From: Callorhinchus milii
Lineage: Eukaryota
Reading direction: 5' to 3'
Length of the DNA: 64,000 bases
NCBI RefSeq assembly: GCF_018977255.1
Contig: NW_024704742.1
Coordinates: 34,846,001-34,910,000, forward strand
Part shown: positions 1-64,000 of the stretch, in pieces
Position numbering within the stretch: the first letter of the stretch is position 1
Layout of the letters: each line of letters begins with the position of its first letter
Notes under the pieces: model-generated
What the model was told of the DNA's origin: nothing
Database searches by the model: none
What the model saw: the letters and a program-made list of their open reading frames with translations, nothing else
Made by a program: the position numbers and the translations under genes

Positions 1-1505
1 CCTCAGTCTTGTTCACATTCAATTGTAAGAAGTTTGCCCTCATCCAGGACTTGATGTCCGACAGACAGTCTGTCAGGACAGCAGTGGTCCTGGAGTTGAA
101 GGTGGAGGCAGAAAGATAGAGTTGGGGTCATCTGTATGGAAGTTGACCCCATGTCTGCGGAAGATGTCACCAAAGGGGAGCATGTGGATATTAAAGAGGA
201 GAGGGCCAAGGACAGAGCCCTGGGGGACGCCAGACATGACAGTGTGGGGACTGGAGGAGAAACCGTTAGAGGCAACGAAGTGGAGACGGTGAGAGAGATA
301 GAAATCGATCCAGTCAAGGGCAGGTCCGTGAAGATTTAGTAAAGCGGAGAGGCTGTGTATGAGGATGGAGTGGTTGACAGTGTCGAAGGCGGCAGAGAGG
401 TCGAGGAGGACAAGGAGGCAGAGGGAGTACTGATCACAGATGTTCAGAATGTCATTAGTGGCTTTGACCAGGGCTGTTTCTGTGCTGTGGGCAGTGCAGA
501 AGCCGGATTGGAGGGGTTCAAAGAGGGAATGGTGAGAGAGAAAGGAGTGGAGCTGGGACGTGATGACTCGTTCCAGGACCTTGGAGAGAATTGGGAGGTT
601 AGAGATTGGGTGGTAGCTGGAGATGAGGGATGGGTCCAGGGAAGGTATTTTCAGGATGGGAGTGATGACAGCTGTTTTTAGGGGAGTGGGAACTGGAACG
701 GTGGACAAGAAGAGGTTGATGACATCGGACAGGAGAGGGGGCCAGAAGGTGGAGCTGGGAGATGAGGAGAGAGGTAGGGAAGGGATTGAAGGAGCAGGTG
801 GTGGGCTTGAGTTTGCGGACAGTCGCGGTGAGGGAGGAGGGAGAGATAGGGTCGAAGGAGTATGGGGTGGATGGGTGGCGGGTGGGTCATGAGGGAAAGA
901 TGATGTGGGGGTGGCTGTGGACGGGGCAGAGGTGGCTGAACGTATCCCCTCAATTTTGGTTTCAAGGAAATCCAGCATCTCCTCACAGTTGAAGTTTGAG
1001 GAGAGGATGGATGAGGTATGGGAAGGTGGACGGAAGAGACGGTTTGTGGTGGAAAAGAGAAGCCTGGGGTTGTCCTTTGCCTCCAAGATAACCTTGGAGT
1101 AGAAGGAGGATTTTGCGGAGGCAAGAGCGCAGTAGTAGATCTTGGTGTGGTGAAGCCAGATCTGCTGATGGACCGTTAGTTTGGAATTGGTCCAGGCACG
1201 TTTGGCATCTTGCATTTGTGTCTTGGGGAATGGAGATGGCTGGTGTACCGGATTTACGGGTGCATGAGGCAGTTCGGGAGGTGAGGGGGGCAAGAGAGTC
1301 CAGAATGGAGGAGAGGGAGTTGGAGAGAAAAGAGAGTGAGGAGGGGAGATTGGTTAGGGAGGGCCAGAGGTGTAGGAGTTCAGATGATTCCAGGGCAGTG
1401 AAGAGGGAGAGGGAGGAAATTTTTTTCCACGGACGATATGTGATGGTGGAGGTTTGAGAAAGCGGAGGGGTACAGAGGTATTGAGGGAGATGATGAGGTG
1501 GCCCT
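1..1505 (-). mobile_element. L2-clade non-LTR retrotransposon, degenerate ORF2 (reverse transcriptase) fragment, cut by the window edge
   Basis: The minus ORF 73..1293 contains L2 RT motifs (YHPISNLPILSKVLERV, QSGF..HSTETAL, LLVLLDLSAAFDTVNH, GVPQGSVLGPLLF). The catalytic YADD reads HTDD, and there are frameshifts and deletions. Confidence 0.92.
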
Positions 1506-2273
1506 AAATAAAAGGCTAGCATTTACCAAGAAAAAAACAGTTCAATATTTGAAATGGTTTCAGAATATTTAATTAAACCTTGCAAAATTGAAAAAATAAT
1601 GAATCCCAGTGAAGCTCAGAAGTAATGTTGCTTTTAAAATTAATTTTTAATTTAAATGGTGTTTTTTTTGTGTCATAAACGTATTTAAATTGAAGACCAA
1701 CTGTACAGACTGATAACCAGGACTGGTATGTTCTGTTCCAGCCACTTTATAGCTGAGTTACTTTTGACATGGAAAGCTTAAGGAAGAAAGTGTTTTGTTA
1801 AACTGTACATCGTTTATAAATATTTCACTTGGTTTGATAATTGTAATTATCCAGCACAGCTTCACGTCAAATTTAAATTTCAAAAAATTAAGTGACACAA
1901 ATTGTCCTAACAGGAAAGCAACACCAGCCATAATTCATAAAATTTTTAATTGTAATCCTTAGTTAAGGATTAATTGTAATCCTTAGTTAAGCCCCCCTTC
2001 CAGCTCCACTAATTACAATCAGGGGTCAACTTTACCCATTCAGCCACTCGCTTGTAGGTCAGAACATTGTGGGTTCAAGACCCAACTGGGGACTATGAGC
2101 TCAAAATCTTGGCTGATGTTCCAGTCATCGGGCCACAAACAGTGAACTAGTTCAAAAATGTGAACTACAGCAATGGTTCATAGATGACTGCAGGGAGGTT
2201 TATACCCGTTAAAAAATACATAAACATGCATGACATAATGGTTGAAAAGTTTTTGAAGGCTTTATGTTGATCC

Positions 2274-2590
2274 AGCCTGGCTCAGTTGGTAACACTCGCA
2301 TCTCTGAGTTACAAGGTTGTGGGTTCAAGCCCCATGTCGAACTCACATAATCCAGGCTGACACTCCAATTCAATACTGGGGATGTTCTGCATTATGGGAA
2401 GTGCTACCTTCAGACAAGACGTGAAACCGAGGTCTCGGCTGACTGATCCGGAGACACTAAGATTCCGTGGGACAATTCAAAAAAAAAAGACAAGGGATTT
2501 TCTCCCAGTGTACCAGTCAACAATTCCCCAAATAAAATTGGTTATTCGCTTCACGGCTGCTTGTGGGATAGTGTTGTGCAAAGATTAGTA
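2274..2590 (+). mobile_element. tRNA-derived SINE with Deu-type central domain (SacSINE1/DeuSINE-like, long type), degenerate
   Basis: Head CCTGGCTCAGTTGGTAACACTC...GGTTGTGGGTTCAAGCCCC with A/B-box-like motifs; body shared with the copies at 13158, 31637 and 63240. Confidence 0.7.
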
Positions 2591-3849
2591 TTATTGTGAG
2601 CTGCTTAAAATAGCATCCTTCCCTCTATACTTTAAAAGAATTTCAAAAATCTTTCTTATATTAAGATGTGTACACAATTCTCATAAGCAGACCATGTCTT
2701 TTATGATCTAAATCTAGAACTTCAGAATAGAGTTCTCACAGTAAAAAGTCCTTGGAAAAATTTGCACTCACACATAGTTCATACAGTATTTCTGACACCC
2801 ATTGCAACAGTGCTTATATATAAAGATGTTCAAGGTCTCACCAGTAACCTTTGTACTTCTGTGAAAACAGTAAACATTCAGTTAAAAAATGAGCTTAGTT
2901 TGGAATTTTCATTTTTATTTTCTGCATTTTGTTGCATTAATTTTTCTAATCCGCTGAATTAACAAGATGGTTTGTCCTTGTATTGATATAAAACAATGCG
3001 ATAGCTCAGAACATTTAACTGTCATATCGCAAAAGTTAAAGAATTATAAGCTTTGTTAAAGTTTCTTACTGATGGAATTCCACACAGACGCAGTTCTGGT
3101 AAGGTTTTGTGCTGTTAGCAGAGGTTTCGTAACAAAAATGTCCTCAATAAACTCTTCACAGTGAAACAGATTGCACGCCCATGGAATGGGTAGAACTACA
3201 GACTGCAAGGCTGGGTCTTTATGTTCAGTAGCAAATCATTGTAGGGCTATGTATTTCTGTGTAATGACACATTGTAGAGCTGTTCAATCTGGGATATTGG
3301 CAACTAGAAGAACGGAGGTGAGAGATTAAAGAATGGTGTATTTCTGTAAAGGCTTAGTGCAACACCAGCCAGAGATACATCAGAGGCACAAGTGGTATTA
3401 GAAGCACTGAATAATGATGACGATAAACAACACAGGGCATAAAAGACATAAAAGACATTAAGCAATAGAAATACTGGACATTAGGATTATGACGGTAATT
3501 ACTGGAGACATTGGCACTCAGAGTGTGAAGGTCATTGTGCATTAGGCAGTTTGTAGTTCTAATTCTGGACCTGATAATATTGTCCAGTTATTGTTTTTTT
3601 CCCTGTTCAATAGTCAGTAAATCAGTTTTCTTGAGGATCCTGCTGGGTCTCTATCTTACATTGTTCTTACTGTACAAATTAATTTTCTAGGCTTCAAGCC
3701 ACACTAGTTAGGGGAACAATTTAATGCTTTGCTTTTTTCTGTGTATCATATATAGAGTATATGACGATCTCCAGGTATGTTCCTAAGGCATTTTAATGTA
3801 GGATCAAGAAACATCCATATCCTCTTCCTCCTCAGAAAACCTAGTTACA

Positions 3850-4220
3850 CAAAATCACAAGATTGCTTTGGATGAAGAAGGTCTGTCAGCTCATCTGATT
3901 TTATCCCTCCCTAAACAGTCACCCTCCCATCCTCCCATCACAGCAAATACTTTTTCAATGGGTCCATAACAATGAGTGTCTGGAAACCTATTCCAGTCAT
4001 TAATTATCTTGTGAGTAAATCATTTTTTTCTAATATCTGTTGTGAAATCTGTCCTTTGCAACTCTAAACTAATGTCCTCTTGTTCTACTATCTAGATGGA
4101 TCCAAAGGATTAATCTGGATTTACTTTTTCAATCCCATTCAAAATGTTACACAACTCTACAAGTTCTCCTCTGAATTCACTTCTCTCAAAACAGAGGAGC
4201 CCTCGCCAAATGACAGGAAA
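3850..4220 (-). mobile_element. CR1-type LINE 3' fragment, highly degenerate
   Basis: The reverse complement resembles the CR1 ORF2 C-terminus/3'UTR seen more intact at 49497-50445. Confidence 0.45.
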
Positions 4221-4259
4221 ACCTGGGCATATTATATTGCAGTATTGTATAATAAATTA

Positions 4260-5900
4260 TAAAGCATTAGATAAAGTATCTGAGATTTTTTTATATTAAA
4301 ACGTAAATGTTTGATATATTGTTCTGATATTCGTATGTAGAATCTTACACTTACAGAATTTAACAGTTATTTGCTCTTTGTAAGAATTTAAAGAAAGTTC
4401 TGATGCATTATTTTCTTTCCCAAAGCACAGATGCTCAGTGGGCAATACATACAGACTCAAATACTTGAGCAGATAAAAGTTAACACGATCTTCAAAGACT
4501 ATGCTGTATAGTACTGATCCTCACTAAAACTATTTGGAGAGGAAAACACCATTATCAGGACCAAACAAAACAGATGGTCTTTTGGAAGCTCACATTTAGC
4601 ACGATCATTCTGCAGACTATGTTCTCACTTATTACTTGGAAATCAACCAAAATGTCCACGTTTCATCCTTGAACTTCAGTCACAGGTAATTAGTGGCTGA
4701 AAACTAATACCTACGGAAAGTACTCTGGAAAACCTGCAAATACCCCTGTGCAGAGGATCAGCCCAGGGGTGATGAAAGATCCTGCTCTTTGAAACACGGA
4801 GTCTTTGAATCATGGAGCCCTTTACCAGCTTTCAGTTATTCAAACGTGGAATCAGTGGAATCTGCTATCAGTTCTCAAGCCTTCAAAAACATTTCAATAG
4901 CGCTTTCAATGATATGACATCCGATTATAAAATTACAACAGTCTGCTCAGACACCGAATAAACATCAGCTGCTGGGGTTTAAATTCTGTATTTAATACTT
5001 ATTCTCCTGTTGATTTAATGTCAAAGCTGTGTGTGATGGCAAAGCCTCGTTATATAATCAGCTCTGCATTGTGTTAGTATTTTAACACAGGTTTGATGTT
5101 TAAAATGAAAAAAACTACATTAATGTCACTTTTAATGGGAATCAAATATGTATTTAGGCTCTTCTGCATTACAACAATTTGCATTTATGTAGCACCCTTC
5201 ACGCCGGATGGCGTCTTGGAGCGCTTAACAACGGTGGCCGGGCTTTCAGCCTCTCTGCCCCCACACTCTAGAACTCCATCCCACTGTCCATTCGCCTCAC
5301 TTCCTCCCTCACATCCTTCAAGGCCGGTCTCAAGACCCTTCTCTTCGACCGTGCCTTAGGTCTCCCTCCCACCTCTCTGCCTTCCATCACCCCTACACCA
5401 CCCCTCCCCCATGTTCGGGCCCCGACATCTGACTGTTCAGCGCTTTGGGACGTCCTCCCGACGTGAAAGACGCTCTATAAATGTAATTTTGTTGTTGTTG
5501 TGGAGCCTGATGCCTAGCCATGAGCCAGGGGAGGCAATTACTGAGGGAATACTGAAGAGAAGTTACACTTGTTAGGTACAGAGCTCTGGTAGCAGAGCTG
5601 GGAGCAGTTCACCTGCCCATCCTCTATTCAATTGTGTTCCGAGGAATCTTAAAGAGGGTGAAAGGAATTTTAAACAAAGAGAAAGTAATGTAAAAGGGGA
5701 GCCATGAATTAATGACAACAAGGTTAATCTCATACAATGGCCTGATGAAATGTTAGTGATATCTACGTCCTCTACATTCTTGAAGAGTTGGGCATCTCGG
5801 TTTATACACTTAAGCCTGGTGATGAGTTTCCACGCATGAGGACGTGCAGGTGGACTTGGTACAATGTACAGAGTTGATTCTGTCTTCTGTGTTATTCAGT
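4260..5900 (+). repeat. Arm A of a long inverted duplication (partner A' at ~26850-28460)
   Basis: 4457-4810 is the reverse complement of ~27921-28282 with 7 substitutions and one 8-nt indel by hand count. Similarity continues at lower identity out to ~4260 and ~5900. Confidence 0.95.
5172..5536. mobile_element. Nested L2 3'-end fragments (a minus-strand tail with a plus-strand 3' fragment inside it), inserted only in arm A
   Basis: L2 tail GGGACGTCCTCCCGACGTGAAAGACGCTCTATAAATG..(GTT)n at ~5447-5500. The insertion is absent from A', where GCATTAC joins directly to TAGGGGAATACTGAAG. Confidence 0.85.
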
Positions 5901-6699
5901 AATCAAGTCACTTTCACAACTTCTGTAACCACAACAAAATTAATTTCCTTTGCCTTAGTCTACCCTATGTTTTTGCGGCTGTCATTAGGTTTGTCAGCTC
6001 CAGCAATATGTTGACAATATACCAATATACTTAATGGTCCAGCTGCTTTATCCAATGAATATCTGAGCCATATAAACTCCCAAATTTTTCCCTGTTCTGT
6101 GCTGGGTTAGCACAATCTGAGCCATAGCAAATTTAAAAGTACTGTGACTGGTCTTAGCGCTCAGGGCTAGAGAGGGAAAAATCAGATTAGGTTTCCAATT
6201 ATGATAACTAGATGGGACATTGAAAGAGAGAGAATATTATTAAAGATTAATAATATAACATTTTACCAATGTCATAAAGATTTCTGTTTAATTATTAGTT
6301 CCCTAATATTTAGAACTCTGTTACTTTTGATGGAAAGAGATCAGAACAACAAAAAAGTAGTTTAACATACAAGGTTGCACAGCACCAATCTGATGACAGA
6401 CCATCAGAACCCATTTAATCCTCTGGAATATGGAAATAAATACAGACCAGCCTTGTGTGTAGCATTTGGAGGAGCAGAACAGTCACAGGGCATTGGGAAT
6501 CTTCCTGCTTGGTTCCTGATAGCTCTGCAAGCCAAAACCTAATGTGTAGGGTGTTCCCATGGCAAAAGAAGTTTGTGACCAGCACTTCGCTTTTCAGACT
6601 TTTGCTCCTAAGGTTTGTCACTATGTTTCAAGTAATAATTCAATTTTGAGGTTCAGTTGATGAAAAACTGCTCTGCTTATGGAACAATATAAATCCCCT

Positions 6700-8270
6700 G
6701 GAAAATGGAAATAAATACTAAATGTTTAGTTATAATTAATAATAATAATAATCCTTGCATTTGATATTGTGTTTTTCACTCTGAGTTAGTGCATTTCAAG
6801 ACTCAAAGTGCTCCAAGGGCTTCATAGCACTGGAGAGTACAATGACTGTGCATTGTGTAGAAGCAGCTGATTTGCATGCAGCAATATCCCACAAACAGTC
6901 TTGAAGGGGATGACCAAATGTATCTGGGAGATTGTTGGTCCAGGACACCAGGGGAAACTTGTTTATTTTTGCACAGTGACTTCCACCTAAACAAGCAGAC
7001 AGGATCTCAGTTTACCATCTCATCCAAAATAAGCACCTCCAGCAATGCAGCACTTTCTCAGTACTGCATATTGAGTTCAAAGACCCAACATGGGACTCGA
7101 GCCCACAACCTTTTGACTCATAGGCAAGAGCACTACCAACTGAGCCAGGCTTTCATGTGACTATTATTTTAGTATTTATGTCACAAACAGTTGACCTGCA
7201 TCTCAGGATCACTGCAGGAGTACATTCCGTTCAATGCTCATACTTAGAGTTTTACCACAAACAAATCTGGCACAATGGTAGGAGATTGCTTCATACTGAG
7301 TCCACACTTCCCCAAATTCAGCATGTTGAGTTATTGAACAAAAACACACTTTATTTCAGAAAAAAAATGCTCTCCCAACAAACAGTCTTCTCCACTTTTC
7401 ATGAGATGAAATGACCTGATTGTTACTGGAGTAAGAGTCGTAAAAAAGAGTTTTGTGTGGCTTTCCTGGAGAATGGTTTTGACCAGTTATGTTAATTCTA
7501 AAATAAGTCATCAGTGTATTTTTTTTAGGATTGCCAGTCTGAACTACAGGAATTCCTGCAAATAAATACGTAAAGCAATAGCTCAACCACAAGAAACAAA
7601 GAATGAAGATGAAAATCTGTGGTTAACAAGTAAACTGGGCAGGTGAGGTGACTGTGACAAGCACATTCCTGTGCCGCTGTTGAGGTTTTTTCTAATATCC
7701 CAAGAGCAGCACTTGTGAAGCAGTTCACATCACATCTGCATTATTTTTCCAAAAAAACAGCTGGCTGAGGGGGAATCACCACCAAGCCATTGTCTAGTCT
7801 TTGAAATTAATCCCAACTAAAGAGGCATCTTTTGTTGGAATCCCTTCCTCTGTTGCATTAGCAAATGATTTATCAACACAGACATCAGTCAACTCATGAG
7901 TTCTACAGTCTAATAGCTTATATGCTTTGAAAACTTCTACTTTGAGCAGTCCAATTGAAACATCTGCTGGTAAAACCATGTGAAAGATTTAATAGTAGGA
8001 ATGCCATGAAAAACATGTGTCTATCTTGTAGGCTTTGATGTTCTGTATATTAAAGAGCAACTCAGCCTTCTATATTTTACAGAATGATAGAGAAACTGAG
8101 TCTGTTTCTTGGAAATCCTTTAAATAAGTCTTCTCCCCCTACACAGGACATCAAAATTCGAACATCTTAGCATTAAATGAAATTCTAAAGAAAAGATTGT
8201 TGTTCAGTTTCTCTCATTGCCTATAGGCAAAAGGGACTATAAATAAATGAATGAATAAATTGATCCAATT
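6700..8270 (+). repeat. Arm B of a long inverted duplication (partner B' at ~19700-21160)
   Basis: 7611-7880 is the reverse complement of ~20365-20634 at roughly 95%, including a 57-nt perfect run at 7754-7810. Weaker matches include 8081-8130 vs 19866-19916 and 7161-7560 vs 20690-21140. Confidence 0.95.
6738..7150 (-). mobile_element. Deu-type tRNA SINE (long type), inserted in arm B only
   Basis: (AAT)n-CCTTGCATTTGATAT tail at the left end and the tRNA head reverse complement (GAGCACTACCAACTGAGCCAGG) at the right end. Confidence 0.8.
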
Positions 8271-8559
8271 GCAGTATGGAAGGAACCTCATCAGATCGAC
8301 AACGCTGTATAAGAGGCTATAATTAATAACCTCACTGTCACCAGGTTACAATAGTGTGTAAGTACGTGCAACAATTATTAGCTCGTGTTACACATCATCT
8401 CGGAATCACAAAAATAATCTTTCAATATTATAATAAGACTGGCATCAGGAGCAAGATAAAACTCAAAGAATGTTAGAAAAGGAGACAAACAAGAACTAAA
8501 CTGAGAAAAACAATCTTTGCATTTTATATCGCACCGCAGGCCGTCGAAACCCTCATACA

Positions 8560-9155
8560 TGCTTTCATTATCTCGATTTGACTATGCAAATTCATTGCTT
8601 GTCGGCCTCCCCAATTCCTCCCTCAACAGGCTGCAGATCATCCAGAACTCTGCAGCCTGTGTCCTCTCCCACACTAGGCTCCGCGACCCTATCACCCCCA
8701 TCCTCACCCGACTCCACTGGCTTCCCGTCACACAGAGGATACAGTTCAAGATCCTAGTCCTCACCTTCAAAGCCCTCCATGGTCTTTCTCCCTCCCTCCC
8801 TCTCCGATCTCCTAAGCCCCTACCATCCTGCTCACCCCTTCTGCTCAGCGGGCTCCGGCCTGATTCACATCTCCTGCCTTGCTCGCCCGAGCCTTGGCAG
8901 ACGGGACTTCCGCCACTCTGCACCCACCCTCTGGAAATCCACCCCGCAGTCCCTCCTCGCCCCTTTCCTTACCAACTTCAAGACCCATCCCAAGACCCTC
9001 CTCTTCGACCGTGCTTTCAATCTCCCTGCTTCCCCCACTGCCCTCCACCCTCCCCGACCCCAACCCCCAGCTCAGGTGCGTAACTGTCTGTCCAGCACCT
9101 TGGGACGTCCTCCCGACGTGAAAGAGGTTATACAAGTTTAATTTTGTTGTTGTTA
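8560..9155 (+). mobile_element. L2 LINE 3' fragment
   Basis: Encodes SRFDYANSLLVGLP..LQIIQNSAA..ITPILTRLHWLPV..RIQFKIL (L2 ORF2 C-terminus); ends GGGACGTCCTCCCGACGTGAAA..(GTT)n. Confidence 0.9.
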
Positions 9156-9619
9156 ACAAATTACAATGTCTCAAAGCAAATCAAGTTTCTTTTGTAGGCG
9201 ATTTAGGAAACATATTAACTGACTACTTTATGTAGGGTTTTTCTTTATGAAGGAAGACTCAAACAATACTCTGTTTAACATCCAATTACATTGTTGAGGG
9301 GAGTGGGATGTGGAAGTGGAATCAGGAAAATGCTCAAATCTTAAAAAAGAGTTGGTCAAGGGAGTGTGTCTGGGCTGTTTACTGGATAATTAAGTTCCAT
9401 ACGGATAAAGAAAAGAGGAAAAAGCAATTAAAAAAAGGATGTACCGTAATAATATGCAATACATGGATGGGAATGTTAGTCAATAAACAAAGCAATTATG
9501 ATGTTGGTCCATGTTGAAAAATCAATTGAGTTAATTATCCCTAGAAATCATACTCAAGCTTTGGAGCACTGCCATTCAAGCACTTTGTATTATCTGGGCA
9601 TTGTGACGTAAAGGATCCA

Positions 9620-10015
9620 TCAGCCTTCAGAGGGAGCATAGAGTAGATCAGAGGTTCATCTTTAATGTTAGAGGGATGATGTATAAGAAACAATTAGATA
9701 AATAAGGCTCTTCAGTACTGAAAAGAGATGTTGCAAATAGGATTTTATAGAAGTATATAAACATAGATACCAAAAGGGATTGAAAAAGTAAATTTCACAT
9801 GCATCAAGGCAGCAGAACATAAGGGCAGATGTTTACGATTATCCAACTACAGGGCAAACACAAGGCTGTTTTTCTTTACACCGAGAATTAACAGCTGGAA
9901 CAGATTATCAGGTGGGTGGTTGAAGCCAGGACGCTGGACCAGTTTAAGAAACACCTGGAGGATGTAATGGGAAAATGGTAGGCTTGCTATTCTGGAATGC
10001 TGAGACCAAATTGGC
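9620..10015 (+). mobile_element. CR1-type LINE 3' fragment, degenerate
   Basis: Degenerate match to the CR1 ORF2 end (QRRF...LGLFSLEKR...DLIEVYK-like) seen at 49950-50400. Confidence 0.55.
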
Positions 10016-10599
10016 CAAAGGATCTAATTTAGCTGTACATCTCCTGTTTTCTTGTTTAACTGAGGCTAAGTGTAGGGAAAGGAGTATTAGCTTACCTTAG
10101 CTCTTTCCTTGCAGCTGTTAAAATGTTCACTGCCACAACAGGCTTCAGTCTTTGTTTCAAGGTAATAGTTACTGCATTAACAATTGTACAACGTAAAACC
10201 TACAGGTTATAATTTTCTGCAGATGTACACTGGCTGTAAGTGAGTCTGCAGCAGTCTTTCCAACATTTGTTACAGGCTTTTATAACCACACAGGTACATT
10301 CTCTCGGCATCATCAAAGCTTTCTGCAATATTCAAAGATCCCTATTACTTTCTGGTAGCCTTTGGGATTATAACTATTTAATTTAGCCATTTTGGCATTA
10401 TACTTTGCTCTGGTTGAAAAAATATGAAATAATTTGCAAGTTATTCAACCATTAAGATTCTATATAGAAATACAGAGACAGAAGTAAGCACAAGGAGCCC
10501 GCTGAGCCATTTTATTAATTCACGGCACCTATCAATCTTTTACAGGTCTGTGGGCCCTGTAGCTTGTGATCAAACATGTGATATATATCTCCTTTTTTA

Positions 10600-11000
10600 G
10601 CAACAACAACAAATTTACAAGAAAATAGGGCCTTTCATGTCAGGAGGAAATCTCAAGGTGCTGGACAGTGCAGGAATTCCACCCTATCTGAGGTTGGAAG
10701 CCAAGGGTGGGTGGAACTTGAGGGGGGTCGGGAAGAAAGTTGACCGAAGGCGCAGTCTTGAGTCAGACCTTGAAGGAGGCGAGAGAAGGGACAAGGTGGA
10801 GGGATTCTGAGATGGAATTCCAGAGAGTGGGGGCAGATAGGCTGAAGGCCTGACCACTGATGTTGGGGCAGCCAGGGTGGGGAAAGGAAGGACGGGGTAG
10901 GTTTGAGTAGACAAACTGGTGGATTTGAGATGAGGGAGTGAGCGGGGGTGAGCAGAGAGAGTAGACAGTTTGAGTGGAGGGAGGGGTTGGTTTTGAGTGG
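10600..11000 (-). mobile_element. L2 LINE 3' fragment
   Basis: (CAA)n tail plus CTTTCATGTCAGGAGG and a G-rich L2 3' region like that at 32227. Confidence 0.75.
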
Positions 11001-11234
11001 AAGGAAGGGGCGGACCCTGTTTGTTGGATTGAGTTTTGGTTGAAAAGATACCATTTGTTCTAGAATTCAAACTGGAAATAATGTGAGCAACAGTAACAGA
11101 ATAAACACAAGTATGAGAGATATTGTGTTGTTACTTTCCTCACTCGACCACGGTGAGCAGTAAAACATTTAAACTTTTCTTCTTTTCTTGAAGATCTCAG
11201 GTGGGATTTCCGGTCTGAGCTGAGTTATAATAAA

Positions 11235-12180
11235 TAATAACAACAACAAACTACACTTGTATAGCACCCTTCACGTCAGAAAGACGTCCCAGGACGCTGG
11301 ACAATCAGGGTTTTGGATCCGAGCTGGGAGTTGGGGTCAGAAGGGGAGGAAGGCAGAGGGAGTGAGGGTGGAAGGGTGACCGAAGGCACGGTTGAAGAGG
11401 AAGGTCTTCAGATGGGACTTGAAGGAGGCAAGAGAGGGGGTGAGGCGGAGGGTTTGCGGGATAGAGTCTAGAGTGTGGGGGCAGAGATGCTGAATACCCG
11501 ACCACCAATGGTGGGGCAGGAAGTGCGGGGGACCTGAAGCAGGCCAGTGTCCACCAAGTGGAGGGACTGGATAGGCTGATATGGGGTAATGAGGTTGGAG
11601 AACCAGGAGGGAACAAGACTGTGGAGAGCCTTGAAGGTAAGAACAAGGGTTTTGTACTCAATTTTCTGAGGAATGGGGAGCCACTGAAGCCGGGCAATAA
11701 TGGGGGTGATAGGTTCCTGGAGCCTGGCGCTGGAGAGGACAAGAGTTCTGAATAATCTGTAGCTTGCGGAGGTTAGAGTCCAGTGAGCAGGCAGTTGGTG
11801 TAGTCAAGCCGGGACGTAATGAAAGCGTGGATCAGGGTCTCGGCGTCCTGCGGTGGGAGGCAGTGGCGGAGGCAGGCAATGTTGCAGAGGTGTGGAAAGG
11901 TGGAATGGGTAACGGCATGAATGTGGAGTTTGAAGGATGGTTGAGGGTCGAAAAGGACACTGAGGTTTCAGATTGGCTCGGTGAGGTGAAGAGTGCAGCC
12001 ATGAATGATGATAGTGTCAGCGTCTAAGGTGAGGAGCTCATGGGAAATGTAGACTTGGAGCCAGGTAAGAAAAGAAACATTGAGGTGGAGGCGAGAGGAG
12101 AAGCGGTAGAGAAGTATAGAATGGTCAACAATATCGAAAGCAGCTGAGAGGTTGAGAAGGACAAGAAGGAGAAGGCATCA
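11235..12180 (-). mobile_element. L2 LINE 3' fragment (~0.95 kb), degenerate
   Basis: (CAA)n tail, CTTCACGTCAGAAAGACGTCCC terminus, and an antisense L2 ORF2 C-terminal region (SRLDYTNCL..LQIIQN). Confidence 0.85.
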
Positions 12181-12217
12181 TAACAACAATAATAATGCTT
12201 GCCATTGATATACCACG

Positions 12218-12425
12218 TCAACAACAACAACAACAACTTGGATTTATATAGCGCCCTCCACCCCGGGCGGCGTCTCAGAACACATCACAGTAATGGATCC
12301 CGGGGCCGAGCCATGGGGAGGAAGGTGACCAAAGACGCGGTCGAAAAGAAAGGTCTTCAGGCGAGACCTGAAAATAGGAAAAGAGGGGGCGAGGCGAAGG
12401 GAGTGAGGAAGGCAGTTCCAGAGCC
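12218..12425 (-). mobile_element. L2 3' fragment of a second subfamily (same as 54140-54387)
   Basis: Tail CAACAACTTGGATTTATATAGCGCCCTCCAC; the translation RLWNCLPHSLRLAPS is shared with the 54140 copy. Confidence 0.8.
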
Positions 12426-13157
12426 GACGAGACATCTCAAAGATATACTGCAAGTGGTGTGACTGTTTTGTGGATTGCCAATTTGCGCACAACAATATCC
12501 CATAATGAGCCAAGGAGTAAATGCCCAGTTTTATTGGGGGCATGTTAGCCAGAATACTGAGAGAAACTCCCAGTAGAAACACCAGGCGAGTTAATTTGTC
12601 TGAACCACTGCAATGTATGGACCACTACAATTAATCTCAGTGCCTCTAGGTTAGGCCGGGACGAGAAATATCAACCAGGTTTACTTCTCCTATTACCTTG
12701 TCATGACATCCTTGGGCTACGGAGGGTAATTCATTACCTGAACAGGTTACCAGGTGGTTGGTTGAGGACAGGATGCTGGACTCGTTTAAAAAAGAGCTTG
12801 ATGCTGTGATGGTTGGTTTGGTATACTGGAAAGAATGAGATCAAATGTGCTGAAGGGCCCTTGGTTCTTCATCTGAATCACTCTTGCGATCTTGTGAAGT
12901 GTACATAATGGACAAGAACAGGATAGCCCATGGTGTGTAACCCTTTAATGCTGACTATCTTGGTTCACATACGATGTGGTGGCTGCATGAATGAAGCACC
13001 TGGAGGGATGCTAGTGTCCATGGGACTTTTTTTCCCCAGCTTTAAATCATCACAATCATTGGGCAAATGTGTCCTGACAGACTGAAAGTTGTAAGATAAT
13101 CAGTATTTTCAGAATTTGAAAATAAATCCCATTCAAACTCCTACCATGCCACTTGTC

Positions 13158-13582
13158 GGGCTGGCTCAGTTGCTAACACTCTTGCCTCCGAATCAGAAAC
13201 TTGTGAGAGCAAGCCCCACTTTAGGACTTGATACTGATTCTCCAATTCAGAGCTGGGGGTGTGTTGCATTTTGAAAGTTCTGTCCTTCTGAGGAGACGTT
13301 AAACCCAGTTCCCTGTTGGACTGTTTAGGTGGACATTAAATATCCCATGGAACTATTCAAAAAGAAAAGGGAATTTCTCCTGATTCCTGGCCAACAATCC
13401 CCGAGGTAAAATTGGTCACTCTTATCGTGGTAGTTGTGTGGATTCACATTGCTGTGTGCATTGGGCTCATGCGTTCATCTACAAATACGTAGTCACTCCA
13501 CTTCACAGTAAATCCTGTCAAGCACTTTGAGACATCCTCCAGATGTGAAAGGTGCTATATCAACCAGAATGATTATCATTAT
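13158..13582 (+). mobile_element. Deu-type tRNA SINE (long type)
   Basis: Head GGCTGGCTCAGTTGCTAACACTC, Deu-like core, and an L2-like tail GAGACATCC..GATGTGAAAGGTGCTATATC. Confidence 0.75.
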
Positions 13583-14299
13583 TAATCACAAGGGAGGAAG
13601 CAGGGCATGCTGAACCACTGGCTTTTCACATCTCTGTAAGTGCTTCCCTGTAATTGCTGGAGGGATGTGAACTTCAGCTGGTCAGGTCTTCTCCTGCCAT
13701 CTTTTCCTTCCCCTGGAGATGGAGCTCTCTCCTGCTGTAAAGTGCTCAGAACAAATGAAAGTTCACACTCACTGAGGGAATTGAGTTCAACTAGCAGTCA
13801 AGTCCATTGAGCTCTGGGACGCTACGGTGCGTGAGGGACACTGTATAAATGCAAGTTGTTGTTGTTTGTATTTGGCAGTCATTAATCTCTGAGTATTTGA
13901 TAGGGGTGATATCTGTGATATTTCATGCCTTGTGATACTTATCACAATCTCCTCTTTTTTAATTTCGCAGATCCCAAGCTCATTCTCTTTCTCTCCCTCT
14001 TTCAGCTATACAACCACTGTAACACAGTATTGTTTAGTATTCGCAGACACAGCGATGAACTCTTCTGTTATGAAGGGTGTTCGCCATACCTTCAGAGGCT
14101 TTTTAAAAAAACAAGTAGAACTTTCTTAACAGGGAAGGTAAGCGGTGTCTCCTTGGAGCTAACTCCAAGGAACATGTTTGGCAATGGAATGTCCAAATCC
14201 CTCTATACCGGTCTCAGTAGTTCAGTTCCTGAGCCAGATGAGTATGCAATATTCCAGGGCACTGCTGGCTGGCTCATCAGCAGGATTTGGGATGGGAGA

Positions 14300-14552
14300 A
14301 CACTGTCACTCGGGGCAGGAATTCTTCCCACTCAAGCCAAAGCCCTAATGGTGCAGTGGTCCCAGCTCATCCACAGCGGGAAAGCTTGCCAGCCGGTACT
14401 CTCAATGACAATTCATGTGGTTTTAGCTGGTTAAACTCCAGCAGTACACCAACACACACTCTGGGGTCCCTAGAACTCTCAGTTTGGATTGGATACTCTT
14501 AAGCATGGTGATGTGTGACTGTATGGGGACACCCAGCTGACCAAAATAAATT
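14300..14552 (+). repeat. Copy of an unclassified dispersed repeat (ends ...GACACCCAGCTGACCAAAATAAA)
   Basis: Reverse complement similarity to 15460-15800 and 37630-38060. Confidence 0.75.
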
Positions 14553-15459
14553 GAGGATGGTGAGACTGATAAAAATAAAGTGCACTTTTATGGAAAAGTA
14601 TGAGTAACTTAGTAATGGTCATCTGAGAGGAACCAGCAGAGAATCGTTTGAAGCAAAATGTTGGCATTTCCCCATTCTGTAGAAATATTCACTTTCTGCT
14701 TGGCACAGTATCTGTTTCAAAAGAAGCAATTATTTTGGATGTGTAGCTTACCTAAAACTCCCCAACACATCCTGTTAAATAAGGTAAAAAAAATCACAAC
14801 TGTGATGAGAAGAAAGTAACTTACAAAATGGGGTCACCACAAACGATGTTTCACAAAATCACCAGAAAGGTTCGAATGAAGAAGACCCTTCAGCCCATTT
14901 GATCTTATCCTATCAGAAAACCCATCCTAACGTCTTCCCATTGTCACGTAAAACTTCTTTTTAATGAGTCCAGCGTCCGGGCCTCAAAACGCTTCCTGTA
15001 ACTTGTTCCCAGAGATTGATTACCCTCTGGGTAAACAAAAACTTCCTGGTATCTGTACTGAAACTGCCTTTTACAATCCTAAAGGTCATTACGGTGGTAT
15101 TTCTTTGTGAGGAATTGATAAAATCCAAAGGAACAAGGTGTCATCCAGCTATATGCATGCACGAAGAACATGTTAATTGTTATACAAAAAGGTGAGGTTG
15201 AAAGATCATGCATTTAAACAGCTCCAGTACTTGATGAAAGTGGATAAACCCTTCCGCGTAGTTTTCATGTTGCGGTGCTTATAGAAACCACTGAGAGCAA
15301 GACAACATTGATTGGAACCTCAATCTGGGTTTGCATAAGCGCAGAAAAGGAAAAGGAAAAGCTAAGGTTTATATTACAACAGAATTTTTTAGATCAAAGG
15401 AGATTTGGTACACATTGGATACTATTATTGATTTATCCAAACAAATTAGAATGCAGTAT

Positions 15460-15900
15460 TTTGTTTTAGTCAGCCGGGTTTCTGACACATGCAGAAACCC
15501 ATCACCGTGCTTAAGAGTATCTAAATCAGATTGAGAGTTCCAATTATATATGCCACCTACACGTGGAAATATTCCTGTGTGGAATGCATACTCTCTCCTT
15601 GGAGGGGCACACCTTGCTTGGCTAATTTCAAAGAGTATGAGGCAAAGGTTGGCAAGAGCCCAAACTTGGAGACCCTAGAGTGTGTATTGAGGTACTGCTG
15701 GAGTTTAACCAGTTACAATCACAAAGCTTACCATTGCATGCACTGTCTGGCAAGCTGTCCCCTGCTATGGGACTATGGAGTCCAGGGTTAACAGGAGCTG
15801 AGTCCCTCCGCCTGTGTAGTCCTCCAAGTTCTGCTGATGTGCCAGGCTGGCTAGTCTGTCATCAGCAGTGCTCTGTAGTACTGTAAACCTGCCTAGCTCA
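15460..15900 (-). repeat. Copy of the same unclassified dispersed repeat
   Basis: GTCAGCCGGGTTTCTGACACATGCAGAAACCCATCACCGTGCTTAAGAGTATC..., collinear over ~350 bp with 37636-38000. Confidence 0.8.
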
Positions 15901-16899
15901 GGAACCAGTCTACCGAGAACCAGCTTGGCTCCAAGAAGACCCCGCTTATCTATCCGTCCACCCCTCCTTTCCAGGAGTATATACATAGTCAACATAGTAC
16001 CGCAGAAACCTTTTTGGTGTATATGGAAAAGATGTGACATTGGGGAGGGTGGGTGGCTGAATGATGGGCAAAGTGCCAATTAGTAAATTACTGCTCCTAA
16101 ATTAAAATATATCTCAGCTTTTATTTCTGTACGGTTTTACATATTCTATAAACAATTAAATATTATAAATAATGAATAATCTTTGCATCTAAGTACTTAA
16201 AGACGGCCTCTTTAAACGTGAAAGGCGCTATATAAACTTTATTGTATTTGATGTAATGTTTTACCGCGTCAGCGAAGCCTCTCAAAGTACTTCACTGAAT
16301 GTTTACGGTTAAGTGTAGTGACTGTGTATTTTGTGAGCGGAAAACCTACTCCGCTATTTAAAGTTACAAGCCACATGCTGGGAATTAAACTTAAGTGTTT
16401 TGTGATATGCACATAAACTGTTTATGGTTTGTCACTTTGAATGAGAACACGTTGTGGCCAGTGTGACCACAAGCCCAAACCAAGGCAAAGGGTCTGATAG
16501 GATGCTAGGACGCCATCTGTCGCCAAGGAAAAACACAACACCGTAAAATAAAAATAAAATCACAAACAATTCCACCTCCCACGTTAGCTAGAAAATGTTG
16601 CACCTTAACAAAAAAAAAGCATGTCATGTAAAGCAATCCATGCCCCCATGCACCAATCCCAAAATTAACGCTTTAAGCATCAGTCACTTCCCTGAGCAGC
16701 AAAGAAAATAAAAAGTGCTTTGTGCATTGCAAAGAACTGCAGGAAACATCCTCGATTTTTTTTTTAAAAAAGTGTGTTCTTAAAGCAATGCAGAGTGGAA
16801 ACTCAGGAAAAAAGGTCTTGTCCAATACATGGGGTCACTGCAGCAGCTGTTTTGAGTGCATGATCTCTCAAATCACAATGTCGTGGACATCTATAAATC

Positions 16900-18249
16900 T
16901 ATAAACTTTTTTTTTAGACCACCACACACACACACACTCCCAGTATATAGCTGGGAGCCACCTTTGGAAAGACAAAAAAAAAACTGGATGCAGCAGCAAA
17001 GATTCAGAGAGGGGATCAGGTTGCGTTCACGTGACTGAGTGCAATCCCAATGTATTCATGTTACAGGCACCATCTGGGAGCTTTGTCACAACTCCAGCCA
17101 ACACTCCTGTTTAAACCTACTTTTCCCCATTCCCTCTCTCTTTCTTTCTTTTTTGCTTTCTCTCTCTCTCTCTCTCTGGCTGAAGGGCGAGACTCAGTGA
17201 TTTGCTCACTCATCTGAACTTCAGATCTCTTTCTGATCTCTGTCTCTCTCTCTCTCTCTCTGCCACCAAAAAAAAAGCTGCAGGACGCCCCCAAAGGATT
17301 GGTTTTTTTTTACTGCTGGCAAGAAGCCAGAGAGAGAAAAAAAAACTTTTCTCACTCTCTTCCTTTCTTTCTCTCTCTCTCTCTCTCTCTCCCTTCCTCT
17401 GTCTGTCTTTCTTTCTCCCTCTCTCTCCACTGCAGTTGGATCAGCCCAAAGCGATTTACAGGGAGACATGCAGTTTTTTTTTAAAAAAAGAGAAGAGTTG
17501 AGTGTGTAGAGGAGAGGCACAGTGTGTTACTGTTCCTGAGATAGAGAGAGAGAGAGAGAGAGATAGAAAGAGAAAGAGACTGTAAAAAAGCAAAGCTGCT
17601 CAGACGATCTGAGAGACTTATTGCAGTTGTGATCCTCTCAAGAAGAGATGCATTTGTTGGACAGAAGAGGTGACTGACTGTGGGATCTCTCCCTCTCCCT
17701 CTCTCTCTCTCTCTCTCTTCCTTCCCCCCTCTCCTCTCTTTTTTTCCTCCTCCTCTCAGCTCCTAAGCAGCTGGTCGGCAAAGGTAAATCTCTACTATTG
17801 CAGAGGGATTGCTTTCAGCAAAGAGCATTGGAAGAAGGCAGAGCAGTGCAATTTGCTTCCCCCAACCCCACTCCCCCAACCAACCCCCAGCCCACTCCCC
17901 CTTTCCAAACTCCCCACTTCTCACTCTCTCTCTCTCTCTCTCTCTCAGTGAGGGAATGCACTGTATATAACGTGCTTTGAAACCTGGAAGCGCTACAGAC
18001 AGACAGACAGACAGAACACATGAAAACATTTGGCACAGGAGCAAAGTGGGCAAGTGCTCTTCTTTACAAGAAAAGGCACTGATTTATTTATGCACCCCAC
18101 CCCCACCCCCACCCCTCTCCCAGCGTTGACTTAAATTGCAGCTGATATCTGGAAGATGGTTGTGGAAAGTGTCTTGGCTTCAGAGTGAAGCACGACATGA
18201 GTTGCTGGGATCATCAGGACGTGTTTGAGTTTTAAACCTGACCATCACC
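16900..18249 (+). promoter_or_regulatory. Probable FRAS1 promoter / 5'UTR region (transcription start not determinable)
   Basis: TE-free stretch directly upstream of the FRAS1 ATG. It contains an E-box TCACGTGAC (17027-17035), a nearby CCAAT, TATA-like TATATA at ~16944 and ~17964, and long (CT)n/(GA)n tracts. Confidence 0.6.
17130..17948. repeat. Cluster of (CT)n and (GA)n microsatellites / polypyrimidine tracts
   Basis: (CT)n at ~17130-17177, 17240-17261, 17370-17427, 17686-17757 and 17921-17946; (GA)n at ~17538-17580. Confidence 0.95.
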
Positions 18250-18334
18250 ATGAGCTGTGTGCACCTTTGGTTTGTTGTTGCTGCTGCTGCTGCTGCGTTG
18301 ACCAGTTTGGTAACCTTGCCGCAGGAGAGTGAAG
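18250..18334 (+). CDS. FRAS1: FRAS1 (Fraser extracellular matrix complex subunit 1) coding exon 1: signal peptide MSCVHLWFVVAAAAAALTSLVTLPQESE + phase-1 G
   Basis: Start context CACCATGA, a hydrophobic signal peptide, and donor GAAG|GTTGGT. Spliced to exon 2 it gives ...LPQESEGVCVYQGSFFA, matching human FRAS1 ...LPHHSEGACVYQDSLLA (recalled from memory) with the same short-exon layout. Confidence 0.9.
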
Positions 18335-19189
18335 GTTGGTACATCTGACCATTTCCCAAGTTTTTAACGAGAACTGCAGTCCACGATGTAGTTTTTGTGC
18401 TTCTTTCTGGGGCTTCCCACAGCTATTGTTGGGGAGCCCAAAATTTTTTTTTTTTGCAGGCTACAGATTGTACTGTTGGCTGGCTAGGTCTGTTTGGATC
18501 ATGCATGCATACGTTATTGCTGGTGTTAGTGGCTAAGACATATTTTCACAGTGACTCGTGATAGTTAATAATAACTAAAGCGCTTTAGCATCTCAAGAGC
18601 CCTCCCTGAGTCCAGACTAACCACCTCAGTGAGGCTCCTGCAAAATAGCGTGTGCTGTACAGGAAAATATTGTATGTAACCTAGTTTCGGAGTTGTGTCA
18701 ATTATGTGAGGCTGCAATTTAATAAGTCCCTGATTTTTTTCCCCCTGATTTCCCCCCCACCCCCACTGTTTGTTTCATACCTGGTCATAGTTCTACGATT
18801 GCTGCCCCACTGAGAGATAGGAGAGCAATTGCATTATTCAATGGAAAGAAATTGTGATCATCCGAACTTCAGAGTCGTTGCAAGTGGTTCACCTTTATGG
18901 TTGTGTTCTTGTTGATGAGCTGTTGCTTCGTATATGCTTTGCATTAACGCTGCGGGCAGTGCAATAGCTACCAAATATGTCAGATGCCCTGATAACCTGT
19001 GTTTGCTCTTTCTGGACAAAGTCTTCACATCGAACCGCAGGGGAGAGTTGTAATGAGTTACTGCTGCTCATTCATAAATCGGTTGCCCCCCTTTCAAACC
19101 ACCTTAAAAGGGCTAGGCTTCATTTGTGCCCACATATTTTGAGCCACTTATAAAGAATTGACGACCAATTTGCACTTAAGGGACATGCA

Positions 19190-19416
19190 GGGATTTGCAA
19201 CCAGATTCCATGGCACTATTCGCAATGCACTGTCCCTGCATGTCCTGGCCAACAATCCCCCAAATAAAATTGGTCGCTCACGCCTTGGCTGCTTGCGGGT
19301 CAATTGGCTGCCCACAAAATACACAGTCACTCCACTTTACGGTATATCACGTGAAGCGCTTTGAGACGTCTCAAGGACGTGGTATCGCGCCATATCAAAT
19401 CCAAGAATTATTATTG
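19190..19416 (+). mobile_element. Deu-type SINE, 5'-truncated
   Basis: CAATTGGCTGCC..CAGTCACTCCACTTTAC..GTGAAGCGCTTTGAGACGTC..CAAGAATTATTATT. Confidence 0.75.
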
Positions 19417-19699
19417 CAAGGAATGTTTTCGATGGAAATTTCAATAACTTTTCACAGGTGGGACCCACCCATGACAGCAACCGTTTTACAGTTTAATTTT
19501 TGTTCGCAGGGTTGATTAATTTGTAGAATTTAACCTTAATATTGTGCATTTTTGAATAATGTTTGAATAAAATATTGAAATACCATCAGAGGTAGATAAT
19601 AGCCACTTTAAGAGATTGTAGCAGGGTGCAGGATGTAAGTGACAACATTACCAGGACTCTAGTCTAGTCACTGAGGTACACAGACCTCACCTCAATGAC

Positions 19700-21160
19700 T
19701 AACTGAACCAGTTTATTTATGTTTATATATTTAGTTAGTTAGGGAGGTCCTTTTAATTGAATTGGAATAATGAAAGAAATTTAGAACAATTTGCTCTGCA
19801 ACGTTTTCTTATTTATTGCCCAAATGTTTGTATTTTATTGGCCCCTTGGTAAACAGGATTCGCATTGTCTATTTCAGTGATTTCCAAGACACAGACTCTG
19901 TTGCTCTATCATTCTAATCTAATCCTAATCCTTGCATTTGATATAGCGCCTTACGTGTCTTCGAGACGTCTATCTAGCGTCTAGCACTATCTAATTGTAA
20001 AATAACAACAACCACCACAAAATACATTTGTATAGAACTTTTCACATCGGGGGTACAACCCAAGGTGCTGAACAGTCAGGGATTTGGATCCGAGTTGAGG
20101 GTAGGATCAGAGAAGGTTGATCTTTGATACTGTATATACTGAAGAAAGGGGGAGGTCCTCCTGATGTGAAAGGCGCTATATAAATGCAATTTGTTGTTTG
20201 TTTGTTGTTGTTATAGCCTATATACAAGATGGACACATTTTTCATGGCCCTCCGACTCTTAAATTTTTTACATGGTTTTACCAATGGATGTTTCAATTGC
20301 CCTGTTCAAAGTAAAAGTTTTCGAAGCTTATACGCTACTAAACTATAGAAGTCATGAGTTGATTGTGTTGATAAATTATTTGCTAATGCAACAGGGGAAG
20401 GGATTCCAACAATAGAGGCCTCTTTAGTTGTGGTTAATTTCAAAGACTAGACAATGGCTTGGTGGTGATTCCCCCTCAGCCAGCTGTTTTGTTTGGAAGA
20501 ATAATGCAGATGTGATGTGAGCTGCATCACAAGTGCTGCTCTCAGGATATTAGAAAAAACCTTAACAGCGGCACAGCAATGTGCTTGTCACAGTCACCTC
20601 ATCTGCCCAGTTTACTTGTTAACCACAGATTTTCGTCTTCATGGATGTTTTCTTGTTAATGTGCTGTTGCTTTATATATTTATTTTGAGGAATGCCTGTA
20701 GTTCGGACTACTTATAAATATATTGAATAAATATGCACTGGTGATTGGTTTTAGAATTATTGAAATTGGTCAAAATCATTCTCCAGGAAAGCCACACAAA
20801 AGTCTATTTTATGGCCATCATTGCAACAACAATAACTTGCATTTGTATAGTGACCCTCACGCAGGGGCCAGTAACAATCAGGTTATTTTAAGTCATGAAA
20901 ATGGGACCAGGCCATTTGTTGGGAGAATGGTATATTTCTGAAATAAAATGTGATTTTTGTTCAATAACTCACTTACGTGCTGAAGTTGGGGGAGCGTGGA
21001 CTCAGTATGCAGGAATCTCTTGTTATTGAGCCAGGTTTGTGTGTGGTAACGCTCTAAATATGAGCATGGAACAGACTGTAATCTTACAGTGATGATGAGA
21101 CACAGCACAGCTCTTTGTGACATCAACGCTAAAATAATAACTAGTTTAGTATTTATATCC
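19700..21160 (-). repeat. Arm B' (FRAS1 intron 1), inverted copy of 6700-8270
   Basis: See arm B. It carries its own SINE/L2 tail cluster at ~19917-20214 and a short L2 tail at ~20822-20867; both are absent from B. Confidence 0.95.
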
Positions 21161-22894
21161 TTATATAACTGGAAATCTGAGAATGGCTGAAATTTAGTGA
21201 ATATCCCTTGGTAATACCGTATAATGTGGACATGGTTCTCTAAAATCTATCCCACCGTTTGTTGTATCATCTGGGAATGATACTGAAACAATACAACTGA
21301 AACAATATTATGATTTTATAAATGTCAATATCAGACAATGAAGGACATGAATTCTCGGGCAAATCACTGTCTGCAATGACTACCATAAACATTACAAACC
21401 TCACCTGAAATTGAATAAAATCTTGTGTAACATTGAAACAGGTGTCACAAGATCAGATGCCAGGTAGCCACTTCAAAGCCATAATCTAATCTAGAGATCA
21501 CCTTCTCATGGCTTTCAATACCATCCAAATCCCTTCTTTCTATTATTCTCTTGTAATCATTGTCAGAGATCTGTTAGTCTCAGTAAATATATATACTGAA
21601 TGGTGATCAACTGTTACTCTGATCATGCAGTGATTGCAGTGTACATTTTGAACTCTTAGTGTGAGGGTTGACACTTAAATAACAAATCGTGGGTACCATT
21701 GTTTGTTATAACACCAATCTCATATATATAAAGAAAAGTTCTAAACACTTTACAACTCAGTCATTCAAAATTGTGTGAGGTTGATTTTGTGGTTGTTTAC
21801 TCACCAAGCTTCAGAGGCCAATTATTAACCATCTGAACTATGCTATTATCCTTTTATTTTATCACCTAAATCCCTCAATGAAGATGGTGCCTTGTAATCT
21901 TTCTTTTGTACCTATTACTCTAGATATAACCTTAGAAACACAACCATACTAACATTTATCTCTGATAGTAGAACAATGAAATATGTAATGTACAGTAAGC
22001 TTCTGAAAACTCATCACTCCAAGCAAAAAGGACTTAGTAATGAGTTATCAGGAGTGGCGAATTAGGCATATGTATAAATGCATAAATAAATGCGACTGGG
22101 ATATTGACAACGCAATGACTTAAGTGGTAGTGGCAAGTTAAGCCAGGGTCGAGTTATCAGGATAAAAGTTAGCTTTGTATTGCAAAGTTCAACATGTTAC
22201 AAAATCATGAAGCACAAGAGCAAAGCTTAAGTGCTCTGTATGGCTCCTGAGTTCCTTAAGTTATGTTATAGGGCAGTAAATAAATATTCTCAGTGTTTTT
22301 TTCAATATTATACAGCATCTTTCACTTTGGGAGCACATTTCAAAATGCTTCACACAACTGACCGGGAGCTCAATCTGTGGGGTGAGCTGAGGATGGGGAA
22401 TTGGGTGGGGAGTGCAGTCAAAAAGATTTTAAAGGTTTTAAAGGCAAGGAAGTAGGGGAAGTAGTGGATGCACTCCAAGATGGTTTTTCAGAGAGTAGAG
22501 GCAGAATGTCTAAAAGTTGGCCATCAATGGTCATTCAGAGACCATGGAGCAGTCTGAATCTAGAAGAGTTCCAAATATTACAGAACTAAATAATTCAACA
22601 GAAATCCGCGTAACATTGCTTAAAAGTTATTTTGTTGTTAATCTTTAACGACAGTACTTTTTATTCCATTGCATCAGTCACATAGTTACATAGTCGAATG
22701 TGCAAAAGCTTGAATTCGCAGTGCAGACAATAAAGTGCCTGAAGTAATAGAAACTGTTGCTAGCCTGACTGGCTGGACATTTCAAGGGCAAAAGGAAGAG
22801 CAGTCACGTTACACAGGTGAACCTCATTTGTTTTGAGTCGAACCTGGGTGTTTATATTTATCAAGAAGAATTAGCTGAGTTTAATGATAAGCCT

Positions 22895-23260
22895 TAGTTT
22901 CATATAGCACATTTCACACCATAAGGACATCCCAAAGAGCTTCACAGGATGTCCTGTAAAATGTAGTAACTTTGTGTTTTGTGGATGGAGACAGCAGCCA
23001 ATTTATGCATGAACAGTTGGGGATTTGTCAGCCAGGACATAGGGAGAAACTTCTTTTTTTTAAATAACACTATCGGATCTTTAACATCCAGACAGGCAGG
23101 GCTCCATTTTAACTACTCATCCAAAGGATAACCCCTTCAATAATGCAGCACCACATTAGAGTGTCACATTAGACTATATGAGCTCCAAGTCCTAATGTGG
23201 CCTTGAGCCCCCAGCCTTCTGACTCAGAGGTGAGAGTGCTGCCAAACAAGCCAGCCTTAC
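22895..23260 (-). mobile_element. Deu-type tRNA SINE (long type)
   Basis: Reverse-complement tail (CATCCCAAAGAGCTTCACAG) and head (CTTCTGACTCAGAGGTGAGAGTGCTGCCAAAC). Confidence 0.75.
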
Positions 23261-24751
23261 ACCTGAGAAGTATGTGCAATGTGGTCCATCAGATTTTGGG
23301 AATTCGCGTGAAGACGCATGAAAGGTGTTTGACTCCACAACATTGGTTATGCGGGTGAAGTGCCAATGGGGTTTGACGCATCAGAAAACAGATAGTGAAT
23401 CAGCAAAGGATCAGTCTATGACAGTATTTAGAAATAAATCCAGGTGCATTGTAGTCACTGCACAATGGCGGGGGTAGCATGATGAGCAAGGAAGAAGAGG
23501 CTGTTTTTCAGGTGGGAATTAAAGATCGAAAAAGTGAGGCAGAGGAGGAAGGGTTTAGGTAGGGAGTACTAGAGATTCGGGCTATAGTATCTGAAGGTAC
23601 TGCATCATCTTTCATAATGCATGTAATTTCTTTCCAAGTTTTCTCTCCACTTCTGAAGACAGTGAATAATGCTGGGTACAGTCAGCTCAGGGTAATAACC
23701 AACTTACTTATGTGCTAAGATGTAACGCTAATTTTAATAATTAGAAGAGTTGATGCTTGAGTGGTTTGAGATGACCTGGCCTCAGTTGAAGGAGGAATTT
23801 TAATCCCTGAGCTCTTTAGACACCGGACTATATGTAACATCAAATATTTGACAGTGTTGAAAGTAAAAGTGCTGTATAGCAAAGAAATGCAACATCACCT
23901 GCAATAACTGGAAGCCCAACCAACCTTGTGCAGGCCCCAGATACTGCAGTTAATAAGGTCTTCAAGAAGCCATGGGAAACCTGCACATCTGACAGTCTAT
24001 CTGCCTTCACTATGGACTGATGGCCCAACCGAGATCAGCAAACAGCATAGACAGGGACCGAAACTGTCCTCAGTTCACAGGAGACCACAGTGTATAAGGC
24101 TCTGTTATTCAGCACATTCATTGATCCATCAGAGGAAGCTCTGTTTTCTTTCATTTGATATAAAATAATGCTCTATCAGGGCAAACCAGGCCATGGGGAC
24201 CAGATGGTGGAGTATTTTAGCATTTTGGCCTTTCACCTCTGGGATTTAAGACTCAAATCTACCCCACATTGATGTGGTGAACGCATTATTTTCTGTTACC
24301 TGAAGGGCTGTTAGTAAAAGGGTGGTGAGACATTTGATCTGTAACAGTACGATGTTTGACCTGGAAGTGCTGGATCCTGATTAATTGCGCAACGTGAGAA
24401 TGTGTCCATTTCCCAATACTGTAATAACATCCCTTACCGTGCGGAAAATTGAGGCAAAATAAGATGATAAGAGCATCTTGGTTGTAATCTGTGCCGTTCA
24501 CCAACATACTCCCTTAAAAAACAAGAAATAACTAGGAATATTAAGGTGGGGGGAAAACTTTGCTGAACCTTTCAGTTTGTTTTCTAGCCCTGATTATTAT
24601 TTCAACATGATAAGGGAGAAGCCATTCTAATTTAAAAAGATAAACATATTATTGAAGGGAATTTAGATTTGAGCTCTTTGAAAATATCTAATCTGTTTTT
24701 CTTTTTTGAAAAAAAACAGAGAATTGATTGTTTTGTTTTCTCTCTTCGCAG

Positions 24752-24783
24752 GTGTGTGTGTCTACCAGGGATCATTCTTTGCG
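24752..24783 (+). CDS. FRAS1: FRAS1 coding exon 2 (32 nt, phase 1 to 0): (G)VCVYQGSFFA, start of the first VWC domain
   Basis: Acceptor TTTTGTTTTCTCTCTTCGCAG| and donor GCG|GTATGT. It is in frame with exon 1 and aligns to human ACVYQDSLLA. Confidence 0.92.
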
Positions 24784-26849
24784 GTATGTTGAAAATTTAC
24801 AAGCTGTTTTAAATAATTGTATTTTATTATATGTCTGTGATGGTAACTGTGATGAAATGTGGTTCCAATACTGGTTTTAGACTGGAGTCTAATATGATTA
24901 GATTCACAACAAGAGTTGCTAATAGCATTAACAACTTCTGACCTGAATTTCTTCCTATAGGACCCCAATGTAATAACGAGATTTAAAAAAATGCTTGCAT
25001 TATGACATAAGATTGAACAGTTTAAATTGTGGAAAAAATTCACAAGGATAAAAGTAAGAAAAAATTGAATATTTTATTCATAAAAGTAACATAATAAAGA
25101 AACTCTTACAGCATGCAACGTAAAAATTAGGCTTGTATTATGAATTTACTTATACACATTTTGGAATGAATAATTCTCTTACTAGTTCACTTCAATAAGA
25201 ATATAAATGGTTTTCTGTATGTAACTGTTGTGAGGTGTGAAATGAACTGCTAATGTTTGCCAAAATACCTATAATTTGGTTTGAAATGATGCCTTACTGT
25301 GTAGAGGAGAGCATGGTTTTAATTTAATTCAAGCCCTCCTCCACCAAGCCACTGTTATCTTACTAATTAGAGACCCTTTCACTTTAATTTATGCATGCAA
25401 TCTTTACATAACACTCTGAGGAATATTACCTTGAAGTACACAATATTGTTTTCAGTGTTGAACTGGAATGGAAGTCCTAAGGAGTGATATTGTCAAACTC
25501 CATGCAATTTGCTTATACGAAGCAAGTTCAGGGGATCACATTCACCACATCACATATATACAAGGCTGGAATTTAAATTCTTTGTTGGTTTCCCCCAATT
25601 TTGCTCTTGACTATCAATGTCACTAGCAACTGTCTTTTATATGGTGAGGTCTCGCACAAGGAGAGCAATATAATATTGTACAGAGGCACAGCACAAACAT
25701 CAATAAATTGCATTTATGTAGCACTGTTCATGGCAGGTAGGCGCTCCAAGGCACTACCTATGAGGAATTTTGTTACTGACCACATTGGGGTGGGAAGTTG
25801 TTTATGCTAGTGCACTGATGGCAGATCTGTGAATGCCAAAACCACAAGTTTTTACCAATTGTAAAAGTTTATTAAGAATCTTAAACAAGCAGTGCTCCAT
25901 GTTAGTTATGTCAATACAGTATTAGGCAGAGCTTTTGTCAGTGACAGAAATTGAATTCCACAACATTTCAGTTGACCCCACAAGTTTGTCTTTTTCTGAT
26001 ATTTCCTGAATTCTTTACCTTCCCAAAAATAGGGCGTGGGCTGTTATCATTTCCATCCCTGGGTAGGAACACTGATTAACAAAGCTCACAATGAGTTAGT
26101 GGATGCCCTTCTTATTGAATTAAATAAACAATTTTTGCACAATTTTTAAAACATTTTTAATACTTGTTTGTAAGATTAAATTTCCTTTTCTTTATTTTTT
26201 TCATCAATGAAAATCATAGATTTTAAATAATCTTTGACCAAACTATAGGTTTGAGATCATCTTTGAACCACATTAACATTAACAATTCGCCTCAAGTTCA
26301 CTGACTGTGGTCAATTTGCTAATGTGGTCAGTTTTTTTTGCAGTACTATATAGTACAATAATACAAGCTTGCTAATGATCAAAATTCCACAGTCTGTTTG
26401 GTGACCATATTAGTGAGCTTCCACTGAAGTTGTGTTGCTGATGGCAGTGAAAGTGTGTGTAGCGAATATTATCAATATAGTAAAACATCTGACTTGCATT
26501 TACATGTTAAATTCAGTTTCAGATGATAGAATGTATCTTTCATTATTCTTATACAATAGATGAATACAACGCTTTAAAAAGCACTGACACAATATATCAC
26601 CAGAAGAGACACACCAGCATGGCTTTATGTTGCTGCTTAATGTTTGTCAACGTACTGTTTGAGTTTCCAAGTCTCAGCAACCCTTTAGGTAGTATCGAAG
26701 TCCTTATCTTGCTCTGTCTCTCATCTTTATAATATTTTACATGTAACTTAGTTATAATATCATCTAATTAAGAGGTTAAACAAAATCTAGATGCTAAGGT
26801 TTGGGAAAGATTGAATATTTAATTTTGCACCAGGCCCTAGAACCTACAT

Positions 26850-28462
26850 CACTGAATAACACTGGTGTAGACGGTTTTGAGGATAGAGAGAACTCTGTGC
26901 AAGGTCCGATAAAGTGCTATACAGCAGAGCTTGCAATCTTTCAGTACATAGGTTAGGAATCAGAAAATGAAATGGTTGTTGGTTGGTTGTTCACACTAGA
27001 AACCCATCACCATGCTTAAGAGTATTCAAACCAGATTGCTCAACTCTTCCAAGATTGCACAGGAAGCAGATATCATCAGCATTCATCAGGGGCTATCCTC
27101 TTTGTCATTAATTCATGAACCCCTTTTACATTACCTTCTCCTTGTTTAAAATTCTTTCACCCGCTTTAAGACTCCTCGTAACACCATTGAATAGAGGATG
27201 GGCAGGTGAACTGCTCCCAGTTCTGCCCACAGAGCTCTGTACGTGGCAGGTGCACAGCAACAGCCTACGGTGACTTCTCTTCAGTATTCCCCTAGTAATG
27301 CAGAAGAGCCTAAATATATATTTGAATCCCATTAAAAGTGTCTTATGATGTTAGTGCAGTTTTTTTTATGTTAAACATCAAAGCTGTGTTAAAATACTAA
27401 CATGATCCAGAGTTGATTATATAATGAGGCTTTGCCATCACATACAGCTTTGACATTAAATCAACAGGAGAATACATATTAAATACAGAATTTAAATCCC
27501 AGCAGCTGATGTTCATTCGGTGTTTGACTAGACACTTTACCAACCTGCCCGCTCCACCAAAGGCCTTCAGCCTTTCTACCCCACCCTCTGGAATTCCATC
27601 TGGAAAGCCCTTCTGCTTCGCCCCTCCCTTGCCTCCTTCAAGGCCTATCTCAAGCCTTTCCTCTTTGACCGTGCCTTTGGTCATCCTCCAGCCTTCTTTA
27701 CTCCAACCCCAGTTTGGATGCAAACTCTTCACTGTCCTGTGCCTTGGGTCGCCCTCTCAACATGAAAGGCGCTATATAAATGCAATTTGTTGATGTAATT
27801 TTATAATTGAATGTCATATCATTGAAAGCGCTATTGAGGTGTCTTTGAAGGCTGGAGAATTGATAGCAGGTTCCACTGATTCCCCGTTTGAAACATGGAG
27901 CCCTTTACCAGCTTTCAGTTATTCAAAGACTCCGTGTTTCAAAGAGCAGGATCTTTCATCACCCCTGGGCTGATCCTCTGCACAGAGATATTTGCAGGTT
28001 TTCCAGAGTACTTTCTGTAGGTATTAGTTTTCAGGCACTAATTACCTGTGACTGAAGTTCAAGGATGAAACATGGACATTTTGGTTGATTTCCAAGTAAT
28101 AAGTGAGCACATAGTCTGCGGAATGATCGTGCTAAATGTGAGCTTCCAAAAGACCATCTGTTTTGTTTGGTCCTGATAATGGTGTTTTCCTCTCCAAATA
28201 GTTTTAGTGAGGATCAGCACTGCTGTACTATACAGCATAGTCTTTGAAGATCGTGTTAACTTTTATCTGCTCAAGTATTTGAATCCATAGTTTATCCAAT
28301 GAGCATCTTTGCTTTGGGAAAGAAAATAATACATCAAAACTTTCTTTAAATTCTTACAAAGAGCAAATGACTATTTTTGAAAGCTCCAATGTATTATCTT
28401 ACATCAAAATTTATATTTTCTATTTTACATAAAAGGATCAGATCTACTTTATCCAATGCTTT
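26850..28462 (-). repeat. Arm A' (FRAS1 intron 2), inverted copy of 4260-5900
   Basis: See arm A. It carries its own L2 fragment at ~27535-27793, absent from A. Confidence 0.95.
27535..27793 (+). mobile_element. L2 3' fragment inserted only in arm A'
   Basis: GGCCTTCAGCC..CTCTGGAATTCCATC..CATGAAAGGCGCTATATAAATGCAATTTGTTG. Confidence 0.8.
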
Positions 28463-30808
28463 TTAATGTACCATTATTATGCACAAGTTTTATATTTTGT
28501 TTGTGATAAGGGTTATCATAGAAGGAAAAAATTTATGTTTTTTATCACAAATTGAATTCCTCCACCAAAATAAATTGTAGATCATTAAGTACAGGCATAT
28601 GGAAAATAGCAGAACTTTTGATCCTTTAGTTGATTGTACTGAAGCCTGGCGGCTGGAACCAATTATTCTGATCAATGTGTATTGGGGAAAGAGACCTTGA
28701 TTGATTCTCAAAACAAATGTTGTACATCTTTGTAGGTAAAAGAGTGAGAATTAAATAGATTCTGTTAGATTTGATGCAGCACATTAAGAACATCTCACAA
28801 TAGTTCACAACGTTTCTGTGAAGTGTAGTGATGGTACATTTATTGACGAACTCCTTGGTTACTTTACACATTGGAACTGAGAATGGTTCTGTGATAGCCG
28901 GACTTCACATATGCAGTATAATCTTTGGAGACTCAGTAGGCTAAGGCAGCCTGGGTGGTAATCTATATTCTGTTTTCCTTGAAGCTGTCTCCAATATTAT
29001 AATGGATGAAAATGTACAAATCTGCATCTGTGAATTTAGAGCTGATTTAGGACTAGAATTGAAAGTGGAACCAAACTTAGATTCTGAAACTAGAATTTGG
29101 TGAACGAATTCAGCAGTCATTCGGGCCCACATTGTTGCCGCACTTGCCTACAAAGAACACAGCTACTGCTCTTCACGGCAAATCCTGTGAAGCTCCTTGA
29201 AATGTTTCAAGGACGTGATAATCATTCTGAGTCTCTCCGCTTCACCCTTCCCTCCCCACCTTCAAAAAACACTTTAAAACCTAACTTTTTGACACCACCC
29301 CCCTCCCCGATCGGTCTGCCTTTCAGCTGTATGAAGCACTTTGAGACGTCCTCTGTGTGAAAGTTGCTATATAAATGTAAATTACTTTTGATAAGTTGAA
29401 TTTATGCTACCGAAAGAAGCTGCTTTGTTTCTAGAGTACAAGTGTGGTTGTGCAGAAAGCCTGAGAGGTAACAATCAGTTCAAAAGAGCTGATGACTATC
29501 ATTGTTTTTTGAATTCTCAACAAAGCTTTCCGACAAACAATAAAACAAACATGGCATTCATTCTTGAGTGGCTAAGTTGTTTTTCACATGGCGAGGCATG
29601 ATTAGTAGCTAATCTGGTACATAGTTGTTCCTTGTCAAGCGGGTAATCAAGAGAGAGATGAAGGCAAGGAAAGCTCATCTGCTCTTGAGCAGGTGGAACT
29701 AAAACATGTCTTAACACAAACAGGACGCAGACAGTTATTGTACATCAAAGACAACAAAATGGCAGTGACAGATGTTAACACCTGGGGAGTGACCCTAGTG
29801 CTTTGGGTGGCAAAGTGGGAGGGGTGGCTGGTGATGGGAGTACAAGCTCTAACCTGTCTTCAACCAAATGTCAAAGGGGATACAGAGAAAAATACAATTA
29901 CACTGTGACCAGACGTTAAATTACGATAATTGATAGTCACAAATTTCCTCTGACTAGAACAATTGTCTAAAAGAGAAGTCTCTTCTGTGGTTCAAGGTTC
30001 CAGTATTGTATCATGATGAGAAAAGTTAAAGTGCAGTGGATGTATTCACAATTCTAAAGCCATGTCAGAAGACATTGACAAAGGGGATCAAAGAAGGAGC
30101 CAGAGTATAGCTGCATTATGAATGGAATGCATCAGTGATGGAAAGCCTTGATAGTGGAGTAAAAGGCAGACTAAAAGTGAATGAGCCCATTTGTCATCTC
30201 ACTCTGATTTGCTCATGGTAAATTGTGAATAAATTAATGGAAGCTTTTGTTTGAAACTTGCTATCACTGGCTGCTAGACTTTTCCTCAAGGGTGTCCTAG
30301 TGACCAAGAGAAAGTCAGCCACAGTTATGGGCAGATTGAAACAAGATACCACCTTACATTACCATAATTACACAACTCAAAACAAAAATCTAGTAATATC
30401 ACCAGAATTAATTCAACTATGAAACCAAGATAACTAGTGATATAACAGACGGATAATATAAAGAGTAAATGTTTCTTGAAGCTATCAGCTGGATTAGTTC
30501 ATGTTAGTATGAGCAAACACCCTATAGAGGTCTTGTATATACTTTGCCAGGATTCAACTCACATATCCCAGATGACAAATGATTTAGGAACATAGGAAGA
30601 CAGAACTGTTGCTCATGTTTCAGTCAACTTGTGCCTCCAATGCAATCCAAACCAGGTTAAAGATGACTGATGATTGATATCTTTGGTGATGATTTAATGG
30701 CATAATTCAGTGTTTAAAAGAATATTAGATGTGCCTTTCAAAGGACCACAAAATATTTGCTCTATCCTCACTTCATCAGTCAGTAAGAATTCATCACTCA
30801 CACTTAAC

Positions 30809-31062
30809 ATAATAATAATAATAATCCTTGCATTTGATATAGCACTTTTCATGTCTTCTAGATGTCTCAAAGCGCTTCACAGAATAGACTGTAAAGTGAA
30901 TTGACTGTATATTTGTGGGTGAAACGTAGCAGCCAATTGCACACAGCAGTGTCCCACAAACTGTTGTGGATTGAAAAGACCAATTTGTTTTTGAGGGATT
31001 ATTATCAGGCGTGTGGAGTAAGGAAACTTGCCCAAGGTTTCACCCTGCCGGGAATCGAACCA
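30809..31062 (-). mobile_element. tRNA-headed Deu-type SINE (short type), head truncated
   Basis: Reverse complement of the 55412-55727 element. Confidence 0.88.
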
Positions 31063-31636
31063 TCAACTGATTGAAAACCATATGGAGTATATGTTTAAAC
31101 AATGTACTCAACTGGCGTACCCAGCAATGTCTGAGTTCTTCAACTTTTTTTGTAATAGTAAATGATTCATTGGACCTTAATATTTTATACTTCTGTTGTA
31201 TTCAGAAGGGTAAGAGTTGTGTCACTCATTGTGGTGACCGCTTCACTTGTCACAAATTGCAAATAAAGGCGATTCATTTTCCAACAATAACAACCGTCTT
31301 GGGTAGCAATGGCATGATGTCATCAATTTGATGCGTTGCTGACAGAAACACCCACTGCACGATTGTGTTTCAGCCACCACTTCATTTCCAGTTTCCGTCA
31401 CGGGTGGGAAAAGACTTTCAAAATATGCATTCGTCAGTTCATGAATTACAAATGCAATCGTTAAATACGGTTCTTTAGCTCAAAATAAAGATTTGTCTTT
31501 GTGATTACAGACTTTGTAAAGTCATGGTGACACAGGAATTTATTGTATGTATTTTAGCACAACTGAAAGGAAACCTTTACTACTCTTCAACATAATATTT
31601 TGAAATTGGAAAAAATCATCACTGTTATATATTTCA

Positions 31637-32170
31637 GTCTGGCTTAGTAGGTAACCCTTTTGCCTTTCAGCCAAAAATGTTGTAGGTTCAAGCTCCACAT
31701 TGGAACTTTGAGCTCATATATTTTGCCCATATAATGTAGTCAATTAACTTTACATTGTATTTTGTGAAGCGCTTTGAGATGTCTTGAAGACATCATAAGG
31801 GCTATATCAAATGCAAGGAATATTATTATAATTTAGACTGATAATTCAGTACCATGCTGGGACAGAGCTGCATTGTTGGAGGTACTGCCCTTCAAATGAA
31901 ACAAGATCCCATTCACCTGGTGAGGTGGACATTGAAGATCCCATGGCACAATTTGAAAAAAGAAGGGAGTTTCTCCTAGTATTTTAGCCAATAAATCCGC
32001 AAATTCAGGTGGTCATTCAATTTATAGCTGTTTTGGGGACATTTCAGTGTGCAAATTGGCTGCTGTGTTCACCTGCAAGTGCACTACACTCCTCAGTGAG
32101 TCTTGTGAAGCACTATGAGATATTTTGATGACATGATAAGGTCCTGTATCAAATGCAAGGATTATCATTA
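31637..32170 (+). mobile_element. Deu-type SINE (long type) with a nested SINE 3' fragment (~31725-31830)
   Basis: Head at 31637, and two ATCAAATGCAAGGA(A/T)TATT tails at ~31810 and ~32150. Confidence 0.7.
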
Positions 32171-32226
32171 TAAGTACCGGAGAGATGTGCTTTGTCTGTT
32201 GAATTGGATTTTATCATCTCAGACTT

Positions 32227-33462
32227 CAACAACAACAACAACAACAAGATTCCATTTATAGAGCGCCTTTCACGTCGGGAGGACGTCCCAAGGCGCTGTA
32301 CAGTTGGGTCAGGACCCGAGCAGGGGGGAAATGGTCAGGGTGAGGAGAGGGAAGGGAGGGAGCGAGGAGGGGGTAGAGAGTCGAGAGGGGAGCTGAAGGC
32401 ACGGTCAAAGAGAAAGGTCTTGAGACCGGCCTTGAAGGAGGAAAGGGAGGAGGCGGCGAAGGCACTGGGGATAGAGTTCCAGAGCCTAGGGGCTGAGAGG
32501 CTGAAGGCCCGGCCACCGATGGTAGGGCGGTTGGGGTGGGGGATGTGGAGCAGACCGGAGCCAGAGGAACGGAGGGTACGGGCAGGTAGGTAGGGGGATA
32601 GTAGGTCAGAGAGGTAGGAGGGAGCAAGGCCATGAATGGCCTTGTAGGTGAGGGCGAGGATCTTGAATTCGATCCTCTGGGGGATGGGGAGCCAGTGGAG
32701 GCGAGCGAGGGTGGGAGTGATGTGGTCCCGAAGCCTGGTGCGGGACAGTACACGAGCTGCAGAGTTCTGAATGACCTGCAGCTTGTGGAGGGAGGTGGCG
32801 GGAAGGCCGACGAGGAGAGAGTACCCATAGTCCAGCCTTGAGGTGAAAAATGCATGGACCAGAGTTTCAGCCGCGTGAGGGGTGAGGTAGTACTGTAGTC
32901 TGGCGATATTCCGGAGGTGAAGGCCCGGATATGAGGGAGAAAGGACAGCTCAGGGTCGAACAGAACACCAAGGTTCCTGACCGGCTTTGAGAGGTGGAGA
33001 GTGCAGCCTTGGATGCTGAAGCTGTCAGCGCCAGAGTTGCGGAGGCGCTGACGTGAGCCAATCAGGAGAGCCTCAGTTTTATGCACGTTGAGCTGAAGAA
33101 AGTTGTCTCTCGTCCAGGACTCGATGTCGGACAGGCAGGCTGTCAGGACATCGGTGGTCGTGGAGTTGAGGGTAGAGGAGGAAAGGTAGAGTTGGGTCTC
33201 ATCCGCATACATGTGGAAGTTAATCCCATGTCTGCGGATGATGTCACCAAGGGGGAGCATGTAGAGGGTGAAGAGGAGGGGACCGAGGACAGAGCCCTGA
33301 GGGACACCGCACGAGACAGTGCGGGGGGTGGAGGAAAGGCCATTCGTGGAAACAAAGTGAAGACAGTGGGAGAGGTACGACCTAAACCACTCAAGGACAG
33401 GGCCTTGAAGGTTTAGGTGGGAGGACAAGCGGTGGAGGAATATAGCATGGTCGACCGTATCG
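32227..33462 (-). mobile_element. Young 5'-truncated L2 LINE (~1.24 kb): RT C-terminal half plus 3' tail
   Basis: DTVDH..GVPQGSVLGPLLFTLYMLPLG..FHMYADETQLY..NFLQLN..KTE..VRNLGVLFD. It is CpG-rich, has a frameshift/deletion near 32920, and has a (CAA)n tail at 32227-32247. Confidence 0.95.
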
Positions 33463-34227
33463 GTTTCATAACTAAAGTTAATTAACAATGAAGAGACATT
33501 ATTGGTAGCAGCCTGGATTATCTTAGTTTCTTCAGTGAAGAATAATGTATAGACATAGTGCTCCTGTCCTTTGATACAGAAGATAACAATGAGAGAAGAA
33601 CTGGAAGATAATCCAGCTAAAGGATTTATGTACAGACATGGGCCCATATTCTCTCATCTGAGGGATAATACATTGTGACAAGTCATCATGTATTTACAAC
33701 TGAAAGATAATCTACAGTTGAAGGAACTCCGTTCCAATAGCTGAAGTAAAATGCCTTGAGATGAGCGTCTTTTGCCCTCCTACTTGAAAGCTGTGTGTCC
33801 CTATATAAACAGCTTCTGTCCTGCACTCTGAAGGTTAACAGTTAACAATGTACCTCATGTTTTTAACATGCAGGTTAAAGGTGAAAGCAATTGAAACACG
33901 GTGTCCAGTGCTGCTTGGGCCCTGTCTCACTAACTGAAGCTTAATTCAGAGAAGCTAGTGAACTCTGTCCCCTGTATGACTTTATCCTACCAGTCAGTGG
34001 GTAATGGACACAATCTCCTCATGTTGAAAACTCTGAATGTAAAAATAAAGGAGTAAAAAGTTACAATTCAATATCGTTCTGGAAAGTTGTCAAATCAGAC
34101 AGGGCAAGCTGTCGTCTTTATCTGCATGCCTTTTCATGGAGTGTCTCATCAGTTTCTAGGAGTGCTTTATCAGTGGTGATTTGCGATGTGCATGTAATAG
34201 TTGGAAAGTCCAAAATACCAGTTTCTA

Positions 34228-34477
34228 TCCTGTTGATCTCGATCGACCAGTCGATCGCCGAGCCTTTGAAAGCTGATCTTGCAAGTTTCCCCACATTACT
34301 GGCTGTACATGCGCACAGACTCACTTCCCTGCTCAGCGCATCATGGGAGTCTAGGCCAATTGCAAGCTATTACGGGAGGGTGCGCATATGTACACACACA
34401 CGAGACACTTATTACGTAGATCTTCGGATTTATGGAAATGTATAAGTATATCCTTCTCAAAAGGTTGAAGACCACTG
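34228..34477. mobile_element. Probable non-autonomous hAT-type DNA transposon fragment
   Basis: The right end GGTTGAAGACCACTG (34463-34477) reverse-complements to CAGTGGTCTTCAACC, a hAT/Charlie-like terminal inverted repeat (TIR). There is an internal GATCGACCAGTCGATC palindrome; the left TIR is not clearly present. Confidence 0.5.
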
Positions 34478-37263
34478 GGCTAAAAGATTAGGGCTATTGC
34501 TGATAGAAGAGACACCTTTATGTTTTCATTTGAAAAATCATCTGTTGTTCAGAAGTGTTTAATGTTGAGCATGTTTGAGAAAAGGTCAGATAGTGTTGGT
34601 GGCTAGTCCCTAGGCCACGTTCTTTCTAAACAGGCATTTCTAGCATTGAAAAATTGTCTGCATTTTAATAACAAAATCTAGTCTCTTTTGTAATAATCCT
34701 TTCCCAAATGGCAGACTTCAGCCCAGACCTGGACTGTGGACATCTTGCTGTCTGAATGCTCCTTTCTACATATTTGCAGTTCCACCTTTAGTCCCAGGAA
34801 TTTGTTGCTACATGCCTTCTCCACTTTGGTTGATGTGGAAAGAGTTTCGGTGAGGCTTGTCATGGTAGGAGGATGTGCTATCAGAGTGAAGGCTGGATGC
34901 AGAGTTTCCAATTCAAGCTGCTTGTCTGTTGCTGGGGGCAGAGATTGAGCAAGAAAATGACAAGGGAGCCATTCCAGGTAGGAATGGAGGGTGGGAGGGA
35001 GGGAGGGAGGGAAGGCGGCAGAGGCCATGGGAGGAGAACAACTAGTGAAGGATATGGGTTGTATAAGAAGCAAAAATGGTCAAAGTGGCTAAAGAAAGAA
35101 GGGCTGAGCAAGAATGCAAGGGAAAGAGGAGCAATAGTGTCCAAGTACAGCAGAGGACATGGGTTTGTAAGAGGAACAAATCAGAATGAGAACTGTTCAG
35201 TGAATAAATGAAGTTCAGAGTAGAGCTCCCTGTAGCCTAGCGGGTATAAGATGATGAAAAAAAGTTGGGAAGCTAATGAGTGAAGATAGGTGTTGGACAG
35301 GATTGTGTACGAGCTCAACAATCAATAATGGCATTTTATCTGGATTGTACACAATCAGCCGCCAGCAATATTCAGTTCAGATCTTGGTAAAACTGATGAC
35401 TAAGGTATCTGAAAATAATTATTAAATATGTTTTTAGCTCTGCTGTGTAAGTAAGAATGTGTGAAGGATCAACAGTGTGGCACCCTTACATGTCATTGGC
35501 TTCTGTTTGATTGCATGCACAGGAACGTTAAAACAAAACAGACAGCCCCTGGTGTCATAAATATCTTCCTCTTGCTGAAGAATGAATTGCCCATCTTCAC
35601 CTTAAAGTGTTACAGTATACTTGACAGATTATTGGCACTGAGTTGAATAATTGGGTTTATAAGCACTTGCATCAAAATTGTTATGCTGGGAAAAGCCAGG
35701 AGGAAGCAATAGAAAAGATTTAACAGGGTGGAAATAAATGTTTGCGTGCACGTGTTACAAGAAACCTGCATGCCAGCTGTTTTCTTGCACTGAAAGATTT
35801 CAGCCAAACCCCATAGGTCCTGAGTTGATCATAAGAGATGAATTTATGATCAAAGACTTTTTGCTGCTTCCTGCATTGGAACTCCTTACTCATAATGCAA
35901 AGGAGAAGTGGTGGATCAGTAACAACAAGGCCTTGATTTATAGTATCAGTGACTTTTAAGCTGCACTTCAGTGCTGCTGGTACAATCTCAAGTTATCCTC
36001 CTGTTTTAACAGAGTTATGAATAGATTGATCTGTGCAGACAGGAGAGTGGAAACGAGATAAGAGCTGCCAGAACCCCTGCATCTTTTCAAAGTGTCTCAT
36101 CTGCGTGCACGTCATGTAAAAATTGTAAACTCTAATGACTTCACACAAGTGCTGAAGTGCTTTATTTATATACATTATTAGCAAAACTATAGATTCCTGT
36201 TGCAGCTGCGTTCAGCTTGCCGTCTGCAAATAAATCTGTCAAGTTTAAAAGTCGTAAATAGGGTTTCACTCCAAATTCTTCCCTTGTAGAAATATTCGAT
36301 ACAAACAAACAATTTTGCAATGGGATTAGAAAAGTATTGCATTTCTAAAATGCCTTACCATGTTGAATGTTTCAAAGAGCTTCACAAATAATTCCTGTCA
36401 AATATAGTAATTGTTTATTGTAGTGAAAAACTGTGGCCATTTATGCCAGCCAGGTCCAACAAATTGCGCTGAGATAAATTATAAATGGGTCTGGAGGATT
36501 GTTGGCTTGACACTGGGAGAAATTCACTTCTCTTTTCCTTTATTGTGAAACATTGTTGTCACTTTTTTACAGTTAGTGCATTTGTGGATGTTCTGAATTA
36601 TTGTTTTCTGACCTGAATTGAACACTGTCAAATTGGAGAGCACTACCCTCCCATAGGCAATAAATGCTGGCCCTGCGAATGTCCCCATATCCCGAGTAGA
36701 GTGTATACAAAAAAAAATTGTATCTCTCAGTCCCTCAGTTTACTTCTTTATCAAATGATGTTCCAATTTCCTCTTGAATTTCTTGACCCATATGCCTCCA
36801 TGGTCTTGATGGATAATTCATTCTACATCTTCACCAGAGGCTTGGTGTTTTTATAGTCAGCGCCTTTGGCTATATGAATAAATTACTTTAGTTAAATCAA
36901 ACTTATTTTCACATTTCCTCTTGTGAGCTTGGGCCCATGCCTTCCCATCATGCGTGTGACTGTGTTAAAAGGTTCATTGTTTTCATGTGGCATTCCCATC
37001 ATTTAGTCCAGGTGAGAAATTGAGAAAGTGTGTTCCCGTTATACAAACATGCTTGAGTAGATCCTGGGATTCTCAGTGGAACGATGGAACCATTTCTAAA
37101 ACTATTGTTTCTGGTCTTTAAAATGGCAGGGGTTCACATTATGAGCTGCAAAAATAAATGAGTGTGTTCACTAACACAAGTCGTACAGCACGATACAACT
37201 GAAGGTTGGTGACCTCAGTTGAATTGGTCTCCACATGAAAGTTGAGGGTTGCTAAGGGGTTTT

Positions 37264-37600
37264 GGGAGATCCTGTATTGATTAGAGCACTAGACTCGCAA
37301 GCGAGAGGACCCAGGTTCGATTCTCGGGCAGGGCAAAACCTTAGGCAAGTGTCCTTACTCCACACACTTCTATGTAGGAATTGTTAGTCGATTGGTGGAT
37401 TGCTTTCTAGGGATAATAATCCCTTCAAAAAATAATAAAATCCAAACCTTGACTGTTTGTGGGACACTGCTGTGCACAATTGGCTGCTGCATTTCACCCA
37501 TAAAATATACAGTCAATTCACTTTACAGTATATTCTGTGAAGCGCTTTGAGACGTCTCAATGATGTGATAAGGCGCTATATCAAATGCAAAGATTATTAT
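37264..37600 (+). mobile_element. tRNA-headed Deu-type SINE (short type)
   Basis: TTAGAGCACT..GCAAGCGAGAGG..GGTTCGATTC head and ..GGCGCTATATCAAATGCAAAGATTATTAT tail. Confidence 0.88.
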
Positions 37601-37629
37601 CAGTTAGGATTTTAGCAACTAGTATATAA

Positions 37630-38060
37630 TTTTTTGTCAGCCGGGTGTCTGACACATGCAAAAACCCATCACCATGCTCAAGAGTATCCAAACCAAGCTG
37701 AGAGTTCCTTTGTGCGTGCCACCTACATGTGGAAATTCCCAATTTTGGAATGCGGACCTTGACCTCAGAGGGACACATCCTACTTACTTAATTCTGGAGA
37801 GTAATGGACACAGGTTGGCAAGAGCCAAGGTTTGAGGACCCCAAAGTGTGCATTTGGCTACTGGTAGAGCTTATCCAGCTAAAACCGCATGGCTTGCCAT
37901 TGAGAGATTTGTTTGGCAAACTTCCTGCTACTTGTCCAGCTAGGACCACCCTATAACCTCTTTGATTTGCTGGGTTAACAGGAGCTGAATGGGAAGAATC
38001 CCTACTCCTAGTAACTGGTCTGTCCTTCCAGGTCCTGCTATGCCTTAGACTAGAGCACTC
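37630..38060 (-). repeat. Copy of the unclassified dispersed repeat (see 15460)
   Basis: TTTTTTGTCAGCCGGGTGTCTGACACATGCAAAAACCCATCACCATGCTCAAGAGTATCCAAACC... Confidence 0.8.
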
Positions 38061-38776
38061 CAGACCCTTCCATGTGTTATTTGTTGGGTTAGCAATTTTT
38101 AAAAAAATATTTGAGCATTTGTAATGAGATTTCCAATTATAAATGATCAGTGAAAAAAATACCGTGTGTGTGGGTATTATACACTGTGATAGCTCAAGAT
38201 TCTTGTTCCTTGAGAATTATACATAAAATTTTCAAAAGGGAGTTCATGCAGCTGTGACATACAGCATGTGTGAGACTTAATGGACCTATTTATTCAGTTG
38301 AGGGAAATTGCTTTTTACATTTCCTGATTTTCGTCAGATAATATTGATGATTATTTTTGAAAAACATTTTTTTTAACTACTATTTGCATCTGTGGAGGAC
38401 AAGTAGTTACATTTATAAAGTACTAGTGCATCTCAGAGAGCTTTACAATGACAAGGTTGGCTACCGAGCAGAGGAGGGGAGAAAGGAAAGGTTACTAGAG
38501 GTGCAGTCGAAGAGGTATATTTTAATGTGGGATTTGAAGACAGATAGAGGTTAGGGGTGTCGAACTGGATAGCTCAGCCAATGATGGTGTGGGACACTCA
38601 GCAAGTCTGAGCGGAGGGTTCTCAAAACACAAAACAGAAACAAATCAACAGTAGTCATTGACACCCATCCTCTTCTGCTACCTCGGTACAACCATGTGCT
38701 TCAAACACCTGTTGCTGTCACTACAAGTGTGTGTTTAGGCTCTCTCCTCCCTCTTTCTCACCTCTGACCCCACTAC

Positions 38777-39103
38777 ATAATAATAATAATAATAATCCTT
38801 GCATTTGATATAGCGCTTTTCACGTCGGGAGGACGTCCCAAAGCGCTTCACAGAACACACTGTAAAGTGAATTGACTGTATATTTGTGGGCGAACGCGGC
38901 AGCCAATTGCGCACAGCAATGTCCCACAAACAGTCGTTGATTGAAAATGACCAATTTCTTATTGTTTTTGGTTTTGGAGGGATTATTATTAGGCGTGTGG
39001 AGTAAGGAAACTTGCCCAAGGTTTCGCCCTGACCTGCCTGGAATTGAACCCAGGTCTCTCGCTTGCAAAGCGAGTGCTCTAACCACTGAGCTACAGGACT
39101 CCA
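38777..39103 (-). mobile_element. Full-length young tRNA(Ala-like)-headed Deu-type SINE
   Basis: Reverse complement TGGAGTCCTGTAGCTCAGTGGTTAGAGCACTCGCTTTGCAAGCGAGAGACCTGGGTTCAATTCC: A/B boxes and an anticodon-like arm CTCGC-TTTGCAA-GCGAG. Deu-like core, L2-like tail and (ATT)n. Confidence 0.93.
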
Positions 39104-40276
39104 CATGCTATTTCTAAGGCTCTACACCAGTTTTAAGTTATTTTTTCCTGATTCTTCAACTTCTTTGTGTGTGCTGGACTGTGGAACATCGCAAAGAAAC
39201 TGCAGATGTTGATGCTTTTTGATTTTCATCTAATCCAGGCAAGGCAAGTTATTTATGCGCTCAGTAACCCAACTAACCCAATCCTTTGAGCACATCCAGG
39301 AGAATTGATTTTTATTGCCCAGTTCTAAACCTCTTAGAGGTTACACAAAGTCTTGTTGCAGCCAATGGATTGCACATTGATCTTTTGGTGCTCATCACAG
39401 TACAAGAGCAGAAGGCTGTAATGCACCCAATCCATCTGAACCAGTGGACTTTAAAACCTTCAGATAGGACTTTCTACTTGATTGATTGTAGACAGACCTA
39501 TTCCTGCAACCCCCTCCCCCCCTCCAGACTGATGCATGCTTTTGTGCTGCAAGGATCTTATTACTTTTTTGTTGTGCTAGTGTCTCCTTCTCTATGCTGT
39601 TGCTCCCTCTCCCATGTTACTCTACGTGAAGGACACATAAATAAATCCAAGTCGTTGTTCCCATTACCGTCACCACCAGTCAGCTGAGCTGTGTCCTGTC
39701 ACAATCTCTCTGGCCTTATGTCCGTCCTTCCCAATTAGTGACTGGTCCATATACCTCGCTATCTCTCTGGAGATTAGTTTTGGACAAACCGTGTAGTGCA
39801 AAATATAACAAGGCACAACATGTGATTGATTATAAGTTGAATAAATTACTAAGTAGAGATGGATTTACTGGGAAACAATGTACAACCCAAAATCGACTGT
39901 TTCTTATAATCCTAGTGCTGGTTTATGCCACATTGAAAATCTCTGTAGCTGTCATTCAGCATTGGTGAAAAGATTGAAGTTTGTCCATTAACAGTTTAGA
40001 AAGCATTTTTTCTTCTTCAGATGTCAGATCTCCAAGATACATTTTAAGGCACAATTTGTAGAGACTCGAGTGCTGTCTTCTCACTGATTGTTGTTGACCA
40101 AACGTATTTGTGACATACAGGTCCATTTCTGACCCAAAATGTAGATCTGAATCGATGTTTTTGCTAACCCAATGTTGTGGGCTTAAACTAAAGGAATGCA
40201 TCTCTGTGGTGGCATGAAGGCAAATTAAGTTACAGTATCTTGTAAATGTTTTTGTATAGGTCAGGTGGTCCAACCA

Positions 40277-40659
40277 CCCCCCACACCTCCCCTCCATTTC
40301 ATCTGTCTCCCTCCATAATTCATACACATTATGTTATGTTTCTGAAAGGAAATATTGCTTATGTGGCTTGCAGATGTTTCTCAACTAGGGCATCCAGCCC
40401 TCAGCCACCAAAATGTTGGACCACCCTGGGATGGATGTTTAGGAACTTCTCTATTATAAAGAATACGTCCCCCAGCCCCCCACACCTCCCCTCCATTTCA
40501 TCTGTCTCCCTCCATAATTCATACACATTATGTTATGTTTCTGAAAGGAAATATTGCTTATGTGGCTTGCAGATGTTTCTCAACTAGGGCATCCAGCCCT
40601 CAGCCACCAAAATGTTGGACCACCCTGGGATGGATGTTTAGGAACTTCTCTATTATAAA
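40277..40659 (+). repeat. Perfect 184-bp tandem duplication with a 15-bp spacer
   Basis: 40277-40460 = 40476-40659; spacer GAATACGTCCCCCAG. Confidence 0.95.
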
Positions 40660-41870
40660 ATGCACAATAGTATTATTGATAAACCTGGTAGGCTGTGCAT
40701 TGAAACACCACTCTGTGAATTACAGCTTTTCACCATCTCTCCTGCGTGGGTTTGTGTTAGAATGAGGAAGTCAGTGTTTTCCTTTTGTTAAAAAAAAACT
40801 GCACAGTATTAAGACCTTGGAAACAAAGCTCCACATTCAGTACAACGTGTAACCTAGATTTCACTTTTATAGCAGAAAATAATGAATAAATCAAACTAAT
40901 TTGCTTGTTGGCACAACAATAACACTTCTTTTTGCCACACTCCAATGCAGTTGCGTGATTGACTTCCACTGGAAGCTGCTGTTTAATTGCACTGGAAAAG
41001 GCTAATGACCCAAAACCGATTTATGATCAAGACTGGTTTGAGAACAAGAGAAGTTCTTAATTGTTATAGGTAAGGTCTTAAATTTCTGGCAAGAAACATG
41101 CAGTGTTTTGCTGCAGGAAGGAGCCACTCAGATTTCTTGTTCTTTTTATCATATTGAAGTGTAATGAGACTGAATGTTCAGCGCCTGAGTTTTGCAGTTT
41201 GTGTGGCAGAACTGTTCCAGAATATGAAGCTACTGTGAAGTAATTGTTTTAAATTCTAAGAGCAGTGGGACGGACACCAAGGCTCTGTGCCCTGGAGTGG
41301 CAAAATGTGGGCTTGTGACCTTGAGTTATGGTGACTTAAGTTCTTGGGTGTGCACCCCACAGGGAGGGAAAAAATTGTTCAACATGAGTATTCTGGCAGT
41401 GTTTATGCCAAAAAGGGATACTGCATACAGCAGTGGTAACATATATAGGTAGACAGTTGTGTGCATGGCATAGGTTTCTCAGTTTATCTGTTGTTGCACC
41501 AAGAGAACTGCAACAGTTATTTCTTTTGGGCGAGCAGCAAATGCTGTCTTGTGTCTCCCTCTGTTTCGATGTGGCTCATCTCAATGTGTCAAGCCTGCCT
41601 CGGTTCTCCATGCTGTCTGGACAAATTCACACATTCATCCATGGGCCAACTTGACTAAAATCAAGCAGCATTCTAAACGTGTTGAAATGGTTATCAGCCA
41701 GAGCTGTGTGCAAGGCTGCAGCTGCTCCACACAAACAATGTTTTGTCTGTCCTCCCCAGTGCGGGACTCTACAAGATTGTCAATTCACATCAAACAAAAT
41801 TTCAGCAAAAATCAGTGGATTTCAGCCCAGTTCCATTTAGTACCCCTATATCTGATACACCTATACACCT

Positions 41871-42098
41871 GAGAGTCCTGTAGCTCAGTGGTTAGAGCAC
41901 TCGCTTCCCAAGCGGGAGACCTGGGTTCGATTCCAGACACGGTGAAACCTTGGGCAAGTTTCCTTACTCCACGCGCCTGATAATAATCCCTCAAAAAAAA
42001 TAATAAATTGGTTATTTCAATCCACGACTGTTTGTGGGACACTGCTGGGTGCAATTGGTTGTCGAGTTTCGCTCACAATTCACTTTACAGTCTATTCT
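41871..42098 (+). mobile_element. tRNA-headed SINE (short type), 3' end missing
   Basis: GAGTCCTGTAGCTCAGTGGTTAGAGCACTCGC head and partial Deu core. Confidence 0.88.
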
Positions 42099-44587
42099 AA
42101 CCTAAATCTAACCTTGTTCATGCATACCCTTTCATTCACAGCCAGACAGTTTTGAGAGCTGTGGGGGGAGCAGTAGTTGCTAATGGGAAAGGCTTGCCTG
42201 AATTCACATTGCAATCTAGCTGTAATCTCATGCCAAGACTATTGTTATTTGCACTTAGAAAGTTTTTTTAAAAATAAATAAAAACAATTCTTACATTATA
42301 GTACCTTATCATGTCATTGAGATGTCTCGAAACCCTTCACAGGATATACAGTAAAGTGGATTAACTATGTATTTTATGGATGAAATCTTCAACTGCAAGA
42401 AACTAAAGTACCACCACCTGATCTTCATTTCAGCCTATTATCTCTCCACATGTCGTGCATAAGCACAAGAATAGCGTTACCGAAATGTTTCCCTCTGGTG
42501 TGTTTAATGTCCTTCGGATACAAAGTGAATCTGAAATATCCTGAGCTGCTGGTACTGCCAAATTTTCGGAGTGTGGAGTTCACAGTTGATCTCTGTGGCT
42601 GCAACAGAAAAACAAGTTCTCTTGCACTCATCTTTGAAAGTTGACTGATTATTCTACAACAACAACTTACAACAAATTAAATTTGTATAGCGCCTTTCTT
42701 ATCGGGGGGATGTCCCAAAGCTGGTTATTCTAGTTGGGGCAGGACAAGTGTTCCAGTATTGGTGAGATGAGTGAGGATGCAACAACACTCTGAGGCTCGC
42801 TCTTGTGAGTCAGCAATCCCATTTGGGAAAACTTTTTACTGATCTGTATGGATGGACTGACCCCTCAACTCATCCATAGCTAGAAAATGATAGCCTGGTG
42901 CACTTTACAGTGCTGCGGAAATCAGAGCTGCTCCCAGTGACAGTACTGAAAGGTAACTGCACCATAGAATGAGAGTAATGAATGTTGGGCAGACTTTTTT
43001 CAGTCTGCTAGAGGTCCGACACATGCAGAAATCCATCACCATGATTAAGAGTATCCAAACCAGAATGAATCTGGGACAAGCCATTGTTATAAACAGTGGT
43101 TTTACCTGCTTCGAATTGAAATGAATTTGTAGCCATAGGATAGAAAGAGCTGTGTTTCAATGTATGACATGGGAAAGTAGTGTTGTGATGTCTTCTCTTT
43201 GCGAGTTACAACACATGTTAATGAGATTACTGGATTACTTAACAATGGTGACTGAGCTCTGGCAGACATTTGCCCCATCTGCATAGCTCTTTTGCCTCCA
43301 TCACACTCGGGGAAAACATTTTGTTGAGAAATATAAGTTTTCCCAAATGGCGTTACGCTGATCCACAAGAGCTGGCCTCATACTGGTGTTGCATTCTCGT
43401 TCACCGGCATGACATATCCATCATGGTGTTCCCCATCGGAGATGCTTTTTATTTTCATAGTGCTTTTCCGCTACGACGATTTCCCATAGCGCACTTTTTC
43501 AACCCACTTTAAATGCTTCTCTGATGTGACTTAGAACAAGGAGCTAAAATGTTAGACAAATCATTAATTCAATTCTACTTAAATTAGATTAAATGGATCT
43601 TTAAAATGACACCAAGGACTTTGCTGTGTTCAAATTAGCTGGCATTTCGTCAGTAAAATACATAGTTGCTACACTGAAGCACCTTATGATGATTTGCTGA
43701 TGTGATAAGTCACTATATCAAATGCAAGGATTAATATTAGTATAAATGGCACATAACCAGATGTTGTACATGACATCATGTACAAAGGATTCCTGAATTC
43801 AGTCACTAAATACTGCAAATGTCAATATATCCCAGCAAAATCTAATACTGAGAGGATTAAAGCTTGAATGCTTTACGAATGCACACAGTCCAACATATTG
43901 AGCCTTAGCAGGCTTTGCGGATTATGAGACTATTGCAAGTGGACAGACAGTTGCATTGCCATTGTTTAAAAGTAAAATCTAATGCATCACTGTGACGGGC
44001 TGAAGATGGTTCTGTGGATAACCTACTGATCTACATGACTTCACCATTGAACTATTTCTTTTCTAAGACAGTTTGCTTCAGGAGAAAAAAATTATTCAAA
44101 TGAAATATGTTCCTACATGTATGTTTACACTTTGTGCTTGGAATCATCTGAGTTTTTCTTCCTATGGAACCTCCTTTTCTCTACAGCTATAAATTAGTAC
44201 AGCTTTGAGAGGTTTTCTTTCAATACCTCATTGCAGAAGATATAGTATTGCAGGAGAAGAAACAGGTTTGAACTCCTTGACGCTGTCATTATGTTGACCT
44301 TTTGGTTTGTGTTATAAGTTACCCTGGTGGTAGTGATGCTAAAACATTCAAAAAAAAGAGAGCCACCTCCTAAACTATGTCCCTTGATTTCATAGTTAGG
44401 AATTACTTTGCAACACAGGACTAATGGATTAATCATAAAACCTTATGAAACCTCTGTGCAATATGGTCTGTATTAATATTAAAGAAACATCTAGTACCTC
44501 TATTAAGATGGGTTTTGCCTATTGTACCTGAAATTAATAACTCCATTAAGAATTATGATTTTAAGTCACAATAATCCTTGTTTTTGA

Positions 44588-44965
44588 TAGAGTCCTAGAG
44601 TGTAGTGGTTAGCACACTCTTCTCTCAAACGAGAGACCTGGGTTTGATTCCCGAAGTGTCAAAATGTTAGGCAAGTTTCCTTATTTCACACGCCTCTGTT
44701 TTCCTAACAGTGAGTAGGAATCCAGTTGTTAGTCGATTGGTGGATCACTTTTCCGGGCATAACATTCCCTTTTGGAAAAAAAATAGTTTGGTCACTCAAT
44801 CCACGACTGTTTGTGGGATACTGCCTTGCGTAATCGGCTGCCACATTTCGGCCACAAAATGTACAGTCAATTCATTTTACAGTGGATTCTGTGAAGTGCT
44901 TTGAGACATCTCGAAGACCTGATCAGATGCTATATCAAATGCAATTATTATTACTATTATTATTT
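44588..44965 (+). mobile_element. tRNA-headed Deu-type SINE (short type)
   Basis: Same head, core and tail as 55412-55727, more diverged. Confidence 0.85.
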
Positions 44966-47014
44966 ATTTGGAAGATTGTTAATCAGGACACCAGTGGAAG
45001 CTTCCATTTTCCCCTTTGAGCGATTAAAAAAAAAAGCAGAATGTGTTTTCATTAAAGGTCAAATGAAGGTATCCTTGTCTTCATAAGCTTTCTATATTTT
45101 TGTGGGGGGTGAATTTATGCGCTCGTCATGGTGATGGATGGTCAGTATTGCAGACTGAACACCATCTGGTTTGGGAACTGAGTCACTATTAAGCAAACCC
45201 AGGTCAAGTACAGCATGAGTAATGCTGTGTTTGGTGTTGTAAAAGGATGTTAGATTTGCAGGCTGAATTTACTGAACACATTATAAGGGGGACGGTGGAT
45301 AAATGAAACCAATGCAGCTGCTTCAAGCTAATGCATTGGTTTAAATTAGAAGTAAAGACCTTTGAGCTGTTTATTTTTATGAAGAGAGTCGCTGTTTAAA
45401 TGTAAGTTATTGCAGCTATTATTACATGTCTGAGTGCCTTGTGGGGATTTACGCAGGCAGCGTGTTTCAGCATGTACGGTAATTTATTTATTAAAAAAAC
45501 CTTTTAAATTTGTTCAGCGGAATCCAGCCACCAGGGTATTAGATTCAGAAGTGAACTTGGTGTCATTTTAATACCAAATGAAGCACAAGTTGATCTTGCT
45601 GTACCATGCACTGATGTTATGCCTTAACTCCAACCTCAGAAGATTGCCTCTCTGTGTACCAGTATGAGGAATGCCCAGCAGCTATCTTTCTGGCCTCTTG
45701 AGATGAGATTGCAAATTCCATGTCAATTTATTCTGAGCTATTGGCAATTTTATGCTGTGAACCTTTACCTGTTAAGTAGTTGGGTGAGACTGCCAACGTT
45801 CATTACATTTGGGAGCCTTACAGCTGGCAGAGAGAAGAGACATTCATCTCAGCAGACTGGACTGTATTCAAATCCAGGTCTCTTGAGTTGAAAGGAGAGG
45901 ATGCTGTGTGCCCAGTTCCTCATTTTAGATGTTTCAATGTGTGTTTCTCTGGCACACCTTTGAAATGAGGATGGATGGGAGGGCACAAATAACACTACTT
46001 ATGAGTTATATAATTGGCATCCACTATAGCTTACTTTGTAAAATCACCAGCTCCCAGCATATTTGATTTTTCAGTGACTAAAGTATATATTTTTGTCTAT
46101 TAAAATTGTGCCTTTGAGAAAGTAGAATTTCAAAATATTTTTAACCTGCTAACATAAGCTTTTGAGTAACTCACTCAGTTCAGATTTGGAATCAGAAGGT
46201 TCTGGGTTCACATCCCAACTGAGCCACTTTGCCCTTTACCCCTTTGAAGTTATACCATGTCTGTAAAAAGTAAAGGGAGGTCAGTGGAGTCTCCTTGGGA
46301 TTGAAATGGCAGAGAGATTCGCAGCGATCCAAGACAGACATGCAGATGTAGACATGCCCTCACCTCCGCAGGACAAAGACCTACACACTGCATGCTCAAG
46401 ATGTACAGGTATCTTCTTGGACAGTTACAGTTCATTTCATATTCGTGTAATTTTTTAAATGATTTTAATATTCACAACATATAGACTCACTATAATTAAT
46501 AATCATTGCATTTGGTATAGAGGTATTCAAGCGAGGGGGATGTCTCAAAGCACTTTACAGGATATACTGTAAAGTTTAGGGACTGTGGATTTGTAGATGA
46601 CCCTGTTTTTAAATTGTTTTGTAATCTGAAACCCACCCAGGTCTCCCTGCGGCTTTGGGTCATGAAAATGCTTCTTGAAATATTAAACCACAACTAGACA
46701 TTTTGAATTGGCAGGTTGTTTTACAGATTCTTTTTCATGGGTTTTCCTTTTTTTCAGCAAGAAAGATGTTTGATAATAATGAATGTTTATAAAATACACT
46801 CCATCATCTATCACTTGACTCATCCACGGGCTTCAGGCAGCCACAACACTTTCCTTTATTTTTCTCTATTCCTTTATTTTTCTCAATTTGTGCTGGGCAC
46901 AAATTGGCTAACACAATCGCACTTAATAAAAATAACTCAAAGGCCTTTGAGACATCGAATGTCTAGCCTCTATGTCAAATGAAAGGATTATTTTATTGCA
47001 CTGTTTATCTTTAT

Positions 47015-47235
47015 AAATTCAGAACTTTTTTTTGCACACAGAGAGTTATTGGGATGTGGGAAGCCCTGCCACATAAAGTGGTAGAGGCAGAGTCCACTGT
47101 GGGTTTTCAGTGGGAAGTAGACAGCTATAAGAGAGAAATAGACTTGATGGGGGTATGGGGTAGTGGAATTGAATGAACTGCTTGGTCTGAGACCAAATGG
47201 CCTCCTTCTGTGCTGTAAATTTCTATGATTCTATT
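47015..47235 (+). mobile_element. CR1 LINE 3' end
   Basis: FFCTQRVIGMWEALP..VVEAES; ends AAATGGCCTCCTTCTGTGCTGTAAATTTCTATGATTCTAT. Confidence 0.8.
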
Positions 47236-49517
47236 CATCTCCCAGACAATTGCAGCATTAATTTAGGAAGCATTTGGTGTGTACCACACAGACTGTATTT
47301 GCAGCAACTTGCAACGTTATAAAGGTACACAGTCCATGCTTCCAGCGAATGAGCTGTACCTCTGTCTCAGTGAGATGAACTAACCTACTAACTGGAGAGT
47401 AGGATTGATCATTTTGATAAATGGCTCTTTTCTTGCTTGGTGACGCTTTAACATTTTGGTTTATAGACATGTATATTTGTATTAATTCCTAAACAGCACC
47501 CAGAAAGACACTTCAAACCAATATCCATTTTTGTCATTGACTATTATGAGCAGTATAATTATCGTGTGAAGATAATGCCTAATGCCAGGACTGAGCTTGT
47601 GTGAAATCCATTGAATCTGGAAGCAGACTGTATCATTAGCTTGTGTTTCATTTCACAAGAATCCGTATTGGTAGAAAGAGTGAATTAGCTGTTTCAGAAT
47701 TAATATTCAGTTCAAAGTCTGGGGATATCTTGTGGCAGTGTGGACCTGGAAGATGTAATTGTGTCCTTCAATCCTGGTTGAACTGTGTAAACACATGTAG
47801 TGTACACATAATGGGGTGTGGATCTCATTCATCATTGATTCATCTGACAGTTGCTTTATCACCTGGAAGCTCAGTCTCTGTTCCTTCTTCCCTTTTCCCC
47901 TCATGGTTGTACATGACTTATGATCAGATCTGTGTGACAGAAATCATGTTCCTGCTGGCTGATAATACAATACTACACTTAACGCAATTACTTCTGCTCA
48001 AGAATTCTCTGAGCTGTAATCAAATAATCCACTTACACCAATTGATGGAATTATTAGGAGGCAGATCTGACTAAACTGAGTAAGAAAGTTATAATGCACA
48101 TTATAATAATGTGAGAGCCAAGTGCAGTATTTCGTTGTAGATGAGGCTGGGTTAAACGCTGTTCTACTGTCAACACAATCAGTGCTCTTGCCAAGTTTGT
48201 AACTTGAAAAATGTCTTAAATGGGTGGTATGTTTGCTTAGGTTGGTGATGCTATGCAGCAGCAGAGATAAGAAAGAGGAAGAAGAAAGAAAGGTTATTCC
48301 CTGAAGAGGTTATTCTCTTTCATAGAAAATTAGTCGTCAGGAGAAACTACTTGGCCTTGACTGAGCACACGTGTATACCGAGTTTTGTGTCACCAGAGGT
48401 TTCCTTACTAATATCTACCTTACCTGGAGTAAACCTTCAGGTTGGTGGACTCTAGTAAGATAGATATCAGTTAGAACACCTCTGGTCCTGCTGTTGCAGT
48501 GAAGCTAAGTGCTTGTCCACATCTATCAGGTTCTTTGAGTAACTTGTTCCCAAACTTTCACCAGTGCTTATCTGAATCAATGTCTGGGTGGCTATTTTTC
48601 TCCTGCAGGAAGAGTTTACCACTGATTGTGATATGATGATAATAATAATAATAAGGATCCTTGCATTTGGCATTCTTAGGAACTGAGTTCAGGATTGGAT
48701 TCAGTTGCAGTGCTCCTGTGGTTGAATATCTAGCTGCACTCACTGACAAGAAGAGACTCATTCATGAATAATGGTTACTTGAAAGAGGGCTGGTTAAAGA
48801 TGAGCATGTGATAGTACTCTTAAATAGTAATTGAACAGTAAATGGTAAGTATAGGAATAGTCTGGCACAAAGTATGTGATTTCAAGATAGGACCTGAACT
48901 GGTGCAGCACAACCTTCTAACATTTCACTAGCATACATTTATGGTTCATATCAGAGTATTAGAATAGGAAGCTCCAGTGGGGGAGAGTTGGCAAAAATAC
49001 AGAGATAGTGAGTCAAAAAGCCCCTGACTTTGCTGCAAGCATTATACTGTGTGATTTTACATTGATATTATGGGTATATAATACTTTCACAGAATCAGCA
49101 CTCATTGTTTACATATTCTTTTGTTTTCTAAAGACTGTAGATTATTCTGTGTTTATCCAGTGGCAACTTGAAGTGCACCTTACATCTTTAGGAGGTGTTC
49201 TGCTGCAGGCTGGTGTATGATTGATATTAAGAAATACTATAAAATGGAAGGACTTTGACAGATCCAGCATGCGTTGAATGTTCGTTTAACTCCTTAATCT
49301 CTTTTCTGTTTGGGAGACTATTTATAGATTTGTGCATATAATTATTCTCTCATTTAATATTCTAAAAATATATAAAAATTACAAAGGGGAATATGAGGGT
49401 CAATTCCCCGACTGACAAATTTACAGGCAATCGGAATATTGCCACAAATAAGTGCATTTCATTGTCTACGTGGAAGGAATTGCCTAAACCTGGTACGTGC
49501 TCCACCTATATCACCTA

Positions 49518-50445
49518 TATGATACAAAGTTGGGTAGCGTAGTAAATAGTGAGGAAGACTGTAACCAACTGCAAGCAGACATACACAGAATGGTGGAATG
49601 GGCTGACATGTGGCAGATGGATTTCAATGTGGATAAGTGTGAGGTGATACACTTAGGTAGGAAGAATGATAGGAGGCAATATAGGCTTGGTGTATTGGGC
49701 CAATCTTAAGGGAGGTGAACGCACAGAGAGATCTGGGTGTTCAAGTAAGCGAATCATTAAAGGTAGCGGGGCAGGTAGATAAGACAATAAAAAAGGCATT
49801 TGGTGTACTGAGCTTTATTAGTAAGGGCATAGAGTATAAGAGTAGGGAGGTTATGGTTAATCTATACAAAACACTGGTTAGCCCTCAGCTGGAGTACTGC
49901 GTCCAGTTCTGGCTACCTTACTTCAGGAAGGACATTAAGGCACTGGAAAGGGTGCAGAGGAGATTCACGAGAATGACACCAGGAATGGGGAACCTTAGCT
50001 ATGAGGACAGGCTGGAGAAGTTAGGACTTTTCCCATTAGAGCAGAGCTTACGCGGGGACCTGATAGAGCTCTTCAAGATCATGAAAGGTTTCGACATGCT
50101 AGATAAGGAAAAGCTGTTACCGCTGGTAGGTGTGTCTGTGACCCGTGGTCACAGTCTTAAGATATCTACCAAAAGAAGCAGAGGGGAGGTTAGAAGAAAT
50201 GTTTTCGCTCAGCGAGTTGTTCGAATTTGGAATGATCTGCCTGAAAGGGTAGTGAAGTCCGATTCGATAACAGCTTTTAAGAGAGAACTGGATAGTTTTC
50301 TGGGGAAGATGGGTTTGCAGGGTTATGGGGAGAAAGCTGTTGATTGGGGTTAGTGAAAGTGACTTGCTCTGTCAAAGAGCCAGCACAGATTCGATGGGCC
50401 GAATGGCCTCCTTCTGTGCCGTAACATTCTATGAATCTATGAATC
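49518..50445 (+). mobile_element. 5'-truncated CR1 LINE (RT C-terminus plus 3'UTR)
   Basis: DTKLG..WQMDFNVDKCEVIHLG, RDLGV, LYKTLV.PQLEYCVQFW, LERVQRRFTRM, QRVVRIWNDLP; one frameshift near 49700; CR1 tail GATGGGCCGAATGGCCTCCTTCTG..TTCTATGAATCTATGA. Confidence 0.95.
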
Positions 50446-50561
50446 ACCTATTATCACTTATTTCAATCACCAGTGTTTTGCTAAACTATTGTCAGTAGAG
50501 AAGGGTTATTATTGGTGCAGTGCTTTTGTTATAATGTGGCGATATTCCTAGTTATTCCTAT

Positions 50562-50793
50562 TCTCTTTGACCGAGCCTTCAGCTCCCCTCTCGACTCTCT
50601 TCCCCCTCCTCGCTCCCTCCCTTCCCTTCCCTCACCCTGACCATTTCCCCCCTCCTCGCTCCCTCCTTTCCCTCCCCTCACCCTGACCATTTTCCCCCCC
50701 TGCTCGGGTCCTGACCCAACTGTGCAGCGCCTTGGGACGTCCTCCTGACGTGAAAGGCGCTTTATAAATGGAATCTTGTTGTTGTTGTTGTTG
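50562..50793 (+). mobile_element. Young L2 3' end with an internal ~45-bp tandem duplication
   Basis: Near-identical to the reverse complement of 32227-32412; (GTT)n tail. Confidence 0.9.
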
Positions 50794-51787
50794 TAGTTAT
50801 TGGCTTTAGTGCTGCTGAAAGAGCTGGAAGTTGGCACACAAGCTGAATGTGTGCAGTAATGTGCCCTGAGACCCGGCTACTTCAGCATGTGACTGTGAGT
50901 GGGATGGGTGAAATCTCAGTGAGGTGTAATGCGTTTACATCTTCCCGCAATCTATTGGTGTAAGTGGAATATATGAGGCCCATTCCCTGTACATCTTGTC
51001 ATTTATCTTGTTATCTCCCCTGGGAAGCTCGGCATGTTGAACACTGGACTTTGGAACACAAGATTCTGGGCTCTAATCCTTGTAGATTGAGTGAGGGCTT
51101 TATCCTTTCACAGTTGATAAATTGAGCAATGTATTTGGAAGAGAGTAAGTGCAGTCTCTCTGGGGATAAACTGACTGAGGAAATCTATCCAGCAGGTCCA
51201 CAGCAATCCAACGCGCTGCTGTTTTCTGGCTCCTCAATATAATATCCACGTGACGATTCCTTGGAGCTGATACTGTCTGAAGTTTGGAAAGTTTCTGTCC
51301 TCTCTCATGTTTGTGGAGTTGAGGTCATTTACTTATATTGGAGGGTTCTTTGCTGCCCACATACATTCCCCAATTATTGAGATGCCAGAACTACTGTGCT
51401 GTTTGGAGAGGCAATATCAAAAAGAGGTTCAAGTTGTGAATGAAAACAATCATGTTTAAGGAGCTCAATCCTCCCACTGCTGATGGTTAATATCTGAGTA
51501 TTATATAAGTTGGAGAATGATGCAGTGGGAGACATTTCTTTAGCATTGAGCTGAAAGTTTGAATGGTATCTCTGTGCCCAGTTATTAATGATTGTGACTC
51601 AGTTTTGACAATGGAAAGAGTAGGCTTCTTGCATTTGCTAATGACTATTTTAGTTATTGCAGTTTATTGCAGTTCAGCTACAACTACCTCAGCTCACAAC
51701 TTTTCAATCTTTAAATCCCATTGTCTCGCTTCAGAATGCTGGTAGCCTTCTCACAACATAAAAAAACGTCATCAGGTCACCACCACC

Positions 51788-52123
51788 AATAATAATAATC
51801 CTTCCATTTGATATAGCACCTTATCACACCTTCGAGATGTCTCAAAGTGAATTGACTATATATTTTGTGGGTGAAATGCAGCAGCCAATTGCACACAGCA
51901 AATTGAGTTGTGAATTGAGTGCCCAAATTATTATTTTTTTTAAAGGATTATTACCCCCAGAAAAGTGATCCGCCAATCGACAACAATCGAGTTCCTACTT
52001 GCTGCTAAGTAAATAGAGGCGGGTGGAGTAAGGAAACTTGCTCAATGTTTTGTCCTGCCCGGGAATGGATCCCAGGTCCTCTTGCTTGCGAGGCGAATTC
52101 TCTAACCACTAAACTACAGGACA
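51788..52123 (-). mobile_element. tRNA-headed Deu-type SINE (short type)
   Basis: Reverse complement of the 44588/55412 family. Confidence 0.85.
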
Positions 52124-54139
52124 CTGCCAGTGTCACTTTGAGCATGCTGCACATACACAGGAAGTGATTTGAATGTCAACCTGCTGCCCGAGTTAGTGTG
52201 GGGAAGACAGACGGCTTGCTGTGTGCATGCACAGTGAATGCGGAAACATTAGCCTGTGATTGTGCCCCGTTATAAGGCAGGTTGGGATCGTAGAATTATT
52301 CCACTCACTTAAGCTACCCAGCTTAAAGGGCACTGTATAATTACAAGTTATGATTGTTGTCTGACTTTGTTGTGTTGAGTTTTTCGATTGTCCAAAATAC
52401 ATCCAGACTTTCACCTGGGGTTCAATGAGTGAATTCCCCCACCCACCAAATTTCCAGCCTATTTTTAACACCAAAAATTGACTCTGAATTATGTCCATTT
52501 TAAAATTTTTGACTAAAAAAACTGCATTAATGGTCCTTGTGCCTAGTAGACCCTAGTGTGTAGTTTGATTATGCCTTATCAATTTTGCAAAACATCTTAT
52601 GAAGCAAAGCTGCTCTTGCAAACAAGCTCCAGGCTCCAAACGGTTTCTATGCAAAACCTAGTTAATTTCTTCAATACATACCATAACAAAATTAATAGAC
52701 ACTATGTTAAGCTGAAATACAAACTCCAGCATCTAAAAATCAATTGAAAAGTGGAGTTGTAAAATCCCCAAAGAATGGCGTGACCAACGAATGCCTTAAA
52801 TGTAGTTACTGGTTGTAATAATAATTAATACTCCTTGTATTTGATATAGTGTCAATCGTGTTGGAATTATTATGAAAATAATTCAGAAAAAGGAATAATA
52901 CCAGTTCAAAGAATTAAATAAAGGCAAAATATTTACCTGGATTTTTCAAATTTATGAAAATAATTTTCCTTGTGTCATGTTAGATATTACAGCAGGTCTA
53001 TCATTCAATTTGTGCAGCATATGTTCCTGTGCAGTAAAATACAAGGATGTGAATTGTTAATTGTAACCAATCAAACTCACCCAAAAGCAAATGCTTTGCT
53101 TCTTAACTAGGTGATAATTGCAGTGTCTGTCTCTGGTAGGCAGTTCGTCTGGTGCATGGCTGATAGCTGGCACGCATCAATGCAAATGATTTAAAATAGG
53201 AATCTAAGCCATGTAAGTTTATACAAGGCTATATCTCAATGAATGGGGCATTTTCAGCTTGATTTAGTCAGTACTTGAACTGTGATGGCTAGCATCCGTT
53301 TTGAACAGTCTCATTGTTGTCCAGCATTTTGTAGCTGCAGCAAAAGTCAACCGGATTATGGCGTATCAGAGAGCCTCTCTTTCCCTGGGAGCCAGTGCTG
53401 GCAGAAACTGAGAATCATCAAAGTTATTTTCTAATTCAGCATTAAAACTCGTGCAACAAATCTGACCCCTAAGGTATGCAGCTTTTAAGTGAGCCCAGAA
53501 GAGATAGTTATAGACTGCTATGTAAGTGACTCTCAATTGAAGACTGAATCAGGTTTGTCTGTGATATCCTCCTCTCTCTACTGCCCCTGAACCACCTCCA
53601 TCCCCCACAGTTAAATAGCCTGACACAGTCACTGTCCAGGCTCACACATGAAGAAACAGCAGCTTGGACGAGGTGCTGGAGGGCAATCGGCATCTGTGGA
53701 ACTGTATCGCAATATGAGTCAGTGCCTCAGGGAGGAAAATAGAAAGGAAAGAAGTAATGAAAGGTTAGCGCTGAAGTGTCAGGACATTGTTGTTTCTGTG
53801 TTGATTGACAAGCTTGGGAGGGAGGCCAGAAAAACAATTTTTGATCAAATTTTAGTTATTATTGCTTAACCTCCAGCACCATGCCATACCACCTCGATAG
53901 CACACACTCCTAACCATCACTGGGCTTTCATAAAGTTAATATAACTTTCTGGTCCTGTCGCATTACAGTTTCGGTCACAGAATATACGGTCTATTCACTT
54001 TACAGTATATTCTGTGAAGCGCTTTGAGACAGCTCAACAACATGATAAGGTGCCATATCAAATGCAAGGATTATTATGATTTTAGTTTGTGATAATTTGG
54101 AGGCATCTTATTTCTACGTGGTCTCTTACGGAGAGTTTC

Positions 54140-54387
54140 ACAGCCTCCTCCTCGTCCCCCGAGTCTTCCGCTCCACCCTTGGCGGCCGTGCCTTCAACCA
54201 CTATACCCCCAGGCTCTGGAACTGCCTTCCTCACTCCCTTCGTCTCGCTCCCTCTCTTCCTATTTTCAGGTCTCTACTGAAGACCTTTCTTTTCGACTGC
54301 GCCTTTGGTCACCTTCCTCCCCCTCCCACTATTGTGAGACGCCGTCCGGCGTGGAGGGCGCAATATAAATCCAAGTTGTTGTTGTTG
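54140..54387 (+). mobile_element. L2 3' fragment (second subfamily)
   Basis: GGRAFNHYTPRLWNCLPHSLR..LKTFLFD; tail ATAAATCCAAGTTGTTGTTG. Confidence 0.85.
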
Positions 54388-55411
54388 ACTTGCTGTAGGT
54401 TAGAGGGTACAGTTCTGCACAAGATGTGGAAAGATTCTGCTGTTTATTTCAGTATTTTGCATTAATATCACGGAATGCATCTGCTTGCAAAATATAGTCC
54501 TGATCCTTTGCAGGAATTAGGCACCCAGTTACAGTGTGCACCGATCGGCAAGAATGCTGCTAATTCCTCTGACTTTACCCGAGGAGTCGCTGAGATTTTT
54601 GGTCTTGCCTGAAGTTCAGCTCATTAGAGAAAGGTCGCAGATTTCAACCTTTTCTCTATTTACTCAATTTGGGCTACACATTCCTGTGTTTGTTCATTTT
54701 AGTGAAGATGTGGACGTGGGGTGGAATATCAGCAGGTCAGGCTGATGGACGAACCATCATGTTTAGTGGTATTCTAAGCACTCTAGAATAAAAACTGTTA
54801 AAGAAGAGAGAGAAACACCAATTGAGCTTGTTAGGTGGGGCCTTTCCAAAAGTCAATTAGGAGGAATTTGTGCAGTGATTGTTGTGACTGAGGCATGCCA
54901 CATGGTCCATGTCCCCATAGGATGTCACGGCTGGTACCTCAAATGTTTCCAGGGATCCTCACCCAGGAATAGCTGGTAAGCAGCTGGCTTCGATGCATTG
55001 AAGCACTGTGTTACCAGAAATCCCACAAGATACACAATACAGCAGAAAAACACAGCAAACCAGCCTCTGCAGGTAGAGAAGCAATTTCAGAGGCTTCCAT
55101 TGCCTTGCTTTCCTAGTCAACTGTGCAATTGGAAATTACTGTATTTTGTCATAAAAATCCTAAGATATTTGTTTAGTTTCCTCCTCTCCCCCCCCCCCTC
55201 CCCCAATCCACCCCATCCTTCCCTCTTCTTTTGAAAGTGTTGATTCTTGCTGAGTATGGATAGGTGACTATTACACTTTGCGGGACTGGACAAGAATATT
55301 GACCCACAGTCAGATAACAATGATGGTTAGCAAGCAATTCGATGTTTGTTTATGTGTGTGTGTGTGTGTGGGGGGGGGGGTGCTGATTCTATCTTTATCT
55401 ATTGTATATTG

Positions 55412-55727
55412 TGGAGTCCTGTAGCTCAGTGGTTAGAGCACTCGCTTTGCAAGTGAGAGACCTGAGTTCAATTCCAGGCAGGGCGAAACCTTGGGCAAGT
55501 TTCCTTACTCCACACACCTAATAATAATCCCTCAAAACCAAAAACAATAATAAATTTGTCATTTTCAATCTACAACTGTTTGTGGGACATTGCTGTGCCC
55601 AATTAGCTGTCGCGTTCGCCCACAAATATACAGTCAATTCACTTTACAGTATATTCTGTGAAGCGCTTTGGGACGTCTAGAAGACGTGAAAAGCGCTATA
55701 TCAAATGCAAGGATTATTATTATTATT
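55412..55727 (+). mobile_element. Full-length tRNA(Ala-like)-headed Deu-type SINE
   Basis: TGGAGTCCTGTAGCTCAGTGGTTAGAGCACTCGCTTTGCAAG..; core GGGACATTGCTGTGC..GCGTTCGCCCAC; tail GGGACGTCTAGAAGACGTGAAAAGCGCTATATCAAATGCAAGG(ATT)n. Confidence 0.93.
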
Positions 55728-57004
55728 GTATGGAGTCATCACTGGCTAATGGCCAGGAGTGGGAACGGTAACTGATTTCTTCCTTCTCCCCCTTTCGAAA
55801 CCCAAAGCACTCGTGCCACTTGTAACACCTCTCCTGCTGCCCCGCTAAGGTCGGCTAACTTAGCACAAGATTAGTATACAACAGTTCAGTATGGCTCAGT
55901 GGGCATTGGCTGTACCCACTGAACAATCAGTGGAATACAAGCTGTGCTAATCTAATTGTAATGAAAGGGCCATCTGTCTTCGGATTCCTGGAACTACGTA
56001 CAGTGCACCAATGATAGAAATGCAATGTGGAGCATTATTTTGCTACGGCAGGTCGTAGCAAATGTTTGCAGAGAAACAATCGTTAAATAGACATTACAAT
56101 AATTCTTATGTGTCTGTCAATGTAGTTTGCAGCTGATTCTGTGCTTTTTGCTTGAAATTGGTGTTTGGATTTAAGTCTTCTGTTTAAAAATCTAGTAAAG
56201 TCTAGCCAGCACAATATATATTGGCATTGTAGAAATAGTTTCCGTTACAATATTTTGTGAAAGTGCTACTTTCAGTGGCAGTGCAATGATATGTGGAAGT
56301 GACATATGAGCCCACCTGTAATTGCTGTCATTTTTCATAAGAATACAAAGACTTGATTCTTGGTTAAAGGGGAGAGTTAGTCCTGTCATTCAGACTAGCT
56401 ACGTACATATAGATCATATGATCCTGGCGTCCGAGTTTGGCACGAGTTGTCATTGCAACACTACGAAAGTGTAGGATGCAATTTTGCTTTGATCTTTATA
56501 TGATCGATTGCCCTCCAAAAACAAAGTGATAAAATCACTGGCATTTCCATTTAACTACTTTTTGTTTTTACAAGTGCAACCTTCAGTGCAAAACTGATTG
56601 GAAGTTTCCATGGCCAAGCCAGTAGATGATTGCTCAGAGTGGAGCAGGTTTATTAACACAATCCAGTTAATCTGTAACACACGGACAAGTGACCCTCACT
56701 GCACTTAAAAAGAAGGCTGCAGAGCTATCAGATTTTAATCGGGATCCATGGAAAAGTTTCCTTGTAGGGCTGCTGCTCACATATTGCAGCCTTCAGCACA
56801 TGATCTTGTTGTAAGATAAACCAGGCTGCATTGCTCCTGCATAGCCAGAATTTCACTTTTAGAGATGAGTTTTCTCTGTGCCTCTCAATATATCTACGTG
56901 TGTTGAATTCTGAGAGCCGGTGATGTAGGTTGAAATGGTTATGAAATATTACTGTGGCAATATAAATGTGGGCATTAATTATCTGTTAGATTGTAGGAGA
57001 CTTT

Positions 57005-57400
57005 GACTTCTAAACCGACACTCCAATGCAGTGCTAGGGGTGTGTTGCATCGGCTGGGAGAGCAATCACCCCAAAATAACATTGATCTTGACTTCATGGC
57101 TGTTTGCGGTGCTGTGTTTGTAATTTCGTACGAATTTCGTAGCCGAATGCAGCAGCAATTTGCACACAGCACAAACATTCCACAAACAGCCAACAATCCT
57201 CCAATTTTATCTGGGGGATTTTTGGCCAGGACAAACTCCCGGGATAAACTTCCTTCTCTTTTTGAATAGTTCTATGGGATCTTTAAGATCCACCTGAAAA
57301 GTTAGACAGGACATCGGTTTAATGTCTTATCCGAAGAAGGCACCTCCGACAATGCAGTGCACACCCAGCACTGCAATAACATGTTATCTTAGACTATGTG
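57005..57400. mobile_element. Two oppositely oriented Deu-type SINE fragments fused tail-to-tail
   Basis: Plus fragment ~57005-57125 and minus fragment ~57145-57400. Confidence 0.6.
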
Positions 57401-60400
57401 AATTTAAAATCCCAAAAGGGTTGGGGGGCATTGTTTAACTTAAGCCACATCGAAAAGATTTATGTTGAAAAAAATAGCACCTACATAGCAGCCAATGAAA
57501 GCCATAAGTAATGTGGAACTTAGTAGCTTGATTTGGAGACTCTAAAGCATTGTAATGACTTTCCATGTATATCAGACACCCAGCTAACTAAAAATAAACT
57601 TACTTGTTACTGTTGGCTGAGATTTTGGAACAGGCTCTGGAAAGATGGAACTGTATACTATTGTGGCAACTCATGCACTTAAAGCTCTCTTCTCTCCCAT
57701 ATTCCATTAGCTGAGTCATGCAATTTCCAATAGTATATGCTCATTGTGCTCAATGTTGTTGTGATAACTCTGTGGACTCCAAAGAACGGTCCTTTAGCTG
57801 TTTTGTGCTCTACAGTATTTCTGTTCCTGCAACTGTCTTCCTGCTTAGTGCAGCCTTTATTTAGCCTAAAGGATTGTTACCAGCTCAGAGAGAGCAGTGG
57901 GGATTAACATATTTGATACTCAAACTGAACCTACGTTTAGCAATCGATCAAATACAGTTAGTGTAAAATATTTTATTTAATGTTTAGCCAAGAAACATGA
58001 CTAAAATAACGTAGTCATTCCATTGTAGGAGATGCATCAGATAAATTCATAAATGTTCATATATTCTTAGCTGAAATTCAAAGAAAGAAGGTACACATAC
58101 AGACAGAAGAACAGGAAGACATCAATCAGTTAGTGTAATTTTGCAAACTGGGTGGGAAAGAACAGGAGATCACATATGGTTGCAGGCATACCTGATAATC
58201 TCTGATCTTGTCCCAATTATTTTATAAAGTACTTTGCTCAATCAACTAAACTCAGAGCACCAAAGTTGGTCGATTTACTGACCGTGGCAAATTGGACATG
58301 GTTTGCCTCTCAAACTCTGTGTAAATTGGCTGTAACGTTCGCCTACAAAAATACAGATAGAACACTGTACAGTAAATCCTGTGAAGCATTTTAAGATGTT
58401 CTCCCAAGATGAAAGGCACTATATCAAATATAAGGTTTATTATTATTATAACTTTATTAATGTTGTAAAAATAAACCCATAGATGATCCAAGTTTGTGGA
58501 AGAAGGAAACAATTTCACTTTGAAAGTTACCTTTAAGTGACTAGAATTCTATAATTGCAATGAACTCTAGATGATATAACACATCAGTCATAACTATCAA
58601 GTGGTAACTGTGTAACTCACAAGCCACCTCAGTTACTCCAATTAGTGGAACTGTTGCTTCAAATATAATTCAAATTCACTACAAGACTGCAAATAAGTGG
58701 ATTCAGTACATTTCACCCAAGGAAAAGAAAAACTCTTGGGATGTAAAATTCATGGAGTTTAAATGTGTTACTCAAAGCCAAAAAAAAGATTTATGGGCTA
58801 ATTTGCGACAGAATTGTGAGTCTCTAGGGGCCTTGCATGCCGCGCATACTGTACTTTGAAAATTAGTTGCAAAGTTTCAAACACCTCTTCAGTAATTAAT
58901 CCATAAAGATTACATAAAATTACAATACAAATTTCTTTTTTGTAGCGCCTTTCATGCCGGGAGGACGCGTCAAAGTATTTTATACTGCTAACTGGGCATC
59001 TGACCTTGGAGGAGGGGAGGTGACCAAAAAGCTAGGTCTTAAGGTCGGGTTTTAAAAGTGGGAAGGGAGAGGGTAATGGCCAACTAATAATCCTTGCATT
59101 TGATAAGAGCCTTATCACATTGTTGAGACAACTCAAAGCGCTTCACAGGATATACAATGTGATGTTGAAGACCATCAGTTACATGAAGTATCACTGCAGC
59201 TCTCTTTATTTAAGTCTCAGAAAATAGTTTTCCTTAGTTTTTATGAAAATAACATATCTAGGATTTGGGAAATGGAGATGCGGGGATCTACTTTGCAAAG
59301 CTTCTTTATTACTCTGCTCCAACACAATCACTCCAAACCAGTCTGCTTTTGTATTGTTACTGTCTGGCCAAAGTAAGTTAATATCAGAACAAGTACTGGG
59401 GCTGATTTAATTGACCTGTAAAAGGGGCATTGTCAAGAAGTTAAAACCATCCTGGATGACTGTCTCCTAGAATTCAGTCATGTTGGATGGAGACTGCATA
59501 CAAAGATGTAGTTTCATTTATTGAGTGTATTTTAAATTCAAAATCCAAAATCCACTTTGAGAATAAATCAGTCAAGCAGAAAGACATATTGCTTACTCTG
59601 CTTGTGTGATCCTGTGTTTGCCTACAATTACAGATTCATTACACAACCTATAAGTACAGACTCATTACTCTACCTGAGTGATCCAGGACCTTACCCTCTG
59701 TGAAGGGCACTAAATGAACACAGGTTGTTGTTGTTGATGGTGATCTCTATTAGTTAATGTTAAATTGCACAATTTCAATGAGAAATTAAATAGATTCCAA
59801 AATGCCTTTCATATTTGATCAGATGATAATTTCCTCTTTAAATAAAGATAATTCTATGAATTAAGACTAATTCTGTGAGAATTGTTCTGATCTTTTTGTC
59901 TTAAATTGTGTTATGATTACAGTGGAGAAGACTTGGAAGAGGATTATGTGGCTTGAAGGCACAAATAGCCACTAGATTTCTTTTCTGACATTAGGCAGTG
60001 ACAAAAAGAACTTCTGCCTAATGATATAATACACAATCTAGGTGTAAGAACAGAACCTGCAGTGATTTATCTAGATTCCTTAACATAATGATGAACTTGA
60101 ATACTGCTTTATTGACAGGGTTCAAACAAATTCAAGAGCTACAGCTCTAAAAAAAAACCTGAGCTCTTCACCTCCTGTAGGGAGTAATCATTGCAGCGTT
60201 CATTAGTATAAATATTAGTTTTCATTTATTCAATTGAGCTGTTTGGTTTGAATAACAATACTGAATTGGAGGAGTGCATTGTCAGCTTTTCCAGTGCAGA
60301 GCTGAACAGTGGGAGGCTTTGGACTGTTTGCTCAGCTCCTTAAAAACACAGCTTTGAAATATGAATCCAAGTCCATTAATGTAGAGAGGTTTACCTCAGC

Positions 60401-60804
60401 AGCCAGGAACTTTTACAACAATTCACTTCCAGTTCCTCAGCTAAGAATTGGCAAAACTCTAAGTCGGGCTGATTGAAGTGGTGAGAAACCCTGCTTTAGA
60501 AGGTAGACATTTTATCTCTTAACATTCACTGTCAAGGTTTAGACATAATGAATGGCCAGATGGATAACGTACTGCAGACTGACACCATATACAGAACAGA
60601 ACTCCAGAAAGAGTCGATGCCTCTAAGAGGAGAGGAGATTCAAGAGAGTGGGGAAAGGCAAGGACCTCACTGAAATGCCTGAAGTGCAGGATGTGTGGTA
60701 AATGTGGACAAATTGGCTGCGAGTTACTACAAGCTTCCCAAAGAAATTCAGTCATATTTTGGTAATATGCTCTTTTCCAACAAACCTCTGTCATCTATGC
60801 AGCA

Positions 60805-61372
60805 ATATAGAAATCTGCAGCACAGAAGGAGGCTATTTGCCCCCAACGAGTCTGCACCAGCTCACAGAGCAAGATCAATGAGTCCCACTGCCTCTCCTTA
60901 CCCCATACCTCATCAAATCTCTTTCATATGCCTGTCTACCAATCTACTCGTAGGGCATTCCACCTCCCAATTACTGTCTGGGTGAAAAAATTCCTCCTAA
61001 GTTCCCCTTTCGCTCTTCTTATGGTTATCTTATAACTAGTAACTTCTCCCTATTTACCGTAACAAAACCCCTCAGAATTTTGTACACGGCTATCAGGTCT
61101 CCCCTCAACCTTTTCTGCTCCAATGAAAACAAATCCAGCCTCTCCAATCTCTCCTCATAACCGTAGCCTTTTATCCCCGGATCATTCTCATATACCTCCT
61201 CTGCACCCCGTTTCCATGGCCTTAACATCTTTCCTGAAATGAGGTGCTTAGATCTGAACTCAGTACTCCAGCTGTGGCCTAACCAATGATTTATTCAAAC
61301 TTAGCATTACTACTTTATGTTTGTGCTCTGTGCCCCTTTGTACAAAACCCAGCAAACTATTAGCTTTCTTTG
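60805..61372 (-). mobile_element. CR1 LINE 3' fragment
   Basis: Minus ORFs ..KSLVRPQLEY and YEERLERLDLFSLEQKRLRGDLIAVYKIL. Confidence 0.88.
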
Positions 61373-61959
61373 CAGCATGTTTATATGTGCAGGTAGCCGA
61401 CTGGTCCATAGCGGAAGTGACACCATCAGTGCCTTGATGACCAGGAAGCTGGGCCAATGGCCCGCGGATCTGTTTTAATTCAATGTCTTTATTTGGTGAT
61501 CCAAAACACCACATATAATAAGCGGTTGCCCTGTATATCAGCTCTGTTGGTGGCACGGTATAAAGAATAATTAAACAATACTTTCTTTAAAAGTAGATGG
61601 TGTGCAGGAGTGTGTGCAGGATAGTAGTGTGTTGGTGCAGTGTTATTTCGCAGTTTCTATTCATACAAAAAGCTCCACCTGTCAGATGTTCCCTTATAGT
61701 AAGCGTGATCAACTGAAGCGGATCCCCTTACTAATGCTGGTGCCATTGAAGAGCAATAGGATGTGACTGAATGATGACAGTGACTGCTGGATATGCTTAC
61801 AGTCACAGGTGTATACACCAGCTTAAAAACGTTTGCATTCTTAGCACATTGCCTAACTGCCTGCTTTTCTATTTGCCACCTAGCTACAAAAAAACAGCTG
61901 ACTTTTGTGTGTTGATCAAAGCCCTGTGCGAGTTGAATACAAGAGGGATTTTATGTGGT

Positions 61960-62072
61960 TATAGAATCATAGAATCACGCAGCACAGAAGATGCCATTCG
62001 GCCCATCGTGTCTGTGCTAACTCTTTGAAAGAGCTGTCCAAAGTAATCCCACTCCCCTGCTCTTTCCCTCTG
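61960..62072 (-). mobile_element. CR1-type 3' tail fragment
   Basis: ATAGAATCATAGAATC..AGCACAGAAGATGCCATTCGGCCCATCG is the reverse complement of the CR1 tail. Confidence 0.75.
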
Positions 62073-63029
62073 GCCTAGTTCGCACTGTGCTTTCTGTGGT
62101 GATTTGATTCCATCTTGAAGAGGTGGTTTCAGCAGAACATTGATTCTTGTCAGAGTAGTTTAAAGTGTAAATAGCCCTTGAATCATTTGAGGGTGGTCTG
62201 GTGGGCGGCCCAAGAATATGTAAGGGACTGCTTAGAATGATTTTATTAAGCTTGTTATTTGTTAACAGAAACAACAAAAACGCTTAGTTGCCCCTGTGCC
62301 GAGCTCTCCTAAGCCCCTGGTAATTGACATCGGGAAATATAAATTGGGGTCCGGATTCTGGAGGCTCCATTGTAAGAAGCACAGTCACTTATTATTTCCT
62401 GTAATAAACAGGAACAGGATAATTTGTACAATTGTTCGCCTACAAAATACACAGTGACTACACTTTACAATGTATCCTGTGAAGCGCTTTGAGACATCCT
62501 CCTGAGGTGAAAGGCGCTTTATCAAGTGCATGGAATAATATTGTATTATGAGCAGATCACTGTGAAGAATACAAACCTTTTTTAGAATATATGACTTCTT
62601 ACTGTGATGTTAGTGTCAGGTTCAGCTTGTTACACTCGTCCAGGAGTTAGTACTTGCTGGCTGGACAAGCTACCAAATTGTTTTTCCACGTACACAGCAG
62701 AACATTTGTAATTGATTGTAAATGATTGTAGTGGGTGTTGTTTATCTTGTTTTTTTCCTTACGTGCCACGTGCCTTCAGTCAGCTCCCTCCCACCCTGTA
62801 CCCTCGTCCCCAGTTTAAGTGATGGCTGCCTCTCAGAGTGTCAGCTGATGTTACTTCCAGCATGTGTGTACTGTGCATGAGAGCACTGTAGTTGCTGTAA
62901 CTGAGGTGTACTTATCACAGTCATGAGCAGAGCAGTGGTTGATCAGGGCATGCAATTCATATGCTTAATAATCCTTACATTTGGTTTATTGCCTTTCATA
63001 TTCTCTTATAAATAATAATCTCTTTTAAA

Positions 63030-63565
63030 AAAATTTGGTCAATCAATCCACGACTGTTTGTGGGACACTGCTGTACGCAATTGGCTGCCATGTTTCTCCC
63101 ACAAATATACAGTCGATTCACTCTACAGTATATTCTGTAAAGTCCTTTGAGACTCTCTAAGACGTGATAAGGCACTATATCAAATGCAAGGATTATTATT
63201 GTATTATTATTTCATGTCGGGAGAATATCCCGAAGTGCTTCTCAAAATTTATTATGAAGTGGACGAACCCAGCAGCCAAATTTGCGCACAGTAATATATC
63301 ACAAATAGCCATGAAGTGAATGAACAATTTTTTCATTTGGCCAACATTTTGAGTTGTGGCATGGGATCTTTAACATCCTCATGAACAGAGAAACCAGGCC
63401 TCGGTTTAATATCTTTAACATGTTGCATTGTCGAACCTCTGACAATGCAATACACCCCATAACTGCATTGGAACACCAACTTAGAATGTGAGTTCAGGTC
63501 TAGATGTGGGGCTTCAACCCACAACCTTCGGACTCTGAGGCATGAAGTCTACCATTGAGACTGAC
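63030..63565. mobile_element. SINE 3' half (+, 63030-63210) abutting a long-type Deu SINE (-, ~63215-63565)
   Basis: Family-typical cores and tails on opposite strands. Confidence 0.75.
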
Positions 63566-64000
63566 TGACACAATAAAGTGTAGAACACTTTTGTTTGAAG
63601 CAAACTAAATGGGGCTCTCGCAATGTGAAGTGACAATTCTAAATCACTGGTGATGGAAGGTGCTTCCATTACAAAGCGTCTCTGAAAGTTTATACTGTTC
63701 GTACAGGTTTAGCTCAATCAATAAAGCTAAAATACTTTGAGTTACATTCCCGGTTCAGCCCTGAACAGCTGCTGATTTGCTGCACTGAAAGTCATGGCAT
63801 AAAAATAAGCCTCCATGCCTGGGTTTAGAAGAACTGAGCAACAAGGAATGGCATTAGCAAATCTATATCTGCCATTAACATGTATTAAATATAGAAACAT
63901 CTGCTCTGCATCACAATTTCGGCATTCTTGTGCATTCAGAATGCAAGTTGATCTTCTGCAATTTTCTTAAGGTTCACCAATTTGTTCATCTGTAAAATAG

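Follow-up and report, generated by a model that had tools for sequence, protein, structure and literature searches.

The window analysed here, a 64,000-nt stretch of the Callorhinchus milii genome, contains the promoter region, first exon and predicted second exon of a gene bracketed by two pairs of inverted repeat arms, A/A' and B/B'. An initial annotation took this gene to be FRAS1, a protein with a signal peptide, VWC domains, furin-like repeats, Cadherin_3 (CSPG) repeats and Calx-beta, and the downstream sequence bears this out. Six VWC exon hits (C1:34945481-34967402) are followed on the same strand by a cluster of Cadherin_3 exons (C1:35006549-35049470), the furin-repeat residues of P0021 map to extended coordinates 122172-124000, and the N-terminus of P0151, a named FRAS1 protein, aligns with exons 1-3 once these are spliced (score 168), exon 3 lying 35 kb past the window. 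MRPL1, the neighbour of FRAS1 in human, was ruled out as a neighbour here, the Ribosomal_L1 hits falling on contigs C16 and C19.

The placement of the promoter and exon 1 between B and B', and of exon 2 between B' and A', is likewise upheld by an RNA contig and an exon scan, exon 2 remaining a prediction. The contig, from run X5 (9268 nt, depth 74), covers 17959-18336 and then leaves the stretch; the sole ground for counting X5 as an RNA run is that this contig departs from the genome at the donor of exon 1. The 5' end of exon 1 is loosely bounded, since contigs of the RNA run also lie on 17756-17882. A pattern scan for a start codon and the VWC start within one exon gave no credible exon, and the predicted exon 2 emerged from a scan for a separate small exon. 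No match was returned by tblastn of 150 homologous proteins against the window, exons 1 and 2 being too short for this and their conservation too weak, and a CpG-island scan found no island at the FRAS1 promoter.

Table 1. Arms, cores, insertions and FRAS1 exons at the locus, in window coordinates
Feature	Position	Strand	Description
A1	4253-4940		inverted match 28470-27791; 88% identity in global alignment, K2P 0.13
A2	4941-5172		inverted match 27533-27295; 90.5% identity in global alignment
A3	5537-5830		inverted match 27299-26999; 84% identity in global alignment
M	6197-6319		inverted remnant, match 22687-22565; 71% identity in global alignment, K2P 0.38
B1	7162-8030		inverted match 21139-20223; 85% identity in global alignment
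B2	8081-8259		weak inverted match 19915-19722; blastn 65%, E 4e-12
B2'	19722-19915		in intron 1; blastn
B1'	20223-21139		in intron 1; blastn and repeat scan
M'	22565-22687		in intron 1; blastn and shuffle test
A3' + A2'	26999-27533		in intron 2; blastn and global alignment
A1'	27791-28470		in intron 2; blastn and global alignment
Old dispersed repeat abutting B	6731-7151		many genomic copies at 67-77%; outside the duplication
Single-copy spacer	8260-19721		holds dispersed repeats, FRAS1 promoter region and exon 1
A core	4457-4803 vs 27928-28282		98.0% identical; 7 substitutions and one 8-nt indel
B core	7606-7880 vs 20371-20645		94.5% identical
Young SINE-type insertion, A only	5173-5536		5-nt target-site duplication; empty site in A'
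Old SINE-type insertion, A' only	27534-27790		empty site in A
SINE-derived insert(s), B' only	19916-20222		limits approximate
41-nt micro-inversion between A and A'	4804-4844		same orientation as 27887-27927; flanked by 7-nt inverted repeats
FRAS1 exon 1	about 17959-18334	+	ATG 18250, signal peptide, donor after 18334; RNA contig
Predicted FRAS1 exon 2	24752-24783	+	32 nt; first Cys of VWC domain 1; good acceptor, GTATGT donor

The arms recur as reverse complements in mirror order, as had been claimed: A (4253-5830) at 26999-28470 and B (7162-8259) at 19722-21139. Blastn self-comparisons of the window resolve the inverted chain into one colinear series of six pieces that spans 4.0 kb on the upstream side and 8.7 kb on the downstream side, and the match between arms is far beyond chance. 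The earlier coordinates fit to about 150 nt, except that the left of the block then called B (about 6700-7160) proved to be an old dispersed repeat outside the duplication. A repeat scan counted 17 inverted pairs of at least 100 nt in the window, 4 of them belonging to A/A', 5 to B/B' and 8 to dispersed repeats. Piece M, a short remnant, reaches 68.3 bits, where 100 shuffles gave at most 38.3, and is in register between A and B, with the right order and orientation; piece B2 is weaker still, B2 and B2' sharing 63% identity in global alignment (K2P 0.53). The arm junctions are decayed and AT-rich, and microhomology at them is unreadable. In layout, the locus belongs to a well-known class, that of inverted low-copy repeats with one intronic copy and one copy upstream.

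What kind of sequence are the arms? The initial annotation described them as non-transposon and not dispersed, and this stands. Two probes, 4362-5172 (811 nt, the left half of A) and 7162-8030 (869 nt, in B), were searched against the genome of about 0.99 Gb, with the best candidates scored and very common words skipped; there were two candidates per probe, and each probe matched only itself and its partner, A' or B'. The many other matching loci that the annotation had allowed for do not appear. Pfam domains were absent from 12 of 12 tested arm ORFs (of 27 listed, the other 15 lying outside the arms or in SINE and dispersed-repeat parts), and no Rfam families were found in the arms. A transposon with long terminal inverted repeats, of the foldback or Polinton-like kind, was considered and rejected: the arms occur at this locus only, and the interior includes FRAS1 exons 1 and 2. 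Between the arms (8000-27000) there is no ORF longer than 192 amino acids, and those that exist sit in SINE and LINE debris. An assembly artefact, the other doubt raised about the upstream arms, is very unlikely, since contigs from one DNA run, derived from a different individual or haplotype and unlike the assembly at up to about 1% of positions, bridge the arm edges into unique flanks (5603-6759, 7781-8607 and 20605-22091). Moreover, the arm copies are 10-37% diverged, and they carry private insertions whose sites are cleanly empty in the partner copy. The window is rich in SINE and LINE copies, and one such repeat had been taken into B; even so, the two-copy probes, the short repeat-bound ORFs between the arms, the arm ORFs without Pfam match, the divergence of the copies and the independent contigs leave dispersed repeats meeting here by chance, a transposon or an artefact barely credible, and this family of explanations is largely refuted already.

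The usual operational definition of a segmental duplication asks for a length of 1 kb or more and an identity of 90% or more. The A and B probes have the expected character of non-transposon sequence in two or few copies, and the arms reach the length of at least 1 kb, but identity is 88-90.5% in A1/A2 and 84-85% in A3/B1, with the cores alone above 90%. The arms are an aged duplication, its identity under the usual cut-off for segmental duplications. Three SINE-derived insertions, each private to one copy (A, A' or B'), give a relative chronology. Among the genomic matches listed, the SINE in A has 39 other copies at 92-96% identity, and the nearest copies of the SINE in A' reach only 73-80%. 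Because the A' SINE is missing from A and its nearest listed relatives are so distant, the duplication would predate an old insertion. As judged from this single genome, which is the basis for both age and direction of copying, the duplication event appears old, with all three insertions postdating it.

The similarity of the arms is steeply graded, from 94.5-98% in the cores through 80-87% in the arms to 63-71% at the edges. K2P is 0.020 in the A core and 0.057 in the B core, against 0.143 +- 0.016 and 0.234 +- 0.023 in the respective non-core sequence, the latter two separated by about 3 standard errors; B shows heterogeneous identity along its length (chi-square p = 1.7e-5). The longest exact run between A and A', 97 bp, falls in the A core, which has a hyper-divergent patch (4438-4456) on one side and the 41-nt micro-inversion on the other, heterologies of the kind expected to halt a conversion tract. 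The gradient thus points to gene conversion from arm to arm or to constraint on the cores, and we think intrachromosomal gene conversion would most likely be the keeper of core similarity. Among the listed differences from the reference in the A core, 6 of 6 in run X1 and 3 of 3 in X5 match the A' state, and the X5 contig combines the A state at 4696 with the A' state at 4715, 19 nt away, a pairing that neither reference copy has. Such allele sharing between A and A' might instead reflect an A' contig placed on A, which is possible because the cores are more than 95% alike. An apparent excess of X5 differences in the A core was discarded as evidence, reaching p = 0.03 only with two contigs omitted.

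Core constraint predicts the same graded pattern as conversion. Could the cores, or whole arms, then be cis-regulatory modules of FRAS1 that flank its promoter, with both copies held by purifying selection? We consider this unlikely, but it has points in its favour: cores of 94.5-98% identity sit within duplicated sequence of 63-87%, and the arms look too alike for a duplication older than an old SINE insertion. X5, the run with the FRAS1 mRNA contig, also covers A-B at a depth of 8-21, and X8, which lacks coverage of exon 1, barely covers A-B; two runs are, however, too few for a claim of co-expression, and stretches that lack RNA-run coverage, such as B' in X5, were given no weight. A CTCF-like consensus has 0 matches in the window against 0.54 expected. 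Differences between individuals occur in the A core at ordinary density (X5, 4 in 546 nt, against 17 in 3767 for all six other contigs; p = 0.33, not significantly raised), which fits poorly with very strong constraint. A fuller version, in which the cores would be regulatory modules set on either side of the promoter and exons 1-2, kept by selection plus conversion and leaving a residual flip substrate like that of F8 Inv1, is distinctly unlikely.

How did two pairs of arms come to be nested around one promoter? Our probable account is a single old inverted segmental duplication of FRAS1 intronic sequence, now decayed and with no regulated function today. The initial annotation spoke of two nested duplications; that piece M lies colinear between the A and B blocks favours a single event instead. 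Calling it a partial duplication of the 5' region also overstated the case, as intronic sequence alone is duplicated, and neither blastn nor a shuffle-tested comparison detects an upstream copy of the promoter, exon 1 or exon 2. The difference in non-core divergence between B and A is a counterpoint, and would also fit two events of unlike age. Two separate inverted duplications, B/B' first and A/A' later, the first pair perhaps promoting the second, would account for non-core K2P of 0.234 in B and 0.143 in A, and for the lack of an upstream homologue over most of the 5.9-kb B'-A' interval. We hold this sequence of events to be unlikely: M sits between A and B in proper order and orientation and well above shuffles, two independent events are less likely to produce mirror order, and unequal gene conversion also yields unequal divergence.

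Under the single-duplication account, a stretch of FRAS1 introns 1-2 (now 19722-28470) would have been copied in reverse and placed about 10 kb ahead of the transcription start, likely through a fold-back template switch during replication or repair. The promoter and exon 1 would have remained in the single-copy spacer, and exon 2 would have stayed between two surviving islands of the original. The upstream copy would then have lost its middle, including any copy of exon 2, a loss we infer from the upstream interval 5831-6730, which is unique apart from M, the sole match to the 5.9 kb between B' and A'. SINE-derived sequence would have entered A, A' and B' independently as most of the duplicated sequence diverged, the A and B blocks being the parts that kept similarity. 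Gene conversion between the inverted arms may have kept resetting a shrinking centre in each, its residue being a core of about 350 nt (98%) and one of 275 nt (94.5%). Today we would expect no regulated function and, at most, a weak recombination liability with the geometry of F8 intron 1.

The initial annotation suggested three roles for the arms, as an invertible switch, as mirrored enhancers and as sources of double-stranded RNA, and none has found evidence; homologous recombination in particular should be inefficient between arms so diverged, in which exact identity never runs beyond 97 bp. A working or polymorphic inversion switch, in which B x B' would flip the promoter and exon 1, and A x A' the promoter and exons 1-2, has the right geometry, with an intronic copy and an inverted copy outside the gene on its 5' side, as in the Int1h-1/Int1h-2 inversion of F8 (PMC7098248), and it resembles the exchange of promoter and exon 1 between CTRB1 and CTRB2 (PMC6748972). 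The A core offers up to 97 consecutive identical bases; yet highly identical arms with long uninterrupted identity are lacking, the arms being 80-87% identical outside the cores, and known recurrent inversions use highly identical repeats (PMC6748972). A flip would also part the promoter from FRAS1, and loss of this gene causes Fraser syndrome (10.1101/2023.07.08.548238). An invertible promoter of the bacterial kind relies on a dedicated site-specific recombinase and short inverted sites; the ORF lists of the window contain no recombinase gene, and the arms are kilobase-scale and diverged, at a vertebrate locus. Of the 15 joints listed (there are 2131 more), none links two arms with a change of strand, and short-read contigs break inside the arms and can neither phase them nor give their orientation; all 15 listed joints join dispersed repeats and are uninformative on the arms. 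We judge the switch very improbable.

Similarly improbable are long double-stranded RNA stems of A and B with A' and B', formed either within a single transcript initiated upstream of A or by pairing of the FRAS1 pre-mRNA with an upstream RNA. X5 RNA contigs do lie upstream of exon 1 (4430-4975, 5473-6232, 6415-6723 and 6743-7980), but the depth over A-B, in unstranded data, resembles the patchy coverage of the spacer and intron 1, so that carry-over of DNA or pervasive transcription is as likely a source. The mRNA contig begins near 17.9 kb, downstream of A and B, and the X5 differences show no excess of A-to-G changes (A>G 6, G>A 9, T>C 6, C>T 4).

A literature search found no paper describing this architecture for FRAS1, in agreement with the initial annotation. 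We see its main value as a natural example of the ageing of a repeat pair, whose marks, namely private transposon insertions, a hairpin-type micro-inversion, a lost middle and shrinking islands of high identity, are gathered in one locus. Should the cores prove to be regulatory elements under conservation, or should conversion or recombination between the arms still go on, the locus would offer a useful model of how diverged inverted repeats undergo gene conversion and of the structural risk to a gene behind Fraser syndrome. Should the regulatory reading of the cores hold, it would reveal a mirror-symmetric architecture around a developmental matrix gene, in which rare flips would knock out FRAS1.

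Several known systems share parts of this design. Sex-chromosome palindromes, whose arms are kept alike by arm-to-arm gene conversion, resemble the FRAS1 arms in having inverted arms around a spacer and, here in part only, a high similarity best explained by conversion. Palindrome arms, however, extend over tens to hundreds of kilobases, are near-identical and bear genes, whereas the FRAS1 arms are non-coding and near-identical only in cores of 275-350 nt. Inverted duplications with a single-copy spacer can form through a fold-back intermediate (PMC3907307), and these share with the FRAS1 locus an inverted and a non-inverted copy with a spacer of normal copy number between them. Those cases are large, recent and pathogenic, and often lie beside terminal deletions; the FRAS1 duplication is instead kilobase-scale, interstitial, fixed and old, with junctions too decayed to reveal short inverted sequences.

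The inversion HsInv0030 swaps the promoter and first exon of CTRB1 and CTRB2, and there too inverted repeats flank a segment with a promoter and first exon (PMC6748972). Its repeats are highly identical, its inversions recur and either orientation leaves a working gene; FRAS1, by contrast, has diverged arms and would be cut off from its only promoter by a flip. Among known systems, the nearest counterpart is int1h of F8, in which Int1h-1 lies in intron 1 and the inverted Int1h-2 outside the gene on its 5' side, together forming the substrate of the haemophilia A inversion Inv1 (PMC7098248). B/B' has the same geometry, such that a crossover would carry the promoter and exon 1 off the gene body, and the arms are of about equal length (1041 bp in int1h, 0.9-1.1 kb in B/B'). 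The int1h copies lie about 140 kb apart and recombine recurrently, whereas B and B' are 11.5 kb apart, 85% identical and without a known inversion, and the FRAS1 locus adds an outer pair, A/A', that also brackets exon 2.

In the Callorhinchus milii window, two stretches upstream of FRAS1 (the arms A and B) recur as reverse complements inside the gene, B' in intron 1 and A' in intron 2. Nine of the 17 inverted pairs of at least 100 nt in a repeat listing of the window are A/A' or B/B', and self-blastn of the window, under normal as well as sensitive settings, resolves them into a single colinear inverted chain of six pieces, for which identity and K2P were taken from global alignments. The pairs reported in the initial annotation are thus real, and their coordinates are accurate to within about 150 nt, except that 6700-7160, counted there as B, belongs to an old dispersed repeat found at many places in the genome.

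Pieces of the inverted chain and SINE-derived sequence present in one copy only (window coordinates)
Feature	Position	Partner	Orientation	Identity	K2P	Remarks
A1	4253-4940	28470-27791	inverted	88%	0.13	
A2	4941-5172	27533-27295	inverted	90.5%	0.10	
A3	5537-5830	27299-26999	inverted	84%	0.18	
M	6197-6319	22687-22565	inverted	71%	0.38	
B1	7162-8030	21139-20223	inverted	85%	0.17	
B2	8081-8259	19915-19722	inverted	63%	0.53	
SINE in A	5173-5536					5-nt target duplication, empty site in A'; young, 92-96% identity to 39 other copies among the matches listed
SINE in A'	27534-27790					empty site in A; old, closest among the matches listed 73-80% identical
SINE-derived sequence in B'	about 19916-20222					absent from B

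The proposed layout, A-B-[promoter, exon 1]-B'-[exon 2]-A', is borne out by the positions of the first exons and by alignment of their joined product. A 9268-nt contig (depth 74) from X5, a run taken as RNA, covers 17959-18336 and then departs from the genomic stretch; within exon 1, the ATG is at 18250, a signal peptide is encoded, and the splice donor follows 18334. Exon 2, which emerged from scanning for a short exon in phase, is predicted at 24752-24783; its acceptor is strong, its donor reads GTATGT, and it codes for the initial cysteine of VWC domain 1. Exons 1 to 3, when joined, make a 225-nt sequence free of stops, and their product aligns with residues 3-66 of P0151, a protein named FRAS1 (score 168). 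FRAS1-architecture proteins were recovered, one cluster of them named FRAS1, and their N-termini map from 99484 onward in window numbering continued downstream, which places exon 3 (99484-99591) 35 kb past the window. Further downstream on the plus strand of the contig carrying the window (C1), a Pfam search of the genome found six VWC exon matches (C1:34945481-34967402) and a run of Cadherin_3 (CSPG) exons (C1:35006549-35049470). The predicted exon 2 is a 32-nt micro-exon, alone in the roughly 81 kb between exons 1 and 3, so that intron 2 spans about 74.7 kb. Long CT/GA microsatellites lie directly upstream of the exon 1 5' UTR and within it, and a GCT run gives the signal peptide an alanine stretch (these repeats are at 17350-17950 and 18280-18297); scanning for a CpG island at the FRAS1 promoter revealed none.

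The arms are neither dispersed repeats nor an assembly artefact, the two readings that the initial annotation had set against its own proposal. Within the 0.99-Gb assembly, where the window (G000:C1:34846001-34910000) sits in a 139-Mb contig, an 811-nt probe from the left half of A had no match besides itself and A', and an 869-nt B probe none besides itself and B' (two candidates each at first look), in a search whose copy counts are lower bounds for repeats. None of 12 arm ORFs matched Pfam (27 were listed, and those outside the arms or in SINE or dispersed-repeat parts were left out), and no Rfam family was found in the arms. The copies are 10-37% different and carry private insertions, which would not be expected of a false duplication. 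Contigs from X1, a DNA run from another individual or haplotype, bridge A3 to the middle (5603-6759), B to the spacer (7781-8607) and B' to the region beyond (20605-22091), and are up to about 1% divergent from the assembly. The X1 differences number 33 in 3730 nt upstream (contigs in 5603-10835) versus 11 in 4923 nt around and after exon 1 (16310-24199), an approximately fourfold contrast that may mark a haplotype boundary near the promoter.

Did the arms arise once or twice? M lies between A and B in the order and orientation expected of a single chain and scores 68.3 bits against a maximum of 38.3 in 100 shuffles, so that 4253-8259 reads as one inverted image of 19722-28470, 8.7 kb downstream being shortened to 4.0 kb upstream. 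Self-comparison of the window detected no upstream counterpart of the promoter or of either exon 1 or exon 2, and the upstream middle (5831-6730) is mostly unique sequence. The initial annotation envisaged two nested duplications, and we keep two separate events as a rival, to which the unequal divergence outside the high-identity cores (0.143 ± 0.016 for A, 0.234 ± 0.023 for B) lends support; the colinear M, which links A and B in one chain, argues against it. We favour a single event, in which one inverted duplication would have come first and unequal homogenisation of the arms afterwards.

Insertions private to one copy bear on age. Because the SINE of A' is old, by distances that the structure of SINE subfamilies and the decay of CpG sites could exaggerate, and A retains the empty site, the duplication is older than an old insertion. 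The A arms are nevertheless still 87% alike, alongside M and B2 at 63-71%, which suggests that the arms are more alike than neutral decay would leave them.

Similarity is concentrated in cores. The A core (4457-4803) is 98.0% identical (seven substitutions and one 8-nt indel) and the B core (7606-7880) 94.5%, with flanks at 80-87%; identity along B is uneven (chi-square p = 1.7e-5). One edge of the A core is abrupt, at a hyper-divergent patch (4438-4456). At the other lies a micro-inversion of one copy: a 41-nt segment (4804-4844 versus 27887-27927) runs in the same direction in both A and A' amid reverse-complemented surroundings, and 7-nt inverted repeats flank it, the arrangement expected from a hairpin-loop flip. 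All listed A-core differences from the reference equal the A' base (6/6 in X1, 3/3 in X5), and position 4442, outside the core, behaves likewise. In X1 this may mean no more than that the contig is collapsed, or comes from A' and was placed on A. In X5 the contig resembles A through the micro-inversion and past it, yet has the A state at 4696 and the A' state at 4715, 19 nt away, and looks like a real mixed haplotype. The allele pattern fits, if thinly, shared polymorphism or gene conversion; difference density in the A core was not significantly raised with all contigs counted. Either conversion or selection may have kept the cores alike.

Other repeats in the window include a 100% direct repeat of 184 nt in FRAS1 intron 2 (40277-40460 and 40476-40659, 15 nt apart), which could reflect a tandem duplication of very recent date or a stutter in the assembly, and a 426-aa open frame on the minus strand (73-1353), which we take to resemble a LINE reverse transcriptase fragment. 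Four tRNA-model matches above the Rfam threshold (39029-39100, 41874-41945, 52051-52122 and 55415-55486) lie within or beside dispersed-repeat family members and are therefore probably heads of tRNA-derived SINEs, not tRNA genes.

The arms had been proposed to act as an invertible switch, as paired enhancers or as a source of dsRNA. Unspliced X5 contigs do cover the upstream arms (4430-7980, depth 8-21) in the run that also holds the FRAS1 mRNA contig, as a dsRNA role would have it, but their depth resembles the patchy cover of spacer and intron, and X5 contig differences show no A-to-G excess. What bears on paired enhancers is the pair of high-identity cores; a CTCF-like consensus had no match in the window.

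Among the papers listed on FRAS1 with inversion or segmental duplication, none describes FRAS1 with this inverted-repeat arrangement, and those found on inverted segmental duplications together with inversion, gene conversion and promoters do not concern FRAS1. The arms are of a known kind, an aged inverted low-copy repeat pair with a single-copy spacer, and a fold-back model has been described for inverted duplications with such a spacer (PMC3907307). As a possible switch, the arms share their geometry with the F8 Int1h pair (PMC7098248) and with the CTRB1/CTRB2 exchange (PMC6748972); the repeats of both systems are highly identical, whereas the longest exact run shared by the FRAS1 arms is 97 bp.

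What the first reader, a model, noticed from the sequence alone, without database searches (positions are those of the whole stretch)
4457..4810. About 350-bp core of arm A is ~98% identical to A' while its flanks have decayed
Seen: 4457-4810 vs the reverse complement of ~27921-28282 shows 7 substitutions and one 8-nt indel, with a ~97-nt perfect run at 4514-4610. Adjacent parts are ~90% (4845-5170), and the outer edges (4260-4370, 5720-5900) barely align. Inference: one duplication date cannot give such a gradient neutrally. It implies recurrent arm-to-arm gene conversion, as in sex-chromosome palindromes, or strong purifying selection on both copies of a regulatory element.
Basis: partly seen in the sequence, partly recalled or inferred. 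Interest (0 to 1): 0.72.

Follow-up and report, generated by a model that had tools for sequence, protein, structure and literature searches.

The report
Converting inverted repeat around FRAS1 promoter
An old backwards copy of non-coding DNA sits on each side of the start of a skin-adhesion gene (probably FRAS1) in a shark-like fish, and the middle of the two copies has been kept almost identical by repeated copying between them, a known process, with no function shown for the copies.

Summary
In detail: 4457-4810 and the reverse complement of 27921-28282 differ by 7 substitutions in 354 columns and one 8-nt indel, against 62 in 598 in the flanks (P 2e-7). It is the best-kept block of a decayed inverted duplication (four collinear blocks, 4253-8259 versus 19722-28470) that brackets the promoter and first two exons of a FRAS1-like gene (gene name recalled, not database-confirmed). 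Short-read contigs of another run of the species hold both flank versions and one core, so polishing is not the cause. In two related species the core is again one contig that forks into two at its ends, yet in one of them it differs from this genome by about 8%, and the listed differences fall where both window arms agree. An arm-specific break point and one arm-specific letter are shared with a relative, so the duplication predates the split. This is concerted evolution by arm-to-arm gene conversion with decay from the edges; selection alone is rejected. Mild constraint on the core is possible (8.2% versus 12.6% between species, P 0.07), not shown. Closest: conversion-degeneration of Drosophila duplicates; the F8 intronic/extragenic repeats.

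The parts
4253..5830 (+). Arm A, upstream copy of the main block of the inverted duplication
4457..4810 (+). Core of arm A, 98.0% identical to the core of A'; tract now homogenised by conversion
26999..28470 (-). Arm A', copy in intron 2 of the FRAS1-like gene
27921..28282 (-). Core of arm A'; holds 8 extra nt at 28218-28225 that relatives B, C, D appear to have too (8-9 gap letters per contig), so the loss in A is probably derived
   Evidence: tables 4 and 8
4804..4844 (.). 27-bp segment (4811-4837) between two 7-nt inverted ends; lies in the opposite relative orientation in A' (27894-27920); right limit of the core; seen only in the window's species
   Evidence: table 3
5171..5510 (+). Retrotransposon 3'-tail insertion present only in arm A (L2-like; label recalled)
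   Evidence: 77% to 32235-32524
27534..27790 (+). Retrotransposon 3'-tail insertion present only in A', between the positions matching A 4940 and 4941; one of two organism-C contigs stops aligning at the same point
   Evidence: table 8 record 24
6197..6319 (+). Block C, 73% to reverse complement of 22565-22687
   Evidence: (local score 102 vs shuffled maximum 50 in 30 shuffles)
7162..8030 (+). Arm B, 85.9% (121 substitutions in 861 columns) to B'; core 7615-7864 has 13/250 against 108/611 in the rest
   Evidence: P 4e-7, core picked after looking
20223..21139 (-). Arm B', copy in intron 1
8081..8259 (+). Block D, 65% to reverse complement of 19722-19915; innermost remnant
18250..18334 (+). Coding part of exon 1 (signal-peptide-like, phase-1 GT donor) of a FRAS1-like gene; promoter inferred upstream, about 17000-18200
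   Evidence: gene name recalled, no Pfam hit
24752..24783 (+). Exon 2, 32 nt, pyrimidine tract + CAG acceptor and GT donor, continues the exon-1 frame; no remnant of it on the left arm

Best explanation
A piece of FRAS1 intron 1 to intron 2 was copied once, inverted, upstream of the promoter, before the window's species split from relatives B, C and D (direction of copying inferred; exon 2 is absent from the upstream copy). Since then the two copies, 23 kb apart on one chromosome, have repaired each other by non-crossover homologous recombination (gene conversion). Conversion needs near-perfect homology to start, so each insertion, deletion or micro-inversion shuts it off nearby, and the converted zone shrinks from the edges. 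What is left is a 350-400 bp island at about 2% difference (roughly 50 conversions per mutation per direction) in a duplication that is otherwise 65-90% identical or gone. Crossover between the arms would flip the promoter and exons 1-2 away from the rest of the gene and should be purged, so only conversion leaves a trace. Shown: the gradient, the reality of both arms, one shared core contig in two relatives, between-species difference at sites where both window arms agree, arm-specific marks shared with a relative. Inferred: gene name, direction of the duplication, the rate, the role of heterologies as barriers, selection against crossovers. Weak constraint on the core may help the island last but is not shown.
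For: (gradient)., organism B (X3): two contigs of depth 64.3 and 55.4 end at 4572 and overlap by 30 nt one contig 4543-4899 of depth 118.7 (sum 119.7); 9 listed letters in 4595-4681 differ from the window at full depth, and at all 9 the window's arms agree; chance of 9 parallel changes 1e-6 to 3e-15. Two separate B contigs both carry the 2-nt deletion at 4798 and C at 4893, while organism C has each on one of two contigs. Organism C (X4): one contig over 4407-4797 with 32 substitutions forks at 4770-4799 into two; record 24 stops at 4940 with 29 loose letters (the site of the A' insertion), record 23 runs on to 5009; at 4893 the window (A=T, A'=C) and C (one T, one C) share the arm difference. 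Published pattern: PMC2588116 section 8. Neutral toy model gives the same shape in up to 47% of 40 replicates in a band of settings. Cores are GC-richer than flanks, 41.2 vs 36.1%, P 0.03, as GC-biased conversion would give.
Against: Relatives were seen only as collapsed short-read contigs, not as two phased copies, and the tool warns that contigs drop rare variants and depth is no copy number. Only 40 of 184 difference rows, 12 of 34 indel rows and 32 of 3282 pieces were shown, picked for support, so arm-specific differences may be hidden. Depths do not fit exactly: the B contig (118.7) is above the 91-106 expected for two copies, so a third copy is possible; the C contig (48.9) is only 1.4 times my single-copy median of 35.6 and below the 67.2 sum of its two branches. 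The age rests on one letter (4893) and one break point whose 29 loose letters were not shown. The neutral model gave the shape in at most 3% of replicates in 34 of 72 settings and in 0-20% in the six settings, so persistence needs a fitting rate or some help from selection.
Confidence: 0.8

Rival explanations
1. Conversion plus function: A/A' and B/B' are duplicated FRAS1 enhancers; selection keeps both copies and slows change in the cores, and looping of both to the promoter between them brings the arms together and favours conversion. This adds to the best explanation and does not replace it.
For: Between species the core looks slower than the flank: 32/391 (8.2%) vs 30/238 (12.6%) in organism C, P 0.075; with B's flank 45/358, P 0.054. 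Two separate arms (A, B) both show peaked cores. Three TCF/LEF-like sites in 4457-4845, reached by 1.8% of window tiles. Neutral persistence needs a narrow band of rates.
Against: The core-flank difference is not significant, and no neutral yardstick was available. The TCF excess is one of six recalled motifs tried. No CTCF-like site in the arms (6 hits in the window, 7.4 expected, none in the arms). The core has changed about 8% between species. Slower between-species change in converted arms without function is recalled for Y palindromes (not found in the passages of PMC3403216). No chromatin or reporter data.
Confidence: 0.25
2. Purifying selection alone keeps both copies of a regulatory core near the ancestral sequence, with no exchange between arms.
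For: Peaked identity profile; core somewhat slower than flank between species.
Against: Selection alone predicts orthologues closer than paralogues. Seen instead: paralogues 2% apart in the window, organism C about 8% away with no second, window-like contig over the core at 80% likeness; relatives hold only 0.09-0.14 of the sampled words; 12 of 12 listed core positions where C differs are positions where A = A'.
Confidence: 0.04
3. No ongoing conversion: one late overwrite or re-duplication of the core in each lineage (a single long tract), or separate recent duplications in each species.
For: The 7 substitutions could have built up since one event; limits of the shared tract differ by lineage (window 4457-4810, B 4543 to about 4786, C about 4400-4799).
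Against: It needs at least three separate events at the same place, which is recurrent conversion in all but name; arm-specific marks shared by the window and C argue against separate duplications; in B a second shared patch (about 4870-4900) lies beyond a differing stretch.
Confidence: 0.08
4. Assembly artefact: the core was homogenised by polishing with mis-mapped reads, or the duplication is false.
For: Run X14 may or may not be the source of the assembly (tool caveat); its core contig is a mix (A letters at three sites, A' state at the 8-nt indel).
Against: Contigs of X14 are built without mapping to the window: they hold both flank versions at 4370-4486 (0 and 11 other letters), an A'-type contig whose 12 letters across the micro-inversion and 7 letters after it equal the window's A', and one core contig 4457-4695 at depth 14 with no roughly 90% alternative listed. 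The same forked form is seen in two other species.
Confidence: 0.02

Closest known systems
Conversion-degeneration of duplicated blocks in Drosophila (Osada and Innan 2008, PMC2588116; passages and all of section 8 read)
   Same: Pre-speciation duplicates with high identity in the middle and raised divergence at the edges; paralogues alike within species; identifiable block shrinks with time; rate for Amy given as about 100 times the mutation rate.
   Different: Those blocks were found through protein-coding genes; here the arms are non-coding and inverted, and the gene start lies between them.
F8 int22h and int1h repeats (PMC3211038 passages; PMC3961182 passages and reference titles; conversion between these repeats is recalled from Bagnall et al. 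2005, not held)
   Same: One copy in an intron, another outside the gene in opposite orientation; recombination between them inverts and breaks the gene.
   Different: int22h copies are 9.5 kb and, as recalled, over 99% identical and hundreds of kb apart; here a 350-bp island at 98%, 23 kb apart, inside a decayed duplication; no inversion allele is known here.
Primate X palindromes and the FLNA-EMD inverted repeats (Jackson et al. 2021, PMC8327919, passages; Caceres 2007 seen only as cited there)
   Same: [quoted passage not shown]
   Different: Defined by arms of 8 kb or more and 99% identity, 21 of 26 with genes in the arms, on a sex chromosome; FLNA-EMD inverts without breaking its genes. 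None of this is met here.
Mosaic interlocus conversion among HMA4 paralogues (10.1101/2025.10.29.685298; abstract and outline only)
   Same: Effective conversion rate varies along a duplicate and gives a mosaic of divergence.
   Different: Young tandem coding copies under positive selection in a plant.

Membership tests
Duplicate under concerted evolution by interlocus gene conversion | Duplication older than the species split | tested here: met
   organism C has one contig that stops at the A' insertion site (4940) and one that runs through; arm difference at 4893 shared by window and C. Two marks only.
Duplicate under concerted evolution by interlocus gene conversion | Paralogues closer within a species than orthologues between species (type-C sites) | tested here: met
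   2.0% within the window vs 32/391 to organism C; 9 full-depth sites in B where A = A'. Read from collapsed contigs, not phased copies.
Duplicate under concerted evolution by interlocus gene conversion | Divergence raised toward the edges of the block | tested here: met
   for both A and B.
Duplicate under concerted evolution by interlocus gene conversion | Variants shared between copies and segregating in populations (ongoing exchange) | tested here: inconclusive
   X14 core contig is a mix at depth 14; 1.48-fold expected if all four window differences were hidden in it, but single-copy depth in that run ranges 5.4-10.6.
Sex-chromosome palindrome (definition of PMC8327919) | Arms 8 kb or longer | tested here: not met
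   Arm A 1.6 kb with an insertion, arm B 0.9 kb.
Sex-chromosome palindrome (definition of PMC8327919) | Arm-to-arm identity 99% or more | tested here: not met
   98.0% at best, about 90% in flanks.
Sex-chromosome palindrome (definition of PMC8327919) | Sex-chromosome location | not testable with these tools
   No genome held. Other notes place MAML3, TBC1D9, TLR2 and SEL1L3 on the same piece (unchecked); these are recalled as human chromosome 4 genes.
F8 int22h/int1h-type gene-breaking inverted repeat | Intronic copy and extragenic copy in opposite orientation | tested here: met
   A and B upstream; B' in intron 1, A' in intron 2. Exons are predicted from sequence.
F8 int22h/int1h-type gene-breaking inverted repeat | Recurrent inversion alleles that disrupt the gene | not testable with these tools
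   Needs long reads or inverse PCR across both cores.
Duplicated conserved non-coding element (enhancer) | Between-species change well below the neutral rate | tested here: inconclusive
   8.2% vs 12.6%, P 0.075; no neutral yardstick.
Duplicated conserved non-coding element (enhancer) | Enhancer activity or open chromatin | not testable with these tools
   No such data in reach.
Structured RNA or coding exon | Rfam match, stable fold or open frame kept in both arms | tested here: not met
   No Rfam hit in the arms; DNA fold z -1.31, 14 of 100 shuffles as good; six-frame translations broken by stops; no ORF of 90 aa or more over the core.

The most novel reading that the evidence does not exclude
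The arms are a pair of duplicated FRAS1 enhancers that evolve as one unit: both loop to the promoter that lies between them, the loop raises arm-to-arm conversion, selection keeps both copies and removes crossovers that would flip the promoter, and so a non-coding element on what is probably an autosome has stayed in concerted evolution in several lineages since a deep split (well over 100 million years if B-D are other chimaera families; identity and date not shown). A rarer extension, somatic flipping of the promoter as an off switch, is not excluded but has no support (about 0.02).
Probability: 0.15. Interest if true: 0.7.

Novelty: new member of a known kind. Interest (0 to 1): 0.42.

Why it matters
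It is a clean vertebrate, non-coding case of long-lived gene conversion between short inverted copies, with tract limits that differ between lineages, so it could be used to measure how heterologies stop conversion. It warns that near-identity of two non-coding copies is no evidence of purifying selection. The layout is that of the F8 repeats, so the locus should carry a small load of gene-breaking inversions. If the cores prove to be enhancers, it would link promoter looping to concerted evolution of regulatory DNA. As it stands no function is shown, and other notes on this genome report similar converted pairs.

Tried and rejected
No whole genome was held, so copy number genome-wide and chromosome type were not tested. 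Gene identity could not be tested by protein search: exon 1 gives 29 residues and its open frame 39, under the 40 needed; Pfam found nothing in exon 1; a scan for a Cys-rich third exon gave 5 pattern hits, none convincing. My first reading, that the 27-bp micro-inversion is shared with B and C and dates the duplication, was wrong and was dropped: those runs show zero depth for the inverted letters, and their gap sums (351 = 351, 161 = 161) show an arm 8 nt shorter at 4816-4829 instead. A note of mine gave the B core as 16/300; the right count is 13/250. Coding exon, structured RNA and CTCF site were rejected. High-copy transposon was rejected for the core: two copies in 64 kb and low contig depth next to thousands for the repeat at 4046-4171; a low-copy third site is not excluded. 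No remnant of exon 2 on the left arm (three intervals, scores 25-34, within 100 shuffles each). The first simulation (six settings) mostly lost conversion and gave the shape in 0-20% of 60 replicates; the wider grid is the one to read, and both are toys without indels. Run X8 (organism D) had depth 2-3 and says nothing on copy number. Lack of cover at 4214-4297 in X3, X4, X8 and after 4899 in X3 proves nothing. Small shares in unlaid runs (X1, X2, X5-X7, X9-X13) were not used. Look-ups of earlier findings by place, sequence and words gave nothing.

Full report
Observation. The reported match is exact. Aligning 4457-4810 with the reverse complement of 27921-28282 gives 354 columns, 7 substitutions and one 8-nt indel, with a 97-nt perfect run at 4514-4610. 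The four well-aligned flanking segments hold 62 substitutions in 598 columns (Fisher P 2.3e-7), and none of 20000 permutations gave so quiet a window. The outer edges are 78.6% and 84.8% identical with many gaps.

Anatomy. The core is the best-kept part of a larger inverted duplication. Four blocks lie in mirror order: A 4253-5830 / 28470-26999, C 6197-6319 / 22687-22565 (73%), B 7162-8030 / 21139-20223 (86% of aligned columns) and D 8081-8259 / 19915-19722 (65%). B has its own peak, 13 differences in 250 columns against 108 in 611. Each copy of A carries a private insertion that matches the 3' end of a retrotransposon elsewhere in the window (the L2 label is recalled). The core ends on the right at a 27-bp segment that is flipped in A' between 7-nt inverted ends and is 27/27 identical when turned back. 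Between the arms lie a signal-peptide-like exon (coding 18250-18334) and a 32-nt exon (24752-24783) with good splice sites that continues the frame. This fits my recollection of the start of FRAS1; a first-stage note on this window says the same (not independent), and no database test was possible. So A and B lie upstream of the promoter, B' in intron 1 and A' in intron 2. Exon 2 has no remnant on the left arm. The core is not coding, has no Rfam match and no unusual fold. The repeats look like those of a cartilaginous fish (recalled); other notes call the genome elephant shark (unchecked).

Artefact test. A search with 4370-4810 listed 24 runs; four of the window's species label held 0.60-0.86 of 43 words, and three other labelled organisms 0.09-0.14. 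Four runs were laid on 3920-5170 at 80% likeness; the output showed 40 of 184 difference rows, 12 of 34 indel rows, 15 of 24 joints and 32 of 3282 pieces. In X14 (same species) the flank 4370-4486 is two contigs (0 and 11 other letters), the core 4457-4695 one contig at depth 14, and an A'-type contig reproduces the window's micro-inversion letter for letter (12 of 12) and the 7 listed A' letters after it. These contigs are not made by mapping to the window, so polishing does not explain the core.

Conversion or selection. In organism B (X3) two contigs of depth 64.3 and 55.4 end at 4572 and overlap by 30 nt a single contig 4543-4899 of depth 118.7; the sum is 119.7 and the bin depth fits (184.25 expected, 184.2 seen). 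That contig differs from the window at 9 listed positions in 4595-4681 at full depth, and at all 9 the window's two arms agree. If a window-like second arm were hidden at those sites the depth should be 74-86; with none hidden 91-106. The seen 118.7 is above both, so a third copy or depth noise is possible. In organism C (X4) one contig covers 4407-4797 with 32 substitutions and forks at 4770-4799 into contigs of depth 22.7 and 44.5; its own depth, 48.9, is 1.4 times my single-copy median of 16 values (35.6), which would fit about 2% hidden arm differences plus 177 nt of unique flank (rough). All 12 listed core positions where C differs are positions where A = A'; the listed rows are chosen for support, which favours such sites. 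Two marks do not depend on a collapsed contig alone: the 2-nt deletion at 4798 and the C at 4893 are on both B contigs but on one of two C contigs. Selection alone would leave orthologues closer than paralogues; the reverse is seen. The chance of 9 parallel changes is 1e-6 or less.

Age. Record coordinates of minus-strand pieces run backwards (inferred from X14 record 1). Read so, C record 24 stops aligning at 4940 with 29 loose letters, the site of the insertion in the window's A', while record 23 runs on to 5009; and at 4893 the window (T in A, C in A') and C (T, C) share the arm difference. So the two-arm state predates the split. This rests on two marks, and the loose letters were not shown. 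The 27-bp micro-inversion is not shared: B and C show no depth for its letters, and one of their arms is 8 nt shorter there. B has a joint between opposite strands (4407 to 4514) on one contig, which looks like a separate inversion of about 107 bp at the core's left side. The shared tract thus has different limits in each lineage (window 4457-4810, B 4543 to about 4786, C about 4400-4799).

Mechanism. The copies repair each other by non-crossover recombination; heterologies block the start of conversion nearby, so the converted zone shrinks from the edges. A 2% equilibrium needs about 49 conversions per mutation per direction (25-111). Osada and Innan describe this pattern and cite about 100 for Drosophila Amy (PMC2588116). 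A neutral toy model gave a core of 3% or less with a rest of 7% or more in up to 47% of 40 replicates, but in at most 3% in 34 of 72 settings: selection is not needed, but the rate must fit. Crossover in the A cores would turn the promoter and exons 1-2 away from the rest of the gene (inference from the layout); loss of FRAS1 is harmful in mammals and fish (recalled), so such events should be purged.

Function. The core may be mildly constrained: 8.2% between species against 12.6% in the flank (P 0.075). Three TCF/LEF-like sites (1.8% of tiles, one of six motifs tried) and higher GC (P 0.03) are weak hints; GC-biased conversion would also raise GC. No CTCF-like site lies in the arms. Nothing shows enhancer activity.

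Comparison. It works like the primate X palindromes (within-species arm divergence below between-species; PMC8327919, passages) but is not one: arms are far under 8 kb and under 99%. The layout is that of F8 int22h/int1h (PMC3211038 and PMC3961182, passages; conversion there recalled). Ten paper searches listed no paper on this locus; FRAS1 with 'inverted repeat' gave one seahorse genome paper (listing only). The library lacks most subscription journals, and no supplements were seen. PMC3403216 (passages) gave nothing on arm versus spacer rates. Other notes on this genome report a 205-bp converted inverted pair in MAML3 and a converted TLR2 pair (unchecked), so such pairs are not unique here.

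Verdict. Real, old, and best explained by recurrent arm-to-arm gene conversion in a decaying inverted duplication around the start of a FRAS1-like gene (0.8). Selection alone 0.04, artefact 0.02, single overwrites 0.08; an added enhancer role 0.25. New member of a known kind; interest 0.42.

Noticed in passing
window 40268-40659: Tandem duplication with 199-nt spacing; 184 nt are 100% identical: very recent or an assembly overlap.
   Followed up: no
window 4407-4514 (run X3, table 5): One contig of organism B joins 4407 to 4514 on opposite strands, which looks like an inversion of about 107 bp on one arm at the left side of the core, separate from the window's 27-bp inversion on the right.
   Followed up: partly
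window 4162-4320 (run X4, table 5): A contig of organism C skips 157 nt here and links the arm to the repeat upstream of A, suggesting the upstream copy sits in the same context in that species.
   Followed up: partly
window 4046-4171: High-copy repeat (summed contig depth about 8000-16000 in three runs) next to arm A, with no second copy of note in the window.
   Followed up: no
window 39029-39100, 41874-41945, 52051-52122, 55415-55486: Four tRNA-like Rfam hits at the heads of a dispersed repeat family: tRNA-derived SINEs, not likely tRNA genes.
   Followed up: no
window 73-1353 (-) and 32225-33653 (-): Reverse-transcriptase ORF remnants (Pfam RVT_1, E 5e-21, for the first); their 3' tails recur through the window, including both arm-specific insertions and a short one in B' near 20825-20863.
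   Followed up: partly
window 17107-17960: Long CT/GA-rich tracts upstream of the exon-1 ATG, within the probable promoter or 5' leader.
   Followed up: no
window 4370-4810 (runs X1, X2): Two very small runs of the same species label (5 and 16 million letters) hold 0.23 and 0.21 of the words; their kind is only guessed as DNA. If they are RNA, part of the core is transcribed (A' is intronic, so this could be pre-mRNA).
   Followed up: no
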